Of a DNA stretch of 64,000 nucleotides, positions 1-64,000 are shown piece by piece (position 1 is the first letter of the stretch; every line of letters starts with the position of its first letter). A program made the translations under genes and the position numbers. Below the pieces are notes generated by a model. That model worked only from the letters and a program-made list of their open reading frames with translations. It had not been told where the DNA came from and did not search any database. This DNA is from a virus. The stretch spans positions 10,094-74,093 of IMG/VR virus record IMGVR_UViG_3300025141_000062. One strand, given 5' to 3'.

Positions 1-72
1 GAAATAGTTTCAACGACAGATGCCACAGCATATACGTCGACTAATATTGATGATGGAAAATTTACAACATAG
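1..72 (+). CDS. 3' end of an upstream gene (truncated by window edge)
   Basis: Open frame from base 1 (EIVSTTDATAYTSTNIDDGKFTT) ending TAG at 70-72, 9 nt before the next ATG. Confidence 0.6.
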   Translation, partial: EIVSTTDATAYTSTNIDDGKFTT

Positions 73-81
73 GAAAATAAA

Positions 82-2178
82 ATGACACATGGAATCAGCA
101 GCGATGAATCTGACATTCAGTCACTTATTGAATCATCGTATTCATCTCTTCCATCAAAGGGATTAAATGTATGTGATCTTGATATCCCAGCTGATGTAGT
201 GACGTCATTTCAGTATAATTACTTTACAAAAGATGAGACAACTTCAAGAGATCAAACATTTAAGGGCGAGTCTATATCTTCATTCTCTACTGTAAGCGAA
301 GACGCAACACAGGAGGAGATTTTAGTTGCAAAATCTCAATACGATGTTCCAAGATTTAATAAAATATCATGGTCAGAAGCTATTTTAGCCTCTAGAAACT
401 CACTTATGTCAGAAGCAGGTGTTACAACTGAAGAAATGGGAACTCCAGATGTTTCAGTTTCTGATAATATTTCAAATGTCATATACGAAGAAGCGCTAAC
501 TTCATATCAGTATACCGGAATTACAATGCAAGATCAGCAAGGCCTAACATGCTTAGAGGAAATTGCAAAAATAGCAATAGACACATCAGAGCTTCCTATT
601 GAGTTTTCAACACCTGAGACATCTTCTCCCTCTTCTGACTCAAACTTAGATGTAATTAATGCATATCTAGAAGCTGTGAGCGATGGATCATCTATGGACG
701 GTACGGCAAAGGAGATGCTGAGATCAGCAATGTCAAACTATCAAAGTTCAGGAGATTTTGGATTTGTAAGCAGAAGAGATGAGGAGCTTGAATATTTATC
801 ACAAAATCTTGCATCTCACGGATCTGCAGTTGACATTGGAATGTCAATAAGCAATGTGCTTGCAGATAGATGTGCAGACTCTTTGATTTCAAACGGAGGA
901 AGCCTATATTATGAAGAGGCATCGAATTCAAAATCAGTTCTTGATCAAATTGCTAATTCTGCAATATCACTAGAGGTTGCTGGAAGAATATCAGAGGATG
1001 ATTATGATATTTCTGGAACTCCTGTGGTAGTTGATACAATTCAAAGTGACACAGGAATGAATAATTCTGATAGTAGCTCTACTTTATTTTCTCACACTTC
1101 TGATATTGTTGGATATATAGTTGAAAAATTAGAATTTGATACTTCTGGAAATATATTATCATTTAATCCGATAGCAGTTGATGGAAAGTCAACAACAAAT
1201 ATTCTTGATGTAAATGTTCTATACGGAGCATCTTACAAATATAGAGTAAGATCTGTAGCGTATATTGAATTTGACGCTATAAACGTGTTTCCAGGAAATG
1301 AAGCAGAAAATACAACTGTCAAATCAGGATTTTTATTTGCCTCAAGAGCATCACAGTGGTCAGAAGTAAACTGTATTGAAACTGTTCCACCAAGACCGCC
1401 AGTAGATATCGGCTTTATATACGATGGAAGTAACTCTTCTTTAAACATTAACTGGACACTTCCCATAAACAAGCAAAGAGACATAAAGCAAATTAATATA
1501 TTTAAAAGATCTTCAACTCTAGAGCCTTTTGGATTAATTAAGTGTTATTATTTTAATGACTCTACGACTCTTACTGCTACTGATGAAATAGCTGATCCTG
1601 ACTCTTTAATTCTCGATGATAAAAGCACTCTCGATGGAGCGTTAATTCAAGTTGTTGACGGTTCACCAGGGCTTTTTCATGATTATGATTTTGGCATTGA
1701 CAGTTCATCAATTTACGCACTAACCTCAGTAGATGCAAGAGGCTTAACATCAAACTACTCCCAGCAATTTAGAGTGACATATAATAAATTCAACGCTCAG
1801 ATTCAAGTAGAGCTAGTGTCTAGATCATATGCCCCAATACCATATCCAAACTATTTTATATCACAAGATACCTTTATTGATACAATGAAGATTTCTAATT
1901 TTGAAAAAATGACAGTATATTTTGATCCAGAATATCTAACTGTCAATGAGGCAATTTATGATGATGATGGAAATATTTCAGAAGATGCAGACGTAAATCT
2001 TATATCAACTCATCAAGATAATCCATCATATAAAATATCTATGATAAATCTTGATAATCAGAAATCAAAAAATATAGATATTTATGTTAGAGACATAAGA
2101 GATGCAACTTTGCAATCTGATGAAGGGGAGGAGTATTCTGTGAAAACAAGAATAGCATCTCTCTTTAGTGATATTTAA
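82..2178 (+). CDS. Acidic virion structural protein with fibronectin-III-like beta-sandwich repeats (probably baseplate-associated)
   Basis: 698 aa; FN3-like signatures (YKYRVRSVA, PPRPPVDI..LNINW, YALTSVDARGLTSNYS); sits in a baseplate-like cluster. Confidence 0.5.
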   Translation: MTHGISSDESDIQSLIESSYSSLPSKGLNVCDLDIPADVVTSFQYNYFTKDETTSRDQTFKGESISSFSTVSEDATQEEILVAKSQYDVPRFNKISWSEAILASRNSLMSEAGVTTEEMGTPDVSVSDNISNVIYEEALTSYQYTGITMQDQQGLTCLEEIAKIAIDTSELPIEFSTPETSSPSSDSNLDVINAYLEAVSDGSSMDGTAKEMLRSAMSNYQSSGDFGFVSRRDEELEYLSQNLASHGSAVDIGMSISNVLADRCADSLISNGGSLYYEEASNSKSVLDQIANSAISLEVAGRISEDDYDISGTPVVVDTIQSDTGMNNSDSSSTLFSHTSDIVGYIVEKLEFDTSGNILSFNPIAVDGKSTTNILDVNVLYGASYKYRVRSVAYIEFDAINVFPGNEAENTTVKSGFLFASRASQWSEVNCIETVPPRPPVDIGFIYDGSNSSLNINWTLPINKQRDIKQINIFKRSSTLEPFGLIKCYYFNDSTTLTATDEIADPDSLILDDKSTLDGALIQVVDGSPGLFHDYDFGIDSSSIYALTSVDARGLTSNYSQQFRVTYNKFNAQIQVELVSRSYAPIPYPNYFISQDTFIDTMKISNFEKMTVYFDPEYLTVNEAIYDDDGNISEDADVNLISTHQDNPSYKISMINLDNQKSKNIDIYVRDIRDATLQSDEGEEYSVKTRIASLFSDI

Positions 2179-2250
2179 GACATTTTGGTAGAGAAGTGGC
2201 TTAAATTTCAATCTTTAGAAATTATTTTACTGGCCTACTTGGCCAAATGT

Positions 2251-2257
2251 ATATTTA
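2251..2257 (+). promoter_or_regulatory. Putative late promoter motif ATANTTA
   Basis: ATATTTA followed by SD AGGAG and ATG 2277; same motif precedes many virion genes. Confidence 0.55.
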
Positions 2258-2276
2258 CAATCAGGAGTGAAAATAA

Positions 2277-2981
2277 ATGGGTTTTCTAGATCATAGCACA
2301 AATAATATTATACTAGACGCTGTCCTTACAGACAAGGGAAGAGAGCTTCTTGCTAGAAATGATGGATCATTTCAAATAGTAAAGTACGCTCTTTCTGACG
2401 ATGAAGTAGACTACACTATTGTAAAAAAGTTTGGAAGAACAGTAGGAAAAGAAAAAATTGAGAAAAATACTCCAGTCCTAGAGGCTCTGACAACATCTCA
2501 AGTTGCACAAAAATATAAGCTAAGAAGTGTATCAGTACCAAATCTGGTAAGACTACCATCACTTGGACTAGACGGTGTAACTTCTGATACAATTAGCCTG
2601 GATATTGTCACAACTAGAAATAGTGATGTAACAGTTAAGCAGACAATAGGTGCCAGTGAAGTTATTCCAAATGAGCTAGTTGATCAGGTATATAGGATAA
2701 CAGTAAATAACCTATTTCTTCAACTATCAGGACAACGACCAGTTTCAATAAATTCAGATAGCATAGCGACATATCTTGTTACAAGAGGTTCAACTTTGGA
2801 TACCGTAACTGGAGGTTCAAAAGTAGTTCTTGGTGTAACTGTTAAGTCATCTCTTACTACTACAATGTTTGACACGTACGGAACAGCTAGTGACAAAACT
2901 GTAATAAATTCTTATATTACAGTTACCGGACAGCAGTCAGGATCAGTCAAAGACTTTCTGGTTTCAATAAGCAAGACTTAA
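2277..2981 (+). CDS. Conserved virion structural protein (baseplate/tail)
   Basis: 234 aa; N-terminus DAVLTDKGRELLA..F.IVKYALSDDEVDY resembles tail-fibre/baseplate N-terminal domains of large myoviruses; strong SD. Confidence 0.55.
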   Translation: MGFLDHSTNNIILDAVLTDKGRELLARNDGSFQIVKYALSDDEVDYTIVKKFGRTVGKEKIEKNTPVLEALTTSQVAQKYKLRSVSVPNLVRLPSLGLDGVTSDTISLDIVTTRNSDVTVKQTIGASEVIPNELVDQVYRITVNNLFLQLSGQRPVSINSDSIATYLVTRGSTLDTVTGGSKVVLGVTVKSSLTTTMFDTYGTASDKTVINSYITVTGQQSGSVKDFLVSISKT

Positions 2982-3004
2982 TAGTATAATTAAAGGCAAT
3001 AAGC

Positions 3005-4288
3005 ATGGCAACATATAAAGAAATCTCTTCTGCTGACATTAAGACAAGCAGATCAGTTTTAAATCAGCTAGTTGATATAATTCAAGAAGATATCTCAGGC
3101 TCAACAACTAGAAAAAAATATCAAGTATTCGTAACGGGTGGTGTAGGTCCTGGTGTGACTTCTTCACTGTTTCAGACAGTCTATGATCAAGACTATACGC
3201 TTCAGACGGCAAATCCTATCTTTGATATGACACTTGGGATATATTCTGGAAGCGGAATAGTTTCTGCTTCATCTACAGGTCAAGATAGTGCTGGCAAGCT
3301 ATTGTTTCCATCATCTTCTCTCATGATGAGAGAGAAGGTGAACGTATATAGACAATTTGCACAGCTTCTATTGGGAAATGCAACACATCAGTTCTCAACA
3401 CCCTTTTCAACATCTCAGCCGGCAGCAGATGATGATAAAATAGATGCAGCATTATTTCTAACTTTTAAGCGACTGTTTTCAAGAGACAAGATCAAGAGAG
3501 AGACATTTGCAATGAAGTTCTACCAGTCTGCATCAAGAGCACCAGGTGCAGGTGGTGGATTTAACCCTACACACATTAATAATGGTGTAACTTGGGGGCC
3601 TAATATAAACCTTGGAACTGTGTCTGGATCTGCAATCTATACAGATGTAGGATCTTCAACAGCAAAAGAAACATCTGTCGGAGGTGAGGTTGGAAATATT
3701 GTCGACTCATCAAACACAAGTAGAAATGTAGGGCTCCTATTCTATGATATGGGAATAGCAGTTCTTGATGTGGAGAGCGTAATATCTGGATCACAGCATG
3801 TAAGCGGAACAGTATCGGCAATGAATAGCGCATCAGGAAACGGTTATGCTGCAGGTCAGATTGTTATAGGAGATGTAAGAAAAAGCGGAAGAGGAACAGG
3901 GACACACAAAGCAAAATTTGTTCCAGATTTTATAGTATCTGGATCAATGGATGACGTCTTAGATCACTTTGCATCTGTAAGATTCCAATCAGGATCACTT
4001 ACGGCAATGACTTTTCAGAATGTTACAAATATTAATTCAACACTTGTATTTTGCAGAGCTACATCTGATGAGTTTAATTACTCATCAAATCCAACTTTTA
4101 CTGACGATACAGGAAGAATAAACTGCATAGACAGCGGAGAGGAAACTACTCAACGTACATTCTCATTTCCAACTACGATTGGACTATATGATGGAAGAAA
4201 TCAACTACTTGCTGTTGCAAAGCTTAGCAGGCCAGTAGAGAAGAATGACGAGAAGGATCTTACATTTAGAATTAGACTTGACTTCTAG
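3005..4288 (+). CDS. Baseplate/tail-collar-like virion protein
   Basis: 427 aa; C-terminal TTIGLYD..LLAVAKLSRPVEK..FRIRLDF tail-collar-type domain; S/G/T rich. Confidence 0.55.
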   Translation: MATYKEISSADIKTSRSVLNQLVDIIQEDISGSTTRKKYQVFVTGGVGPGVTSSLFQTVYDQDYTLQTANPIFDMTLGIYSGSGIVSASSTGQDSAGKLLFPSSSLMMREKVNVYRQFAQLLLGNATHQFSTPFSTSQPAADDDKIDAALFLTFKRLFSRDKIKRETFAMKFYQSASRAPGAGGGFNPTHINNGVTWGPNINLGTVSGSAIYTDVGSSTAKETSVGGEVGNIVDSSNTSRNVGLLFYDMGIAVLDVESVISGSQHVSGTVSAMNSASGNGYAAGQIVIGDVRKSGRGTGTHKAKFVPDFIVSGSMDDVLDHFASVRFQSGSLTAMTFQNVTNINSTLVFCRATSDEFNYSSNPTFTDDTGRINCIDSGEETTQRTFSFPTTIGLYDGRNQLLAVAKLSRPVEKNDEKDLTFRIRLDF

Positions 4289-4308
4289 ATCTATAGGGAG
4301 GTGGGCCA

Positions 4309-7300
4309 ATGTCTATCATTAAGATTACACCAGACCTGATTGAACTAGTTAGCCTAAAGACTCATCCTAAGGTAAAGTTTGTCTCATCATCAATAGGTGT
4401 TGTTAATACAGAGGTAACGTCCAGCTCAGGTATAGTAAGTCACTCTGGAACTCTAGGAGAGGTAAGCCTGCTCCCTAGGACTAATAGAGTGATAAAGTCA
4501 ACAAGGCAGTTTGATATCACATCTGCACTATTTAATGAAGACCAGCTAGAGTTAGCTATAAATTTAAAAAATGCTGTAACTTTAACAGAAGCAGGTGAGA
4601 CAGATATACAGTCGTATATGGGACATGCTACGCCCTGGCCACACTCTTCAACTGAAGGCTCTATTGACGGTGCCCCTGCATCAGAAGCATACGATCAAGG
4701 GTATATGAGAGCAGTCAATCAGGCAAAAAAGAGCTCAAAACAGCTAAAGACATTCCAGATATCAAGATTTAGACCGTCATTTCTTTTTGAAGATGAAGGA
4801 TTTACTAATCATGAACTACTTACTGCATCACTACCTGCAAAGACAAAAGGTGTAAAGAGCCATATAGAGAATGTGCTTTTAAAGAAATATAAGTCTCACT
4901 ACACTAATCCAAATTATTCATATACAAACTATCATTCATTAAATTTCTTTACATCGTCTCATACAAATACGCTTCACGGCCATAGCGTCGTATCAAGTTC
5001 TGTTCTAATATATCCATGTATGACATCATCAAATAGAACTGATCAAGGACCGCATCTCACAGGGACAACAAGGTTTACTGGAAGATACTGTCCAGAAGGT
5101 GCATTTACATTTGACTTTTATATAAACCCAAGATATTCAAATGATGGTCCAGTGGGACAGGGCGCTGGCGACTCAAATAATTCATTTAATGCAGGCACAA
5201 TATTCCATATGAGCTCTACATTTGCTGTATCGCTTATTTCAGGATCTAGTGTAGATGAGTTTGGTAAGTGTGACGGATATAGGCTCCTACTCCAGCTTTC
5301 TCACAGTGCAGGCTACCCTCCTTCAAGATTTACAATAACTGCATCTAGCAATAATCCTGTATATAATGGAAATCTTGCAAGATATAAGGATAGAGACTTT
5401 AGATATGCGTTTCTATCACCAGATAACTCTCTTCAAAGAAACAAGTGGCATCATGTTGCAATTAGGTGGGGTACCAAAAATATAAATGATGGAACGGGAT
5501 CGTTTTTTATAGATGGAAATGAAGTCTCACGCTTTTGCATACCTGAGACAAGCATAGCACAAACTGTATTTACACTAACTGATGATCACGCCGAAGACAA
5601 TAGGGTTAACAGCTATTTAAGGGCTGCAGGAAAGATAGACGCTGATTCTAATCAACCCATATCAGATCCAGATGCATTATTTATAGGAAACTTTTATGAA
5701 GGAAAAAATACAACTGGATCTAATGCAACTTCAATTAATAGATTTTTCAACTGGAAGGCACAAAATCTAGAGGGATTCTCACAGGGTCAAAATTCTGGAC
5801 AGCAAAAAGGTCTCCATATTGAAGATGGTGATCCAAAGTCTTATGCCTTTAATCATCCACTAAATGCCGAGGTTCATGATCTTAAAATTTACGCATCATA
5901 CAGGACGTCAGATCAAATACTAACAAGCTCTCGTCATGGACCTGAGAACTCTGATGATCTTTTATTTTATCTTCCGCCATTTTTTGTTAAAGAGGGCTTT
6001 GATAGAAGATTTTTTGGGACAGCAGTCCAGACAATTAAAAAGCATCAAGTTGCTCACGATCAGGCAAACGATTCATTTTTTGACACATATCTCTCAAGAC
6101 CGTTTAATGCAGGTCTTTCTATGACAGTTGACTCAACACTGATAAATCTTGAGAACTTTTGCAGAGACCTTGTTCAAGGTGTGTATCCGAGACTTTTATT
6201 CCTAACAGCTTCTGCAATATCTGATGTTGAGATGCAAACACAATATGACAATAAAGAGAAACCTTGGCGATTTCCAAATGGAAGCGTGTCTGCACCACAA
6301 AGAAGAGTTTCAGATCTTCTATTCTCAACTGCATCACTAGCAAAGAGATGCCTAACTATTCTTCCATGTGATAACGGTAAATTCCTTCCAAACTATTCAC
6401 TAATTCTATCTGGTGCAAACGATTCCAAGCCAACATCTGGCTCAGAGATGTCTCTATTTGTTGATGACTACGGTCACAGTGATATATCAAGCATAAGTCT
6501 TAAAAATTTATTTACTCAGACACCAACCGCTATGACACTTATTCCAGATGGTGGCAGCTCTGTTGACACAATAGTTGATACTTTAAACTACTATACTGGA
6601 ACAGGTGTTTCTGGACTATATGATAGCTGGAGAGGCTCATCAAGCGGCTTTGGCGACGGAGACATGTCAGATGAAAATACCGGCCCACTTGCAAGCCCAG
6701 ATAGGCCAAACGGTGCAATCTGCTTTGAGTCCACTAGCTCAATACCAAGATTTATGGTGTATCAGGCAACACAGGACTCATCTAGCAATGAGGTTGTGAT
6801 ATTTAATATTCCAAATTTATTCTATGGAAATAGAATTTCTCCAGGAACATTTAAACTGTCTGACAAAAATCTTTCTGGATCTAGAGGCAAGGTGTCAATG
6901 ACACTAAAAGATGATGGATTTGGAACACTGTACAGGGCTGATTCAATAACTGAAAATGCTAAGTTTAACTGTGTTGGAAATATATTTTATGAAGAGGGAC
7001 TTGTTTTAATAAAGTCTCCTCACCTTGTTCACTTTGGAAAGAGAGAATTTGAGATGGAGTTTAAAGGGGACCAGAATATTCATGTAATGTCTGTCAATGT
7101 TCCCTGTGAGCCAGGTCTTGTAAACAGCTCGTCTAATCCAGCGTTTAAGTCGCTATCTGCATCATTTGATGCAAATGACTATAATAACGAATTCGTCTAT
7201 ATCACGTCAGTATATCTTCATGATGATAACTTTAACGTCATTATGAAGGCCAATCTTGCACAACCAGTTGTCAAGAGAGAGTCAGACGAATTTTTATTTA

Positions 7301-7320
7301 GAATAAAGATGGATTTTTAA
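4309..7320 (+). CDS. Large virion protein with LamG/concanavalin-like domain; C-terminus paralogous to 3005..4288
   Basis: 1003 aa; FTFDFYINP...NKWHHVAIRW...FFIDG LamG pattern; C-terminal SSNP.F...KANLAQPVVK..FRIKMDF. Confidence 0.55.
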   Translation: MSIIKITPDLIELVSLKTHPKVKFVSSSIGVVNTEVTSSSGIVSHSGTLGEVSLLPRTNRVIKSTRQFDITSALFNEDQLELAINLKNAVTLTEAGETDIQSYMGHATPWPHSSTEGSIDGAPASEAYDQGYMRAVNQAKKSSKQLKTFQISRFRPSFLFEDEGFTNHELLTASLPAKTKGVKSHIENVLLKKYKSHYTNPNYSYTNYHSLNFFTSSHTNTLHGHSVVSSSVLIYPCMTSSNRTDQGPHLTGTTRFTGRYCPEGAFTFDFYINPRYSNDGPVGQGAGDSNNSFNAGTIFHMSSTFAVSLISGSSVDEFGKCDGYRLLLQLSHSAGYPPSRFTITASSNNPVYNGNLARYKDRDFRYAFLSPDNSLQRNKWHHVAIRWGTKNINDGTGSFFIDGNEVSRFCIPETSIAQTVFTLTDDHAEDNRVNSYLRAAGKIDADSNQPISDPDALFIGNFYEGKNTTGSNATSINRFFNWKAQNLEGFSQGQNSGQQKGLHIEDGDPKSYAFNHPLNAEVHDLKIYASYRTSDQILTSSRHGPENSDDLLFYLPPFFVKEGFDRRFFGTAVQTIKKHQVAHDQANDSFFDTYLSRPFNAGLSMTVDSTLINLENFCRDLVQGVYPRLLFLTASAISDVEMQTQYDNKEKPWRFPNGSVSAPQRRVSDLLFSTASLAKRCLTILPCDNGKFLPNYSLILSGANDSKPTSGSEMSLFVDDYGHSDISSISLKNLFTQTPTAMTLIPDGGSSVDTIVDTLNYYTGTGVSGLYDSWRGSSSGFGDGDMSDENTGPLASPDRPNGAICFESTSSIPRFMVYQATQDSSSNEVVIFNIPNLFYGNRISPGTFKLSDKNLSGSRGKVSMTLKDDGFGTLYRADSITENAKFNCVGNIFYEEGLVLIKSPHLVHFGKREFEMEFKGDQNIHVMSVNVPCEPGLVNSSSNPAFKSLSASFDANDYNNEFVYITSVYLHDDNFNVIMKANLAQPVVKRESDEFLFRIKMDF

Positions 7321-7862
7321 TGATATTGGGACTGGATATATCTACAAGCTGTACTGGGTGGTGTATTTTAAATTCATCTGGTGAGCTTGTTAAGATGGGA
7401 TACATTCCTCTTGCAAAGATAAAGTCTATGTTTAAAAAAGCACAGACTGTGAGGCACATGCTTTCTTCGCTAAATGTTGACTATGACATAGAGAGAATCT
7501 ACATAGAGGAGAATCTTCAGGCATTTCGCCCTGGGCTGTCATCAGCAAAGACCCTGTTGTCACTTGCAAGATTTAATGGAATTATAAGCTACATTGCCCA
7601 GGAAGAATTCTTTATATCGCCGGAGTTTATCAATGTCAACGCAGCTAGAAAGAAACTGTCAATTAAGATAAAGAGAAAGAAGAATGGCGGTAAACCTACA
7701 AAGGAGCAAGTTCTAGACTGGGTGACATCTCAGATAGCCTCCTATACTTGGCCAAAAAAACAGCTAAAATCTGGCCCTAGAAAGGGTAAGCTTATCTTAG
7801 AGCCGGGATGCTATGACATGGCTGACTCATATGTAATAGCACGCGCAGGTATTTTAAATTGA
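7320..7862 (+). CDS. RuvC-like Holliday junction resolvase
   Basis: ILGLDISTSCTG, IYIEE and C-terminal DMADS acidic motifs of the RNase H/RuvC fold. Confidence 0.8.
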   Translation: MILGLDISTSCTGWCILNSSGELVKMGYIPLAKIKSMFKKAQTVRHMLSSLNVDYDIERIYIEENLQAFRPGLSSAKTLLSLARFNGIISYIAQEEFFISPEFINVNAARKKLSIKIKRKKNGGKPTKEQVLDWVTSQIASYTWPKKQLKSGPRKGKLILEPGCYDMADSYVIARAGILN

Positions 7863-7888
7863 AAAAATAGCTTATCATAGATTATGAT
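7859..7888 (+). promoter_or_regulatory. Sigma70-like promoter (probably leaderless transcript)
   Basis: TTGAAA-N18-TATGAT, ATG 6 nt downstream, no SD. Confidence 0.4.
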
Positions 7889-7894
7889 TATTCT

Positions 7895-8866
7895 ATGGTT
7901 ACATTTACACAAAAGCTATCTTTTTTAAAAAAAGTGTTTGGTGATTATGAGCTTGATAGAAAGCAAGAAAATGGAATCTTTAGGTGCCCAAGCTGCGGCA
8001 CTGGAACGAAAAAGAAGAAATTCTATATAAATCTTGAATCCTGGAAATGTCACTGCTGGTCTTGTAACTTAAAGGGAAGAACAGTGCTTCCTGCACTTAG
8101 AAAGTATGGGACAAGAGAAGATGTTTCTTACTTTACTGAAAAGCTATGTGGGAACAAACGGCAAAATATATCAGAGAGCTCTCAGGAAGAAGTAAATAAC
8201 AATGTCAGACTTCCTGACGGATTTTTATTTCTTGGAGATTTTAAAAAATCTCTAGATCCAGACATTAGATCATGTATAAAGTATCTATACTCCAGGGGAT
8301 TGAGTGAAAGTGACATTTGGCGATATAGAATTGGCACATCTAGATACGGAAAATTTAGAAGGAGAGTTATATTTCCATCTTTTGACATAGATGGAGATCT
8401 TAACTTTTTTGTATCAAGATCTATTGACTCTAGTGTAAAGCGCAAGTATATTAATTCTAATGTAAATAAAAAGCTAATAGTGTTTAATGATATTGATATT
8501 GACTGGTCTAGAGAAGTCACTCTTGTTGAGGGTCCATTTGATATGATAAAGGCAGGAGATAACTCAACATGCATGCTCGGTTCAAGCCTATCTGATGATT
8601 ATTTTTTATTTTCAAAAATTGTATCAAATAAGTCACCTGTACTTCTTGCACTTGATAGTGATATGAAGAAAAAAGAGCAAGATATAGCAAGGTTGTTAGT
8701 TTTATATGGCTGTGAAGTGAGAATTCTTGATCTCGGAAGATTTTCAGATGTAGGCGAGATGTCAAAGATTGAGTTCATTGAAAAAAGAAAATATGCAACT
8801 AGCTGGTCACCGAGTCAAAGACTTAAGATGAGAATTGGAGCCCTAAGAAGTGGATCTCTCTTCTAG
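7895..8866 (+). CDS. DNA primase (Zn finger + TOPRIM; T4 gp61/DnaG-like)
   Basis: CPSC...CHCWSC zinc finger, RVIFPS, LVEGPFD, LALDSD, DVGEM. Confidence 0.85.
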   Translation: MVTFTQKLSFLKKVFGDYELDRKQENGIFRCPSCGTGTKKKKFYINLESWKCHCWSCNLKGRTVLPALRKYGTREDVSYFTEKLCGNKRQNISESSQEEVNNNVRLPDGFLFLGDFKKSLDPDIRSCIKYLYSRGLSESDIWRYRIGTSRYGKFRRRVIFPSFDIDGDLNFFVSRSIDSSVKRKYINSNVNKKLIVFNDIDIDWSREVTLVEGPFDMIKAGDNSTCMLGSSLSDDYFLFSKIVSNKSPVLLALDSDMKKKEQDIARLLVLYGCEVRILDLGRFSDVGEMSKIEFIEKRKYATSWSPSQRLKMRIGALRSGSLF

Positions 8867-8872
8867 TTTGTA

Positions 8873-8879
8873 ATAGTTA
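8873..8879 (+). promoter_or_regulatory. Putative late promoter motif ATANTTA
   Basis: ATAGTTA in the gap before 8902. Confidence 0.5.
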
Positions 8880-8901
8880 TTGTTATAACTGAGATACGAG
8901 T

Positions 8902-9324
8902 ATGAAGATAACAAGACTAGAGCTTAGAAATATCATTAGAGAGGTCATTCAAGATATAGATGAGGATGCTCTATTTCCAACAAGAACATTTCTTGGCCTA
9001 GAGCCCGAGAGAGACATTCCAGGGCAGACCCCTCCCCCAGTATGTAAAAAATGTGCAGTTCATCACGATACAGGTGGGTGCAAACATCACGGCGACGAGG
9101 GTGGGAGAAATCTAGGGTATGGAAGTGTAAAGTCAGATGATAGAGAAGGGAGAATGACCAAGGGTCATTTATATAAAATATCAAAGTATTCTCAAAGCCT
9201 TCACGATCTACTTCAAGATAATGACGATCTCCCAGAATGGGTTCAGAGCAAGATAGCAAGGGCTGCTGATAAAATGGAGGCTGTATATGGCTATCTTGAT
9301 TATAAACTTAGTAAAATGAAATAG
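8902..9324 (+). CDS. Hypothetical protein with N-terminal LRxIIRE helix (probable head-associated protein)
   Basis: MKITRLELRNIIREVI; C-terminal DDLPEWVQSKI..A domain; late-type motif upstream. Confidence 0.55.
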   Translation: MKITRLELRNIIREVIQDIDEDALFPTRTFLGLEPERDIPGQTPPPVCKKCAVHHDTGGCKHHGDEGGRNLGYGSVKSDDREGRMTKGHLYKISKYSQSLHDLLQDNDDLPEWVQSKIARAADKMEAVYGYLDYKLSKMK

Positions 9325-9367
9325 CATCTTGTACACTGGGCTGCATTGTTAGAATAATATAAAACAT

Positions 9368-12300
9368 ATGAGGATAATTCATATTGCTGATGTCCACTGG
9401 CGTGGACTCTCCCGTCACGAAGAATATAGGAAATGCTTTTTAGAGTTTTTTAAAAAAGCAAAAACCCTAGATCCCGATGTAATATATGTTGGCGGAGATA
9501 TTGTGCACTCAAAGACTCAGGGTATATCACCTGAGCTAATTGATAGTCTCTGCTGGTGGTTTACAGAGATGTCTAAAATATGCCCTGTTCATATCATATT
9601 GGGAAATCATGACGGCTTGATAAGCAACAAAGATCGCCAGGATGCTATTAGTCCAATAATATCAGCTCTGGATAACTCTGAATTACATCTATATAAGGAA
9701 TCAGGTGTTTATCCTACGGGTGTACCAGGATTTAACTGGTGCGTCTTTTCATGCTTTGATGAAGAGCGGTGGGATGTAGTCACTCCTGTAGACGGAGATG
9801 TCAATATTGCATTATACCATGGCGGAGTGTGGGGATCAAAGACAGATATTGACTGGGCCATAGAGGGAGAAATAGATGTTGAATTTTTCTCTAACTTTGA
9901 ATTTGCGCTACTTGGTGATATCCATAGAGTTCAATTCCTTAATGATAAAAAGACTGTTGCATATTGCGGATCTTCGATTCAGCAAAATTACGGAGAAGAT
10001 CCAGATAAGGGATTTTTATTTTGGGATATAAGAAGTGCAAATGATTTTGATGTTAAGTTTTATCCAATACCACATTTAAATCAATTTGTAACAATTGACT
10101 GGCAGGGTAGTGTAGAAAAGACCTTGTTAATGACAGAAAACTGCCAACAAGAATCTAGATTTAGAATAAGATCCAGCCAAAAAATACATCAATCAGATAT
10201 CGCTCTACTTTATACAAGAATAAAGGCAACGAAGTCTGCATCTGAGATAGTTTTCAAAATAGATCAGGCCCCAGATGCAGAGATAATTCAAGCACAGGGA
10301 GAGGTATTTTCTAAAAAGAACCTTAGAGACTTTTCTGTTCATCAGAAGTTAATGACATCATATTATGAAATTACTGAAATTCCTGAACATACTTGGAAGA
10401 AAATGGAAGAAAAGATATCAAAATATATTTCTTCAATATCAAGAATGGATGAAGTTTCTAGAAATATAAGGTGGTCAATAAATAAGCTTTCTTTTGATAA
10501 TACGTTTTCCTACGGCAAGGAAAATATTTTAGATTTCAATAAGCTTGGTGGGATAACTGGGATATTTGGAAAAAATAGGCAAGGAAAGTCTTCGATAATC
10601 GGATCTTTAATGTACAGCCTGTACAACACAACAGATAGAGGTGGGATAAAAAATCTTCACATTATCAATACTAGAAAGAAACACTGCAGAGCAATAGCAG
10701 AAATAAATGTAAATGGGTTGTTATACAGGGTAGACAGAGGCACAGTAAAGCACCAGGCAAGAAAGGGACATGTATACGCAACTACAAGTCTCAATATATC
10801 AAAAATAGATAAAGAGGGAAATGTCATAGAGGATATGTCAGGTGAGCAAAGAAGAGATACAGAAAAGATTCTAAAAAAGCTCATAGGCACATCTGAAGAC
10901 TTTCTCTTAACTTCGTTGTCTTCTCAAGGTGAGATGAATACATTTATTAAGGAGAAGGCAACTTCTAGAAAAAATATATTAAGTAAATTTCTTGACTTGC
11001 AAATATTTGATCAAATGTTCAATATGGCAAAAGAGGAGTCGTCAGGGATACGTGTAGAGGCAAAAAATCTTCCAAAAATAGACTGGGATTGTGAGATAGA
11101 TAAAATAGTCTTAGCAATTGAAAAGAAAAGAGAGAGCTCATGTCAGTATGAGACAGATTTATTAAAGCTTAGATCAAAGCAGCAAGATCTCAAAATTGAG
11201 CTTGCAACATCTCCAGATAGAGACCTTGTAACAATAGACGATGTCAATTATCAAAAGAAGCTTATTTTAGATTCCAATAAAAAAATTACCACACTAAATA
11301 AAAAATCCCTAGATCTATCTTGTGAGATAGAGCTATCAGAAGAAAAAATTAAAAAAATTAAACTTGTAAAGTCTCAATTTCCAGTAAGCGAAATTAAGCA
11401 AAAGATAAAAGACTTAAGGACAGCAAGAACAGAGCATCTGAAACTAGAGCATGAGACAGATAGGCAGAAAGCAATACTTTCAAATCAAGAAAAGTCAATA
11501 AAAAAGCTAGAAAACATACCATGTGGAGACTCATTTCCAAAGTGTAAATTTATAAAAGATTCTTATAAGAATAAGTCAAAAATAGATGAGCAGAGACAGC
11601 TAATTTCAATATTGTCAAGTCAGATAAAAGACTCTAAAAGATACATAAGACTTTTAGAAAAAGAAAGCTTAGAAGAAAATCTTAAAAAGCATGAAGCACT
11701 TATTAAAAAAGAATCAATACTTAGCGTTGATATTTCATCAAAGAAAATAACTCTCCACGAGACAGACTCTGAGATATCACAGCTAAGCAAAAAGATAGAA
11801 TCTCTAAATGATGATCTATCAGAAATGGAAATGAGAGTAGTTGATGATGATTCAGAGAACACTGCAATAAAAATAAAGAGAAAGCTATCAGATATTTCAT
11901 ATAAGATAGCTGAAATTGATGCAAAAAGAATTTCTCTAGTTGAGCAAATTGGAAGTAGTGAAACTAGGTTGTCAAACCTAAAGTTAGAAAAAAAGAAGTC
12001 AAAAGATATATCTGACAAGCTACAAGTTTACGATCTTATTCTTCAAGCAGTTTCTAAAAATGGAATACCTAGACAGATAATGAGATCTCAATTACCCGTT
12101 ATTAACTCTGAGATTTCAAATATTCTTCAAGGTATAATGGGGTTTACAGTAGAGCTGGAGGCAGACTCTGATTCCAACTCAATGGATATCTTTATTAACT
12201 ACGGAGATTCTCGTAGAATAATTGAACTAGCCTCTGGTATGGAAAAGATGATAGCGTCGCTTGCAATAAGGGTTGCATTAATCAATGTTTCTTCTCTTCC

Positions 12301-12505
12301 TAAGACAGACTTGTTTATAATTGATGAAGGCTTTGGAAATCTTGATGAAAATAATATTGCAGCATGCAATAGACTTCTTACGTCTATGAAAAAGTGGTTT
12401 AAAAATATTTTAATAATTTCTCATGTAGAGGGTGTCAAAGATGTAGTTGATAACGTTCTCGATATATCCTCAGTAGAAAAGGATGCAAAAATTGTACACA
12501 TATAA
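9368..12505 (+). CDS. Fused Mre11/SbcD nuclease - Rad50/SbcC ATPase (gp47-gp46 fusion)
   Basis: Phosphoesterase motifs HIADVH, GGDIVH, GNHD, LGDIH; Walker A GKNRQGKS; long coiled coil with central Cys pair; signature ASGMEK; Walker B IIDEGFGNLD; ISH. Confidence 0.9.
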   Translation: MRIIHIADVHWRGLSRHEEYRKCFLEFFKKAKTLDPDVIYVGGDIVHSKTQGISPELIDSLCWWFTEMSKICPVHIILGNHDGLISNKDRQDAISPIISALDNSELHLYKESGVYPTGVPGFNWCVFSCFDEERWDVVTPVDGDVNIALYHGGVWGSKTDIDWAIEGEIDVEFFSNFEFALLGDIHRVQFLNDKKTVAYCGSSIQQNYGEDPDKGFLFWDIRSANDFDVKFYPIPHLNQFVTIDWQGSVEKTLLMTENCQQESRFRIRSSQKIHQSDIALLYTRIKATKSASEIVFKIDQAPDAEIIQAQGEVFSKKNLRDFSVHQKLMTSYYEITEIPEHTWKKMEEKISKYISSISRMDEVSRNIRWSINKLSFDNTFSYGKENILDFNKLGGITGIFGKNRQGKSSIIGSLMYSLYNTTDRGGIKNLHIINTRKKHCRAIAEINVNGLLYRVDRGTVKHQARKGHVYATTSLNISKIDKEGNVIEDMSGEQRRDTEKILKKLIGTSEDFLLTSLSSQGEMNTFIKEKATSRKNILSKFLDLQIFDQMFNMAKEESSGIRVEAKNLPKIDWDCEIDKIVLAIEKKRESSCQYETDLLKLRSKQQDLKIELATSPDRDLVTIDDVNYQKKLILDSNKKITTLNKKSLDLSCEIELSEEKIKKIKLVKSQFPVSEIKQKIKDLRTARTEHLKLEHETDRQKAILSNQEKSIKKLENIPCGDSFPKCKFIKDSYKNKSKIDEQRQLISILSSQIKDSKRYIRLLEKESLEENLKKHEALIKKESILSVDISSKKITLHETDSEISQLSKKIESLNDDLSEMEMRVVDDDSENTAIKIKRKLSDISYKIAEIDAKRISLVEQIGSSETRLSNLKLEKKKSKDISDKLQVYDLILQAVSKNGIPRQIMRSQLPVINSEISNILQGIMGFTVELEADSDSNSMDIFINYGDSRRIIELASGMEKMIASLAIRVALINVSSLPKTDLFIIDEGFGNLDENNIAACNRLLTSMKKWFKNILIISHVEGVKDVVDNVLDISSVEKDAKIVHI

Positions 12506-12791
12506 TGTAGTTGAGGGCTTAAGACACATAAGATGTAAGTCTGGACTTGTAGTCGTTTACCCAAAGGATCTATCAAAGCCAACACCACTATTTTGTCCAA
12601 TATGTGAATATATCATGAGAAGTAGATCTGACTCACAGTACTATGAAAAGTTTAATTGCTGCTATGAGTGCGGAATGAAGTGGGCTGAAATCGATCAAGA
12701 GTCTTGGAGCCAGGGAAATAGACCTTCAAAAAAAGAAGTTAGTGATGAAATTAAAAAGAGAAAATCTATTCCTATCTCTTTCTACTTTTGA
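12483..12791 (+). CDS. Small Zn-finger protein
   Basis: CPIC...CCYEC; fills the gap on the coding strand; start uncertain. Confidence 0.55.
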   Translation: MQKLYTYNVVEGLRHIRCKSGLVVVYPKDLSKPTPLFCPICEYIMRSRSDSQYYEKFNCCYECGMKWAEIDQESWSQGNRPSKKEVSDEIKKRKSIPISFYF

Positions 12792-12818
12792 GAGATACAT
12801 ATTGAAGAGGTATAAAAA

Positions 12819-13199
12819 ATGCTTAATTTTCATGAAATTAATGTTCTAGGTGGAATATGTGATTCGACTATTGGAAGAAGCTCAACTGTAAAATCTCCAA
12901 CAGTATCCATTAAAACAAGCTTACAGGGTGATATGTTTTCAGTAACATACACTACTGTTGTAAATCTTGCATCTGTATATGAAATGAGAGCGCTTGCCAA
13001 GCGCTATGAAGAAGAGTCAATCGGTGTAATTAAAGAATATATCAAGCATGTTAAAAAGGACTTTAAGTCAGAGGCTGGTAGGTCACTAAAAATTAAAGAA
13101 GAGTTTTCAAATGATAGTTTTGATGTAATCACAACTTCTCCATTTTCACCAAGAAGAACTGCGTACTATAAAAGAACATCATCATTTAGAGTTGGCTAA
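12819..13199 (+). CDS. Hypothetical protein, translationally coupled to terminase
   Basis: 126 aa; SD GAGG; TAATG stop/start overlap with terminase. Confidence 0.6.
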   Translation: MLNFHEINVLGGICDSTIGRSSTVKSPTVSIKTSLQGDMFSVTYTTVVNLASVYEMRALAKRYEEESIGVIKEYIKHVKKDFKSEAGRSLKIKEEFSNDSFDVITTSPFSPRRTAYYKRTSSFRVG

Positions 13200-14827
13200 T
13201 GTCAACAACAAACAAGTCAAGGCAAGTTAAGGAGATAATTAAGTGTGGAAAAGATCCCATTTACTTCTTTAACAAGTATACAAAAATACAACATCCAGTA
13301 AGGGGTCTTATTCCGTTTGACACGTATGCCTTTCAGGATGATTGCATTGATACGTTTATAGAAAATAGATTTTCAATCATCGTCAAGTCAAGGCAGCTAG
13401 GTCTATCTACACTGACAGCAGCATATGCAACCTGGCTTGCAATATTCCAGAAAGATAAAAACATTCTAATTATCGCAACAAAGCTTAGTGTTGCACAAAA
13501 CTTTATTAAAAAAGTTAAGACAATAATTAGAAATCTTCCAAAATGGCTCGTACTTCCACAGATAGTGTCAAACAATAAGCAGTTATTGGAATTTAGCCAC
13601 GGATCGTCAATTAAGGCAATCCCGACATCAGATGATGCAGGAAGGTCTGAGGCACTGTCATTACTGATTATTGACGAGGCAGCATTTGTAAGAAACTTTG
13701 ATGAATTGTGGATGGGACTTTACCCTACAATCTCAACAGGAGGAAGGGTCGTCATTCTATCTACACCAAACGGTGTAGGAGGACAGTACCATGAGCTATA
13801 TACACATGCAGAGTCTGGACTAAATGAGTTTAAGGCAATTAGACTCCCGTGGGATGTACATCCAGAAAGAGATCAAGAATGGTTTGAAAGAGAGACTAAG
13901 AACTTCTCAGTAAGAAAGGTTGCACAAGAGTATCTTTGTGACTTTGCATCTTCTGGTGAGACTTTTTTAACAGATCAAGATTTAAAATTTCTCCACTCTC
14001 AGATAAGAAGCCCAATAGACAGGGGAGGAAGAGACATGAATGTCTGGATATGGAAGTACCCACTTTCAGACAGGAGATATATTCTATCAGCAGACGTCTC
14101 AAGAGGCGATTCTAAAGACTACTCTACGTTCCATATAATAGATGTAGATGGGTGTGAAGTTGTTGCTGAGTATAAGGGAAAGATTCCCCCAGATGACTTT
14201 GCTGTGCTTATTAATGAATTTGGTCTAAAATATAATAAGGCAATTGTCTGTCCGGAAAACAATAGCTATGGATTTGCGACAATAATAAAGCTAAAGGATT
14301 TAAACTATCCCACTCTCTACTATAGAAGACGAAAAGCAGTGATTATTGGAGACTATATACCCCCTGGTGATACACAAGTTGCAGGATTTACAACAAGTGG
14401 AAAGACAAGGGGAATGATACTTACAAAGCTTGAAGAGGTCATTAGAAATAAGCAGATCGGAATATATTCATCAAGATTTTATGAAGAGATGAAGACATTT
14501 ATATGGAAAGGCGGAAAAGCGCAAGCTATGAGAGGAAACTATAATGACGACCTAGTTATAAGTCTTGCAATAGGTTGCTGGCTATATGATTCATCTTCTG
14601 ATCATAGTAGAAACTCTGCTGCACTTAATAAAGCTATGCTTGAAGCCATGAGTGTTAAGACAAATACAATGGACATGCCAAGAGATATTCCTTCTGCAAT
14701 TTCTGACAATAGGCCTTATAATCCGATTAGAACAGATTCTAGCGACAATAAAAGAAATTCAAAATGGCAAGATAAGTGGGGTCAAAAATGCTCAATTTCA
14801 CCTGAATTTGAGTGGGTGTATAAATAA
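13199..14827 (+). CDS. Terminase large subunit (T4 gp17-like)
   Basis: Walker A KSRQLGLST, Walker B LIIDEAAF, ILSTPNG, nuclease SADVSRG..DYS and DDLV. Confidence 0.95.
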   Translation: MSTTNKSRQVKEIIKCGKDPIYFFNKYTKIQHPVRGLIPFDTYAFQDDCIDTFIENRFSIIVKSRQLGLSTLTAAYATWLAIFQKDKNILIIATKLSVAQNFIKKVKTIIRNLPKWLVLPQIVSNNKQLLEFSHGSSIKAIPTSDDAGRSEALSLLIIDEAAFVRNFDELWMGLYPTISTGGRVVILSTPNGVGGQYHELYTHAESGLNEFKAIRLPWDVHPERDQEWFERETKNFSVRKVAQEYLCDFASSGETFLTDQDLKFLHSQIRSPIDRGGRDMNVWIWKYPLSDRRYILSADVSRGDSKDYSTFHIIDVDGCEVVAEYKGKIPPDDFAVLINEFGLKYNKAIVCPENNSYGFATIIKLKDLNYPTLYYRRRKAVIIGDYIPPGDTQVAGFTTSGKTRGMILTKLEEVIRNKQIGIYSSRFYEEMKTFIWKGGKAQAMRGNYNDDLVISLAIGCWLYDSSSDHSRNSAALNKAMLEAMSVKTNTMDMPRDIPSAISDNRPYNPIRTDSSDNKRNSKWQDKWGQKCSISPEFEWVYK

Positions 14828-14873
14828 TTTATGTAGATCCAACAATGCTGTATATTGAATCTGGAGAGTAGCT

Positions 14874-16994
14874 ATGGCAAAAAAGGGAGAAGAAAGCCTG
14901 TTTAGGAGGCTTACCCAGCTGTTTAGAAGCGGCCCTGTTATTAAGCGAAAGATAAAAGCTTATTCAAACAACAGACCTTCGTCAGCTTTTGATATTTTTA
15001 GAAAAAATCAAAGTCACGTCTATAATACTGCCATGAGCGCGTATGGCACATATGATAGAATGGCAAGATATTCAGACTTTAGTGAGATGGAATACACACC
15101 TGAAATATCTTCTGCTTTGGATGTGTACTCTGAAGAGACAGCTGCTTCAGATGAAAACTCTCAGATACTTCATGTTCATTCTGAGAATCCAAAAATCATG
15201 AAGCTTTTAGAAGAGCTATTTTTTGATACAATAAATATTGAATTTAATCTAACATCATGGGTTAGAAATCTTTGTAAATACGGAGATTTTTTCTTATTTA
15301 ATGATGTCTCACCAGACCACGGTATTATTAATGTATTGCCAATACCTGTAAATGAAATCGAGAGAGAAGAGGGATTTGACCCAGAAGACCCACTTGCAGT
15401 AAGATTTAGGTGGGTCACACAGGGAAATCAAGTTCTTGAAAATTGGCAAGTTTCTCATTTTAGATTGCTGGGAAATGATGCATTCTTGCCGTACGGCTCA
15501 TCAGTCCTAGAGTCTGCAAGAAGAATTTGGAGGCAGTTAATTCTTGTTGAAGATGCCATGCTGGTCTACAGGGTGGTTAGATCTCCAGAAAGAAGAGTGT
15601 TTAAAATTGATGTCGGAAACGTTCCGCCCGAAGACATTCCAAACTATATGGAACAAGTCCAGACAACACTTAAGAGAAGCCAGGTTGTAGATAAGACTAC
15701 TGGAAGAGTAGACCTTAGGTATAACCCAATGTCAGTCGACGAAGACTACTATCTGCCCGTTAGGGGGTCAGAGTCAGGAACATCTATTGAGACACTTGCC
15801 GGTGGGTCAAATGCAACTGCAATTGAAGATGTTGAGTATATACAAAAGAAGCTATTTGCAGCGCTAAAGATACCAAAGGCATATCTTGGATATGATGAAG
15901 GGCTAGGGGCAAAAGCAACCCTTGCTCAAGAAGATATTAGATTCTCTAGGGCTATTAATAAGATACAGAGGACTATAATATCCGAGCTCAATAAGATTGC
16001 AATTATTCACCTTTATTCATATGGGTTTGAAGGTGAGGATCTTCTTGATTTTAATCTTATGCTTTCAAATCCATCTACAGTTGCACAGCAGCAAAAACTT
16101 GAATTATTTAGAACGAGATTTGAAATAGCTGGAAGCCCGCCAGAGGGTCTTGTCGATAGAGACTTTTTAAGAAAAAATATATTAAATCTAACAGATAAGC
16201 AAATAGCTGAAATTGAGCAAGGTAAGGTTGAAGATAAGCTTGTTGATCTTGAGGTAGAGGCAACTAAGCTTCCCACCCCAGTATCACAAGAAGGTGGTGA
16301 GGGCGATGATGCGCCGCCAGATGACTTCGGCGGAGGAGACGAATCACCTCCCGCAGACCTGGCTTCAGACGATAGAAATACAAATTCACTACCAGTCTTA
16401 ATAGGTGACGGTGGAAAGGATGATATTGATATCTCTGAGGCAGATGACGACGATATTGTAAGATTTAGAATAGATGATGAAAATGCACCTATACTTGCAC
16501 AGCACAAGATAAGCATTCATTCAAATATACTATCAGAAGATGGAGATGTTGACAAAGATGACTCTAGTGATGATAAAGATTCTAACCAGAATGAAGAAAT
16601 GTCCCAGGCTGATAGGGCAAAAAAGAACAGGTCAAGAAGGAGAAAGAATACGCTTACTACAATCGGAGGACGAGGATTATTTCCAGATATCAATGCAATG
16701 GTTTCTACGGATAGGAAAAATCCAGATGATTCAATAGAGCACCCATTCGGCAGGCTTGATTTTTTTAAAGATGAAACAAGGTCATTAATAAATCCACTTA
16801 AAGAATCCGAAGATGATACAGATGTTGATCTAGACCTATCATTTTATGAGAATTTCTTTAGTAGAAGCACAACAAAACAGGCAAAGATGACATCAGACCT
16901 TAGATCTACATTAAAATCTCTTGAGAAAAGAATAAGTATTGATAAAAGGGAGATCTTAACAGAGTCCGATACCGAGGATGAAGAAGTAATTTAA
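14874..16994 (+). CDS. Portal protein (T4 gp20-like) with long acidic C-terminal extension
   Basis: EDAMLVYRVVRSPERRVFKIDVGN, EDYYLPVRG, IETLAGG, EDIRFSR. Confidence 0.92.
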   Translation: MAKKGEESLFRRLTQLFRSGPVIKRKIKAYSNNRPSSAFDIFRKNQSHVYNTAMSAYGTYDRMARYSDFSEMEYTPEISSALDVYSEETAASDENSQILHVHSENPKIMKLLEELFFDTINIEFNLTSWVRNLCKYGDFFLFNDVSPDHGIINVLPIPVNEIEREEGFDPEDPLAVRFRWVTQGNQVLENWQVSHFRLLGNDAFLPYGSSVLESARRIWRQLILVEDAMLVYRVVRSPERRVFKIDVGNVPPEDIPNYMEQVQTTLKRSQVVDKTTGRVDLRYNPMSVDEDYYLPVRGSESGTSIETLAGGSNATAIEDVEYIQKKLFAALKIPKAYLGYDEGLGAKATLAQEDIRFSRAINKIQRTIISELNKIAIIHLYSYGFEGEDLLDFNLMLSNPSTVAQQQKLELFRTRFEIAGSPPEGLVDRDFLRKNILNLTDKQIAEIEQGKVEDKLVDLEVEATKLPTPVSQEGGEGDDAPPDDFGGGDESPPADLASDDRNTNSLPVLIGDGGKDDIDISEADDDDIVRFRIDDENAPILAQHKISIHSNILSEDGDVDKDDSSDDKDSNQNEEMSQADRAKKNRSRRRKNTLTTIGGRGLFPDINAMVSTDRKNPDDSIEHPFGRLDFFKDETRSLINPLKESEDDTDVDLDLSFYENFFSRSTTKQAKMTSDLRSTLKSLEKRISIDKREILTESDTEDEEVI

Positions 16995-16995
16995 A

Positions 16996-17844
16996 ATGAA
17001 AAGCTCACATAATAAAAAAAGAAATGTAGGAATAGTCTATGAGCTTCTTCTTAGGCATGTATCGTCTATGTTGATTGAAGAAAGTAGGAAAAATGCTCAA
17101 AAAGCGCTGGATATTATTGAAAAATATTTTAATGAAAATACAGAACTATATAAAGAGTTTAGGCTTTTTAATGCGCTAGCCAAGTCAACTGTTAGTGATA
17201 CTCCAATAGCAGCTGCAGTCCTAACTGAAGCAAAATCAGCAGCAAGACGGTGCAATGTTAAATCTCTGAATAGAGAGAAGTCAATGCTGATTAAAGAAAT
17301 AAATTATAAAATAAATGACTCACAGTTCTACTATAGAAGAATACCTGAATATACAGTCTATGCAACTATTCAGTCTCTTTTAAATGAGTGGAGAAAGAAT
17401 GATTTATCTGATCTATCAAAAATTGTCGACTATGAATCAAAAATAGTCAGATGGCTACTGGAAGAGAAGGTGAATGAAAATATAGAGGATCAAGTTGATC
17501 CAAATATTGATAAGCTTGTTGTTAAAATTTTAACAGAAAAATTTAATAAAAAATATGATAAGACATTAAATACAGAGCAGAAAGACATTATTAGATCTTA
17601 CGTTTTTTCAATGTCGTATGATGAAGGTAGATCAATATATAAAAAGCTCAATGAAATAAAAGATAGAACGGTTTATGAGCTTGACAAATTTAGGAAAGAG
17701 ACAGACAGCCAAGTCATTCTTGAAAAAATAGGTGAAGTCAAACAGAGAATATCAAATATAGATTTAGGTAAAATAGACGACCAATCTATATCTAGATTTC
17801 TCTTAGTATCAAGGCTTAAAGATGAACTTCTGGAGGAGAGATGA
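16996..17844 (+). CDS. Conserved head-module protein (between portal and protease)
   Basis: 282 aa, helical; HNKKRNVGIVYELL N-terminus; tight coupling to both neighbours. Confidence 0.6.
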   Translation: MKSSHNKKRNVGIVYELLLRHVSSMLIEESRKNAQKALDIIEKYFNENTELYKEFRLFNALAKSTVSDTPIAAAVLTEAKSAARRCNVKSLNREKSMLIKEINYKINDSQFYYRRIPEYTVYATIQSLLNEWRKNDLSDLSKIVDYESKIVRWLLEEKVNENIEDQVDPNIDKLVVKILTEKFNKKYDKTLNTEQKDIIRSYVFSMSYDEGRSIYKKLNEIKDRTVYELDKFRKETDSQVILEKIGEVKQRISNIDLGKIDDQSISRFLLVSRLKDELLEER

Positions 17845-18455
17845 GCGATAAACTTCAATTGCTTACAGAGTGGATGCCACTTACGTATGATCCAAAAACT
17901 ATTAATGAATCCTTAGAGAAAAATGGAGGAAAGTTTCTTTTAAAGGGCGTCTTGCAAAAGTCAGACACTCTAAATCAAAATGGTAGAATTTATCCTCATG
18001 CAATTCTTGAAAGAGAAATTAGGAATTATCAAAAATTTATTAGAGAAAATAGGGCGCTAGGTGAATGTGACCATCCAGATTCCTCAGTTGTAGAGCTTAA
18101 AAATGCATCTCACATTGTAAGAGAGGCACACATGGATGGAGACGTTTGTGTGGGGACAGTTGAGCTTCTCGACACACCTAGTGGAAAGATACTTCAAAGC
18201 CTAGTTCAATCAGGTGTAACTTTGGGAATATCTTCAAGAGGTGTTGGGACTACAAAATCTCAAGGAGAGACGCAAATAGTCCAAGAAGACTTTCAGCTAA
18301 TTTGTTTCGATATGGTTTCTGAACCATCCACACCAGGTGCATTTATGCTTAGTGAAGGAAAAAATGTATCAAAAAAGGATCTAGATAACTTTTTTACTAA
18401 GAGTGATAAGGTTGATAGAATATTTAACGAAATACTATCATGGGGAGATGAGTAA
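17841..18455 (+). CDS. Prohead maturation protease (T4 gp21-like)
   Basis: NQNGRIYP, ALGECDHP, SH, LGISSRGVG, FDMVSEPSTPGA. Confidence 0.93.
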   Translation: MSDKLQLLTEWMPLTYDPKTINESLEKNGGKFLLKGVLQKSDTLNQNGRIYPHAILEREIRNYQKFIRENRALGECDHPDSSVVELKNASHIVREAHMDGDVCVGTVELLDTPSGKILQSLVQSGVTLGISSRGVGTTKSQGETQIVQEDFQLICFDMVSEPSTPGAFMLSEGKNVSKKDLDNFFTKSDKVDRIFNEILSWGDE

Positions 18456-18889
18456 TGTCGTATAATCAGCTAAAACCCGGTCCAAACTTTGTTCCAGCGT
18501 ATCAGCTTTCAGGAGTTCCCTATGTAACTTCAAGTGTTGGTGTAACAACAACACCTGTAGAGATAGAATTTCCCCAGGCTACGAGATTTTTTCAAGTTAT
18601 AAATACGGGTGATACAAGTGCGCACCTGAGAGTTGGATTTACTGCAAATGGTGTAAATGCAAATCCCACAACAAATGGACATTATTTTATACTTTCAGGT
18701 ACAAAATCAACTGAAAGGCTAGAGCTAAGGTGTAAATCTGTATTTATAAGAGCAGATGGGTCTCAAGTAGGAAGCTTCAGTCTAATAGCCGGCCTATCAG
18801 GTGTAGATGCAGGAGACTTTCCAATACTAACTGGTTCAATATCTGGATCTGGAAGAACAGCAGAGCCTAGATTTAAAGGAGTAGGGTGA
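18455..18889 (+). CDS. Hypothetical virion protein (beta-rich)
   Basis: 144 aa; TAATG coupling; YQLSGVPYVTSS and LTGSISGSG. Confidence 0.6.
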   Translation: MSYNQLKPGPNFVPAYQLSGVPYVTSSVGVTTTPVEIEFPQATRFFQVINTGDTSAHLRVGFTANGVNANPTTNGHYFILSGTKSTERLELRCKSVFIRADGSQVGSFSLIAGLSGVDAGDFPILTGSISGSGRTAEPRFKGVG

Positions 18890-19398
18890 TGGCAAAGCTC
18901 TCAAAGAGAATGCTTAAGGAGATTGTCAAAGAGTGTCTTGTTGAAATATTAAATGAAGGAATCTCAGGAAATTCTTTAAATAATTCTCGACACACGGGAG
19001 GCTCTATAAGTGAGAATAAAAGAGCAGGCACGCTAATGAAAAATATGTCTAAAAACAATCTTCTAAGGTCGACAAGACCTGCTCTAGATTCTGTCAGCTA
19101 CGGAAAAGAGCAAAAGATAGAAAATGGAAATTTTAGCAAAAACGTGTCATCTGCTGTTAATTCTTTAACTTCTGACCCAGTTCTTTCTTCAATATTTGAA
19201 GATACTGCAAGAACAACACTTCAAGAGCAAAAATCATCTGAATCCTCTAGCTCATCTATTGTTTCACACATGGCAGCTGCAATGTCACAGGGCGATACAG
19301 CTGCAAAGATCGTAGCCCAGAACGATCCAACTGATATTTTTGGCGGAGCTGCAGAAAAATGGGCATCACTTGCATTTTCTGATTCTGCAAATAAGTGA
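18889..19398 (+). CDS. Hypothetical head-module protein with LKEIVKE helix
   Basis: SD AGGAG; MAKLSKRMLKEIVKECLVEILNE; ends WASLAF. Confidence 0.6.
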   Translation: MAKLSKRMLKEIVKECLVEILNEGISGNSLNNSRHTGGSISENKRAGTLMKNMSKNNLLRSTRPALDSVSYGKEQKIENGNFSKNVSSAVNSLTSDPVLSSIFEDTARTTLQEQKSSESSSSSIVSHMAAAMSQGDTAAKIVAQNDPTDIFGGAAEKWASLAFSDSANK

Positions 19399-19469
19399 AG
19401 CAAGATTAGATTATTCTTATCTTTAGACAATATGTATGATTGAAGTCACTCTTACAACAGGAGAACATT

Positions 19470-19703
19470 ATGGCTAGAGTTAAAAGACTAACACCCAGCG
19501 TCTTAAGAAGAATCATCAGTGAAGAAAAAAAGAAAATTGATGGTGCAAAAGAAGTTAAGGCAAAAGATATGGCAAATACCCTATCTAATAAAATTGACTA
19601 TCTTAAGGCACTTAAGATTCGTGAAGTAAAGCTTAAAAGAAAGCTTAGTAAAATAATTAACGAAAGAAAGAGAGTCAAAACGTCAATAATGAAGGATTTA
19701 TAA
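19470..19703 (+). CDS. Small basic coiled-coil protein with LRRIISEE helix
   Basis: SD AGGAG before ATG 19470 (preferred over TTG 19440). Confidence 0.6.
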   Translation: MARVKRLTPSVLRRIISEEKKKIDGAKEVKAKDMANTLSNKIDYLKALKIREVKLKRKLSKIINERKRVKTSIMKDL

Positions 19704-19704
19704 G

Positions 19705-20235
19705 ATGCCAACGCACACACAAGCGACTGTGGTAGCAGCAGGCCCATCTGGAGATGGAACACTGGGTCGTAGAAGTGATACAAACCTAAGGGCAGCATTT
19801 TCTAAATCTCCTCTATATAATGAGTACAATGAGTCAATAGTAAACGATATAGGTGTTTCAGCATTGAACGGAAACGGCGGCTCAGGTGATAGCTCAACTG
19901 GCGTCTCTAATGGAATAGTAAATGATGCAGGTCACACATTTGGATCTTTCGATCTAAACTATGGTGATTCTCCAAATGTTCAAGATGTTGAAACGGGCGG
20001 CGGCGGTCTACCATCAACTCCGTATACACCTAATCCAACGTCTCCGGGTCCGGGAAGTGTCTTCCCAAATGATCAAGATGAGTTTACAGGCGAAATACAC
20101 GGACCAGGTGTCGAATTCGGATCTGGCCTCGGTGGTCTTGCAAATCCATCAGAAACAAGGGCTGGAATATCAAGTCAGACTCTAAAGTCGTATATATCAG
20201 GTCGATCTTACGAAGGTTCTGACGGACAGGTGTGA
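19705..20235 (+). CDS. Gly/Pro/Ser-rich hypothetical protein of head module
   Basis: 176 aa; starts 1 nt after previous stop. Confidence 0.6.
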   Translation: MPTHTQATVVAAGPSGDGTLGRRSDTNLRAAFSKSPLYNEYNESIVNDIGVSALNGNGGSGDSSTGVSNGIVNDAGHTFGSFDLNYGDSPNVQDVETGGGGLPSTPYTPNPTSPGPGSVFPNDQDEFTGEIHGPGVEFGSGLGGLANPSETRAGISSQTLKSYISGRSYEGSDGQV

Positions 20236-20236
20236 C

Positions 20237-20917
20237 TTGAAAAAAGGGCTGCCCAGGTTGAGTCTTAAGCGGCTTTTTAATATTAATGAGCAAGGTTTAG
20301 GGGGCCAGCCCTCAACATCGTATACGCCATATGATGGTAGAAAGGGTCACGGATACGGAACACTTGATCCAAAGTTTGACATAACATATAAAAAAGGATC
20401 ATCATATCCGTATACTGACCCTCCTGAAGAATATGATGTTGAAGTTGTTGATGATGCCTTTGAGGGAGATATGTCAACATTAGACAAGTTCGTAAGAATG
20501 ATTAATAGGAACTTTGTTAGAACAGATCCTTCAAATAGAGCTGACAGAAGCTCTTTTGTGTCAAATCAAAGAATAAGACTCCCAGAGATGAGATCGATAT
20601 CTACAAGAAAGGGAGATCCTGAGCATGGGTCGATGTCTCCCATACCATTTAAGACACTATATAAGAATCAAACAGGGCCAGCAATAGGTGCACCTACTCA
20701 GGCAAATCTTTATACAACGGGTCCGTATGGGCCATCTGGGCACAGAACAGGAACACACTACGGAACATCAAGAAAGCCTCTTTTTCTAGGGTCGCAGGAT
20801 ACAGATCCAAGTGATGAAATTATGGCATATACACTTGAAGATATACTTGATCCGAGCGCTGAGCCGCTTAAACCGATCATTAGAGCAAGAATAACAGCTA
20901 AAAATAGTGTGGAATAG
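20237..20917 (+). CDS. Hypothetical protein of head module
   Basis: 226 aa; TTG start immediately after previous stop. Confidence 0.55.
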   Translation: MKKGLPRLSLKRLFNINEQGLGGQPSTSYTPYDGRKGHGYGTLDPKFDITYKKGSSYPYTDPPEEYDVEVVDDAFEGDMSTLDKFVRMINRNFVRTDPSNRADRSSFVSNQRIRLPEMRSISTRKGDPEHGSMSPIPFKTLYKNQTGPAIGAPTQANLYTTGPYGPSGHRTGTHYGTSRKPLFLGSQDTDPSDEIMAYTLEDILDPSAEPLKPIIRARITAKNSVE

Positions 20918-20980
20918 ATTCGATTTATTGAATAATTAATATTGAAAATAGTTAATTTTACTATCAAGGGAAGAACCATA

Positions 20981-22495
20981 ATGTCAAAATCACTCTACGA
21001 AGAAGCAATTGCTGAGGCAAGACAGCTTAGAGAAGTTGCTGAGAAAAATGCAAAAGCAGCTTTAGTTGAAGCAGTTACACCAAAGATAAGACAGTTCATA
21101 GAAGATCAGCTGGTTAGAGACCATACAGACATGAGTGACAAAGATATTCTTGAGGAAGTAGCTTCAGAAGCAATTGGAAATTCCAATAGCGACAGTGTTA
21201 CACTAGATGAGTCCGCCATATACTCATTAATGAGCCTTTTAGGAGGTTCAAAAGAAATATCAGATAGCATGGCAAAGACAATGAAAGATGCTTTAAGTGA
21301 ATCAGTTGATGATTTGTCAAATGAAGAGAGACAAAAGCTAGTATCAATTACTAGAAAGCTTGAACGGCAGGATGGTATTTTACCATCCAGCGGAATAGTT
21401 ATGAATCGAAACAACACCCCTACTATTGAGGAGAGCCAAAACATGGCAAGAACAAATGAAACACTCTACGAGGTAGATATTAATTCTTTAATGACAACTC
21501 TTAGCGAAGGCAAGCACGATAAAGAAGGGCCAGATACTAAGAAAGACCCTGTAGATGAAAATAGCGCAATCATAGCACAGATGCTTGCAGAGCTAGATGA
21601 TGACAAGGATGAGATGTACGATCCCCTTAGTGAATATGACCTCCTTGAGCAGGAAGAAGATCTTATGGATGAACCTCTTGACGAGCCTGTTGGCGATCTT
21701 CCTGCAGATGAACCTGCTGGGGGTGAAGCGGATGCTGATGTTGTTGCTGCTGCAGAGACAATTGAAGCTGGGCTAGACGATCTTCTTGCTGCCCTAGGGA
21801 TGGAAGGAGGCGAAGAGCTTCCGATGGGTGAGGAACTACCCCCACTCGAAGAGCTACCTCCAGATGAAGGGGGAGATGAAGAACCTCTTGCAGAGGTTCT
21901 TGATGTAGATATTAATATGCTTAGATCTGAGATTAAGAGAATGAGACGACTTGCAGAGGAGGCAGCTCCAGGTGCTGGGTCTACAGATCCAAAGGCTAAA
22001 GACTACGGCGGCGGAAAGGTTGAGAGAGAGCTTTTTGTCGACAGTGAAGATAAACACCTTAATGTTCAAGCAGAGAACAGAAAACTGCGAAATGCATATA
22101 CAAAACAGGGGCGCACGAATCGATCCCTGGCTGCTAAGCTCGATGAATACAGAAGTGCCGTTCATTCACTTCGTGAGCAACTTACAGAGATGAATCTATT
22201 TAATGCAAAGCTTCTTTATGTTAATAAGCTTATGCAAAATGGTGAAGTTTCTTCAGCGCAGCGTCGTTCAATAATAGAGGCTCTCGATAGTGCGAAGAGT
22301 CTTCGTGAAGTTAAGCTTCTATACAAGACCTTAACAGAATCTATCGGGAATCGAAAGAAAGGAAGAACGCTGACTGAATCAGCGGTTCGGAGAAATCTTG
22401 GTTCCGCATCCCGCACTACAACAAGGTCATCAACACCACATTCGGGTGCTGCTGAGCTAGACCGTTGGGCTAAGCTCGCGGGAATAAACAAATAA
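20981..22495 (+). CDS. Prohead core/scaffolding protein (gp22-like position)
   Basis: Immediately upstream of MCP; acidic low-complexity middle and coiled-coil C-terminus (EMNLFNAKLLYVNKL...RWAKLAGI); ATG 20981 preferred; ATANTTA at 20932 and 20948. Confidence 0.75.
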   Translation: MSKSLYEEAIAEARQLREVAEKNAKAALVEAVTPKIRQFIEDQLVRDHTDMSDKDILEEVASEAIGNSNSDSVTLDESAIYSLMSLLGGSKEISDSMAKTMKDALSESVDDLSNEERQKLVSITRKLERQDGILPSSGIVMNRNNTPTIEESQNMARTNETLYEVDINSLMTTLSEGKHDKEGPDTKKDPVDENSAIIAQMLAELDDDKDEMYDPLSEYDLLEQEEDLMDEPLDEPVGDLPADEPAGGEADADVVAAAETIEAGLDDLLAALGMEGGEELPMGEELPPLEELPPDEGGDEEPLAEVLDVDINMLRSEIKRMRRLAEEAAPGAGSTDPKAKDYGGGKVERELFVDSEDKHLNVQAENRKLRNAYTKQGRTNRSLAAKLDEYRSAVHSLREQLTEMNLFNAKLLYVNKLMQNGEVSSAQRRSIIEALDSAKSLREVKLLYKTLTESIGNRKKGRTLTESAVRRNLGSASRTTTRSSTPHSGAAELDRWAKLAGINK

Positions 22496-22525
22496 TACTC
22501 AATTCATCAAACTTAGGAGAAAAAA

Positions 22526-24454
22526 ATGAGTAAGTCTTTTACGTTAAGCCAATTAACAGAAGGAATACGTCAACGTCACCTGGGTGCACACAACAAGCGT
22601 CTCGTTGAGAAGTGGTCACGTACCGGTCTTCTTAGAGGGCTTGATGGCCAGCATCGAGAGAACATGGCAGGCCTTCTTGAAAATCAGGCTGCACAGCTTC
22701 TTAGAGAAGCTAACTCTGTTGGAACAGGAGCCGGTGCAGGTACCGCCTCTGGAGACCTTCAGGGATTCACAAATATCGCGTTTCCAATCGTCCGTCGTGT
22801 TTTCGGTGGCTTGGTTGCAAATGAGCTAGTTTCAATTCAGCCAATGAGCCTTCCTTCCGGACTGCTATTCTATCTGGATTACACATATGGCTCAAGGGTC
22901 GGTGGTGACACAAACCTTGCCACAGGCGCTGCAGGAGCAGCTGATGCTCAGACCTATAAGATGGGTCAGTCAATCTATAACAACCCAGCAGGAAAGGGAG
23001 TACGCTCCGGATCACTTGCAGCAGGTGGGCAGTATGACCTTGTCGGAACTTCATTCTCCAAGGTTCACACATCCTCAGCCTCGATTACTGTTAAGGCTTC
23101 AGGTTCGTTTGGTGCTAACTCAACTCTTGGACAGGCTACTACCGCACACGCGACAGGTTCTGATGGAAAGCTACTTCAGTTTGACCCACAGATCACATCG
23201 CTTATTGAAGATGATCCCTCCAGAGATGGTCTAGGAACATTCCAGTTCGTTCTGTTTAATCTAAGCTCGCTTCCAGCAAGCACAGATCTTACAATGTACA
23301 AGGAAATTTCAATATTCAGTGCTGTTCCAGGCGCAGCAGCTCCATCAACAGCTAATAACGTTGGATATGGCGCAATTCCAGAGTCGATTCAGGGAGGAAA
23401 GAACATCCTCAACGTACGTCGTCTAAATCAGCTTGGAACTTGGGTTGGAGATACATTCACTTCAGATCCATTTGCAACCAGAAGCACAAGTAATGGTGTA
23501 CTTCTAACAGTAGTATCTGGAACAAGAGGCCGAGGAGGTGGCGCTGCCACACTTAACCTTACAGCTTCTGTTGTTATATCACCAACGCTTAGTGTTGAAA
23601 GCGACGGTTCAGCTCTAACGATTCCATCGTTTGAGTCCAACTTTAGCACATCTTCACCTTCACCGATCATCCCAGAGATCGACATCAAGATCGAGTCAAT
23701 CGCTGTTACAGCGGTAACCCGTAAGCTCCGTGCTCGCTGGTCACCAGAACTCGCTCAGGACCTGAACGCTTATCACAGCTTGGATGCTGAGGTTGAGCTT
23801 ACACAGATCCTATCCGAGCAGATTGCTCTTGAGATTGACAGAGAGATCCTAAATGATCTGCTATCTGAAGCAGCTGGTGCTAACTACTACTGGTCACGTA
23901 TGCCTGGTAAGTTTGTTAACAAGACAAACGGAACTGTTCAGGATAAGGCAAGCACACTGTCTGCTGGTCCCCAGTTCACAGGTACTGTCCGTGAGTGGTA
24001 CGAGACGCTTGTTGAGACAATTATTGATGTTGCAAATGAGATTCACAGGAAGACACTCCGTGGCTCAGCTAACTTCATCGTAACCTCACCAGATGTTGCT
24101 ACAATCTTCGAGGCATCAGTTCTTTACAAGCCGAACCTCAAGATTGACGGAGATGGACAGGTCGGTGCTCCATTCCAGCTTGGTGCTGCCAATATCGGCT
24201 CTCTAAGCAACCGATTCACGGTTTACAAGGATCCATATTTCCCACGGAATAAGGTTCTTGTTGGATACAAGGGTGGAAGCTATCTTGAAACAGGATATGT
24301 TTACGCTCCATATGTCCCGCTGATCGTTACACCTACTATCTTCCAGCCGGAAGACTTCACACCCCGTAAGGGAGTTATGACTCGCTACGGTAAGAAGATG
24401 GTTAGAGGTGACTTCTACGGTACAGTTACAGTTATGGATCTAAACGTCATATGA
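22526..24454 (+). CDS. Major capsid protein (T4 gp23-like)
   Basis: LLENQ, FPIVRRVF, VSIQPMSLPSGLLFYLD, TRKLRARWSPELAQDLNAYHSLDAEVEL, GYVYAPYVPL, FTPRKGVMTRYG; SD AGGAG. Confidence 0.96.
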   Translation: MSKSFTLSQLTEGIRQRHLGAHNKRLVEKWSRTGLLRGLDGQHRENMAGLLENQAAQLLREANSVGTGAGAGTASGDLQGFTNIAFPIVRRVFGGLVANELVSIQPMSLPSGLLFYLDYTYGSRVGGDTNLATGAAGAADAQTYKMGQSIYNNPAGKGVRSGSLAAGGQYDLVGTSFSKVHTSSASITVKASGSFGANSTLGQATTAHATGSDGKLLQFDPQITSLIEDDPSRDGLGTFQFVLFNLSSLPASTDLTMYKEISIFSAVPGAAAPSTANNVGYGAIPESIQGGKNILNVRRLNQLGTWVGDTFTSDPFATRSTSNGVLLTVVSGTRGRGGGAATLNLTASVVISPTLSVESDGSALTIPSFESNFSTSSPSPIIPEIDIKIESIAVTAVTRKLRARWSPELAQDLNAYHSLDAEVELTQILSEQIALEIDREILNDLLSEAAGANYYWSRMPGKFVNKTNGTVQDKASTLSAGPQFTGTVREWYETLVETIIDVANEIHRKTLRGSANFIVTSPDVATIFEASVLYKPNLKIDGDGQVGAPFQLGAANIGSLSNRFTVYKDPYFPRNKVLVGYKGGSYLETGYVYAPYVPLIVTPTIFQPEDFTPRKGVMTRYGKKMVRGDFYGTVTVMDLNVI

Positions 24455-24475
24455 TGTAAGATTTACATTGATCTC

Positions 24476-24507
24476 AAAGGGGCGGCTTTTTAGCCGTCCC
24501 TTTTTTT
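24476..24507 (+). terminator. Rho-independent terminator after MCP
   Basis: AAAGGGGCGGCT-loop-AGCCGTCCCTTT stem followed by T7. Confidence 0.85.
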
Positions 24508-24541
24508 ATTAACTGATTGAATCAGTTGGTTATTATCTAAT

Positions 24542-25420
24542 ATGATAATTTCACACAAGAATAGATTTGTATTTTTTAAACCTATGAAAGTTGCAGGATC
24601 AAGCTTAGAGGTTGCTTTAAGCAGATTTTGCGGAAAAGATGATATATTAACTGGTACAAATCACATAGCAGAAAATCTATCTAGTGAATATGAATATCCA
24701 GCTAGAAATAATATGATATCACAAAATCTGAAACGAGATGCTGCAATTGAGGCTATGAGGGCATCTGGAAATATCGACAAAGTCACAAAAGAAATGATTG
24801 ATGAAGGATTTATTGTACGCTTCCTAGAGCCAAGGTTTCATATGCACGCAACTCCGTTACAGGTTCAGCTATCAGAAGACATAGACACATCAAGCTATAG
24901 GCAGATAACAATAATAAGAAACCCCTGGGATATGATTGTTTCATTTTTTTGGTGGTCTTTCTATACTCTTCCAAACGGATATGTTGATAAAAATGGAAAC
25001 GTATATAAGAAAGATCAAGCATATAGGCTTTCACCGGCTAGAAATCCAGATATTTCACCAACAGAGAATGACACCATATCAGAACTTAGACTAAAGTTTG
25101 AGATATTTTGTCAAATGTCTGCTGATATGATAGGTCCATACGGATTAGAGAAAAATGTCAAAGTTGTTGACTGGTTTATTAATAGAAATTTAGAATACTA
25201 CGCCGATAGCATAGATCATATTTTAAGATTTGAATCAATTCAAGATGACTACAATGCTCTCTGCAAAGACCTGTCTCTAGATTCTTCACCACTCCCAAGA
25301 CTTAAGACATCTCAGAGAAAATTAAAGACACCCTATAGAGAATATTTTAATGACTGGACATACAATTACATAGAAAGCAGAGTTAGCCAGTGGAAAGAAA
25401 AATTTAAATATTCTTTCTAA
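24542..25420 (+). CDS. Sulfotransferase family protein (Sulfotransfer_2-like)
   Basis: MIISHKNRFVFFKPMKVAGSSLE (5'-PSB loop), IIRNPWDMIVSFFWW (3'-PB motif), ILRFESIQDD. Confidence 0.8.
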   Translation: MIISHKNRFVFFKPMKVAGSSLEVALSRFCGKDDILTGTNHIAENLSSEYEYPARNNMISQNLKRDAAIEAMRASGNIDKVTKEMIDEGFIVRFLEPRFHMHATPLQVQLSEDIDTSSYRQITIIRNPWDMIVSFFWWSFYTLPNGYVDKNGNVYKKDQAYRLSPARNPDISPTENDTISELRLKFEIFCQMSADMIGPYGLEKNVKVVDWFINRNLEYYADSIDHILRFESIQDDYNALCKDLSLDSSPLPRLKTSQRKLKTPYREYFNDWTYNYIESRVSQWKEKFKYSF

Positions 25421-25438
25421 CTTAGTGACTTGATAAGA

Positions 25439-25445
25439 ATACTTA
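25439..25445 (+). promoter_or_regulatory. Putative late promoter motif ATANTTA
   Basis: ATACTTA directly before a GC-rich leader. Confidence 0.55.
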
Positions 25446-25449
25446 CTGA

Positions 25450-25510
25450 TAAGCCCGGCACCTAGCATAAAGGCGACCCCACCGTCGTGTCGGAAGCATG
25501 TGGACTTAAC
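25450..25510 (+). ncRNA. Candidate structured 5'-leader RNA
   Basis: GC-rich island; CCGGCAC(25455-61) pairs GTGTCGG(25487-93); short internal hairpins; possible pseudoknot to ATGTGG(25498-503). Confidence 0.4.
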
Positions 25511-25532
25511 ACCTATTAAAAGGGAGAAAATT

Positions 25533-25913
25533 ATGCCAAAAATGACCTATACAACCGCTAAGGGCTTAGTTCAATCAGGAGGATCTGGTGCTCCAAATAT
25601 GTACTGGATGAAGCCAGGAAGCACAACTGCTTCAGGTGCTGGTGCAATTCCAGTCACACATGCATATGTTGCTGCCACAGCCGGCGGTGCCGTTGCCTGG
25701 ACTCTTGCCGATGGCGACCCCGGTCAGGTTCTACAAATTTATTCAGTAGATGCAAACACCGGAACACTTACACCTACAACTGCGACGGGTTGGGCAACAA
25801 TCGTATTTACCGACGCGGGTGACCGTGCTGTGCTTCAATTTATTGATGGTACTATTGGGTGGATAATTCTCGGTCTTTCAGGAGTTGCAGCTCCACCTGT
25901 TACTACAGTTTAA
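25533..25913 (+). CDS. Small Ala/Gly/Thr-rich virion protein (candidate capsid decoration protein)
   Basis: SD GGGAG then ATG 25533 (MPKMTYTTAKGLVQ); own promoter motif and terminator; beta-rich. Confidence 0.55.
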   Translation: MPKMTYTTAKGLVQSGGSGAPNMYWMKPGSTTASGAGAIPVTHAYVAATAGGAVAWTLADGDPGQVLQIYSVDANTGTLTPTTATGWATIVFTDAGDRAVLQFIDGTIGWIILGLSGVAAPPVTTV

Positions 25914-25959
25914 TTCATACCGTTAAGATAGACATCTATCTTATAAGAGTAGACAGCTT

Positions 25960-25989
25960 AAAGCCCGCACTATGTGCGGGCTTTTCTTT
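25960..25989 (+). terminator. Rho-independent terminator
   Basis: AAAGCCCGCAC-TAT-GTGCGGGCTTT then TCTTT. Confidence 0.85.
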
Positions 25990-26048
25990 ATTTCAAAAAA
26001 TAAGATATTTTATTAAATATTTATAATGTGATACTATGGTAAGTTATC

Positions 26049-27281
26049 ATGGCAAGTACAATGAGAACTGTAAGAAAAAATTACAGTAAGCAAAAAAATG
26101 TTAAAAATACAAATTCTCAATTCTACGCTGACGAAGAAGTTAGCAATGATGATGAGAGCGGTGATAAAGTGAAACCAGTAGATAAAAAAGAAAAAACAGA
26201 GAATGCAAAAAAGGAGACAGAAAAAATAATGTCCAATTCTAATGATGATTTTGATTTTGTAGCAGATTATGATGAACCAGTAGAGAGTGGTGGCGATAAG
26301 CTTTTACCAGAAAATGAGGCACAATCCTCAATATCTGTAGGCTTTGTAGGTGTCGGCGGAGGCGGTGGAAAGCTAGCGAAGGCATTTATAGACATAGGGT
26401 TTAAAAAGACACTAGTCGTAAACACAACAGAAAAAGATCTACCTGCTGGAATAGACAAGGAACATTTTCTTCTTCTACCTGGCGCAGATGGTGTGGGTAA
26501 AAATGTCAAGCTAGGAAAGAAAATATTGACAGAAAATAGTGCATTTCTTGAAGACTTTTTAAGAACAAGGCTGGGAAAAGTTGACTGGCTCTTTGTCCTT
26601 GCTGGTGGCGGAGGAGGAACAGGAAGCTCTTGCTGCGCACTAGACGGAAGTCTTAATAGATATCTAAAGTCTACATCTGCATCTGGCAAGGTTGTATATA
26701 TCGTTACAGCACCAACAGCTCAGGAGCTTTTAAATCCAACTATTGAGGAAAACTACAAGCTTCTAAGAGAAGATGTCTCAGATAAGCCTCATATCATAAT
26801 TGATAATGAAAGACAGCTACAGCTTCTTAGAGGAAAGGTTGGAATGCTTGGTCTATATCCAGCAGCAAATAAGAACTTTGCAAAGCTAATTGGTCAGATA
26901 TTAAAGCTTTCTAACGAGCCATCACCAATTCAGACTTTTGATTCAAAGGATCTTGAGAGATGTCTAAGTACACAGGGGAGAATGTTTCTAGGGACAACAG
27001 TGATAAGAGATCCAAGTGATCCGAACCTTGGATCGCTCATATATCAGAACTGCCTTAGCAAATCACCATGTCCAGCCCCTACTGGCCGAGCACAGACAGG
27101 CGTGCTACTTCTTGTCGTTACATCTGAAATGGCTTCTGATCCAGCCCTAAGCAACCAATTAGAGGCAGCAATATCTTACGTGGGAGGAAGAACATCAGCC
27201 CTATTTTCAGGAGTCTATGTTAGAGAGGGTCTTCCCGGATTGATAGCAATATCAGCATTGGGTGGAATTGAAGAAAAATAA
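26049..27281 (+). CDS. Tubulin/FtsZ-family GTPase
   Basis: GFVGVGGGGGKLA (T1), VVNT, GADGVGK, signature AGGGGGTGS (T4), IIIDN, FDSKDL (T7-like); possible alternative start ATG 26229. Confidence 0.88.
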   Translation: MASTMRTVRKNYSKQKNVKNTNSQFYADEEVSNDDESGDKVKPVDKKEKTENAKKETEKIMSNSNDDFDFVADYDEPVESGGDKLLPENEAQSSISVGFVGVGGGGGKLAKAFIDIGFKKTLVVNTTEKDLPAGIDKEHFLLLPGADGVGKNVKLGKKILTENSAFLEDFLRTRLGKVDWLFVLAGGGGGTGSSCCALDGSLNRYLKSTSASGKVVYIVTAPTAQELLNPTIEENYKLLREDVSDKPHIIIDNERQLQLLRGKVGMLGLYPAANKNFAKLIGQILKLSNEPSPIQTFDSKDLERCLSTQGRMFLGTTVIRDPSDPNLGSLIYQNCLSKSPCPAPTGRAQTGVLLLVVTSEMASDPALSNQLEAAISYVGGRTSALFSGVYVREGLPGLIAISALGGIEEK

Positions 27282-27393
27282 TTTAAAGTAATTTATTTTT
27301 TAAATTAAATTCTATCTTTTATTATGGGACATTTTTTGATTCTATGCTGCATTTTTGCGATTGACATCATTATTTATTCTCTAGTCTAAGTAC

Positions 27394-27410
27394 ATACTTA
27401 TTGATAGTTA
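27394..27410 (+). promoter_or_regulatory. Tandem putative late promoter motifs
   Basis: ATACTTA 27394 and ATAGTTA 27404 before the neck gene. Confidence 0.5.
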
Positions 27411-27431
27411 TTCTTCTAGAAGGAACTGTCA

Positions 27432-28607
27432 ATGGCAACTTTTTCAAATACAACTAGTCCTACACCGTTTGGATTTTTTGACGACGATACAGATTTTCAG
27501 CTCGAGGCTGACAATATAGTAACATTTGTCAAGAGAAAGATGGGTGATGATATCCTTAGTGTCGAGCTTACTAAGAAGCAGATCTGGGGAAACCTTGAAG
27601 AGTCCTGTCTCGAATATGGGTCAATTTTAAATCAGTATCAAGCTAAGTCACAGCTCATTCAATTTTTAGGAATGCCAACAGGAAGCCACCTTTCAGGATC
27701 AGAGCAGAAGTACCCTAGAGAGAATCTGGAGTATCTCATAAGATTTGCTGAACCATATGCTATGGAAGCAGGCGTCGGAGGATCCTATAATACAATATCG
27801 GGATCTATTCAGCTAGTTAAAGATCAGCAAGACTATGATATATACACAGATTTAAAAGACTCGCACGGAGGAATATTATTTCAGTCTGGAAGTAATTCTT
27901 CACCCAAGACAAAGCTTAAGATAAGCGAGGTCTTTCACTTTGGCCCAGAGGCTGCATATAGATTTTTTGATACAACTAGTGCAATTAACTATCTTAATAA
28001 TGAGTTCAGCTTTGAGTCATTCACACCAGAGACTATATTCTATGTTCTTCCAGTCTTTGAAGATATACTAAGAGCAGGCCAGTTAGACTTATCAAACAGG
28101 GTTAGACGATCTAACTATTCATATAAGATTCAAGGTACAAAAATAAGGATATATCCGAAACCATCTACCTCTGACCCTAAAAAGCTATTTATAAGAATTA
28201 TGTTTAGACCAGACCCACTCAATCCTGCGTATGAAGATGATACAATTCATGGTGTTTCCAATCTTTCAAATATTCCGTTTGGAAATCTGATATACGCTAG
28301 GATTAACAGCATAGGAAGACAGTGGATTAGACAGTATTCACTTGCACTAAGTAGAGAGCAGCTAGGGTTGATTAGGTCTAAATTTGGAAACATTCCTGTT
28401 CCGGGGTCTGATGTCACATTAAACGGATCAGACCTAATAACACAGGGAAGGGCAGATAGGGATGCACTTGTTACGCAGCTAAAGGAAATGCTTGACACGC
28501 TGACATATGATAAAATTATGGAGAATGCTGCTACACGCGCAGAATCTGTTCAAAAACAGCTTAGATTTTCACCAATGCCAAATGGCTTTACAATCTTTAT
28601 GGGATAA
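27432..28607 (+). CDS. Neck protein (T4 gp13-like)
   Basis: KRKMG..ILSVELT..Q, WIRQYSLALSREQLGLIRSKF..PG..VTLNG. Confidence 0.8.
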   Translation: MATFSNTTSPTPFGFFDDDTDFQLEADNIVTFVKRKMGDDILSVELTKKQIWGNLEESCLEYGSILNQYQAKSQLIQFLGMPTGSHLSGSEQKYPRENLEYLIRFAEPYAMEAGVGGSYNTISGSIQLVKDQQDYDIYTDLKDSHGGILFQSGSNSSPKTKLKISEVFHFGPEAAYRFFDTTSAINYLNNEFSFESFTPETIFYVLPVFEDILRAGQLDLSNRVRRSNYSYKIQGTKIRIYPKPSTSDPKKLFIRIMFRPDPLNPAYEDDTIHGVSNLSNIPFGNLIYARINSIGRQWIRQYSLALSREQLGLIRSKFGNIPVPGSDVTLNGSDLITQGRADRDALVTQLKEMLDTLTYDKIMENAATRAESVQKQLRFSPMPNGFTIFMG

Positions 28608-28610
28608 AAG

Positions 28611-29279
28611 ATGGCAAGACTTTTCATCACACCTCGTGAGATAGATTTTATAAATGATACTGCAAAGGAAATTGTAAAAGATGTAATTGGACAAAAGATA
28701 TACTTCTTTGCTGTATCAGAGATAAAAACAAATGTTCATGATGTATATGAAGAAGCACCTGAAAAAATATTTGAAAAACCTGTTCAAATTGACTGCATGG
28801 TGAAATATGAGCCACAGGTAATTAAGACAAATAGATTTGGTAGTGAAGAATATTATAGCATAGAAGTCTATATCCAAAAGAGAGATCTTCTTGACAAAGA
28901 GATTGAAATACGTGAAGGTGATTTTTTTAGTTATGGAACAATATTCTTTGAAGTCATACAAGTTCCAGACTCTCAAACAATATATGGTGAGATAGAATAT
29001 ACAAGCTTTATTACAGTTAAAGGCAAGCAGGCAAGAAAGGGTCAATTTAACTCTAAGATGTTCGGTCCTACTGATGAAGCTTACAGTGATGAAGATGCTG
29101 TCCAGGAAACCTTTGTACAGCAAAGAGGATTTGATGAAAATAGGCTTGGAAAGACTGCTGATGAAAGAGACCTTGTTAAAAAGGGAATTATCGATAAGCC
29201 AATTACAGGCCCTGCAGAGGTTTCTGTAAAGGGTACTGACTCAAAAGCAGGCTCATCATTTTATGGAGATGACACTTAG
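28611..29279 (+). CDS. Neck/head-closure protein (T4 gp14-like)
   Basis: GQKIYFF..VYEEA..K.F, FG, IREGDFF; follows the gp13-like gene. Confidence 0.7.
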   Translation: MARLFITPREIDFINDTAKEIVKDVIGQKIYFFAVSEIKTNVHDVYEEAPEKIFEKPVQIDCMVKYEPQVIKTNRFGSEEYYSIEVYIQKRDLLDKEIEIREGDFFSYGTIFFEVIQVPDSQTIYGEIEYTSFITVKGKQARKGQFNSKMFGPTDEAYSDEDAVQETFVQQRGFDENRLGKTADERDLVKKGIIDKPITGPAEVSVKGTDSKAGSSFYGDDT

Positions 29280-29287
29280 GAGATAAA

Positions 29288-30499
29288 ATGGCAGAGGGAA
29301 TTCCAAAAAAATTCGAGGGAACAAATGTCCCAGATGATTTCTATATACCTCCATGCGGTATTGAGAATATAGATAGGGCAATATTTGAACTCTTTGATAA
29401 GCGACTTAATTTTTCAATATCTGTTGACGGTGTACCTAGAAAGGTTCCAGTCGTCTTTGCTGCAGGTGAAAGATTTGCACTTACAAGGCGCTTATCTGAC
29501 ATAAGAGATGTCAACAATACACTAATCCTCCCCATTATATCCATAGAGAGGGGAACAATAGACTACTCTGCAGCACAAAGCCCATATGGGACACCAATTG
29601 CGACAAGAGATCAGATATCATATACAGTAAGGAGAAGGCTAGATAGCACAGATAGAGACTATCAAAACATTATCAACAAGCTATCTTTAAAAAATCAATC
29701 AAACGTATCAAGTAGAGATAATTTTGGAAGTAGTGAAATATTTCCAGGAAATGATGCAAGGCCGGGAAGGGTTGCGTCTAGAAGAAATTCATCAAACTTA
29801 TCATTTGTTGACAATCCTAGTGGGAAGCTACTGTCTCCAAATATTGAAGATAATATATTTGAAATAATAACAATTCCCTATCCTGAGTTTGTAACAATAG
29901 AATATAATGTTTCATTTTGGACACAGTACTTGCAAAATATGAATAAGCTTCTTGAATCAATCCTTATCCAATTTGATGGACAGGAAAAGGCCTTTAGGAT
30001 AAATACAAGAGAGGGATACGAGCTAGTTGCATACTTTCAAGGACAATTCACATCAGATACAAACTTTAGTGACTTTACAGACAATGAAAGAGTAATTAAG
30101 CATAATTTTAATATCAAGGTACCTGCATTTATTATTGCACCAGATTCAGATGATCTTCCAACTCCATTTAGAAGATTTTTATCTGCACCGACTATTGAAT
30201 TTGGAGTCAGTCAAGCAAAAAGCCAGATATCATCAACAGAGGCAAAAGGCCCAGGTCAAAATGACATAAATAAGTTTATACTTAGCGATGTTAATGAGCT
30301 TGACTCAAGCGGTAATCAGCTTGATCAAAGAGGACAGCACGGTGTAAGAGTTCTTGAGACAATTGCGAATCCCTTTACTGGAAAAAATGAAAAGAAATTT
30401 GTTAAAATTATAACAAAAAACCAAAGGTCTGGAGAGACTGTTGCAAGCTCTAGAATTATAGTAGACCTAGAAACAATAAATGATACCAATAGTCATTGA
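29288..30499 (+). CDS. Tail terminator / sheath stabiliser (T4 gp15-like)
   Basis: KVPVVFAAGER, LPIISIER, P..VTIEYNVSFWTQY..MNKLLE; position before sheath. Confidence 0.65.
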   Translation: MAEGIPKKFEGTNVPDDFYIPPCGIENIDRAIFELFDKRLNFSISVDGVPRKVPVVFAAGERFALTRRLSDIRDVNNTLILPIISIERGTIDYSAAQSPYGTPIATRDQISYTVRRRLDSTDRDYQNIINKLSLKNQSNVSSRDNFGSSEIFPGNDARPGRVASRRNSSNLSFVDNPSGKLLSPNIEDNIFEIITIPYPEFVTIEYNVSFWTQYLQNMNKLLESILIQFDGQEKAFRINTREGYELVAYFQGQFTSDTNFSDFTDNERVIKHNFNIKVPAFIIAPDSDDLPTPFRRFLSAPTIEFGVSQAKSQISSTEAKGPGQNDINKFILSDVNELDSSGNQLDQRGQHGVRVLETIANPFTGKNEKKFVKIITKNQRSGETVASSRIIVDLETINDTNSH

Positions 30500-30519
30500 G
30501 ACATTTGACTCACAAGACG

Positions 30520-30526
30520 ATAGTTA
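30520..30526 (+). promoter_or_regulatory. Putative late promoter motif ATANTTA
   Basis: ATAGTTA, then SD AAGGAG and ATG 30561. Confidence 0.55.
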
Positions 30527-30560
30527 TATGTGAGTAGATTGAATTAAAGGAGAAAGATCT

Positions 30561-33500
30561 ATGTCTGAACAGACCTTCAGATCGCCGGGATTTTTTGAAA
30601 GAGAAATCGACCTATCTCAAAGGTCCGAGGAGATTTCAGGTGTTCCAGCAGGTGTCATTGGAACATCAGAAACAGGACCTGCATTTATTCCTGTTACAGT
30701 TGGATCATTTGCTGACTTCCGGGCTAGATTTGGCGACCTAGACTCTACAAAGTTTGGGCCGTATGCGGCTAATGAATTTTTAAAAAATAGAACAGCACTA
30801 ACCTTCATAAGGGTTCTGGGCGCTGGATCAAATGAGACATCTACAGATATTGCCAATACAACAAATATGGGAACTGTAAAGAATGCAGGCTTTAAGATAA
30901 TCGGAGCACAGACAAATGCTTCGATTGGTGCTGGAAGATCTGGATTCTATGAGGGTGCAGTGCAGTTCATAGCTGCAAGGCATATTATTGACAAGAATGA
31001 AGATGTAGGTTTCCCAGTATTTTCTGACAATGTCAGCTATGGCCTAAGCCGTACAGATAGGGGTGATGAGGCGTTTCTCGTGAGAGGAATGGTCTTTATG
31101 TCAACAGCAAGCAAGCTTCAGATTCTTAGCTATGACGCAAATTACTCTCCAGCAACTGAGTCTGATCTTGCAACTGCAGGACCGGGATCACTTGGAGAAG
31201 CAAGCCCTCTCTATAAGAAGTTTAAGCTTGTTATATCAAGCTCAGCCGGGACTTCATTCGGTAGCGATGAAGGATATGCAGGATTAAAGATACTTACTGC
31301 ATCTCTAGACCCATCGGATGATGCATATATTTCAAAGGTACTAAATACAGATCCAGAAAGATTTCAAATTGAGCAGCACCTTCTTTACGGTGACTTTGCC
31401 GTTGAAGATGAAATAGCAACAATTTCAACAGGGTCTGGAGATATAGGCCTTCTTTCAGGATCAAATTCTACATCTCCGTCTTCTGGAGATACTTCTCTTG
31501 CATATAGAGATATGTTTGGAAGGTTTGACACAAGATATAGGGGCGCAAAAACAACACCGTTTATCTCTCAACCTTACGGTGAAAAAGAGTGGGATTTATT
31601 CCACTTTGAGACAATTGCAGATGGTGCTGCTATTAGTGATAAGTATAAGGTGTCAATATCTGATATTAGGATGTCATCTGATCCGAAAAATCCAGTTGGA
31701 TCATTCTCTGTCCTAGTAAGGGCATTTGATGATACAGATACAGCACCTCAGGTGTTAGAGCAGTATGGAAACTGTACACTTGATAAGAATGATGATGATT
31801 TCGTTGCTAAAAAGATCGGCGACCTAAGCGTTAAATTTAACTTTGATGCAGAAGATCCCGATGAAAGAAGATTTGTTGTTAGGGGAAGCTATCCAAATGT
31901 TTCAAACAGGGTCAGAATAGTCATGAGCAATGACTTCTTAAATGGAAATGTTCCAAGAGATGCACTTCCGTTTGGTTTTAGAGGCCTCCCTGTTCCTAAG
32001 ACAAATAACCTTCTGTGCGATGTAACTATTTCAAAATCCACAACACCTGCTGCGTCAGGAGTGCCACAATACCTGCTTGATGTTGTCGGCGGATCTGATA
32101 CTGTCAGAATGGCATTTGTATCAGGCTCGTGGCATCAAACAGCAAACGAGCCCGATGACGATTCTCAGCCCCAACTTAAGCTATCAGGATCAATTGTTCC
32201 ACCAGTTCCTCATAGATTTAAGGTGACCAGGGGTAATACATCTGTATCAAGAAGGACAGATGCAGCTCGCACTGCTGCAGGATATCCTGGAACAAATGAG
32301 AGGGCTGATAACAGATACTATTGGGGTATCATGACAGCGAGGCTTCCAAGAACTGGCACCCTTGCTGATGCCATACTCAATCCAAATGTAGGTTCTGAGC
32401 CCAATCCTCTAGTTAGAAGCTATACTAAGTTTCTCGGAATTGAAAAGCTAGATTCTATGGTAACAGGATCTGGTGCAGATAGATTTAATGATAATAAATT
32501 CTCTCTATCAAAGGTCGCACTTGGAAACAGGCTTGATGGAAGAACTCTAGTTAAGACACTAGAGGCTAACATTACAGGATCAGCAGATGAGCACATGCTA
32601 GATGCTGCATACATTAGAGATGGAAGGCCAATACCTGGAGACTACACTGTCCATGATCATGTCGGAGGGGCAACTAGAAGGGTGACACTGGGATCTTTGG
32701 TCTCGCTCACATCGTCTGTATATTTTAATAGATTTTCAAACTACAATAAGTTTACAAATATATTCTATGGCGGATTTGATGGAAACAATATTCTAGATGT
32801 TGATATGTCTAGAATGAATGATAGGGCTGCTTCAACTGATACAGGCGGAAAGGCTGGAAGGACAAATCCAGCTGCAAGCTCTGACCTTGATATTGGTCTT
32901 ACATCAACATATAACGTAGGGACAGGAAAGTTCAATAACGCGATATTCTCATACAGGTCTGCAATAGATATTATAACAGATCCCATGGTTACAAGGATTA
33001 ATATCCTGTCTGTTCCAGGGATAAGAGATACATTTGTTACAGATCATGCTGCAGATAAGACACGTGACTACAGTCAGGCAATGTATCTTATGGATCTGCC
33101 ACTATATAACTCAGATGAAGTTAGAATGTTTGATAATGATGGCTTGAGAGCAAGTGTTGAAAAGACTGTTGAGAAGCTAGAGTCTCGGGCTGTTGATAAC
33201 AATTATGTTGCAACATATTTCCCTGATGTAAGTATGATAGACGATAGCACAGGAAATCCTGTAAGGATGCCTTCTTCAATCGCTGCGCTATCTGCTCTCG
33301 GATTTAACGATGCTGTATCATATCCATGGTTTGCACCAGCAGGATTTAACAGGGCAGCACTCTCAAATGTGGTTAACACATCATGCAGATTAAACAGCGC
33401 AGATAGGGATGATCTATATGATGCAAGAATAAATCCAATAGCAACATTTCCAAATGCAGGATTTGTTATATTTGGGCAAAAAACACTTCAGCAGGCAAAA

Positions 33501-33824
33501 TCTGCACTCGATAGAGTAAATGTTAGAAGAATGCTTCTCGAAGTTAAGCGCCTTGTATCAGAAATTGCAAGAAGTATTGTGTTTGAGCAAAATACACCGA
33601 CAACTAGGGCGAAATTTGTATCGCAGGTGACACCTCAGCTAGCACTAATTCAAAGCCAGCAGGGAATTGATCAATTCAGAGTTGTTATGGATGAGAGCAA
33701 TAATACTACAGAAGACATAGAGTCAAATAGGTTAAATGGTAAGATTATTCTTGTTCCAACTAGAGCAGTTGAGTTTATATCAATTGACTTCATTATTACA
33801 AATTCTGGTGTTAGTTTTGAGTAA
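30561..33824 (+). CDS. Tail sheath protein 1
   Basis: SPGFFEREIDLS, GPAFIP, PWFAPAGFNR, LYDARINPI, FGQKTLQ..SALDRVNVRRML, PTRAVEFI. Confidence 0.93.
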   Translation: MSEQTFRSPGFFEREIDLSQRSEEISGVPAGVIGTSETGPAFIPVTVGSFADFRARFGDLDSTKFGPYAANEFLKNRTALTFIRVLGAGSNETSTDIANTTNMGTVKNAGFKIIGAQTNASIGAGRSGFYEGAVQFIAARHIIDKNEDVGFPVFSDNVSYGLSRTDRGDEAFLVRGMVFMSTASKLQILSYDANYSPATESDLATAGPGSLGEASPLYKKFKLVISSSAGTSFGSDEGYAGLKILTASLDPSDDAYISKVLNTDPERFQIEQHLLYGDFAVEDEIATISTGSGDIGLLSGSNSTSPSSGDTSLAYRDMFGRFDTRYRGAKTTPFISQPYGEKEWDLFHFETIADGAAISDKYKVSISDIRMSSDPKNPVGSFSVLVRAFDDTDTAPQVLEQYGNCTLDKNDDDFVAKKIGDLSVKFNFDAEDPDERRFVVRGSYPNVSNRVRIVMSNDFLNGNVPRDALPFGFRGLPVPKTNNLLCDVTISKSTTPAASGVPQYLLDVVGGSDTVRMAFVSGSWHQTANEPDDDSQPQLKLSGSIVPPVPHRFKVTRGNTSVSRRTDAARTAAGYPGTNERADNRYYWGIMTARLPRTGTLADAILNPNVGSEPNPLVRSYTKFLGIEKLDSMVTGSGADRFNDNKFSLSKVALGNRLDGRTLVKTLEANITGSADEHMLDAAYIRDGRPIPGDYTVHDHVGGATRRVTLGSLVSLTSSVYFNRFSNYNKFTNIFYGGFDGNNILDVDMSRMNDRAASTDTGGKAGRTNPAASSDLDIGLTSTYNVGTGKFNNAIFSYRSAIDIITDPMVTRINILSVPGIRDTFVTDHAADKTRDYSQAMYLMDLPLYNSDEVRMFDNDGLRASVEKTVEKLESRAVDNNYVATYFPDVSMIDDSTGNPVRMPSSIAALSALGFNDAVSYPWFAPAGFNRAALSNVVNTSCRLNSADRDDLYDARINPIATFPNAGFVIFGQKTLQQAKSALDRVNVRRMLLEVKRLVSEIARSIVFEQNTPTTRAKFVSQVTPQLALIQSQQGIDQFRVVMDESNNTTEDIESNRLNGKIILVPTRAVEFISIDFIITNSGVSFE

Positions 33825-33862
33825 CTTATATTTAATTATTAGAAACTTTGGAGAAAAGAAGA

Positions 33863-36800
33863 ATGCCTGAACTGACATTCAAAAGCGCTGGTATCAGCGT
33901 AAGAGAAATTGATCTATCGCAGCCGACTCCTACAACACCAACTGGTGTTCCTGCAGGTATTATCGGAACATCAAATGAAGGCCCGGCTTTTGTCCCTGTG
34001 ACAGTTGCAAACTTTAGTGAATTCATATCTAGATTTGGTTCAACAGATGGTGAAAAATTTGGGCCTCTAGCAGTCAATGAGTGGCTTAAGAATGCATCTT
34101 CTGCAACATACATTAGAGTTCTAGGTGCTGGAGACGGAAAGAGAAGAAATACAAGCACAGGAAAAGTTACAAACGCTGGATTTGTAGCTGGTGCACAACA
34201 GGTCCAAGCAACTGGAATAGTTGCAGCAAATCCGTTTGCAAATACCGGAGGAGACACAGGAAACACATATTTTCTAGGCTGTTATATGTCTCAGTCGTCT
34301 AACTCCTCTGTATTTATAGATGCAGGAAATATAGATCATAAGCCGATAGTTAGAGGAGTCTTAATGGCACCCGATGGTGTTATATTAAGGCTCTCAAGCT
34401 CCTCGCCGACTGGTTCAAATCTTATGAATGCACCAGGTTCAACTGTAATTGGCAAAGAGGGCAACACTCTTATGCGAGGAGCAGTTACAGGGTCTGTAGA
34501 TCTTGCAAATGGAAACTTTGTCATGATGCTCAATGGCCACAAGGGAACAGCTGAGAATCCCAGAGTCATTACTGCATCGTTTGATGTCAATTCTCCTATG
34601 TATCTTCCAAACGTCTTTAACACAGATCCGTTTAGCATTCAAGAAGCAGGACACTATCTTTACAGCCACTATGACATCCACAGCTCTCAGGCAGTCGCTA
34701 CAGGCTCAGGCTTTATAGTTCAAAACTATCCAGGCCCTCATAGAATAAATCTTGGAGAGGGAGATCACGTACTTGAGCCTATTGCATTCCTAACAACAGG
34801 TGCCCTTGCTGGAGGAAGCTCAACTGTTCCAGACTATAGGTCATTTGAAGATAGATTCGCAACTGCAAAGTCTCCATATGTCATATCACAGGAGTTCGGC
34901 GGAAGCCCTTATAATCTATTTAAAGTTGAATCTTTATCAGATGGCTCAGCTTCAAACACTAGATTTAAAATATCAATAGAAAATATTGCAAAATCGAATT
35001 CTGATGCAAATCAATTTGGAAAATTTGACCTTGTAGTTAGAGATTTTTATGACAATGATTCAGAAAAGGTAGTTCTTGAGCAATTTAGAGGGCTTTCACT
35101 GGATAGGGATTCTGATAGATATTTTGCTAGAGTCATAGGTGATCAAAAGATCTATTTTGACTTCGACCAAAAATCAACTGCACAAAAGATGGTTGTAGAT
35201 GGTGATTTTAAAAATCAGTCAAGGTATATAAGAGTCAATGTATCTTCTGAGGTTGTTGCAGGATCTGTACCGGACAATGCACTACCACTAGGATTTAGAG
35301 GCCACTTCCATCTTGTTACATCTGGAACAGCTCCTTTAACAACCGTATTAGATGGATCCGGCGGTGGGGGTCCAAACACGCTGGCTGCTGACATGGCTTC
35401 AAATGTACTAAAGCGGTCAATCGTTCCGCCCGTTCCGTTTAGAGATAATTTAAATATTGGATTAGACCCTAAGAAAGTAGTGCAGCCAAGTCTTTACTGG
35501 GGATGTCAATTTACAAGAAAGGTAGACTTAGACCAGCCAAACAAGCCTGATCTTTTTGAAAGAAGCTTTGAAGGCTATGCCAAATATTTTCCAACATTTG
35601 CTGTCTCAAATCTAAATGTCTCTGTTGGAGATAATGAAGGAAAGGCAGACACATCTGCAAACCCACTTCTTGATGCAGACAGATTTAATAACAATAAGTT
35701 CACACTAGAAAACATTAAGGTGAGAACTGGATCTGATACTTACGCAGATCCGAAGGAATGGGTAACAGCTTCATATGTTAGAAATGGAGACATATCTGCA
35801 AATCCCGGACTTAAGACTAGAGCATTCTCAGTTAATGATCTTGGGGTCGTTGGAAATAGAAAATATGCCAAGTTTACATTCTTCCTTCAAGGAGGATTCG
35901 ATGGTACAAATATCTTCAATAAGGATAAGTCAAACCTTCTAGACAATGCAGCAAAAAGAGAGATGGATGATTCATCAAATCAGGGCGGAAAAGATGGTCC
36001 AACAGTTGCATCATATAGAAAGGCAATAGACATCATTGGTAGCAAGACAGATGCTGAGATAAAGCTACTTGCTATCCCAGGGATGAGAGACGAGTCGATA
36101 TCAGACTACGCAATAGATGCAGTTGAAAGTAGATTTGATTCAATGTATATAATGGATATTGAGGAATATGACACTGTCAACAAGATAGTTACATCATCAA
36201 TCCAAGATGTAGGTGTTTCAAATACAGTTACAAAGTTCAAAAATAGAGCACTAGACACATCATTTGCTGCTGCATACTTTCCAGATGTAGTTGTGCAGGA
36301 TCCGACGACATTAACAAATGTTAAGGTTCCGCCATCTGTTGCAGTTCTGGGCGCATTCTCTCTAAACGATACACTTGGACACCCATGGTTTGCTCCTGCA
36401 GGATTCTCTAGGGGGTCTCTGACGTCAGTAATACAGGCCTCAGTAGACCTTAACAGGGCAAATCTTGATGAGATCTATGATGCAGACATTAACCCACTCA
36501 CAGACTTCCCGGGAACAGGTGTAGTTGTTTGGGGTCAAAAGACACTCCTTGCAGCAGCTTCTGCTCTTGACAGGGTTAATGTTAGAAGGCTTCTAATTGA
36601 TATAAGAAGAAAGGTTAGAGCAATTGCAAATACGCTTCTATTCGAACCAAATAGAGAGTCAACATTAGAGAAGTTTTCCGGCCTGGTTAATCCAATCCTT
36701 CAGAAGATTCAGGAGCAAAGCGGGCTAGATAGATATAAGGTCATAATTGACACAACAACAACTACACAAGCAGATATTGAAAATAACACCATTAGAGGAA

Positions 36801-36880
36801 AGATCTTTGTACAGCCTACTCGAACAGCAGAGTTTGTTGCACTAGACTTTGTTGTCACTAATGCAGGTGCTATTGTCTAG
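33863..36880 (+). CDS. Tail sheath protein 2 (tandem paralogue)
   Basis: SAGISVREIDLS, GPAFVP, PWFAPAGFSRG, WGQKTL..SALDRVNVRRLL; ATG 33863; ATATTTA at 33828. Confidence 0.93.
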   Translation: MPELTFKSAGISVREIDLSQPTPTTPTGVPAGIIGTSNEGPAFVPVTVANFSEFISRFGSTDGEKFGPLAVNEWLKNASSATYIRVLGAGDGKRRNTSTGKVTNAGFVAGAQQVQATGIVAANPFANTGGDTGNTYFLGCYMSQSSNSSVFIDAGNIDHKPIVRGVLMAPDGVILRLSSSSPTGSNLMNAPGSTVIGKEGNTLMRGAVTGSVDLANGNFVMMLNGHKGTAENPRVITASFDVNSPMYLPNVFNTDPFSIQEAGHYLYSHYDIHSSQAVATGSGFIVQNYPGPHRINLGEGDHVLEPIAFLTTGALAGGSSTVPDYRSFEDRFATAKSPYVISQEFGGSPYNLFKVESLSDGSASNTRFKISIENIAKSNSDANQFGKFDLVVRDFYDNDSEKVVLEQFRGLSLDRDSDRYFARVIGDQKIYFDFDQKSTAQKMVVDGDFKNQSRYIRVNVSSEVVAGSVPDNALPLGFRGHFHLVTSGTAPLTTVLDGSGGGGPNTLAADMASNVLKRSIVPPVPFRDNLNIGLDPKKVVQPSLYWGCQFTRKVDLDQPNKPDLFERSFEGYAKYFPTFAVSNLNVSVGDNEGKADTSANPLLDADRFNNNKFTLENIKVRTGSDTYADPKEWVTASYVRNGDISANPGLKTRAFSVNDLGVVGNRKYAKFTFFLQGGFDGTNIFNKDKSNLLDNAAKREMDDSSNQGGKDGPTVASYRKAIDIIGSKTDAEIKLLAIPGMRDESISDYAIDAVESRFDSMYIMDIEEYDTVNKIVTSSIQDVGVSNTVTKFKNRALDTSFAAAYFPDVVVQDPTTLTNVKVPPSVAVLGAFSLNDTLGHPWFAPAGFSRGSLTSVIQASVDLNRANLDEIYDADINPLTDFPGTGVVVWGQKTLLAAASALDRVNVRRLLIDIRRKVRAIANTLLFEPNRESTLEKFSGLVNPILQKIQEQSGLDRYKVIIDTTTTTQADIENNTIRGKIFVQPTRTAEFVALDFVVTNAGAIV

Positions 36881-36934
36881 AAAGCTTGGAAGTCATATAC
36901 TTAAAATAGTAATTCCCTCTCGGAGAAATTTAAA

Positions 36935-37426
36935 ATGGCAGAAACACTTAACGTTACAGATTTACTTCCCAATAAGTTTGAACCCAAAAGAAAATATAGA
37001 TGGGTTTTCGCTATAGAGGGAATAGATGCGTTTTTAATTAAAACAGCAGGTCGACCAGGCTTTACTCACACAGAGTCGACAATAAAGTTTATTAACTCAA
37101 TCAGATATCTTGCTGGTCGTCAAACATTTGATCCAATATCAGTTACGATGTATGATCCAATTGCACCATCAGGAGCACAGCAGGTGATGGAGTGGCTTAG
37201 GCTGCACTATGAATCAGTCTCTGGAAGGGCGGGTTACGCTGACTTCTACAAGAGAGATTGTCAGATAAAGCTTCTCGATCCTGTTGGAACAGTTATTGAG
37301 CTTTGGGATCTCAAGGGCTGCTTCATACAGAATGCTAAGTTTAACGACCTATCATACGACGACGATCAGACGCCGATGGAGATCAACATGTCTCTAAGAT
37401 ATGATAACTGCGTACTTCAGTACTGA
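36935..37426 (+). CDS. Tail tube protein (T4 gp19-like)
   Basis: EPKRKYRW, YLAGR, QVMEW, YKRD..IKLLDPVG..IELWDLKGCF; ATACTTA at 36897. Confidence 0.9.
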   Translation: MAETLNVTDLLPNKFEPKRKYRWVFAIEGIDAFLIKTAGRPGFTHTESTIKFINSIRYLAGRQTFDPISVTMYDPIAPSGAQQVMEWLRLHYESVSGRAGYADFYKRDCQIKLLDPVGTVIELWDLKGCFIQNAKFNDLSYDDDQTPMEINMSLRYDNCVLQY

Positions 37427-37447
37427 TATACTTACTTATTAGCATAT

Positions 37448-37472
37448 AGGCCCACTTCATGTGGGCCTTTTT
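37448..37472 (+). terminator. Rho-independent terminator after tail tube
   Basis: AGGCCCAC-TTCAT-GTGGGCCT then TTTT. Confidence 0.8.
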
Positions 37473-37526
37473 ATTTACATGATAGATATGTTAATATAAG
37501 ATTTTATCTAAAAAAGGGAGGTTTTC

Positions 37527-38381
37527 TTGTCAGAAGACAGAACGACCAGAAACCAGATATTTGGCGGACAAGATATTTCATCTGGAATAGAGAGAAGAAG
37601 TATTATGGAGGATGACTTTGGGTGGGATGTCCCTGTTGAGACAGTTCCAATTCCATCTGAAGGGAAAGTTTATCATCAAAATAGTAGCTTATTTAATAGA
37701 AGCACTGTTGATATTAAGGCTATGACTGCTTATGAGGAAGATATACTGACATCAAGAGCTCTCATTACAAGAGGGGTTGTCATTAATAAGCTCCTAGAGT
37801 CGTGTGTGATCGAAGAGGGAATAGATGTCAGTGAGATGCTTATCGGGGATAGAAATGCCTTGATGGTCGCTGTCAGGGTTACTGGATATGGCGTAGAGTA
37901 TAATGCTTCAACAAGGTGCCCTGTGTGCGCAGCAGCAGGAAGCTATACATTTAATCTAGGAGAGCTTTCAATTAAACGACTTGACATAAATCCTGTCACA
38001 CCAGGTGAAAATAGATTTGAATTCATACTACCTGTGACAAAGAAGACAGTACACTTTAAGTTTCTAACAGGAAGAGATGAGTCTGAGATGTCTCAAGAAG
38101 GTGACAGACTTAAGAAGATGTTTCCAGATAAAGAAGTGGAAAATAACGTTACAAGAAAGCTTAAGCGTTCAATATTGTCAGTTGATGGAATTCAAGATAG
38201 AAGCAAGGTTGATAAGTTTGTTATGAATATGCCTGCTCTTGACTCAAGAAGACTTCGTGGCTATATTGATACATATGAGCCAGGAATTGACATGTCTAGT
38301 AGCATGACATGCAGAGCTTGTGGTGCTACATCGGAGGTATCTTTGCCCATGGCGGCATCGTTTTTTTGGCCTAGGGACTGA
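37527..38381 (+). CDS. Baseplate hub assembly / tail assembly chaperone (T4 gp26-like)
   Basis: IPSEG, IKAMTAYEEDIL, GDRNALMVAVR, two CxxC, ends SFFWPRD; SD GGAGG + TTG. Confidence 0.75.
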   Translation: MSEDRTTRNQIFGGQDISSGIERRSIMEDDFGWDVPVETVPIPSEGKVYHQNSSLFNRSTVDIKAMTAYEEDILTSRALITRGVVINKLLESCVIEEGIDVSEMLIGDRNALMVAVRVTGYGVEYNASTRCPVCAAAGSYTFNLGELSIKRLDINPVTPGENRFEFILPVTKKTVHFKFLTGRDESEMSQEGDRLKKMFPDKEVENNVTRKLKRSILSVDGIQDRSKVDKFVMNMPALDSRRLRGYIDTYEPGIDMSSSMTCRACGATSEVSLPMAASFFWPRD

Positions 38382-38601
38382 CCACAGAGAGAACGTCTTA
38401 GAGGAGATATTCATCCTCATGACTCATCTAAGGATGAGCTATACAGATTGCAGAAGGATCCCTATCGTTTATAGGCGGTGGTTTATAGACAGAATAGTAA
38501 AGGACGTCAAGAGAAAGAAAGAGGCTATATCAGGAGAAAACACGATAGACCAGGACACAGGTCCATCAGTAAGCCTAATGGGTCAAAAGAGATTTGTGTG
38601 A
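38362..38601 (+). CDS. gp51-like segment, probably expressed by frameshift from the gp26-like gene
   Basis: +1 frame ORF overlapping T7 run; EEIFILMTHLRMSYTDCRRIPIVYRRWFIDRI resembles short gp51-like proteins; directly before tape measure. Confidence 0.6.
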   Translation, partial: FFGLGTDHRENVLEEIFILMTHLRMSYTDCRRIPIVYRRWFIDRIVKDVKRKKEAISGENTIDQDTGPSVSLMGQKRFV

Positions 38602-38646
38602 TTCTCTAGATAGAGCATATTTAGTGATAGCACCACGGGGAATCAA

Positions 38647-41238
38647 GTGACAACTGATCGTACACGAGAGCTTAGAGAAATGCTCGCTGCACTCGAGGAC
38701 ACAGATGAATCCCTTGAGGCATTTAACGCCAGATGGGGAACGACAGCAACTAGTATCCAAGAGGCTAGAGATGAAGCGCGCCACCTTTTTCAGGAGATGA
38801 GAGTAGGTAGCGCAGAGGCACAGGCAGCTTGGGGATCTACACTAACACATCTTGCAAGGGGAATGGACGACATTAGGACGTCTGGCGACCTTATGCTAGA
38901 GGCTCAGGAAGAGGTAGGTAGAGAAGTCCGAGGTATATATACAAGGATGACAGGCTTTATTGGTGGAAACTTTATTGAGTCACTTCATAATTTCGGCCAA
39001 GTTTCAGATGGGTATGTTGCCACAACGGGTCGTGCCTTAACTACCCTATACGAAGATTTTTACAAAGGAACAATCGGAGAAGCGGGCCCAGCCAGGCTTT
39101 TCTTCGGGAAGCCTGAGCAATTTTTTAACTATATAGATCAGATAGTCTATGCTGCAGGCTCAGGCTTTGCAATGATGGAAGGGTTTGCTAGGCAGGCAGA
39201 GCAGACAGGTGTGTCACTAGAAGAGCAGATGAAGAGCTCTGTTATGATAGCATATGGCCTGGGCTTATCAGAAAAGCAGATGCTTGACGTCCTTGATAGG
39301 CAGTTTAGTAGAACTGGTGAGTCAGGAGATGCAATACTAAGAGAGATGACAACATACTCTCACGCAGTTGCTGCTGTAACAGGCGACTCTGTCAAGGCAA
39401 TATCTCAGGGAATGGCTGAGATGATATCAGATACAAGCACATTTGGAAATATTACAGTTGAGACAGCTGCCCAGACAACAGCCGCACTAAGGACACTTGG
39501 CCTAGAGGTGTCAGATCTTGCAGGAATGGTTGATAAGTTTTTAAACTTTGACACAGCTGCTGAGTCGCTATCAAATCTAACTACTGTTTTCGGTGTTCAG
39601 CTAGACGCGATGGAGATGATGGAAGCTGCCTCTAATGATCCATTTGAAGCAATGATGATGATGAGAGAGGCGTTTCTTGATACAGGTATAGCAGCATCAG
39701 ATCTCTCACTTCAACAGAAAAATCTCATACAGAATCAGCTAGGGCTTAGGGACATTGAGGCTGTTGAGCGACTTTTTGATCCAAGAGAAGATATTCAGTC
39801 AATGGAAGACCTTCAGAGAGCAACTGAAGGGGTCTCTGTTACAGATGCAGCTGAGTCTATGGCACTTTTAGAGGACGATATATCCCGAGTCGTAGAGACC
39901 GGTAGGGGATTTTCTGAGGAGATCATGAATACCCTGTTGCAGCAAGGTCTAGTTCCAATGGCATCCCAGGCTGCACAAAACAGCGCAAGAATGAATCAGC
40001 TATCTCTCAATATAGATCTTGTTAGAGAGAACTATAGGGATCTTATTAGTGAGGATCTTGCAGGTGATGTTGAGTCTATGCTGGACGAAGGTCTGACAAA
40101 CGCCCGGGCAGGCATTCAGACACTGGCGACAGAGTTTACGGGAAATATAGCAAGAGATGCTGGTGTTAATATAACTGACGCTGTAGCGCCTGATTATGCT
40201 AGAGGCATGGCAAATAGAATGACGAGAAGCATACGGGAAGATCCCGACACTAGGGCAGCATTTTCTTCAACTGGAACTGAGATGCTAGAGGCTCTTCTCG
40301 AGGATTTTGCTGCTGAAGAGGGAGGTAGATTTATCGGATACAATATGGGAATTGGAATAGATGGCGGGCTACACGAAGCTCTTGGCTGGTATTCTCCCGT
40401 ACCTGTATTTGAAGCTCTAAAAGATGATGCACTAGAGTCACTAGGTAAGGTTCCAAGGAGCCTAAGACGACAATTAAGGGATTCAGCAAATGAGATCAAC
40501 ATAGCTTCTAGAACTCATCTAGATGTTCTGATAAACGATACAGACTCTGCACTAAACACAAGTCTAAATGCAGTTGACAGGTATCTTCAGCGTGCAGGTC
40601 AAAGCTTCTCTGAGCTTACTGACGCACAAAGAGCAGACATTACAGCTCTTGCACTTCACAAGCGAGAGGTCACAGCAGCTGATATTGCCTACATGGAGGA
40701 GGCATACTCGCTTAGGGGTGGCGGTACATCAATTGTGGAGGCCGGAAGAGAATATCTTGAAACAACACTTGGTGCATTTACACCGGGCCAGCTATTGTCA
40801 CAAGAGGGCAAGGACACACTTAGAGAGCACCTGAGCGGATATGGAATAACTGTAACAGATTCAGAAATAGATAATCTTTTCTCTGCAGATGAAGCAACAA
40901 AGGCTGCTGCTCAGGGAGCAATTCTTGAGAGAATGGCGCAGGAGTCTATGCGAGCAAGGACAGAGGCAGCAGCTGAGGCCATACAGGGCTTGACAGAGAC
41001 TGGTGAGGGTGCTGCTGGCACAGAAGCGCTTCCTGCTGAGCTTGGTCGACTTCAGGCTGCAATTGCACAGCTTGCATCAGCAACAAGAGGATCACAGGAT
41101 AGGCCGATAAGAATTACATTCGACTCTCAGGGCATGTTCGGTGCACTTCTTGAGGAGTTTATACGAGGAGCAGCTGTCACAGAGACAGCAGATGGATGGC
41201 AGCTTGTTACAAGAGCTCCTGGTCCGGCAAGGCAATAG
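38647..41238 (+). CDS. Tape measure protein
   Basis: 863 aa; Ala/Glu/Leu-rich helical; KFLNFDTAAE..LTTVFG; canonical position after tube and chaperones; ATATTTA at 38617. Confidence 0.7.
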   Translation: MTTDRTRELREMLAALEDTDESLEAFNARWGTTATSIQEARDEARHLFQEMRVGSAEAQAAWGSTLTHLARGMDDIRTSGDLMLEAQEEVGREVRGIYTRMTGFIGGNFIESLHNFGQVSDGYVATTGRALTTLYEDFYKGTIGEAGPARLFFGKPEQFFNYIDQIVYAAGSGFAMMEGFARQAEQTGVSLEEQMKSSVMIAYGLGLSEKQMLDVLDRQFSRTGESGDAILREMTTYSHAVAAVTGDSVKAISQGMAEMISDTSTFGNITVETAAQTTAALRTLGLEVSDLAGMVDKFLNFDTAAESLSNLTTVFGVQLDAMEMMEAASNDPFEAMMMMREAFLDTGIAASDLSLQQKNLIQNQLGLRDIEAVERLFDPREDIQSMEDLQRATEGVSVTDAAESMALLEDDISRVVETGRGFSEEIMNTLLQQGLVPMASQAAQNSARMNQLSLNIDLVRENYRDLISEDLAGDVESMLDEGLTNARAGIQTLATEFTGNIARDAGVNITDAVAPDYARGMANRMTRSIREDPDTRAAFSSTGTEMLEALLEDFAAEEGGRFIGYNMGIGIDGGLHEALGWYSPVPVFEALKDDALESLGKVPRSLRRQLRDSANEINIASRTHLDVLINDTDSALNTSLNAVDRYLQRAGQSFSELTDAQRADITALALHKREVTAADIAYMEEAYSLRGGGTSIVEAGREYLETTLGAFTPGQLLSQEGKDTLREHLSGYGITVTDSEIDNLFSADEATKAAAQGAILERMAQESMRARTEAAAEAIQGLTETGEGAAGTEALPAELGRLQAAIAQLASATRGSQDRPIRITFDSQGMFGALLEEFIRGAAVTETADGWQLVTRAPGPARQ

Positions 41239-41253
41239 AAGCTGAGGAGTGAA

Positions 41254-41520
41254 ATGAGCGATATTTTACTAGAAATTGAGAGAGATCCAGAGATCTGGGA
41301 TGATATGGCAGATCTTACAGAGGAAGAAAAGAATATGCTATTCTCTGAGATAAAGAATATTTCAAAAAATCTTCAACATGCACTTGATTCACTAGAAAAG
41401 TCTCTAAATACTGAGGATGGAATACTTAGATTTGTTGAGACGGTTGGAAAATCTATTTCCAGCGGTGAGTTTAGTGAAAACATCGGTACAGAGGTGATAG
41501 AGTGGCCAGAGAAACCCTAA
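41254..41520 (+). CDS. Small acidic hypothetical protein
   Basis: 88 aa; SD GAGGAG. Confidence 0.6.
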   Translation: MSDILLEIERDPEIWDDMADLTEEEKNMLFSEIKNISKNLQHALDSLEKSLNTEDGILRFVETVGKSISSGEFSENIGTEVIEWPEKP

Positions 41521-44500
41521 GAGATTTCTTATCATCAATCGGAAGCGGAAAGTCTTCGATATCATATAACGTGAGAGATGATTCGGGAGACGGTTCAGTA
41601 GGTTCAGGAGATGATCTGGGCGTAGATCCCTCTACTGGAAAGGAGCTTCTTAAGCTAGGCGATCAGTCAAAGGGTCTTCTTGGAGACTATCTAAGCTTTA
41701 TTCAAAAAAATTCAAATGTAATATTTAATGTGGCACCTGGAAATACTGAGGCAGTTTCAGCAGTTAGGGGAAATCCGCTTGAGTCAGCGCTTGATCAGGG
41801 TGCAGAAAATGTATTTATTGATGTAAATGATTCATCTGAGGGCTCTATCAATCTAAATAGAGTATCAAATAGCAGTAGAATGTCAACTCTTATAGATAAG
41901 ACACAGGGCACCAAAGGTCATTATCTTTTAAATGACATAGAGGGTGCTGATACAAATATATCTGGAAAGCTAAGCATTAAGCCCAGACCGTATCCACCAA
42001 CACCGGAGGGCGCTAGTGAAAAGGAGCTTGTCAATCTGTCTGTTGAGGTAATGAGAGAAGATGGAAGATTCTATCCTGCAGGCGCAGCCATGGGAAAGGC
42101 ATTTGCAAAGAGGTATCAATCTTCAGATGTATTTGATGAGTCAGATGATAAGCTTACTGTTCAAAGAGATTTTGGTGACTACAGTGACATAGCAACAGCT
42201 GCAAGTCTTGAACAGCTAAAGAGAATCGGAAAATCACTTCTATCACAGGCAGCTAGAATAAGTGACAGTCAGAAATATCCAGAAAAAAATCTTACGTCAA
42301 TAGAGCCCACAGATAAGGTAGACCCATCAGACCTTATGGCAAAGAATGCTGACGGATTTCCAACTACAGAGTCTGGAGATTCATCAAGAATCGGAAGGGG
42401 AGAGTTTATATCTTTAGATGCAACAGACTCATCAAAATCGTTTGGGTCACTAACAGATGTAGATCACAAGTTTGACACAGTAAGTGATTCATATATGAAG
42501 GCAAGAGCGGCAGTCGGAATAAAGGCAGCTGTCCTTGCTATCAAGACATTTAGTAACTTAGCATTTCAGGCATCAAAAGGCGAATCAGACGGAATAAACG
42601 GATCTCTTGAAACAGGTATGGGTGTAAAGATATCTGGTAAGAATAAGCAGTATGTAGATGAAGGAACATCATTTATAATGTCGTCTCTTTTAATACCTAC
42701 TAGACATTCATATGAAAGGTGTGTAAGAAACGGTCTAAAATATATGTTCTCAATTGACAATATGGACAAGCCTAAGGGATCTAAAAATAGCGATGTATCA
42801 TCATCTAAGCTTGTCTCAAGCGCACCAGGATATTCTGTAGTTCTAGCAAGATCTATATTTAGATCTGTTGAGAAGCTCAACAACATAATGTCAACAATAT
42901 CATCTGGATCTGCTGAAAACTCTGAAGTAATCCTTATGCAAATTGCAAGATCTGGAATTATTGGGTTTTTAAACTCACTTGCAAGAGTAGGTGATATTAG
43001 AATTTCTAGATTTGACTCCAGAATCAGAACAGAATACTCTAGCAACGGACCATGGGATGTTGACAATCTTCCAGATGGACCATCAACAAGGGTGTCTAAG
43101 AGCAGGACGTCAGATGGATTTAATTCAACTGCACTGTCCATGAGAACATCTGCAACACCCTCAGCATATGTCCTTCCTCTGGGTCCAATAAGGGCTGCTA
43201 TAAGAATGGGAACAGGTGGAATAGGTGTAAACCCCGCAAAGGGAATGCTTGTTAGCTCTATATCAAAGAAGACGTTTTTTGGACCTTCATTGACAAAGTC
43301 TGGAAATGGACCTCTTGCAACTGAAGGGCGGATTCCACCAGAAGTTGTTAGAAGAGTAGAGGATATGCTTGATGCAGAGTATGTTCCATTTTACTTTCAC
43401 GATATTAGGACAAATGAAATAATTGCATTTCACGCATTCTTAGACTCACTGTCAGACGGATTTAATGCTGAGTACTCTGCAACATCAGGGTATGGAAGAA
43501 TGGACCCAGTTCAGACTTATAAATCTACAAGTAGGACAATTGGATTCTCATTTCACGTAGTTGCAACCTCTGAAGAAGATTTTGATGAGATGTGGTTTAA
43601 GATCAATAAGCTTGTAACACTTGTGTATCCGCAGTGGACAAAGGGTGACCTTATTACAGATGGAACTGCAAAGTTTATTCAACCATTTAGTCAGGTAATT
43701 GGTGCCACTCCCTTGATAAGACTTAGAATTGGTGACGTTATAAAAAGCAACTATTCTAAATTTAATCTTTCTAGAATGTTTGGAACAGGTGAGCCTGATA
43801 CTAAGTTTTTAACAAAGGCAGAGGGCGTCCTATCCTCGCTTGCAAGTGTAGGTGAAAAACAGCTTGACCTTGAGGCAATCTATAGAGAGGCATTCTTAAA
43901 CATATTTGCTGTAAAGTTTGGAAGTCCAATATCAACACTATCAGCATTGCTTGGTGGGGCTAGAAATATTCCAGCTGCAGATGTTGTATTTAGTGCAGGA
44001 CTGTCTGCAGCTTCTAAGTTTCTAGATAATGGATTTGCCTCTTGGTCTATGAACGCCATTACAAATAAGCTAATCGACCCAGTAAGAGAAAGAGCTCCAG
44101 ATATAGACGGTGAGTTTGGATATGTGGGAGGCGAGAGGCCTGCGTTTATGCCCGGAGCCGGTGCTGCAGACGTTGTATTTATAAAGGGCACTACGTCAAA
44201 AGGCTATTTAGTTACAGACGGCATATCAGAAATGCTTGGCGGAAAAATTTCACTGCAGGTTCTTAAAGTTGGTGATAGAATTAGATTTTCTAGACCAGTG
44301 AAGGCAGTTGTGATATCTAGAAAGATAGTTTCATCAGGTAACAAAGGAATTAGTGATTTTCCAGGATCTGCATCGGATAGTTTTAAAAGAAGAACCATAT
44401 ACACAGTAGAGCTTATGGGCGGACTATTTGACGGATCAGCAGCAATTCCATATTATCTTAATGGAGTGCAAATAGAAGTTTCACACTCTGATATTATTCC

Positions 44501-44996
44501 AGACCCCAACGACATCTTTAATAGGCTAATGCTTCCATTTCTAGACCCAATTGGATGGGCAATGTCAAGTGTTCAGGAAAAGATTAATAGCGCAGCAGGT
44601 GCAATAGGCATTCCTGGGGACACTGTAAATATAAACTACACACATTCAAGCAGATTCATGGTTGCAAGAGATAATGCAATAGTTAAGTCATTTGATAGTA
44701 CAAAGGGTAGGGGTCTTGCCGGAGTAATAGACAAGCTATCATTTAACTGGATCGGAGACGAACCGTGGGAGATAGATTGGGGCTCTAGGGCACCAAAGGT
44801 ATGCAAGATTGATGTTGGATTTAGGCCAATTCACGACCTTCCGCCCGGAATTGATCATGAAGGATTCAATAGAGCACCAGTTTATAACGTCGGAAAGATT
44901 ATGAGATATGTTGCAGGTGACCCATATGACGATAACGGAGAATCTGCTAAACGTGAATATGAAGTAGAAAATAAAAAGACATTTAAGCTAGAGTAA
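41502..44996 (+). CDS. Large baseplate/tube-initiator-like protein
   Basis: 1164 aa; tube-fold-like segment FHAFLDSLSD.F..Y....YGRMDPVQTYKSTSRTIGFSF...PLIRLRIGD, completed near C-terminus by GVIDKLSFNW..WEI....APK. Confidence 0.6.
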   Translation: MARETLRDFLSSIGSGKSSISYNVRDDSGDGSVGSGDDLGVDPSTGKELLKLGDQSKGLLGDYLSFIQKNSNVIFNVAPGNTEAVSAVRGNPLESALDQGAENVFIDVNDSSEGSINLNRVSNSSRMSTLIDKTQGTKGHYLLNDIEGADTNISGKLSIKPRPYPPTPEGASEKELVNLSVEVMREDGRFYPAGAAMGKAFAKRYQSSDVFDESDDKLTVQRDFGDYSDIATAASLEQLKRIGKSLLSQAARISDSQKYPEKNLTSIEPTDKVDPSDLMAKNADGFPTTESGDSSRIGRGEFISLDATDSSKSFGSLTDVDHKFDTVSDSYMKARAAVGIKAAVLAIKTFSNLAFQASKGESDGINGSLETGMGVKISGKNKQYVDEGTSFIMSSLLIPTRHSYERCVRNGLKYMFSIDNMDKPKGSKNSDVSSSKLVSSAPGYSVVLARSIFRSVEKLNNIMSTISSGSAENSEVILMQIARSGIIGFLNSLARVGDIRISRFDSRIRTEYSSNGPWDVDNLPDGPSTRVSKSRTSDGFNSTALSMRTSATPSAYVLPLGPIRAAIRMGTGGIGVNPAKGMLVSSISKKTFFGPSLTKSGNGPLATEGRIPPEVVRRVEDMLDAEYVPFYFHDIRTNEIIAFHAFLDSLSDGFNAEYSATSGYGRMDPVQTYKSTSRTIGFSFHVVATSEEDFDEMWFKINKLVTLVYPQWTKGDLITDGTAKFIQPFSQVIGATPLIRLRIGDVIKSNYSKFNLSRMFGTGEPDTKFLTKAEGVLSSLASVGEKQLDLEAIYREAFLNIFAVKFGSPISTLSALLGGARNIPAADVVFSAGLSAASKFLDNGFASWSMNAITNKLIDPVRERAPDIDGEFGYVGGERPAFMPGAGAADVVFIKGTTSKGYLVTDGISEMLGGKISLQVLKVGDRIRFSRPVKAVVISRKIVSSGNKGISDFPGSASDSFKRRTIYTVELMGGLFDGSAAIPYYLNGVQIEVSHSDIIPDPNDIFNRLMLPFLDPIGWAMSSVQEKINSAAGAIGIPGDTVNINYTHSSRFMVARDNAIVKSFDSTKGRGLAGVIDKLSFNWIGDEPWEIDWGSRAPKVCKIDVGFRPIHDLPPGIDHEGFNRAPVYNVGKIMRYVAGDPYDDNGESAKREYEVENKKTFKLE

Positions 44997-45001
44997 TTAA
45001 A

Positions 45002-45292
45002 ATGGGATTTGGAAGATATTCATTCAATAAAAAGGTAAATGGAAGATTTTACAAGACAAACGAGTATGCATCTGCAATCAGAAGGGGCGTCGTTGATGGA
45101 TCAATACCATATTCAACAAAGATTCTTGCAGAGGGTGAAAGACTTGATACAATAGCAGGAAACACATACGGAGACGGAAGGCTTTGGTGGGTAATTGCAG
45201 CTGCATCTGGAATTGGCTGGGGTTTGCAGGTTCCTCCTGGAACATTAATTTTTATTCCAGACAGTACAGGTCAGATATTTTCACTTATATAG
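45002..45292 (+). CDS. LysM-like baseplate wedge protein (gp53/P2 gpX-like)
   Basis: GERLDTIAGNTYGDGRLWWVIAAAS...PGTLIFIP. Confidence 0.8.
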   Translation: MGFGRYSFNKKVNGRFYKTNEYASAIRRGVVDGSIPYSTKILAEGERLDTIAGNTYGDGRLWWVIAAASGIGWGLQVPPGTLIFIPDSTGQIFSLI

Positions 45293-45328
45293 ACACTTTA
45301 TTTTTACAACACCTAAGGATTAAAAACC

Positions 45329-48300
45329 ATGCCGTTTAATGGAGACGCACTTAAGTTTGGGTTTAACGGTGTCACTCCTCACAAAGCAACAAATCTTCTC
45401 TTAAAGTATTTTGCGTATGGTGGAGCAGGCCCATCACCCACGATAACTACACCCTCTGAGGGTGATATGCCCGTAAGGATTATCAGCACATCAACATCAG
45501 ACTCTGCCACTGTTACATCAAGACGGGCAACAGCGCAAGATGTAGTCAACAATCCTGGAACGGGTCTTAGTGAAGGCGATCTAGTAGAAGAGACTGTATT
45601 TCATGATGGGCAACAGTTCGGTGCGTATACACCGTTTTACTCCTCTTCTGAGGTTTCAAACACTATTATTGACAATTTCTTTGATAACTCTCAGGGAGCA
45701 AGCTTTGCTGTAGATATTATAAAAGATCTTGTTTCTGTTTCTAACACAACTGAGGTTATGACATCAACTTCAGTACTCAGGCTTCAGGAAATGGAGAGGG
45801 CTGAGAATGCTGGAGCCCCTCTTAGAAGTGGAGATGTTGGTTGGTCTCCAGAGTATGAGGAGCTTTTTGGTGCTGACATCCTTTCCTATGTAAACATATA
45901 CTATGAGCATCTTGATGAAAGTGTATATGGCGAGCACGGAATGCCACTCTGGCAACCAGAGCATCGTGGGACTAGAGACATCAATACAAGCTATGATAAT
46001 GGAAGAGGTTTTATAGGAACTGCAAGCATGGCTATGATTACGGCTGATCTAGTTGCATTTTCAGATGTAGGCGAAGATTCAGACGATATCGCTTCTGCAA
46101 CACCAGGCACAAATCTTAACCAGGAGCTTCTAGTCATAGCAGTCCAAAACGCACTTGAAGAGGCAAAAGAGAGAGAGATACCGGCTGGTGAAATCGGATT
46201 GGGATCATTCGGATATACAAGAGGGGTGGGTTCAACTCCATATGTCATAATCAACTCTGTTGGGCCGTCTTCGAGGGAAGCAAGATCAAGTGCCGACTTT
46301 GCCCAGTGGATCTATTACGAGGCAATGGCATTGTCGTACGGTCACGACTACACAGGTGCTGTCGATCGGTCTGAGGGAGATTCAACAACAGGTGGATATG
46401 AAACGTACTATCTGGGTGTAGATGAACAAAGAGTGATTACAGAAACTGATCCTGACACAGGAGAAGAAACAGGAGATACCACTTTAAAATACTGGAATGT
46501 TAGAGAGCTAACATTCGCCCTATCAGTCCTCTCTAGACTACTTGACAAGCCATCGTCTGAGTTTGTAAGTGACGCACTTCAAGATTCCAATGGTCAATTT
46601 TCATATGGCATAAATTTAAATCCAATGATGCCGGACAGAGTTACGTCTCCCAGTCTATCAGCAATAGTTCTTCCAACAATGCAACACAATATAGCAGTTA
46701 GAGATACAGACTCTGCAGCTCTGTTCATGTCTGCAATTCCTACTGTTGAGATGTCTAGATGTTCTCCTCTTCTTAACCTAAGGTTCAATATAGACACACC
46801 TCCATTAGATCAATATGGTGTTGTTTCACAGCCTCATCTTGTTGGATTTCTTGGAAACCTAATGCCCTGGCCAGGCACTGCTAACTTTTCAATGGTTAAC
46901 TCAATGCCCGAGTCTATGATAAGGGGTAGCGATGAGAATTTATTTACTGACTATGGTGTGCAGGCAGTGTCTAGGCTTTCACACAATAGTGAAGATGCAG
47001 AAATGAAAAACTATGGAGTTCAAAAGCTAAATGTTGCATCAATGGGAATGGAGGTCTTTACATCTCCGCAGACTCTTGTAAATATGCAGGTTAATACTGG
47101 AAGATTTGGAAGGCTCCCGGTACTAGATCCAACGCAGCCGTTCATGACACTAGAGAGCGCAACCATAAGAGAGTATTCATCAGGATATGGGCTTATTGGA
47201 TTTAAAAAGGCAACTGTCACTCTTACTCTTCATGACAGATCTAGACTTCATGAGATAGCACCATTTATATCACCAAGGGGATTTGGAGCTGTAACAGCAA
47301 CACTTGAGTACGGCTGGTCTCATCCTGACAGTGATCCAATGACAGGTTCACCCTATGGTATATTTCTAAACTCACTTAGAAAGGTCGAGAGATATAGATT
47401 GATTAGGGGAAACTACAGCATGGATCAATCTGGTCAGATAAAAGTTACACTTGAGATGGGCATAACAGGCGGAGAAGATGTTAAAAGAACACACTTTGCA
47501 ACAGGTCAATACATCATGGCAGCTGAAGTTGACAATGTCTTCAAAGATATTTTTGACATACAGCGAAGGGCAGTTCAAAGAGCTGTGTCAACATTAAGCC
47601 CAGACGTTATGCAAGAGCAAAGCATGGCAATAAGAAATGCGTCCTCTGAGGGTCTCATGGTTAGAAGAACACTGTATGTGATTGCACTTGAAATGAGGAG
47701 AAAGCTTCTAAATTCAAATATGGACCCATCCATGAACACGACGGACCTTGTCGGCAATATCAATATTGCTGAAGATATCGTTTCAACGTATAACAGCCTA
47801 TATGATGCTTGCACACAAAGGCCTCAGTCAGATACAATTTCTGCTCAACATGTTTGTCTAGGAAAGCTTAATTCACTTAATCCAGTTCACCCACAGGCAA
47901 CACCAGATCCGTTTCTTGCAAATTTTTCCATAAGATATTCAGTTGACGGCGGAGGAACAGTTATTAATGCGTTTTCTACTGAGACAGAGCTCGCAAGGTC
48001 AGACCCAGGAAGTGAAAGCAGCGCATGGGTCTCTCTTGCAAAGGTTTTTATGTGTCTAGTTGGAAGGCCACTGGCTGCAACGCACAGATACGATGAGGTT
48101 CAGGTTGTATTTTATGGGTTCAACGACTCTGCTGGATGTGCTAGCAGACAAGATATATCTCAGTTTCCAATTAGCTATGAGCAGCTTGCACTAGACATGA
48201 CTAATGAAATTACTAGAAATCCAAATCTAAAAGTTGGACAGATTATAGATATAATTTCAGACTATGTAGACAACCCGATGCATCCAGCTTACGGTCTTAC

Positions 48301-49561
48301 ACATGTATATGAGGCAAAGGATGCCTACGATGCTGAAATAGCTGCATCTTCACAAGCAGTCGTGGATGGAACCGCTGCAGCCGGAGAGGAAAGAGCATCT
48401 CAGGAAGAACCTTTTGATTTGGGATATGAGATAAATAGAGCACTTTATCACATGGGTCTTCCAAGACCTGAATTTAGGGTCCCAAGGATGAAGGTGCTGT
48501 TTGAAGCACTTCCGGCAAGAAGCGCAGGTGCCATGGATCTTTCAAGAGAAATATTAAGAATTCATGTATTTGATAGAAATGTTGTTAGAAATGTGGGAGA
48601 GAAGTTCGCCTTAGATTGTGCAACATCTGGAAAGATGATGTCGCTATACCAGGATGCAGCTGATAGCATGGGTGGATCAGGTGATCTTAATGACAGAACG
48701 CAGTCAAGAAGAATGCTTAGTGCATTTATAGGCTCTTCACAAAACATACTTGGAAGAATGGAATCACCAGAGGGATCAAATGAGGAGGGTCAAACTCCAG
48801 ATCCCTGGGATCAGTTTGCAACATACTACAATGATGCACTAAGCAGAGATGCAGTTCATGCGTTTGTGAAGTCAAGGGTGCCGTCTATTCTATTTGGATC
48901 ATCATTTAGCCCAATAGACAGTTTAACAATAAACGGAAGAAGTAGCGGTCAGGTTTTTGATGCACTTCTTTCTGAGCAGTGGTCAGGAAATACAGACAGT
49001 GACGTAAATCAGGGATCTGGTGAAAATATAACTGAGCTTAGGGTCGTTCCTGTAGATGCAAAAGCATCAGGCCTTGGGTGCACATCAATACACTACGGTC
49101 AGCAATTTTATCTAGACCTTAGGACAGGTACAACAGCAGATAATATATTTGTAGTAAGCGATGTTACTCACACGCTGTCACCTGGAACGTTTAAGACAGA
49201 TATTACATTTAATCCTGCTGGTGCATATGGAACAGTTGACTCTGTTAGGTCTAAGGTTCTAAGCACTCTAAACGCCATAAGGGCAGCATCAGGCGTAGAA
49301 GGTCAGCCGGTCGCACAAGATCCTGAGGTCGATAGAAGAGATGAGAATGCAGAAACAATCATAGAATATCTTGATACAGAGACTGTCAATGGACAGTCAG
49401 TTCTTGATTACATGCGAGAGCTAGGGTATGAAGAAGAAGACGTCACTGAAGTCAGCGCCGGTATAGAGGCTGCAGGCGATGAGTGGAAGACATGGGTTGA
49501 GGAAAATATAGAAGCAATTGACGATAATAATGAGTCAACAGGCGAAGAGTCTTCTGAGTAA
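45329..49561 (+). CDS. Large baseplate hub protein (gp27/gpD-like core with extensions)
   Basis: 1410 aa; ATLEYGWSHPD and C-terminal G....YGQQFYLD..TG....IFVVSDVTHTLSPGTFKTDITF hub-type motif; follows LysM gene. Confidence 0.55.
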   Translation: MPFNGDALKFGFNGVTPHKATNLLLKYFAYGGAGPSPTITTPSEGDMPVRIISTSTSDSATVTSRRATAQDVVNNPGTGLSEGDLVEETVFHDGQQFGAYTPFYSSSEVSNTIIDNFFDNSQGASFAVDIIKDLVSVSNTTEVMTSTSVLRLQEMERAENAGAPLRSGDVGWSPEYEELFGADILSYVNIYYEHLDESVYGEHGMPLWQPEHRGTRDINTSYDNGRGFIGTASMAMITADLVAFSDVGEDSDDIASATPGTNLNQELLVIAVQNALEEAKEREIPAGEIGLGSFGYTRGVGSTPYVIINSVGPSSREARSSADFAQWIYYEAMALSYGHDYTGAVDRSEGDSTTGGYETYYLGVDEQRVITETDPDTGEETGDTTLKYWNVRELTFALSVLSRLLDKPSSEFVSDALQDSNGQFSYGINLNPMMPDRVTSPSLSAIVLPTMQHNIAVRDTDSAALFMSAIPTVEMSRCSPLLNLRFNIDTPPLDQYGVVSQPHLVGFLGNLMPWPGTANFSMVNSMPESMIRGSDENLFTDYGVQAVSRLSHNSEDAEMKNYGVQKLNVASMGMEVFTSPQTLVNMQVNTGRFGRLPVLDPTQPFMTLESATIREYSSGYGLIGFKKATVTLTLHDRSRLHEIAPFISPRGFGAVTATLEYGWSHPDSDPMTGSPYGIFLNSLRKVERYRLIRGNYSMDQSGQIKVTLEMGITGGEDVKRTHFATGQYIMAAEVDNVFKDIFDIQRRAVQRAVSTLSPDVMQEQSMAIRNASSEGLMVRRTLYVIALEMRRKLLNSNMDPSMNTTDLVGNINIAEDIVSTYNSLYDACTQRPQSDTISAQHVCLGKLNSLNPVHPQATPDPFLANFSIRYSVDGGGTVINAFSTETELARSDPGSESSAWVSLAKVFMCLVGRPLAATHRYDEVQVVFYGFNDSAGCASRQDISQFPISYEQLALDMTNEITRNPNLKVGQIIDIISDYVDNPMHPAYGLTHVYEAKDAYDAEIAASSQAVVDGTAAAGEERASQEEPFDLGYEINRALYHMGLPRPEFRVPRMKVLFEALPARSAGAMDLSREILRIHVFDRNVVRNVGEKFALDCATSGKMMSLYQDAADSMGGSGDLNDRTQSRRMLSAFIGSSQNILGRMESPEGSNEEGQTPDPWDQFATYYNDALSRDAVHAFVKSRVPSILFGSSFSPIDSLTINGRSSGQVFDALLSEQWSGNTDSDVNQGSGENITELRVVPVDAKASGLGCTSIHYGQQFYLDLRTGTTADNIFVVSDVTHTLSPGTFKTDITFNPAGAYGTVDSVRSKVLSTLNAIRAASGVEGQPVAQDPEVDRRDENAETIIEYLDTETVNGQSVLDYMRELGYEEEDVTEVSAGIEAAGDEWKTWVEENIEAIDDNNESTGEESSE

Positions 49562-49589
49562 ATGAACATTTAAGATTATTGTGTATTAT
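49562..49589 (+). promoter_or_regulatory. Sigma70-like promoter (probably leaderless)
   Basis: ATGAAC-N16-TATTAT; GTG start 6 nt downstream. Confidence 0.45.
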
Positions 49590-49595
49590 TAATAT

Positions 49596-50807
49596 GTGGC
49601 TATATGCATTAATAAAAATCTAATTGGCAGTGAAAGTCATCTTGTCTATGATGGAAGTACATTTTCATGGAAGAGCTTGATTCCTAAAGACTCATGGCTT
49701 TGTGGATTTTCTGAGCGACACGTAAGAAGCATAGACATAATCTCAGAGGCTCTCGGCGATAAAATTCAAACTTCACCCGGTGAAAATTATGAGAAAGCAT
49801 GGAGCACAGTTAGGCCCGATGGGCTTACAAACATTCCGCTTTCAAAAGCTCTTCAGCGTGATGTATTCCAAGCTTATATAGAGCGCCTTGTGGACCAATC
49901 CTGGAATCTTCTTGCAAGTTGTCAAGGTAAATATCATACTAAAGAGTTCCTGACAATACGCAGCTTTCTGCTAGGTTTGGGCCAATGCAAAATTGATATA
50001 AAGTCACTATATAAAGTTCTAGACAGTGAATCTGAAAATGGATCGTCTCTAAGATCATTTATACCTGATTCAAGTGGATTTATTCCCAAGGTGATGTACA
50101 GCCAGATTTCGTCATGTAGCGGCAGGCTAACAGTTAAAAGTGGCCCTTCAATCTTGACCCTAAGAAAAGATAGAAGAAAATTTTTTAGATCTGCTAAACA
50201 CAATGGAAATATAGTTCAAGTAGACTTTGTATCACTAGAACCAAGGGTTGCTCTATCACTATCTAAAAACTATCCCAAGGGTGATGTGTATGAGAAGATT
50301 AGAAGAGATGTTCTTGATTCAAGTGTGACAAGAGATGTTGCTAAGATTGCAACGATTGGATCACTGTACGGAATGTCTGCCAGCAGGATGTCAAGCGTGA
50401 TATCTGTTGAAGACATATCTTTGTGCAAGACAATATTAAAAAAAATAAGAGAATATTTTAAGATACCAGATATTGAAAAATCACTTAAGAAGGAGTCAAA
50501 GATCTCTGGAAAAATTCTAAGCCACTATGGCAAAGAGATGAGTGTTGACCAAGAGCCGGGGCATATTTTAGTAAATAGGTTTATACAGTCAACATCATCT
50601 GATGCAGCAATTCTTGGATTTTCTCTATTTAGAGAGATGATATCTAAAGCCGAAATAGATGCATCACCCGTGTTCGTAATTCACGATGCACTTATTCTTG
50701 ATGTCTGCGGAGAAGATGTTGAAAAGCTTAAGTTGCTTACCAGCGAATTCTCAGCACTTCCTGGTCTTGAAGGGTCTTTTCCTCTTTCATTTGAGATTAT
50801 CTCATAA
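49596..50807 (+). CDS. Family A DNA polymerase, polymerase domain only
   Basis: SGRLT, motif A VDFVSLEPRV, motif B RDVAKIATIGSLYG, NRFIQST, motif C VIHDALILD. Confidence 0.8.
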   Translation: MAICINKNLIGSESHLVYDGSTFSWKSLIPKDSWLCGFSERHVRSIDIISEALGDKIQTSPGENYEKAWSTVRPDGLTNIPLSKALQRDVFQAYIERLVDQSWNLLASCQGKYHTKEFLTIRSFLLGLGQCKIDIKSLYKVLDSESENGSSLRSFIPDSSGFIPKVMYSQISSCSGRLTVKSGPSILTLRKDRRKFFRSAKHNGNIVQVDFVSLEPRVALSLSKNYPKGDVYEKIRRDVLDSSVTRDVAKIATIGSLYGMSASRMSSVISVEDISLCKTILKKIREYFKIPDIEKSLKKESKISGKILSHYGKEMSVDQEPGHILVNRFIQSTSSDAAILGFSLFREMISKAEIDASPVFVIHDALILDVCGEDVEKLKLLTSEFSALPGLEGSFPLSFEIIS

Positions 50808-50818
50808 GAAATTTAAAA

Positions 50819-50847
50819 ATGAACAAATACTAGAATTACATTAAAAT
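50819..50847 (+). promoter_or_regulatory. Sigma70-like promoter
   Basis: ATGAAC-N17-TAAAAT then SD AGGAG. Confidence 0.5.
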
Positions 50848-50865
50848 ATCCATAGGAGATTTAAA

Positions 50866-51447
50866 ATGAACATAGAAGACATTGAAAGCAATTGGGCAAT
50901 GTTTGAAAAATTATGCAAAAGGATATCTGATCAAAATATAAATCTAATGATAGATGCACTTGGTGAAAGACTTTCTGTTTCACCTGCCAGCACAAGAACA
51001 GATCAGTACAATGCACATCCAGGTGGGCTTGTTAAACATAGCCTTGACGTAACTTCAAATTTAAGAAGCATGAATGACGCACACAATCTAAACTTACCTA
51101 TAAGATCGATAATTCTAGTAGGCCTGCTTCATGACATCGGAAAAGTGGGTGATTTAAACAGTGACCACTTTATCCCTCAGGATTCTGACTGGCACAGGGA
51201 GAAGCTCGGACAGATGTTTAAGTATAATGAGAATTTAAACAAGATGTCAGTATCTCATAGATCTCTATTTTTACTTCAAAGCTTTCATGTAAAGCTTACA
51301 CAGGATGAGTGGATTGCTATACAGCTAGCTTCTGGACCTCACTTTGAGGAAAATAGATTCTATGTTGGGCATGAGCCCACACTTGCACTAGCCCTCCAGC
51401 AAGCTAAGTCATTGACAGTTCATCAATTTAAGAACAGTAATAGCTAG
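50866..51447 (+). CDS. HD-domain phosphohydrolase
   Basis: SPAS...AHPGGLVKHSL, GLLHDIGK. Confidence 0.8.
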   Translation: MNIEDIESNWAMFEKLCKRISDQNINLMIDALGERLSVSPASTRTDQYNAHPGGLVKHSLDVTSNLRSMNDAHNLNLPIRSIILVGLLHDIGKVGDLNSDHFIPQDSDWHREKLGQMFKYNENLNKMSVSHRSLFLLQSFHVKLTQDEWIAIQLASGPHFEENRFYVGHEPTLALALQQAKSLTVHQFKNSNS

Positions 51448-51468
51448 TTGATCTAGATATTTATCTAT

Positions 51469-52176
51469 GTGAAAGATAAAGGCGAAAGCAAAACAGGTCT
51501 TGGATCTGGTAGTGGAATTAAGGTTCCAATGGGGCCTGCATTTACTGCATCTGATAGGTCGCAATATCTTGGGAGGCCAAGAAGACCAAGAATGAGCGGC
51601 GAGCTTGGGAGCCCAAGTCAGTCTGCAGATTCTGGATTTTCTTCAAGACTTGCCGGAGTAAACAAGGGATATGAGCTGGATATTGAAATGCCGCCAATGT
51701 TTCCAGACCAGGACGAAGACGTCGAGGAAGAAGAGGAAGGCGCTCCTATCATCATTATGCCCATATCAGAGTCGAGGTTTCGCCTTCTTGAGAATAGATA
51801 TAATAGGATAATGAGGAATTTAGGAATGTCACATTCAACTTTAAGAGTATTTATCAAAGAGATGATTGCAGAGGCAAAGGAAGACGAAGAAGCACTAAGA
51901 GATTATGGCGATGGATTTCTAAGATATGCTCCAGATCAATACGGATCACCGACAGGCCAGGACTATGTAGGCTCAGAGGAAGAAGAGGAAGAAGCAGATG
52001 AGCTTAGGGATAGATATTCTGTTTCATATAAAGGTGATATGGGATACAGGTCATATCACACGAGGCCAGAAGATGTCAGAGAGTCTGCACTAAGAAGAAT
52101 TATTAGAAGGGAAGCAAAAGAAATGCTTTCTAGTGAAGAAGACACAAAAAAAAAGATAAGAAAAAGAAGTCATTAA
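51469..52176 (+). CDS. Acidic low-complexity protein with LRxxIxE helices; probably extended to 52364 by -1 frameshift
   Basis: 235 aa; LRVFIKEMIAE, ESALRRIIRRE; ATATTTA at 51457; A9 run at 52146-52154. Confidence 0.6.
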   Translation: MKDKGESKTGLGSGSGIKVPMGPAFTASDRSQYLGRPRRPRMSGELGSPSQSADSGFSSRLAGVNKGYELDIEMPPMFPDQDEDVEEEEEGAPIIIMPISESRFRLLENRYNRIMRNLGMSHSTLRVFIKEMIAEAKEDEEALRDYGDGFLRYAPDQYGSPTGQDYVGSEEEEEEADELRDRYSVSYKGDMGYRSYHTRPEDVRESALRRIIRREAKEMLSSEEDTKKKIRKRSH

Positions 52177-52364
52177 GCAAGGATGAAGCTAGCGGAGCAG
52201 CAGCAGCTGGAGGCGGTCCAGCCACACCGCTTGGAACCGGACCTGACGGTGGAAAAGGTCGAGATAGCGGTGCAAGAGAAAGATCAATTTATGCTAATGA
52301 GAGAGGGTATGGTGGTGGAAAGAGGTCTACCGACTGGATGGTATACCCAATAAAAGGTTATTAA
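52155..52364 (+). CDS. -1 frame extension of the 51469 gene
   Basis: Open from the A9 run: DKKKKSLSKDEASGAAAAGGGPATPLGTGPDGG...WMVYPIKGY-stop; lacks its own start; fills the gap to the next promoter. Confidence 0.55.
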   Translation, partial: DKKKKSLSKDEASGAAAAGGGPATPLGTGPDGGKGRDSGARERSIYANERGYGGGKRSTDWMVYPIKGY

Positions 52365-52367
52365 CCG

Positions 52368-52396
52368 TTGAACATTTGATAATTTAATCGTATTAT
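52368..52396 (+). promoter_or_regulatory. Sigma70-like promoter for SSB/RecA cluster
   Basis: TTGAAC-N17-TATTAT. Confidence 0.6.
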
Positions 52397-52401
52397 ATAA
52401 C

Positions 52402-52423
52402 TTATGATCACGTGTGATCATAA
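52402..52423. repeat. Perfect inverted repeat at predicted transcription start
   Basis: TTATGATCAC-GT-GTGATCATAA. Confidence 0.7.
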
Positions 52424-52467
52424 TACAATATTGCCAATTTAACAATTTGATAATCTAGGAGGTTATT

Positions 52468-53241
52468 ATGGCATTTGACAGAGAGGCATTACAGCGTAGA
52501 CTTGACGCTTTAAGCGGAAATAGAAGAAAGAAGTCTTCAACATGGAGGCCAACCGAAGGCGAAGAGGCTACTGTTAGACTTCTTTCGTTTCCAAACAATG
52601 ATGGTCAGCCATTTAAGGAGCTGTGGTTTTATTATAACATTGGAAACAACCCTGGCCTTCTTGCACCATATCAGTTTGGCGATCCCGATCCAATTCAAGA
52701 TCTAATCAAGAAGCTTAGATCTGATGACAATCGAGATTCCTATGAGCTTGCGAAGAAGCTTTATCCAAAGATGAGAGTATATGCACCAATTATCGTAAGA
52801 GGTGAAGAGGATAAGGGAGTACAGATCTGGGGCTTTGGCAAGATGGTCTATCAGTCGCTTTTGAATATCATGCTTGATGAAGATTACGGTGATATCACTG
52901 ATCCGTCTTCTGGCCGTGACGTAAAAGTCACTTGCACAAGAGAGGCGGGAAGAAAGTGGGCAACGACTACTGTTCGACCAAGAGGTAAGGATTCTGCACT
53001 GTCTACAAAGGCAGACCAGGGCTCTGGGTGGATGTCAAACATACCAGACCCAACCCAGATGTATGAATGCAAGTCTCATGATGAGCTTACAAAAATTATC
53101 AATGACTGGCTAAATTCTGATCTTGATTCAGAAGATGATGAAGGAACTTCAATGGGAGGAAATCCCAAGGCGTCAACGACACCTACTGATGGATCTGGAT
53201 ACAAATCTCTTGATGATGCATTTGCTGATTTGATGGATTGA
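52468..53241 (+). CDS. Single-stranded DNA-binding protein (T4 gp32-like)
   Basis: WRP....ATVRLL, IWGFGKMVY, DYGDITDP..GRD, acidic tail LDDAFADLMD; SD AGGAGG. Confidence 0.8.
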   Translation: MAFDREALQRRLDALSGNRRKKSSTWRPTEGEEATVRLLSFPNNDGQPFKELWFYYNIGNNPGLLAPYQFGDPDPIQDLIKKLRSDDNRDSYELAKKLYPKMRVYAPIIVRGEEDKGVQIWGFGKMVYQSLLNIMLDEDYGDITDPSSGRDVKVTCTREAGRKWATTTVRPRGKDSALSTKADQGSGWMSNIPDPTQMYECKSHDELTKIINDWLNSDLDSEDDEGTSMGGNPKASTTPTDGSGYKSLDDAFADLMD

Positions 53242-53248
53242 AACTGTG

Positions 53249-53279
53249 GTTGCGGGGCATTGCCCCGCAACTCTATTTT
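53249..53279 (+). terminator. Stem-loop / terminator after SSB
   Basis: GTTGCGGGGCA-T-TGCCCCGCAAC then TCTATTTT. Confidence 0.7.
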
Positions 53280-53302
53280 CGATATTATACCTGGAGTGTA
53301 AA

Positions 53303-54445
53303 TTGCCAAAAACAAATGACTTTACTAGTGAGCTAATTAAATCTCTTAATAAAGAGCATGGAAGCCGTGTAGCATATAATTTAAGCCAAGACGAATCTCC
53401 TACTCATGTTAATCGGTGGATTAGTACTGGATCAAAGCTTCTTGACTATATCTGTTCAAACAGGCGAGACGGAGGTCTTCCAGAGGGTAGAATTGTAGAG
53501 GTATTCGGGCCACCATCAATTGGAAAGTCTCACATTGCAACACAGATTGCAAGGACAACCCAGCAGATGGGAGGAATTGTTGTGTATATTGACACAGAGA
53601 ATGCTACATCTGTTGAGAATCTAAAGATGCTTGGTGTAGATGTCGCTAGGCGTTTTGTATATGTCGATACACATTGTACGGAGGAAGTTCTTTCAATTGC
53701 TGAAGCGACAATTATGAAAGCAAAGGCTATGGACAAAAATATTCCTGTGACAATTGTATGGGACTCTGTGGCTGCTTCCTCTCCAAAGGCAGAGCTTCTC
53801 GGTGATTACGACAAGGAGTCAATAGGCCTTCAAGCCAGAGCAATTTCAAAGGGAATGAGAAAGATTACAGGCGTAATTGCAAATCAAAATGTCCTATTTG
53901 TAATTCTCAATCAGATCAGAACTAAGATTGGTGTTATGTACGGAGATCCGGACACCACCCCTGGCGGAAAGGCAATCCCATTTCACTCATCTACAAGAAT
54001 AAAGCTAGGAGCTGGTCAGCAAATTAAAGAAGGCGATGATGTTATTGGCATCCACGTCTCAGCAAAAACCATTAAGAATAAAGTTGCCCCTCCCTTTAGG
54101 AAGATTAACTTTGAAATTCACTTTGGTGTTGGAATTAAGGAGCATGAGCAGGTATTTGATATCTTAAGAAAGCACGGCCCAGAAGTTATCAAAGGGAATG
54201 AAGTTACAGTTTCTGGAACAGGAGCATGGAAGTGCTTTACTGTAACAAATGTCAAAACAGGTGAAGTGATGATTGAAAAGAAGTTTCATAAGCCAAAGTT
54301 TGATGAGATACTAAAAAATCCAGAATATTCAAAATATATTGATGATCTCTTAGAAGCAGCAATGGTTAAGAAGTTTAGTGAAGATCCAGATATCGACATT
54401 GAGTCATATGAGGAAGTAAGGTCTATCGCTCTTGAGATCGAGTGA
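53303..54445 (+). CDS. recA: RecA/UvsX-like recombinase
   Basis: ISTGS..LD, GGLPEGRIVEVFGPPSIGKS, YIDTENA, VWDSVAA, NQIRTKIGVMYGDPDTTPGGKA, KNKVAPPF; start set at TTG 53303 after SD GGAG. Confidence 0.92.
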   Translation: MPKTNDFTSELIKSLNKEHGSRVAYNLSQDESPTHVNRWISTGSKLLDYICSNRRDGGLPEGRIVEVFGPPSIGKSHIATQIARTTQQMGGIVVYIDTENATSVENLKMLGVDVARRFVYVDTHCTEEVLSIAEATIMKAKAMDKNIPVTIVWDSVAASSPKAELLGDYDKESIGLQARAISKGMRKITGVIANQNVLFVILNQIRTKIGVMYGDPDTTPGGKAIPFHSSTRIKLGAGQQIKEGDDVIGIHVSAKTIKNKVAPPFRKINFEIHFGVGIKEHEQVFDILRKHGPEVIKGNEVTVSGTGAWKCFTVTNVKTGEVMIEKKFHKPKFDEILKNPEYSKYIDDLLEAAMVKKFSEDPDIDIESYEEVRSIALEIE

Positions 54446-54451
54446 GCTCAA

Positions 54452-55429
54452 TTGAGTAAGATAAGGCCTGTAGTCCTAGTTGATGCATTTAATCTTTTTA
54501 TGCGTCACTATGTCGCCCACCCAGCAATGAGTGATCAAGGTCACCATGTAGGCGGAATAGTTGGATTCTTAAACGGATTAAAAAAGATATGTCTCGAAAT
54601 GTCACCATCAGATGTTGTTGTTGTATGGGAGGGCGGCGGATCAAAAAAGAGAAGAGACATTCTCTCTACTTACAAAATGAGTAGAAGACCTCAAAAGCTA
54701 AATAGATTTTATGAAAATGATGATATTCCCAATACCATTGAGAATAGAAATGATCAAATTACTTTCTTAATAAGCTCTTTAAAGAGGCTGCCAGTGATTC
54801 AGGTGTATGTTGATAGCTGTGAAGCAGATGATGTCATAGGCTATTTATCAAGATATAAGTTCAGAGATAATAAAAAAGTCATTATCTCTTCTGACAGGGA
54901 TTACTATCAGCTATTGGATAATGAGACTATTATTTACTCCCCCACATGGAAAAAGTTTGTTAATAAGAAAGAGGTTGTAGAAAAATTTGGAATAAGTCCG
55001 AACAACTTTTGTCTTGCAAAGGCAATATGTGGAGACCCATCTGATAATATAAAGGGAGTAAAGGGTGCAGGATTTAAGACTGTGTCAAAAAGATTTCCTA
55101 TGCTATCTACAGATGACGATTGCACAATATTAGACATAATATCAGAGGCTAGACAAAGGGCTCAAGAGAAGAGAGCACCTAAGATTTTTAAAGAAATAGC
55201 AAGCAGTGAGAGCCTAATTAGAACAAACTGGAGATTGACATATCTAGACACGTCAAACCTAGCTCACGAACAAATTAAAAAGATTGAAAGTTCAATTGAT
55301 ACTTTTACCCCCTTACCTAATAAAATATCAGTAATCAGGATGATGATAAAAAATGGAATTCAAAATCTTGATATTGACCACCTTTTTCTATCAATGAGGA
55401 ACATTGGAAAACGTAGTAATGATAAATGA
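54452..55429 (+). CDS. 5'-3' exonuclease / flap endonuclease (PolI N-terminal / T4 RNase H-like)
   Basis: LVDAFNL, EADDVIG, SSDRDYYQL, GDPSDNIKGVKGAG. Confidence 0.9.
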   Translation: MSKIRPVVLVDAFNLFMRHYVAHPAMSDQGHHVGGIVGFLNGLKKICLEMSPSDVVVVWEGGGSKKRRDILSTYKMSRRPQKLNRFYENDDIPNTIENRNDQITFLISSLKRLPVIQVYVDSCEADDVIGYLSRYKFRDNKKVIISSDRDYYQLLDNETIIYSPTWKKFVNKKEVVEKFGISPNNFCLAKAICGDPSDNIKGVKGAGFKTVSKRFPMLSTDDDCTILDIISEARQRAQEKRAPKIFKEIASSESLIRTNWRLTYLDTSNLAHEQIKKIESSIDTFTPLPNKISVIRMMIKNGIQNLDIDHLFLSMRNIGKRSNDK

Positions 55430-56813
55430 GTTTGCTTCTGAAGGACATGCACATTTTAAACAATATGGCAAGTCATTTCAGGAGAAGATCTTTCAGTGCT
55501 TGATCACTGACAAAAACTGGGCAACACAAATGTCGGAGGTTATGACTCCGACATACTTTGATCTAAAGTATTTAAGATATCTGTCTGAAAAGTATTTTAC
55601 ATACTATCTAAAATATAAGGATTTTCCAACACTCGCGCTGTTGATAACAATCATAAGAGATGATCTAAGGGAGGGCAAGGACGCAATTCTTAGAGATCAG
55701 ATAGTTGAGTTTCTTCATAGAATTAGAATGAATCCTGATATAGGTGATCTTCAGTTTGTTAAAGAAAAGACTCTTGATTTTTGCAAACAGCAGGCAATGA
55801 AAGAGGCACTAGAAGAGGCAGTTGAAAGAATATCTGATGGTAAGCTTGAATCTGTTATGGATCTTATGCGTCATGCACTTTCTGTTGGAATGCCAGCATC
55901 TATTGGTCATGATTTTATGGAAGATGCAGAAGCAAGATTTGTTCACATTAGCAGATGTGCATGCCCAACAGGAATTCCTCATCTTGATAAGAAGGACATT
56001 TTAAACGGAGGTCTAGGCAGAGGAGAGATAGGTGTCGTTACTGCAAATACAGGTGTAGGCAAAAGTCACTTTCTTGTAAATGTTGGCGCTGAAGCTATTA
56101 GGCGCGGAAAGAATGTCGTACATTACACTTTTGAACTTTCAGAAACAGCTGTAGGAATACGATATGACTCTAACTTTTGCGATATTCCAAGTAACGAAGT
56201 AATAGATAGAAAGGAAGAAGTTCTCAAGAAATACGAAGACATGGATCTTGGAAGATTAATCATTAAAGAATATCCAACAGGATCAGCAACAGTTATGATG
56301 ATTAGAAATCATCTTGAGAAGCTTTCTCTCAAGGGATTTGATCCAAGCTTGATAGTGATTGATTATGCAGATATTATGAGATCATCTAGAAAGTACGATT
56401 CCCTGCGGCACGAACTTAAACTAATCTATGAAGAGCTAAGAAATCTTGCAATGGATATGAACATACCTGTATGGACAGCATCTCAGGCAAATAGAGACTC
56501 AGCTAATTCTGATATTGTTGGACTTGAGAACATGTCAGAGGCGTATGGAAAGGCGATGGTTGCAGATGTTGTGATTTCTCTTTCTAGAAAGCCTGCTGAA
56601 AAATCAAGCGGGCTAGGAAGAATATTTATTGCAAAAAATAGAGCAGGCAGAGATGGTGTTCTGTTTCCAATGAAAATGGATACAGCTAGATCAAAAATCA
56701 TTGTTGTCGATAGTGATAGTGAGTTGACCCTAAGTGAGGCTCTTAAGTCAGATAATAATGACATGAGGACTATATTGAAGAATAAATGGAAGGAGATTAA
56801 CAGTACTAGTTAG
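55419..56813 (+). CDS. Replicative helicase (DnaB / T4 gp41-like)
   Basis: ANTGVGKS, YTFELSE, IIKEYPT, VIDYADIM, WTASQANR, KNRAG. Confidence 0.92.
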   Translation: MINEFASEGHAHFKQYGKSFQEKIFQCLITDKNWATQMSEVMTPTYFDLKYLRYLSEKYFTYYLKYKDFPTLALLITIIRDDLREGKDAILRDQIVEFLHRIRMNPDIGDLQFVKEKTLDFCKQQAMKEALEEAVERISDGKLESVMDLMRHALSVGMPASIGHDFMEDAEARFVHISRCACPTGIPHLDKKDILNGGLGRGEIGVVTANTGVGKSHFLVNVGAEAIRRGKNVVHYTFELSETAVGIRYDSNFCDIPSNEVIDRKEEVLKKYEDMDLGRLIIKEYPTGSATVMMIRNHLEKLSLKGFDPSLIVIDYADIMRSSRKYDSLRHELKLIYEELRNLAMDMNIPVWTASQANRDSANSDIVGLENMSEAYGKAMVADVVISLSRKPAEKSSGLGRIFIAKNRAGRDGVLFPMKMDTARSKIIVVDSDSELTLSEALKSDNNDMRTILKNKWKEINSTS

Positions 56814-56849
56814 TCTGCGGTAATTTTAAGAATCTTGGAGAAATTAAGA

Positions 56850-59315
56850 ATGCATAAGATTGAAGATGTAATTAGCGCTTCAACTGACTATTTTGACGGA
56901 GACGATTTGGCAGCAAGCGTTTTTGCGACAAAATACGCGCTTTGCGATCGGCTAGGCGGGTATCAAGAGCAAACACCAGATGATATGCATAGAAGGCTAG
57001 CAAAAGAGTTTTCTAGAATAGAGTCAAAATATCCCAACCCACTATCTGAAGATGAAATCTACGGCCTATTTGAAAGCTTTAAGTATGTAGTGCCGCAGGG
57101 GTCACCAATGGCTGGGATCGGAAATAATAATCAAATTCAATCTATTTCTAATTGCTTTGTTATCGAATCACCAAGAGACTCCTACGGGGGGATACTAAAG
57201 TCTGATCAAGAGCTAGTTCAAATTGCAAAGAGAAGAGGCGGAGTCGGATTTGATATATCTACGCTAAGGCCGAAGGGTCTTCCAACTGGTAACGCAGCAA
57301 GAACTACAGACGGAATAGAAGTCTTTATGGAGAGATTTTCCAACTCTACAAGAGAGGTTGCCCAGGGAGGGAGGAGGGGTGCTTTAATGCTTACCATTTC
57401 TGTTCATCATCCTCAAATTAGTGACTATATTAACATCAAGAGAGATAGAAAGAAAGTTACTGGTGCAAATATTTCAATTAGGCTTTCTGATGAGTTCTTA
57501 ACAGCAGTTAAAAATAATGAAAAGCTTCATCTTAGATTTCCCGTTGAGAAAGGCGCAGATCACATTGTTGAAAAATGGGTTGAAGCAAAAGAGATATGGG
57601 ATGAAATTATTGACGCTGCTCATGATTCTGCTGAGCCAGGTTTGATTTTTTGGGATTCAGTGATTAGAAATTCTCCTGCTGACGTCTATGAAGAGGAAGG
57701 CTATGGAACAACGTCTACCAATCCATGTTCAGAGCTTCCGCTTGCACCATATGACTCTTGTAGACTAATGCTTGTCAACCTTATTTCTTTTGTTGATGAG
57801 CCCTTTACAGAAGGTGCTTCATTTGATTTTGAAAAATTTAGTCGCTGTGCTGTTAAAGCACAAAGACTGATGGACGATATGATTGATTTGGAAGTTGAGC
57901 AAATAGATAAGATTTTAAAGAAAATTAAAAGAGACCCAGAGTCAAAAAATGTTAAAAAGATAGAAAGAGATCTTTGGGAAACAATTAGAGAAAAAGCTTT
58001 AAATGGTAGACGAACTGGATTGGGAGTTACAGCTGTCGGAGACACTCTTGCGGCTCTTGGAATAAGGTATGGAAGTGAAACCTCTATCAGTGTCGTTGAA
58101 GAAATCTATAAGACACTTGCTGTTTCTGCATACAGATCATCATGTATCATGGCATCAGAGAGAGGATCATTTCCAATTCACAATCACTCTAAGGAGGAGG
58201 GTCACCCATTCTTAGAGAGAATCTGGTCGGAGTGTAGCCAGACATACAATATGAGCAAGCTGTCTGGAAGAAGGAATATTTCGATCTTGACAACTGCTCC
58301 GGCTGGATCTGTTTCAACATTAACGCAGACTACGAGTGGAATTGAGCCTGCATTTATGCTAAAGTACACCAGAAGAAGAAAGATCAGCCAGCTGTCAGAG
58401 GGAGTCGATGCAGATTTTATAGATGCTCTTGGAGATGCCTGGAAAGAATACGATGTATATCATCATGGTTTTAAAAACTGGATGAACAAGACAGGGCTTG
58501 CAGAAATTGAAGACTCTCCATATTACATGTCAACAGCAAATGAAATTGACTGGGAGTCAAGAGTTAAGCTTCAAGCAGCTGCACAAAGATGGATTGATCA
58601 TGGAATATCTTCAACTATAAATCTTCCTAGTGATGTTTCTGCTGATGAGGTTAAAAAAATCTATGAGGCAGGCTGGGAGCTTGGCTGTAAGGGCGTGACT
58701 GTCTATAGGGACGGGTGTAGAACTGGCGTCTTAATCAGCAAAGAAGATAATCAGAAAGGTGACTCCTTTAAGACACATGAAGCTCCACACAGGCCGTTCG
58801 AGCTAGAATGTTCAATTCACCATGCAACAATTAAAGGTGAGGCGTGGACAATGCTGGTGGGCTTATTGGATGGTAGACCGTATGAGATTATGGGAGGTCT
58901 GCAGAAATACATAGAGATTCCTAAAAAGTACAAACAGGGTCATATAATAAAGCACCCATATAAGACAAAGAACTCTAGATATGATCTACGTATAGGAAAA
59001 AATGGTGATGAACTTATGGTTAAAGATATTGTTTCCGTATTTGATAATCCCAATCATGCAGGATTTACAAGAACAATCTCACTAGCTCTAAGACATGGTG
59101 CGCCGATCAATTATGTCGTCGAACAGCTTCAAAAAGATAGGGAAATGGATATGTTTTCATTTTCCAGAGTAATTGCAAGAGTTTTAAAGACATATATTCA
59201 AGATGGAGCATCTCCAGGAAAAAATGTTTGCGAAAGCTGTGATTCAGTAGACTCACTAAGATATCAAGAAGGCTGTGTGACATGTATGTCTTGCGGCTGG
59301 TCAAAGTGCTCTTAA
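56850..59315 (+). CDS. nrdJ: Class II (adenosylcobalamin-dependent) ribonucleotide reductase
   Basis: SNCFV, RRGALM, TNPCSEL, APAGS, K.VTVYRDG; C-terminal Zn ribbon CESC...CMSCGWSKC; no nrdB nearby. Confidence 0.85.
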   Translation: MHKIEDVISASTDYFDGDDLAASVFATKYALCDRLGGYQEQTPDDMHRRLAKEFSRIESKYPNPLSEDEIYGLFESFKYVVPQGSPMAGIGNNNQIQSISNCFVIESPRDSYGGILKSDQELVQIAKRRGGVGFDISTLRPKGLPTGNAARTTDGIEVFMERFSNSTREVAQGGRRGALMLTISVHHPQISDYINIKRDRKKVTGANISIRLSDEFLTAVKNNEKLHLRFPVEKGADHIVEKWVEAKEIWDEIIDAAHDSAEPGLIFWDSVIRNSPADVYEEEGYGTTSTNPCSELPLAPYDSCRLMLVNLISFVDEPFTEGASFDFEKFSRCAVKAQRLMDDMIDLEVEQIDKILKKIKRDPESKNVKKIERDLWETIREKALNGRRTGLGVTAVGDTLAALGIRYGSETSISVVEEIYKTLAVSAYRSSCIMASERGSFPIHNHSKEEGHPFLERIWSECSQTYNMSKLSGRRNISILTTAPAGSVSTLTQTTSGIEPAFMLKYTRRRKISQLSEGVDADFIDALGDAWKEYDVYHHGFKNWMNKTGLAEIEDSPYYMSTANEIDWESRVKLQAAAQRWIDHGISSTINLPSDVSADEVKKIYEAGWELGCKGVTVYRDGCRTGVLISKEDNQKGDSFKTHEAPHRPFELECSIHHATIKGEAWTMLVGLLDGRPYEIMGGLQKYIEIPKKYKQGHIIKHPYKTKNSRYDLRIGKNGDELMVKDIVSVFDNPNHAGFTRTISLALRHGAPINYVVEQLQKDREMDMFSFSRVIARVLKTYIQDGASPGKNVCESCDSVDSLRYQEGCVTCMSCGWSKCS

Positions 59316-59331
59316 AGGAATAATAAGTACA

Positions 59332-59934
59332 ATGAAATGGACAACTAAAATGTCTCCACTCATTAAGGAAGTGGAACTAAGAAAAAATCCAGTAATTATT
59401 ACTGTAAATAAATTTGATGAAAAGTCTGCAAAAGAATTTCAACAACAGATGGCACAAGCACATAATACAGGGCAGAAGATAGTTCCTGTTGTTATAGACT
59501 CATATGGCGGACAGGTTTATAGCCTAATGTCGATGATAAGTGCAATAAACCATTCAGAGCTTCCAGTTGCAACAATTGTTGAAGGAAAGGCCATGTCTTG
59601 TGGAGCAATTCTTTTCTCTTTTGGAGAGCAGGGAATGAGGTTTATGGATCCTGATGCTACTGTAATGATTCATGACGTTTCAAGCATGGCATGGGGTAAA
59701 GTTGAAGAAGTCAAAGTTAGTGCAGAAGAAACAGATAGGTTGAATCAAAAAGTTTACACAATGATGGCCAGAAACTGTCGAAAGAAAGATGATTACTTTA
59801 TTAAAATTGTTCACAAGAAGGGGCATGCAGACTGGTTTCTAGATGCAGAAGAAGCAAAAAAGCATGGAATGGCAAATCAGCTAAGAGTCCCTAAATTTAA
59901 TATCAATGTCTCTGTTGACATAGATTTTGAGTAA
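59332..59934 (+). CDS. ClpP-like protease
   Basis: IDSYGGQV, GKAMSCGA (Ser), VMIHD (His), DWFLDAEEAKKHG. Confidence 0.85.
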   Translation: MKWTTKMSPLIKEVELRKNPVIITVNKFDEKSAKEFQQQMAQAHNTGQKIVPVVIDSYGGQVYSLMSMISAINHSELPVATIVEGKAMSCGAILFSFGEQGMRFMDPDATVMIHDVSSMAWGKVEEVKVSAEETDRLNQKVYTMMARNCRKKDDYFIKIVHKKGHADWFLDAEEAKKHGMANQLRVPKFNINVSVDIDFE

Positions 59935-59939
59935 GTCAT

Positions 59940-60860
59940 ATGGACAAGGTATTTTATAATAAGTCATCTGCATCAAGCCTTGGATGGGATCCTGGCTGGT
60001 TTGGCTGTGATCACTTTGATGATTCACTAACATCAGCTGTTAGAAAATGGCAAAGAGAGAATGGACTATCAGCAGACGGTCTTGTTGGTCCAACCACCTA
60101 TAGAAGGATCTGGACAGAGAGGGAGTCAGAAATATCTACTTTTAAACCACCAGATAGGAGATTTGACTCTAATAGATGGATTGTTCACAATGGAAAGTTT
60201 ATACCAATTGAATGGAAAAAAGTTGTCCTTTGGGATGAGCACGGCGGTCTCGATACAAAGAAGGGAAACTACTATGACTACTCAGGAAAACCAGATAGAA
60301 AGCCTACATTTTTTGTTAATCACTGGGATGTCTGCTTATCGTCAGAGTCATGCGCCGGCGTTTTAAAAAGAAGGGGTGCTTCTGTTCACTTTTGTATCGA
60401 CAATGATGGGACAATTTATCAACTTTTAGATACACAGCATGGAGCATGGCATGCTGGAGGGCAAAAGTGGAATCAAAAATCTATTGGAGTGGAGATATCA
60501 AATGCATATTATACAAAATATCAGAGCTGGTATGAAAAAAATGGACTGGGAGCTAGACCAGTTCTGGAGGATTCATGGACCCATGGGAACAAGCATAAAC
60601 CTCATCTCGGATTTTATCCAGTACAGATTGAAGCAGCACGAGCACTATGGAAAGCAGTCAACATCGGATACGGAATCCCCCTAGCCTGCCCAATAAAAAA
60701 TGGTGAGATGCTAACAGGCGTGTCCTCAGAGGCTGCTAAGGGAAAATTTGAAGGATTTGTTCACCACTACCACCTAACTAAAAGAAAGATTGATTGCGCT
60801 GGATTTGACTTAGAGTCAAATTTACAAATTGTCAGACAGTCACCTATGTACTGTTTATAA
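59940..60860 (+). CDS. N-acetylmuramoyl-L-alanine amidase with peptidoglycan-binding domain (candidate endolysin)
   Basis: AVRKWQRENGLSADGLVGPTT (PG-binding); NHW, SVHFCIDNDGTIYQ, AWHAG, SIGVEI, HYHL...KIDC. Confidence 0.85.
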   Translation: MDKVFYNKSSASSLGWDPGWFGCDHFDDSLTSAVRKWQRENGLSADGLVGPTTYRRIWTERESEISTFKPPDRRFDSNRWIVHNGKFIPIEWKKVVLWDEHGGLDTKKGNYYDYSGKPDRKPTFFVNHWDVCLSSESCAGVLKRRGASVHFCIDNDGTIYQLLDTQHGAWHAGGQKWNQKSIGVEISNAYYTKYQSWYEKNGLGARPVLEDSWTHGNKHKPHLGFYPVQIEAARALWKAVNIGYGIPLACPIKNGEMLTGVSSEAAKGKFEGFVHHYHLTKRKIDCAGFDLESNLQIVRQSPMYCL

Positions 60861-60875
60861 TTACATGGCAGAAAA

Positions 60876-61301
60876 TTGGAACTTATATCTACACATATCT
60901 GCAAGACGCAGAATATTGGATTTCATGGAAACCTTTTCGGAGGAATAATGCTCTCTTGGCTAGACGAGGCTGGTGCCGCTTTTGCAGCACAGGTTTGTGG
61001 AACACCAAGGGTTGTGACCAAGTCAATATCAGAGGTAGTTTTTGAAAAACCTGTTAGACCGGGACAGATTATAAAGATATACGGAAATGTCTTAAAGATA
61101 GGTGTTTCATCTCTTACAATCAAGCTAGAAGCAAGAAGGCATAGTGTGTACAATGGATCACAAAAAAAAGTTTGTTCAATAGATACAGTTTTTGTTAGAA
61201 TTGATGGTGATGGAGAACCTGTTCCAATTAGAACAATTAAGAAAGAGTATAGAGATAAGCGGCCGAAAGAAGTAGAATCAACAATTAATTCAAAAAAATA
61301 A
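60876..61301 (+). CDS. Acyl-CoA thioesterase (HotDog fold, YciA-like)
   Basis: HGNLFGGIMLSWLDEAG, VVT, F.KPV..G, FVRID..G.P. Confidence 0.85.
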   Translation: MELISTHICKTQNIGFHGNLFGGIMLSWLDEAGAAFAAQVCGTPRVVTKSISEVVFEKPVRPGQIIKIYGNVLKIGVSSLTIKLEARRHSVYNGSQKKVCSIDTVFVRIDGDGEPVPIRTIKKEYRDKRPKEVESTINSKK

Positions 61302-61323
61302 TAAAGATATTTTGTGTAAATAA

Positions 61324-61644
61324 ATGGTAGAAAGAGATAACAGAGGAATTGATCCTGAGCAGTCACTTCTTGCAAGGGCAGACGAAGCAAGAGTGATATG
61401 TGAAATGATCATCGGCAAGGTAGATGAAGCACTTGCTGAGGCTGACTTTAAAAACAGTGAAAGCTCAATTAAGACTTTATTTTCTGCAATAATAGGAATT
61501 AGATCAGCAATTATAAATAGAATGATATCAAATTCAGAAGCACTATCAAGAAATTATGGAATACTCGAAGGTGCTGAGCAATTAAGAAAGATACTAGAAC
61601 CAAGCGCAGGAGATGATAATAATGATGAACTGGACACCCCCTAG
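61324..61644 (+). CDS. Hypothetical helical protein
   Basis: 106 aa ORF filling the gap on the coding strand. Confidence 0.55.
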   Translation: MVERDNRGIDPEQSLLARADEARVICEMIIGKVDEALAEADFKNSESSIKTLFSAIIGIRSAIINRMISNSEALSRNYGILEGAEQLRKILEPSAGDDNNDELDTP

Positions 61645-62074
61645 GTCTCCATACAATCTAATCCAAGAACACTTGTGGGAAGATCCATGGAAAATATTTG
61701 TTGCATGTATATTTTGCAATCTAACAAGAAGGGTAGATGCAGAGCCGTATATATGGAAATTTTTTGATGAATACCCTACACCTGAGATTGCAGCAAATGC
61801 TGACCCCATAGAGATACAAAAGATGATATCGCCGCTTGGGCTTTCTGAGAGACGATCTAGATCACTTGTTAAGATGTCCAATGATTATATTAATAAAGAC
61901 TGGAAGAGAAGCCCAGATGTTCTCTATGGCATCGGAAAATATGCTTCTGATGCCTATATGATATTTTGTTCAGGCAACTGGAAGAATGTACAGCCTAAAG
62001 ATCATGCTCTAAATGACTATCATAACTTTCTTATTAAAAAATTTGAAAATCGTGAAGAGGTATCTGGTTCATAA
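61622..62074 (+). CDS. MBD4-like HhH-GPD mismatch DNA glycosylase
   Basis: WTPPRSPYNLIQE.L..DPWK....IF.N.T, PLGL..RR, HhH LYGIGKYASDAY.IFC, catalytic PKDHAL; SD AGGAG favours ATG 61622. Confidence 0.88.
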   Translation: MMNWTPPRSPYNLIQEHLWEDPWKIFVACIFCNLTRRVDAEPYIWKFFDEYPTPEIAANADPIEIQKMISPLGLSERRSRSLVKMSNDYINKDWKRSPDVLYGIGKYASDAYMIFCSGNWKNVQPKDHALNDYHNFLIKKFENREEVSGS

Positions 62075-62126
62075 AGATGTTTTTAACTTATAAGTTCTAA
62101 ATGTGTAAAATGATTTCTGGTGAGCC

Positions 62127-63431
62127 ATGACAGCAATTGCAGTTTTTGGACCTTCTGGGTCTAGCGGAGAGTTACAATTTGCTAATAGCTCTGGCGGATT
62201 TGATGCAGCTCAAGCATTTTGGGATGCAAGTAAGGGAAAGCTCTTTATATCTGGAAACCTTGAGGTTCTAGGGACAGAGACTGTAATAGACACACAGCAT
62301 CTTCATGTAGAAGATTCAATAATAGGTCTAGGGACGGGATCAGCAGGTCAGGGCGCCGCCGGTGATCGCGGGCTGATATTTCTAATATCAGGGGAAACAA
62401 ATCCCTCTCTTTACTGGGATGAGTCTGAGAGTGAGTTTAGATTTGCAAGGGTTTCAAATGTGCCGGGAGATAGTGCATTTGAAAATCCCACAAATGTAGC
62501 AGCAGGTGGATATCAAAATATTAGAGCAGGAATTATAAATACGGTCTCTGGTGCCATTTTTGACATATCACAAAGATCTCTTTCTGACATAGGGTCCGAC
62601 GTATTTCTTTATGCTGCCGGCTCAAGTGAAAAAAGATCAGTCTTTGGAGGAGACGTTGTAATAAGCGGGACACTATTTGGTGGGTCTCCCCTTAAGCTTG
62701 GGGGTGAGGTTGAATTTATTACAGATGACGGCGGAACAACTGATCTAAAAAATCCATCTGGAAGTGTCAAGGTTTTTGCAAGAGATGAGGTCAAAATTGG
62801 CTCTGATGATGGTCTTATTAGACTCATTGATCTTGGAGGGTCATCTGCTGGAAAGATATTCTTAACAGGCTCTAACACAAATACAAGTAGGCGACTTAAG
62901 TTCCTATCAAAAGGTCAAATTCAATTTCATGGACTAAACCCAAATGCAACATCTCCTGGGACTGATGTCTTCTTATTCCTGTCAGGCGCCATTGGCTCTA
63001 AGAGATCTGTCACTAGAGGGATCTCTCTTTTTGGAGGAGATGTCCTAGCATCAGGGTCACTTATAGTAGAATCTGGAATTTCAGGCTCTCTGACTAGGCT
63101 TGATAGCGGGATATCGTATCTTGCTCACGGAACTGATATAACGATAACTAGCGGATCTGCTGGTCAAGTTACAGTTACATCAAACGCCCAAGATCAGAGA
63201 AATAAAATAGTATATGAAGTTACAGCATCCCATGCAGCACAGGCAAGCCTTGTGATACCATCTTTAAATTTCTCAAATGTCAATGATGATCCAGATAGAA
63301 TAGATATCTTTGTAAATGGACAGCTGATGACGTCTGGCACTAGTAAAGATTACACAATTCCAAAATCTACATCAATATTATTTTATTTTAATTTAATATC
63401 TGATGACATCATTACAGTAAGAACGTACTAG
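62127..63431 (+). CDS. Tail fibre / surface virion protein
   Basis: ISGNLEVLGTETVIDTQHLHVEDSIIGLG fibre-type motif; repeated DVFL.....FGGDV..SG.L units; C-terminal DIFVNGQLM..G...DY. Confidence 0.6.
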   Translation: MTAIAVFGPSGSSGELQFANSSGGFDAAQAFWDASKGKLFISGNLEVLGTETVIDTQHLHVEDSIIGLGTGSAGQGAAGDRGLIFLISGETNPSLYWDESESEFRFARVSNVPGDSAFENPTNVAAGGYQNIRAGIINTVSGAIFDISQRSLSDIGSDVFLYAAGSSEKRSVFGGDVVISGTLFGGSPLKLGGEVEFITDDGGTTDLKNPSGSVKVFARDEVKIGSDDGLIRLIDLGGSSAGKIFLTGSNTNTSRRLKFLSKGQIQFHGLNPNATSPGTDVFLFLSGAIGSKRSVTRGISLFGGDVLASGSLIVESGISGSLTRLDSGISYLAHGTDITITSGSAGQVTVTSNAQDQRNKIVYEVTASHAAQASLVIPSLNFSNVNDDPDRIDIFVNGQLMTSGTSKDYTIPKSTSILFYFNLISDDIITVRTY

Positions 63432-63505
63432 GAATAGTTCTTATTATTTATTAGTCTGTCTCATTTGCTGTGAAAAAATGATTTTGACAGTATATCTCTG
63501 ATTAG

Positions 63506-63512
63506 ATACTTA
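63506..63512 (+). promoter_or_regulatory. Putative late promoter motif ATANTTA
   Basis: ATACTTA upstream of 63548. Confidence 0.45.
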
Positions 63513-63547
63513 TAATTGAAGTCATTACGACCAGGGAAGAAAGTTAA

Positions 63548-63769
63548 ATGAACGAGTATATTACACCAGACTTGTCGCTAGCAGCGTTCTTGCTAATGAA
63601 AGGCGTAGTGCTTAAGAAAGCAGAGAGAGAAAAGTCTGGAAAATTTATTTTTTTATTCAGCGATGATGACCACAGATGCCAAAATCTAGCTCTAGAGTTT
63701 CTAAACTCAGAGTTTTCTAATTACGATAATCATATAAGAAATCTAAAGAAGATCATATATAGTTCATGA
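63548..63769 (+). CDS. Small conserved phage protein (DUF5659-like)
   Basis: YITPDLSLAAFLLMKG...FIFLF pattern; 73 aa. Confidence 0.6.
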   Translation: MNEYITPDLSLAAFLLMKGVVLKKAEREKSGKFIFLFSDDDHRCQNLALEFLNSEFSNYDNHIRNLKKIIYSS

Positions 63770-63787
63770 TCGCACACGTGCTGATCA

Positions 63788-63890
63788 GTTAAATTTTATT
63801 CCTTTGTTAAGTTTAGTCAAGTTAATTTATATTAGTTTGCGTTAAGGACTTGTTAGATTGTTAGTCTAATTCCACAATGTGTGGGTTAGA
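63788..63890 (+). repeat. GTTA(A/G) pentamer repeat tract with terminal hairpin
   Basis: GTTAA 63788; tandem GTTAA-GTTTA-GTCAA-GTTAA 63806-63825; GTTAA 63841; GTTAG 63852, 63860, 63885. Confidence 0.55.
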
Positions 63891-63924
63891 TAAGCCAAAA
63901 ATCTAAAACAAAGGAAAATATATT

Positions 63925-64000
63925 ATGGCTATTAAAACAAAAATTAGGGTAGGCCAGGTATCTGGCTCAATGCCCACAGATTCTGAATCTGCTGCAGCTA
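63925..64000 (+). CDS. 5' end of a probable virion protein (truncated)
   Basis: SD AAGGA; MAIKTKIRVGQVSGSMPTDSESAAA... Confidence 0.6.
   Translation, partial: MAIKTKIRVGQVSGSMPTDSESAAA

Follow-up and report, generated by a model that had tools for sequence, protein, structure and literature searches.

A conserved [ST][GA]S motif in exterior virion proteins of a marine jumbo phage clade and its possible role in O-glycosylation

Motif-bearing genes in the window

The window, i.e. the whole stretch of 64,000 nucleotides analyzed here, is part of a 74-kb contig that makes up approximately 21% of the genome of an uncultured marine jumbo phage, far-T4-like. The original prediction held that [S/T]-G-S tripeptides are concentrated in its surface virion proteins and, together with a sulfotransferase encoded behind the capsid gene, belong to a virion modification system. 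We scored the motif as [ST][GA]S, i.e. Ser/Thr-Gly/Ala-Ser. The relevant features are the following:

3005..4288, + strand: conserved 427-aa core virion-type protein (w3005); 6 SGS and 3 SAS, the densest carrier in the window
4309..7320, + strand: 1003-aa Laminin_G_3-containing protein (w4309); 10 [ST][GA]S vs 2.8 expected
18455..18889, + strand: 144-aa protein (w18455); LTGSISGS, two motifs, not significant alone
22526..24454, + strand: major capsid protein (MCP), T4 gp23-like; phrog_138, 5.6e-72
24476..24503, + strand: intrinsic terminator (12-bp stem and T run) between MCP and sulfotransferase
24542..25420, + strand: predicted Sulfotransfer_2-family sulfotransferase, 292 aa; PF03567, phrog_3347; accessory gene
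25960..25984, + strand: second intrinsic terminator, ending a cassette of the sulfotransferase and a 137-aa ORF
27432..28607, + strand: neck protein, T4 gp13-like (w27432); phrog_211, PDB gp13 1e-4
30561..33824, + strand: tail sheath paralogue 1, 1087 aa; phrog_23, PDB gp18 match spanning 900-1087
33848..36880, + strand: tail sheath paralogue 2, 1010 aa, 33% identical to paralogue 1
62127..63431, + strand: 434-aa fibre-like protein (w62127); 8 motifs vs 2.25 expected
63925..63999, + strand: start of an ORF cut by the window end; reads MAIKTKIRVGQVSGS

The densest carrier, w3005, shares a C-terminal domain of about 100 aa with w4309, and over 258 relatives are known that are roughly 60% identical to it. 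Its AF2 model (pLDDT 72) matched other folds only weakly (Z<5); the six best matches are all phage tail, baseplate or neck parts. A weak PHROG match relates w18455 to a distal tail protein. All six MCP motifs (RSGS, ASGS, ATGS, LTAS, TAS and SAS) lie within residues 73-346 and outside the gp23-alignable part; PDB gp23 matches span residues 340-622 only. The neck protein contains PTGSHLSGSE, ISGS and QSGS. Sheath 1 carries STGS, two LSGS, VSGS, VTGS, ITGS and two TAS at residues 182-672, with none in the gp18-like C-terminal domain, and sheath 2 has seven motifs (4 TGS, 2 TAS and 1 SAS) at residues 188-640. The fibre-like w62127 has 5 SGS, 2 TGS and 1 TAS, nearly all of them retained across four orthologues, and orthologues of the truncated last ORF are 880-890 aa long. 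Every motif occurrence quoted previously was found in the sequence, and all counts were correct.

The excess is order-specific and limited to exterior-type virion proteins

Motif counts were compared between 17 virion proteins, picked by annotation while ignoring the motif, and 13 replication/repair proteins. The virion set contained 59 motifs, where composition predicts 27.3 and local shuffles 28.4 (Poisson p ~1e-7); the replication/repair set contained 8 vs 7.4 expected. Thus, both the proposed enrichment over shuffled controls and the contrast between virion and non-virion proteins are borne out. Permuted tripeptides of the same composition occurred 30-36 times in the 17 virion proteins, and residue order matters: SGS was found 23 times, SSG 5 and GSS 8 times. 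Whole-protein shuffles gave 9 observed vs 1.77 expected for w3005, 10 vs 2.80 for w4309, 8 vs 2.25 for w62127, 4 vs 0.61 for the neck protein, 8 vs 2.87 and 7 vs 2.19 for sheaths 1 and 2, and 6 vs 2.06 for the MCP. With shuffling in blocks of 20 or 40 residues the motif-rich proteins stayed significant, with the exception of w18455 (p ~0.1).

The motif is absent from TerL, portal, tube, hub and w38647, and the Rad50-like protein and RNR each contain a single SAS and no other match. This agrees with the reported near-absence from terminase, portal, tape measure, Mre11-Rad50 and RNR; family searches with w38647, the supposed tape measure, gave no match. These counts confirm that the [ST][GA]S excess is real, order-specific and limited to exterior-type virion proteins.

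The motif occupies fixed sites in unrelated proteins

Alignment of orthologues revealed 20 positionally conserved motif sites in five proteins, vs 1-3 per permuted control. In w3005, S[GA]S at residues 31, 175, 207, 261, 312 and 329 is kept in 78-80 orthologues with G/A swaps, and every conserved site lies at a helix/strand boundary of the AF2 model. Three MCP sites (161, 210 and 346) are conserved across 77 orthologues, four sheath 1 sites across 27, and neck sites 83, 88 and 123 in 50, with S123/G124/S125 near-invariant. The neck PT[GA]S site is retained even in Microcystis phage Mel-JY01, at 31% identity.

Across the conserved sites, the first residue (position 0) is Ser or Thr in 94% and the second (position 1) Gly or Ala in 95%; the third (position 2) is mostly Ser (84%), with Thr in another 7%. 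Asp or Asn occurs in about 1%, and Ala freely swaps for Gly, a combination that is unusual for Asx/ST-turns and positive-phi glycine turns. Judged from these alignments, the pattern is hydroxyl-specific and not Asx/ST-turn-like. The flanks are hydrophobic on both sides rather than acidic, and the analogy with glycosaminoglycan attachment sites drawn earlier fails on this context.

In w3005, MCP, neck and sheath, sporadic sites did not outnumber permuted controls; in the giant fibre they were only about 1.5-fold commoner. The excess therefore sits in fixed sites, with no sign of selection for motif density. The suggested glycan shield would predict motif turnover instead and is not supported. 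Profile-profile comparison of the motif-bearing regions detected no homology between them (HHalign probabilities of at most 22% and mostly <7%), so the motif originated in folds that are unrelated to one another. Together, the alignments establish Phi-Phi-[ST]-[GA]-S-Phi (Phi, hydrophobic) as a short linear motif conserved in this phage and its clade. It marks virion proteins predicted to face outward, namely the insertion of the capsid protein, the gp13-like neck, the outer domains of the sheath and proteins resembling baseplate or fibre components.

Distribution across related and reference phages

The motif excess is conserved over a large clade, and a complete relative of 369 kb has it too. 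When 493 ORFs of the complete relative G001 were scanned without bias, fibre-like giants ranked highest together with the orthologues of w3005 and w4309, and in G006, the closest large relative, a 1257-aa fibre-like protein contains 24 motifs vs 3.4 expected. Among cultured phages, Flavobacterium phage immuto has the excess (Immutovirus, 53 vs 26), and Mel-JY01 and RM378 have it in part. Protein 214 of immuto carries a near-tandem, near-periodic run, TGSLSTSGSLGVTGS. No excess was detected in the tested virion proteins of T4, including fibres, sheath and Hoc (13 vs 23.5), or in those of cyanophage P-HM2 (24 vs 18.8); the motif is therefore not generic to such folds.

GT2 glycosyltransferase genes scored above the cut-off in the present lineage, Immutovirus and Mel-JY01, were sub-threshold in RM378 and were not found in T4 or P-HM2, although the contrast between lineages is confounded by phylogeny and is worth about one independent comparison. 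The nearest isolate is a Flavobacterium phage, which suggests a Bacteroidota host.

The sulfotransferase is an accessory gene

The direct Pfam match of the sulfotransferase to PF03567 is below the cut-off (E=1e-3, 19.7 vs 22 bits). The Sulfotransfer_2 assignment made earlier nevertheless holds, because the protein matches phrog_3347 'galactose-3-O-sulfotransferase' (4e-8) and many of its 625 homologues carry PF03567; by sequence it is a genuine member of this group. It contains KPMKVAGSS and IRNPWDMIVS, consistent with the PAPS 5'-PSB and 3'-PB motifs.

The proposed link to the motif did not survive. The cassette occupies a hypervariable island between MCP and neck genes, was found at 13 of 80 related loci and is absent behind the capsid gene in all five near-complete relatives, which keep the motif. 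MCP, neck and sheath orthologues have equal motif counts with or without it. A search for PAPS-synthesis genes yielded none, and APS kinase was not found in five sulfotransferase-bearing contigs. The gene is thus an accessory, terminator-flanked cassette outside the core system. Its substrate is most likely a sugar, possibly the virion glycan proposed below, in one sub-clade only.

Glycosyltransferase clusters in relatives

The original prediction correctly stated that no glycosyltransferase lies in the window, and none was found on the whole 74-kb contig either. The search for glycosyltransferase and nucleotide-sugar genes in relatives revealed large clusters. In 9 of 10 large relatives, genes for the synthesis and transfer of sugars form a cluster of 17-27 kb, among them the gene for a core enzyme in which GT-B and GT-A are fused; the same 9 have GT2 genes. 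The tenth contig extends only about 7.3 kb past its orthologue of w3005 in the direction in which the cluster lies in G001 and G006. In the two relatives mapped, the cluster lies upstream of the stretch matching our contig, so that here it would be beyond the contig 5′ end. The G006 cluster is on the same strand as, and about 11 kb upstream of, the most motif-rich fibre genes and includes a second Sulfotransfer_2-like gene; the G001 cluster includes UDP-sugar dehydrogenases. A Bac_transf priming enzyme was not found in three near-complete genomes.

Of 2,215 homologues of the fused enzyme (~640 aa), the 120 best share 60-80% identity with it. The enzyme joins a GT-B domain (Z ~20) to a GT-A half that in structure best matches SunS and ThuS, two peptide glycosyltransferases (Foldseek E 4.5e-11; VIA Z 15.3, rmsd 3.2 Å over 206 residues), and that has weak sequence matches to SunS and GmaR. 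The GT-A half also resembles chondroitin and heparosan synthases. Since these and teichoic-acid GT-A enzymes trail the best matches by just a few orders of magnitude, the fold does not reveal the acceptor. The fused-enzyme profile had no match in immuto or Mel-JY01, both motif-bearing.

A possible acceptor signal for O-glycosylation

We tentatively propose, with a probability of about 0.4, that the motif is the acceptor signal for phage-encoded O-glycosylation of the virion. The motif Ser/Thr would accept an O-glycan in the host cytoplasm from the clade's own soluble machinery, presumably the core fused enzyme with variable nucleotide-sugar and tailoring enzymes, encoded here beyond the contig 5′ end. 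The capsid-adjacent sulfotransferase would be an add-on that may sulfate the glycan in one sub-clade. Of the earlier interpretation, the real motif, its conservation in the clade and the glycosyltransferase clusters remain, and the sulfotransferase link, the glycosaminoglycan analogy, the shield and the PAPS genes are not supported.

Several observations count against glycosylation. The excess is in fixed sites only; hydrophobic flanks, secondary-structure junctions and near-tandem fibre runs also fit a structural turn; the fused-enzyme profile is blank in motif-bearing immuto and Mel-JY01; the contig lacks a glycosyltransferase; and glycosyltransferase clusters of this kind have been read as acting on the host O-antigen (PMC7029224).

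The motif might instead be purely structural, a never-modified strand-turn-strand or capping element of beta-rich exterior domains, with the glycan cluster and sulfotransferase acting elsewhere, e.g. on a different acceptor or, for superinfection exclusion, on the host envelope. This is somewhat less likely than glycosylation. It accommodates an excess confined to conserved columns (four of the five protein families tested gave no turnover signal), the helix/strand boundaries in w3005, the flanks on both sides, the near-periodic fibre runs, the uncorrelated sulfotransferase and the published reading of tail-fibre-adjacent clusters as host LPS modification (PMC7029224). It sits poorly with virion proteins of T4 and P-HM2, fibres, sheath and Hoc among them, that have no excess, with recurrence in regions of no detectable homology and with the near-exclusion of D/N alongside free Ala for Gly.

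A signal for a different role, such as another Ser/Thr modification (phosphorylation or similar) or docking of a common assembly factor or decoration protein, would equally explain why the motif recurs by convergence in exterior proteins that are unrelated, why its conservation is hydroxyl-specific and why it is restricted to certain lineages. We regard it as improbable: no candidate kinase or common partner was found within 74 kb, and the clade's large conserved glycan machinery would be left without an acceptor. A sulfated, glycosaminoglycan-like coat at Ser-Gly with the capsid-adjacent sulfotransferase as an integral part, as originally envisaged, is very improbable, since the genuine Sulfotransfer_2 relationship, the G001 dehydrogenases, the synthase-like GT-A half and the second sulfotransferase-like gene in the G006 cluster are set against a terminator-flanked cassette in a hypervariable island (13/80 loci, 0/5 near-complete motif-keeping relatives), hydrophobic instead of acidic flanks and no APS kinase in five contigs bearing the gene.

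Comparison with known systems

Glycosaminoglycan attachment sites consist of Ser-Gly with acidic neighbours. The present system likewise has Ser followed by Gly and a sulfotransferase of a sugar-sulfating family, but its flanks are hydrophobic, and the accessory sulfotransferase shows no correlation with the motif. ST-turn and beta-hairpin capping motifs similarly place small hydroxylated residues and Gly at strand/helix boundaries; they normally tolerate Asp/Asn and show no lineage specificity, unlike the motif described here, with D/N at about 1% and T4 without excess. SunS and ThuS (glycocin S/O-glycosyltransferases) and GmaR (Listeria flagellin O-GlcNAc transferase) act in the cytoplasm, where they glycosylate protein Ser/Cys and use no lipid carrier. 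In predicted structure, the GT-A half of the phage enzyme comes closest to SunS and ThuS; unlike all three, the phage enzyme has a fused N-terminal GT-B domain, and its gene is off this contig.

Pelagimyophages and cyanomyophages have a glycosyltransferase-rich 'host recognition cluster' (PMC7029224), and moraphages, with predicted Bacteroidota hosts, have four core glycosyltransferase orthogroups (PMC12619734). Like the present clade, both groups comprise large T4-like phages from marine or aquatic settings in which glycan clusters lie beside tail-fibre genes. Host O-chain or DNA modification was proposed for them, or virion glycosylation merely as an option (PMC7029224, PMC12619734). As far as the pelagimyophage and moraphage accounts go, they describe no virion-protein motif, whereas the present clade has one.

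Mycobacteriophage virions are glycosylated by phage-encoded glycosyltransferases (Freeman et al. 2023, as cited in PMC12619734), at the C-termini of capsid and tail-tube subunits (as cited in PMC12619734). In both cases phage-encoded, presumably cytoplasmic glycosyltransferases would decorate the phage's own capsid and tail proteins. No dispersed tripeptide motif is described for mycobacteriophages in that citing source, whereas here about 50 internal conserved sites are spread over many exterior proteins, and the sugar-synthesis cluster of the present clade appears much larger.

Gene content of the contig

The window comprises bases 10094-74093 of a 74,093-bp IMG/VR virus contig, and all its genes lie on the + strand. 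CheckV puts the contig at 21% completeness, and the genome should therefore measure roughly 350 kb. PHROG, Pfam and PDB sequence matches revealed a T4-superfamily structural module consisting of TerL, a gp20-like portal, a gp21-like protease, a gp23-like MCP, a gp13-like neck protein and, for the tail, two sheath paralogues of ~1000 aa, a gp19-like tube and a baseplate hub. The gp23-, gp20-, gp21-, gp13-, gp18- and gp19-like proteins follow the conserved order of a T4-superfamily virion module, with PDB sequence matches to T4 gp23, gp13 and gp18. Replication genes come after the structural module (Rad50-like, primase, RuvC, Pol A, gp32, RecA, 5'-3' exonuclease, DnaB and RNR). By MCP identity (~47-48%), Flavobacterium phage immuto and Microcystis phage Mel-JY01 come closest among isolates, and no isolated phage matched the contig at the DNA level. 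IMG/VR holds hundreds of related contigs, some of 250-370 kb. The sheath paralogues (30561-36880, +) stand in tandem, are 33% identical over their full length and are both kept in a complete relative, G001.

Motif enrichment in virion proteins

The original prediction held that [S/T]-G-S tripeptides are concentrated in surface virion proteins, and every occurrence it listed is present in the sequence. We counted the motif [ST][GA]S (Ser/Thr-Gly/Ala-Ser) in each protein and compared it with composition shuffles.

Motif carriers of the window, with motif counts observed and expected from composition shuffles
From 3005 (+), 427-aa protein, w3005: 9 observed, 1.77 expected
From 4309 (+), 1003-aa protein, w4309: 10 observed, 2.80 expected
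22526-24454 (+), MCP: 6 observed, 2.06 expected
27432-28607 (+), neck protein: 4 observed, 0.61 expected
30561-33824 (+), sheath 1: 8 observed, 2.87 expected
33848-36880 (+), sheath 2: 7 observed, 2.19 expected
From 62127 (+), 434-aa fibre-like protein, w62127: 8 observed, 2.25 expected

To guard against circularity, a pool of 17 virion proteins was picked by annotation, with the motif-poor portal, tube, hub and three large tail proteins included. This pool contained 59 motifs where 27.3-28.4 were expected, and each of four permuted tripeptide classes occurred 30-36 times. In contrast, 13 replication proteins contained 8 motifs against 7.4 expected. The predicted enrichment over shuffled controls was thus borne out, and the motif is enriched in the proteins presumed to be substrates but not in the rest, as an O-glycosylation sequon should be. 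Residue order matters to the signal: among the eight flagged proteins, SGS occurred 23 times versus 5 for SSG and 8 for GSS, and TGS 14 times versus 3-7 for each permuted form. No other tripeptide was as enriched in these proteins as SGS, TGS and TAS, a ranking that is partly circular as the proteins were picked by motif.

Local composition was rejected as the cause, since the excess survives shuffling within blocks of 20 or 40 residues. A DNA-level signal was rejected as well. The codons TCN-GGA-TCN contain GATC, which was found in 24 of 46 motifs versus ~36% by codon usage and in 41% of all Gly-Ser pairs; overall, GATC is not unusual (336 occurrences versus 363 in a Markov expectation).

The motif in relatives and T4-like controls

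G001 is a complete genome of 369,475 bp with direct terminal repeats, and its 493 crude ORFs were scanned without prior labels; gene calls in all relatives are simple longest-ORF calls. The top ranks held three fibre-like giants (13 motifs vs 1.95 expected, 15 vs 2.4 and 23 vs 7.5), a 331-aa protein from the interval between MCP and neck genes (9 vs 1.9), the w3005 and w4309 orthologues, and a 1445-aa homologue of the first, truncated ORF on the window contig. In G006, the closest large relative (125 kb; orthologues of w3005 and of w2277, the ORF starting at 2277, are 77-79% identical), a fibre-like protein of 1257 aa has 24 motifs versus 3.4 expected, and its 12 orthologues have 14-23.

A set of 29 T4 proteins, nearly all virion parts and including the fibres gp34-37, gp12, Hoc, gp18, gp23 and the baseplate, contained 13 motifs versus 23.5 expected. 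The T4-like cyanophage P-HM2 had 24 versus 18.8, with permuted controls at 21-35. These counts reject the motif as a generic trait of T4-like exterior proteins. Among far-T4 isolates, immuto had 53 motifs versus 26 overall, with 13 versus 1.75 in a 373-aa fibre-like protein, protein 214, and 8 versus 2.6 in the sheath; Mel-JY01 had 4 versus 0.58 in the neck and 7 versus 1.97 in the sheath. Rhodothermus phage RM378 showed a mild excess (14 vs 6.4), yet no GT2 gene above the cut-off. Downstream of its capsid gene lies a gene annotated as similar to UDP-galactopyranose mutase (L202:15773-16924).

Conservation and structural context of the sites

Alignments of 27-78 orthologues, which are phylogenetically non-independent, were used for all proteins except sheath 2, for which five sequences were aligned. 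The excess over permuted tripeptides sits wholly in columns where half or more of the sequences show the motif: six in w3005, three in the MCP, three in the neck protein and four in each sheath, as compared with 0-1 per protein for each permuted control. In w3005, MCP, neck and sheath, columns with the motif in <10% of sequences were no commoner than controls, and we saw no selection on motif density through turnover. The giant fibre had 15 conserved columns versus 1-2 for controls and a modest, ~1.5-fold excess of sporadic columns (31 vs 14-24).

At 16 conserved sites in four proteins, the first position is S in 65%, T in 29%, D in ~1% and N in <1%; the second is G in 70% and A in 25%; the third is S in 84% and T in 7%. 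In these alignments, the scarcity of D and N would argue against a generic Asx/ST-turn and is compatible with a specific structural role. The context throughout is hydrophobic-hydrophobic-[ST]-[GA]-S-hydrophobic, with mostly I/V/L/F/M at positions -2, -1 and +1. The original prediction had likened the motif to the Ser-Gly attachment site of eukaryotic glycosaminoglycans, an analogy that fails here, as hydrophobic residues stand where acidic ones would be expected nearby.

We also searched for common ancestry of the motif-rich regions. Profile-profile comparison (HHalign) of w3005, the MCP insertion, the N-terminal part of the neck protein, two sheath segments and three fibre segments gave no homology (best probability 22%), and in an all-against-all BLAST only the sheath pair and the C-terminal domain of w3005 and w4309 shared similarity. 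A shared proliferated domain or paralogy as the source of the motif thus found no support. The lack of homology between these regions, together with the fixed columns, indicates that the motif is old, fixed and arose in unrelated folds. It is neither a domain signature nor a rapidly turning-over shield.

The AF2 model of w3005, built from 70 sequences, is of moderate confidence (pLDDT 72, pTM 0.68). It places every conserved site at the boundary of a secondary-structure element, and two sites adjoin low-confidence loops. For this fold there was no sequence match in the PDB, Foldseek found nothing at E<=1e-3 and VIA wide gave Z<5; the top six of these weak structural matches (Z 4.5-4.9) all come from phage tails, baseplates, necks or fibre adaptors. 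Motifs of the MCP and the sheath lie outside the segments aligning to T4 gp23 and gp18, and by analogy with T4 these regions are probably outward insertions.

Glycosyltransferases in large relatives

As the original prediction stated, the window has no glycosyltransferase, nor has the rest of the 74-kb contig (~21% of the genome). Its proposal to look for such genes elsewhere in the genome was followed up in relatives: GT2 genes are present in nine of ten large relatives, G006 included. The contig of the tenth stops ~7.3 kb past its orthologue of w3005, in the direction in which G001 and G006 have their cluster.

The glycan cluster of G001 spans ~17 kb and encodes a 636-aa GT2 protein, one further GT2, a methyltransferase and three GT1-like genes, along with a PseB/PglF-type dehydratase, a DegT aminotransferase, a GNAT and two UDP-sugar dehydrogenases. 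Directly after it stands an NAD salvage pair, an NMNAT-NUDIX fusion and NAMPT (L176:14708-17274). The ~27-kb cluster of G006 shares the large GT with G001 and also has GT2 and GT1/GT4 genes, a GDP-mannose 4,6-dehydratase, a nucleotidyltransferase, a kinase, a methyltransferase and a NodU/CmcH-type carbamoyltransferase (L204:8988-10697), which suggests carbamoylated sugars. G006 is colinear with the window contig, and its cluster lies ~16-43 kb upstream of the match to the contig 5' end on the same strand; in between are ~11 kb of conserved genes, followed by the most motif-rich fibre genes.

The large GT, a fused protein of ~640 aa, is a core gene of the clade, with 60-80% identity in the best 120 of 2,215 homologues. 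Its AF2 model (pLDDT 90) shows an N-terminal GT-B domain (Z ~20 to GT4-type enzymes) fused to a GT-A domain. In structure, the GT-A half matches the peptide glycosyltransferases SunS and ThuS best, with chondroitin, heparosan and teichoic-acid enzymes close behind. A search limited to priming enzymes of the Bac_transf type found none in G001-G003, G006 or immuto. The fused-GT profile, searched without a positive control, had no match in immuto, Mel-JY01, RM378, P-HM2 or T4. For 'moraphages' infecting Bacteroidota, a published study describes four core GT orthogroups and names DNA, host and virion as targets, choosing none (PMC12619734).

The sulfotransferase and the MCP-neck interval

The following features lie between the MCP and neck genes:
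24455-27431, MCP-neck interval
From 24542 (+), sulfotransferase, w24542
26049-27281 (+), 410-aa tubulin/FtsZ-like protein (Pfam Tubulin 5e-5, below cut-off), with a terminator ahead

By sequence similarity w24542 belongs to the Sulfotransfer_2 family. It scores 19.7 bits (E 1e-3) against Pfam PF03567, just under the 22-bit cut-off, and 4e-8 against phrog_3347 (galactose-3-O-sulfotransferase); many of its 625 homologues down to E 1e-17 have precomputed PF03567, and two are named 'sulfotransferase family 2 domain-containing protein'. In the translation, residues 13-21 (KPMKVAGSS) and 125-134 (IRNPWDMIVS) fit both PAPS-binding loops; we take them to be the 5'-PSB (PKxGxS/T-like) and the 3'-PB (RxPxxRxxS-like), respectively. 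A sequence search of the PDB gave chance-level matches only. A second, distant Sulfotransfer_2-like gene lies in the G006 glycan cluster (E 2.9e-4; 18% identical to w24542, with the IRNPxD..S motif in common).

The original prediction joined this gene to the motif in one virion modification system. We found no such correlation: mean motif counts with and without the sulfotransferase were 3.0 versus 2.6 in the neck, 1.8 versus 2.8 in the MCP and 4.7 versus 4.1 in sheath 1. Of 80 loci, 13 have the gene, and five near-complete relatives all lack it. The stretch between MCP and neck genes is hypervariable, measuring 96 bp to 7.5 kb across 53 relatives and about 13 kb in G001. Behind the MCP, w24542 comes after a strong terminator and shares a cassette with a 137-aa ORF, closed by a second terminator. 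APS kinase, needed for PAPS synthesis, was absent from five sulfotransferase-bearing contigs, the window's included, all of which are fragments. The sparse occurrence of w24542, the hypervariable island, the terminator cassette, the independence from the motif and the absence of APS kinase mark it as a moron-like accessory gene belonging to one sub-clade, with carbohydrate sulfotransfer from PAPS as its predicted activity.

Across loci L002-L081 the interval is a hypervariable cargo island, which in G001 also carries motif-rich small proteins. The tubulin/FtsZ-like protein has homologues in ~9 of 80 related loci, and L065 and L066 have a second MCP-like gene in the island.

Interpretation of the motif

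We consider it possible, with a probability of roughly 40%, that the motif marks O-glycosylation of the virion. Several observations argue for a modification sequon: the motif is confined to exterior proteins and specific in order, and conservation is specific for the hydroxyl residue while G and A exchange freely; it converged in unrelated folds and is restricted to lineages in parallel with GT2 presence; and a large, conserved and apparently soluble glycan machinery lies beside the fibre genes.

A purely structural motif is somewhat less likely in our view, with the near-absence of D and N at the first position speaking against a generic turn. A structural role would fit the fixed positions with hardly any turnover, the hydrophobic flanks and junction sites, and the near-periodic motif runs in fibres. 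In its favour, too, modification is deduced from sequence in place of chemistry, the lineage contrast amounts to roughly one independent comparison, and the fused-GT profile detected no homologue in immuto or Mel-JY01. Moreover, clusters of this kind have been read as host O-chain modification in published work (PMC7029224). A signal of some other kind is improbable as the meaning of the motif, and the sulfated, glycosaminoglycan-like coat first proposed, with neither the flanks nor the sulfotransferase distribution behind it, highly so.

Under O-glycosylation, a tentative wider model is that a widespread marine, probably Bacteroidota-infecting jumbo-phage clade and the cultured Immutovirus coat the whole particle exterior by phage-encoded, lipid-carrier-independent O-glycosylation reading the sequon Phi-[ST]-[GA]-S-Phi, Phi being a hydrophobic residue. 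The coat would cover the capsid insertion, neck, sheath, baseplate periphery and fibres, and the glycan would vary between lineages, tailored in some by sulfo-, carbamoyl- and methyltransferases. If so, phage virion glycosylation would have its first defined acceptor motif, and abundant marine phages would themselves build a sugar coat over capsid, neck, sheath and fibres. Such a coat could influence how they adsorb, stick to marine polymers, are grazed and are recognised by host defences. The large GT clusters of marine T4-like phages, now described as host-surface modification genes, would then need a new reading. Since the same enrichment occurs in the cultured phages vB_FspM_immuto and Mel-JY01, the question is directly testable. 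Even a structural motif would help, as a lineage-specific marker, to pick out exterior virion proteins from otherwise unannotatable ORFs.

Other genes and a candidate promoter

The sequence ATAYTTA, a candidate late promoter, stands 15-40 nt ahead of many structural-gene starts (e.g. 2251, 25439, 26017, 27394, 33828, 36897, 37428, 38617) and occurs 25 times on the + strand of the window versus 12 on the - strand. Ahead of glycan genes it was uninformative, with four coding-strand copies in the G006 cluster and one in that of G001. Further genes of the contig are:
59332-61301 (+), between RNR and the fibre-like gene: ClpP-like protease, Amidase_2 + PG_binding_1 endolysin-like protein and 4HBT thioesterase
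61613-62074 (+), HhH-GPD DNA glycosylase-like protein of 153 aa with C-terminal ...VSGS
L082:5282-10165, in the contig part upstream of the window: 1627-aa protein with an N-terminal Hint/intein-like domain (PT-HINT 1.9e-8), merely 21-29% identical to its counterparts in G001 and G006
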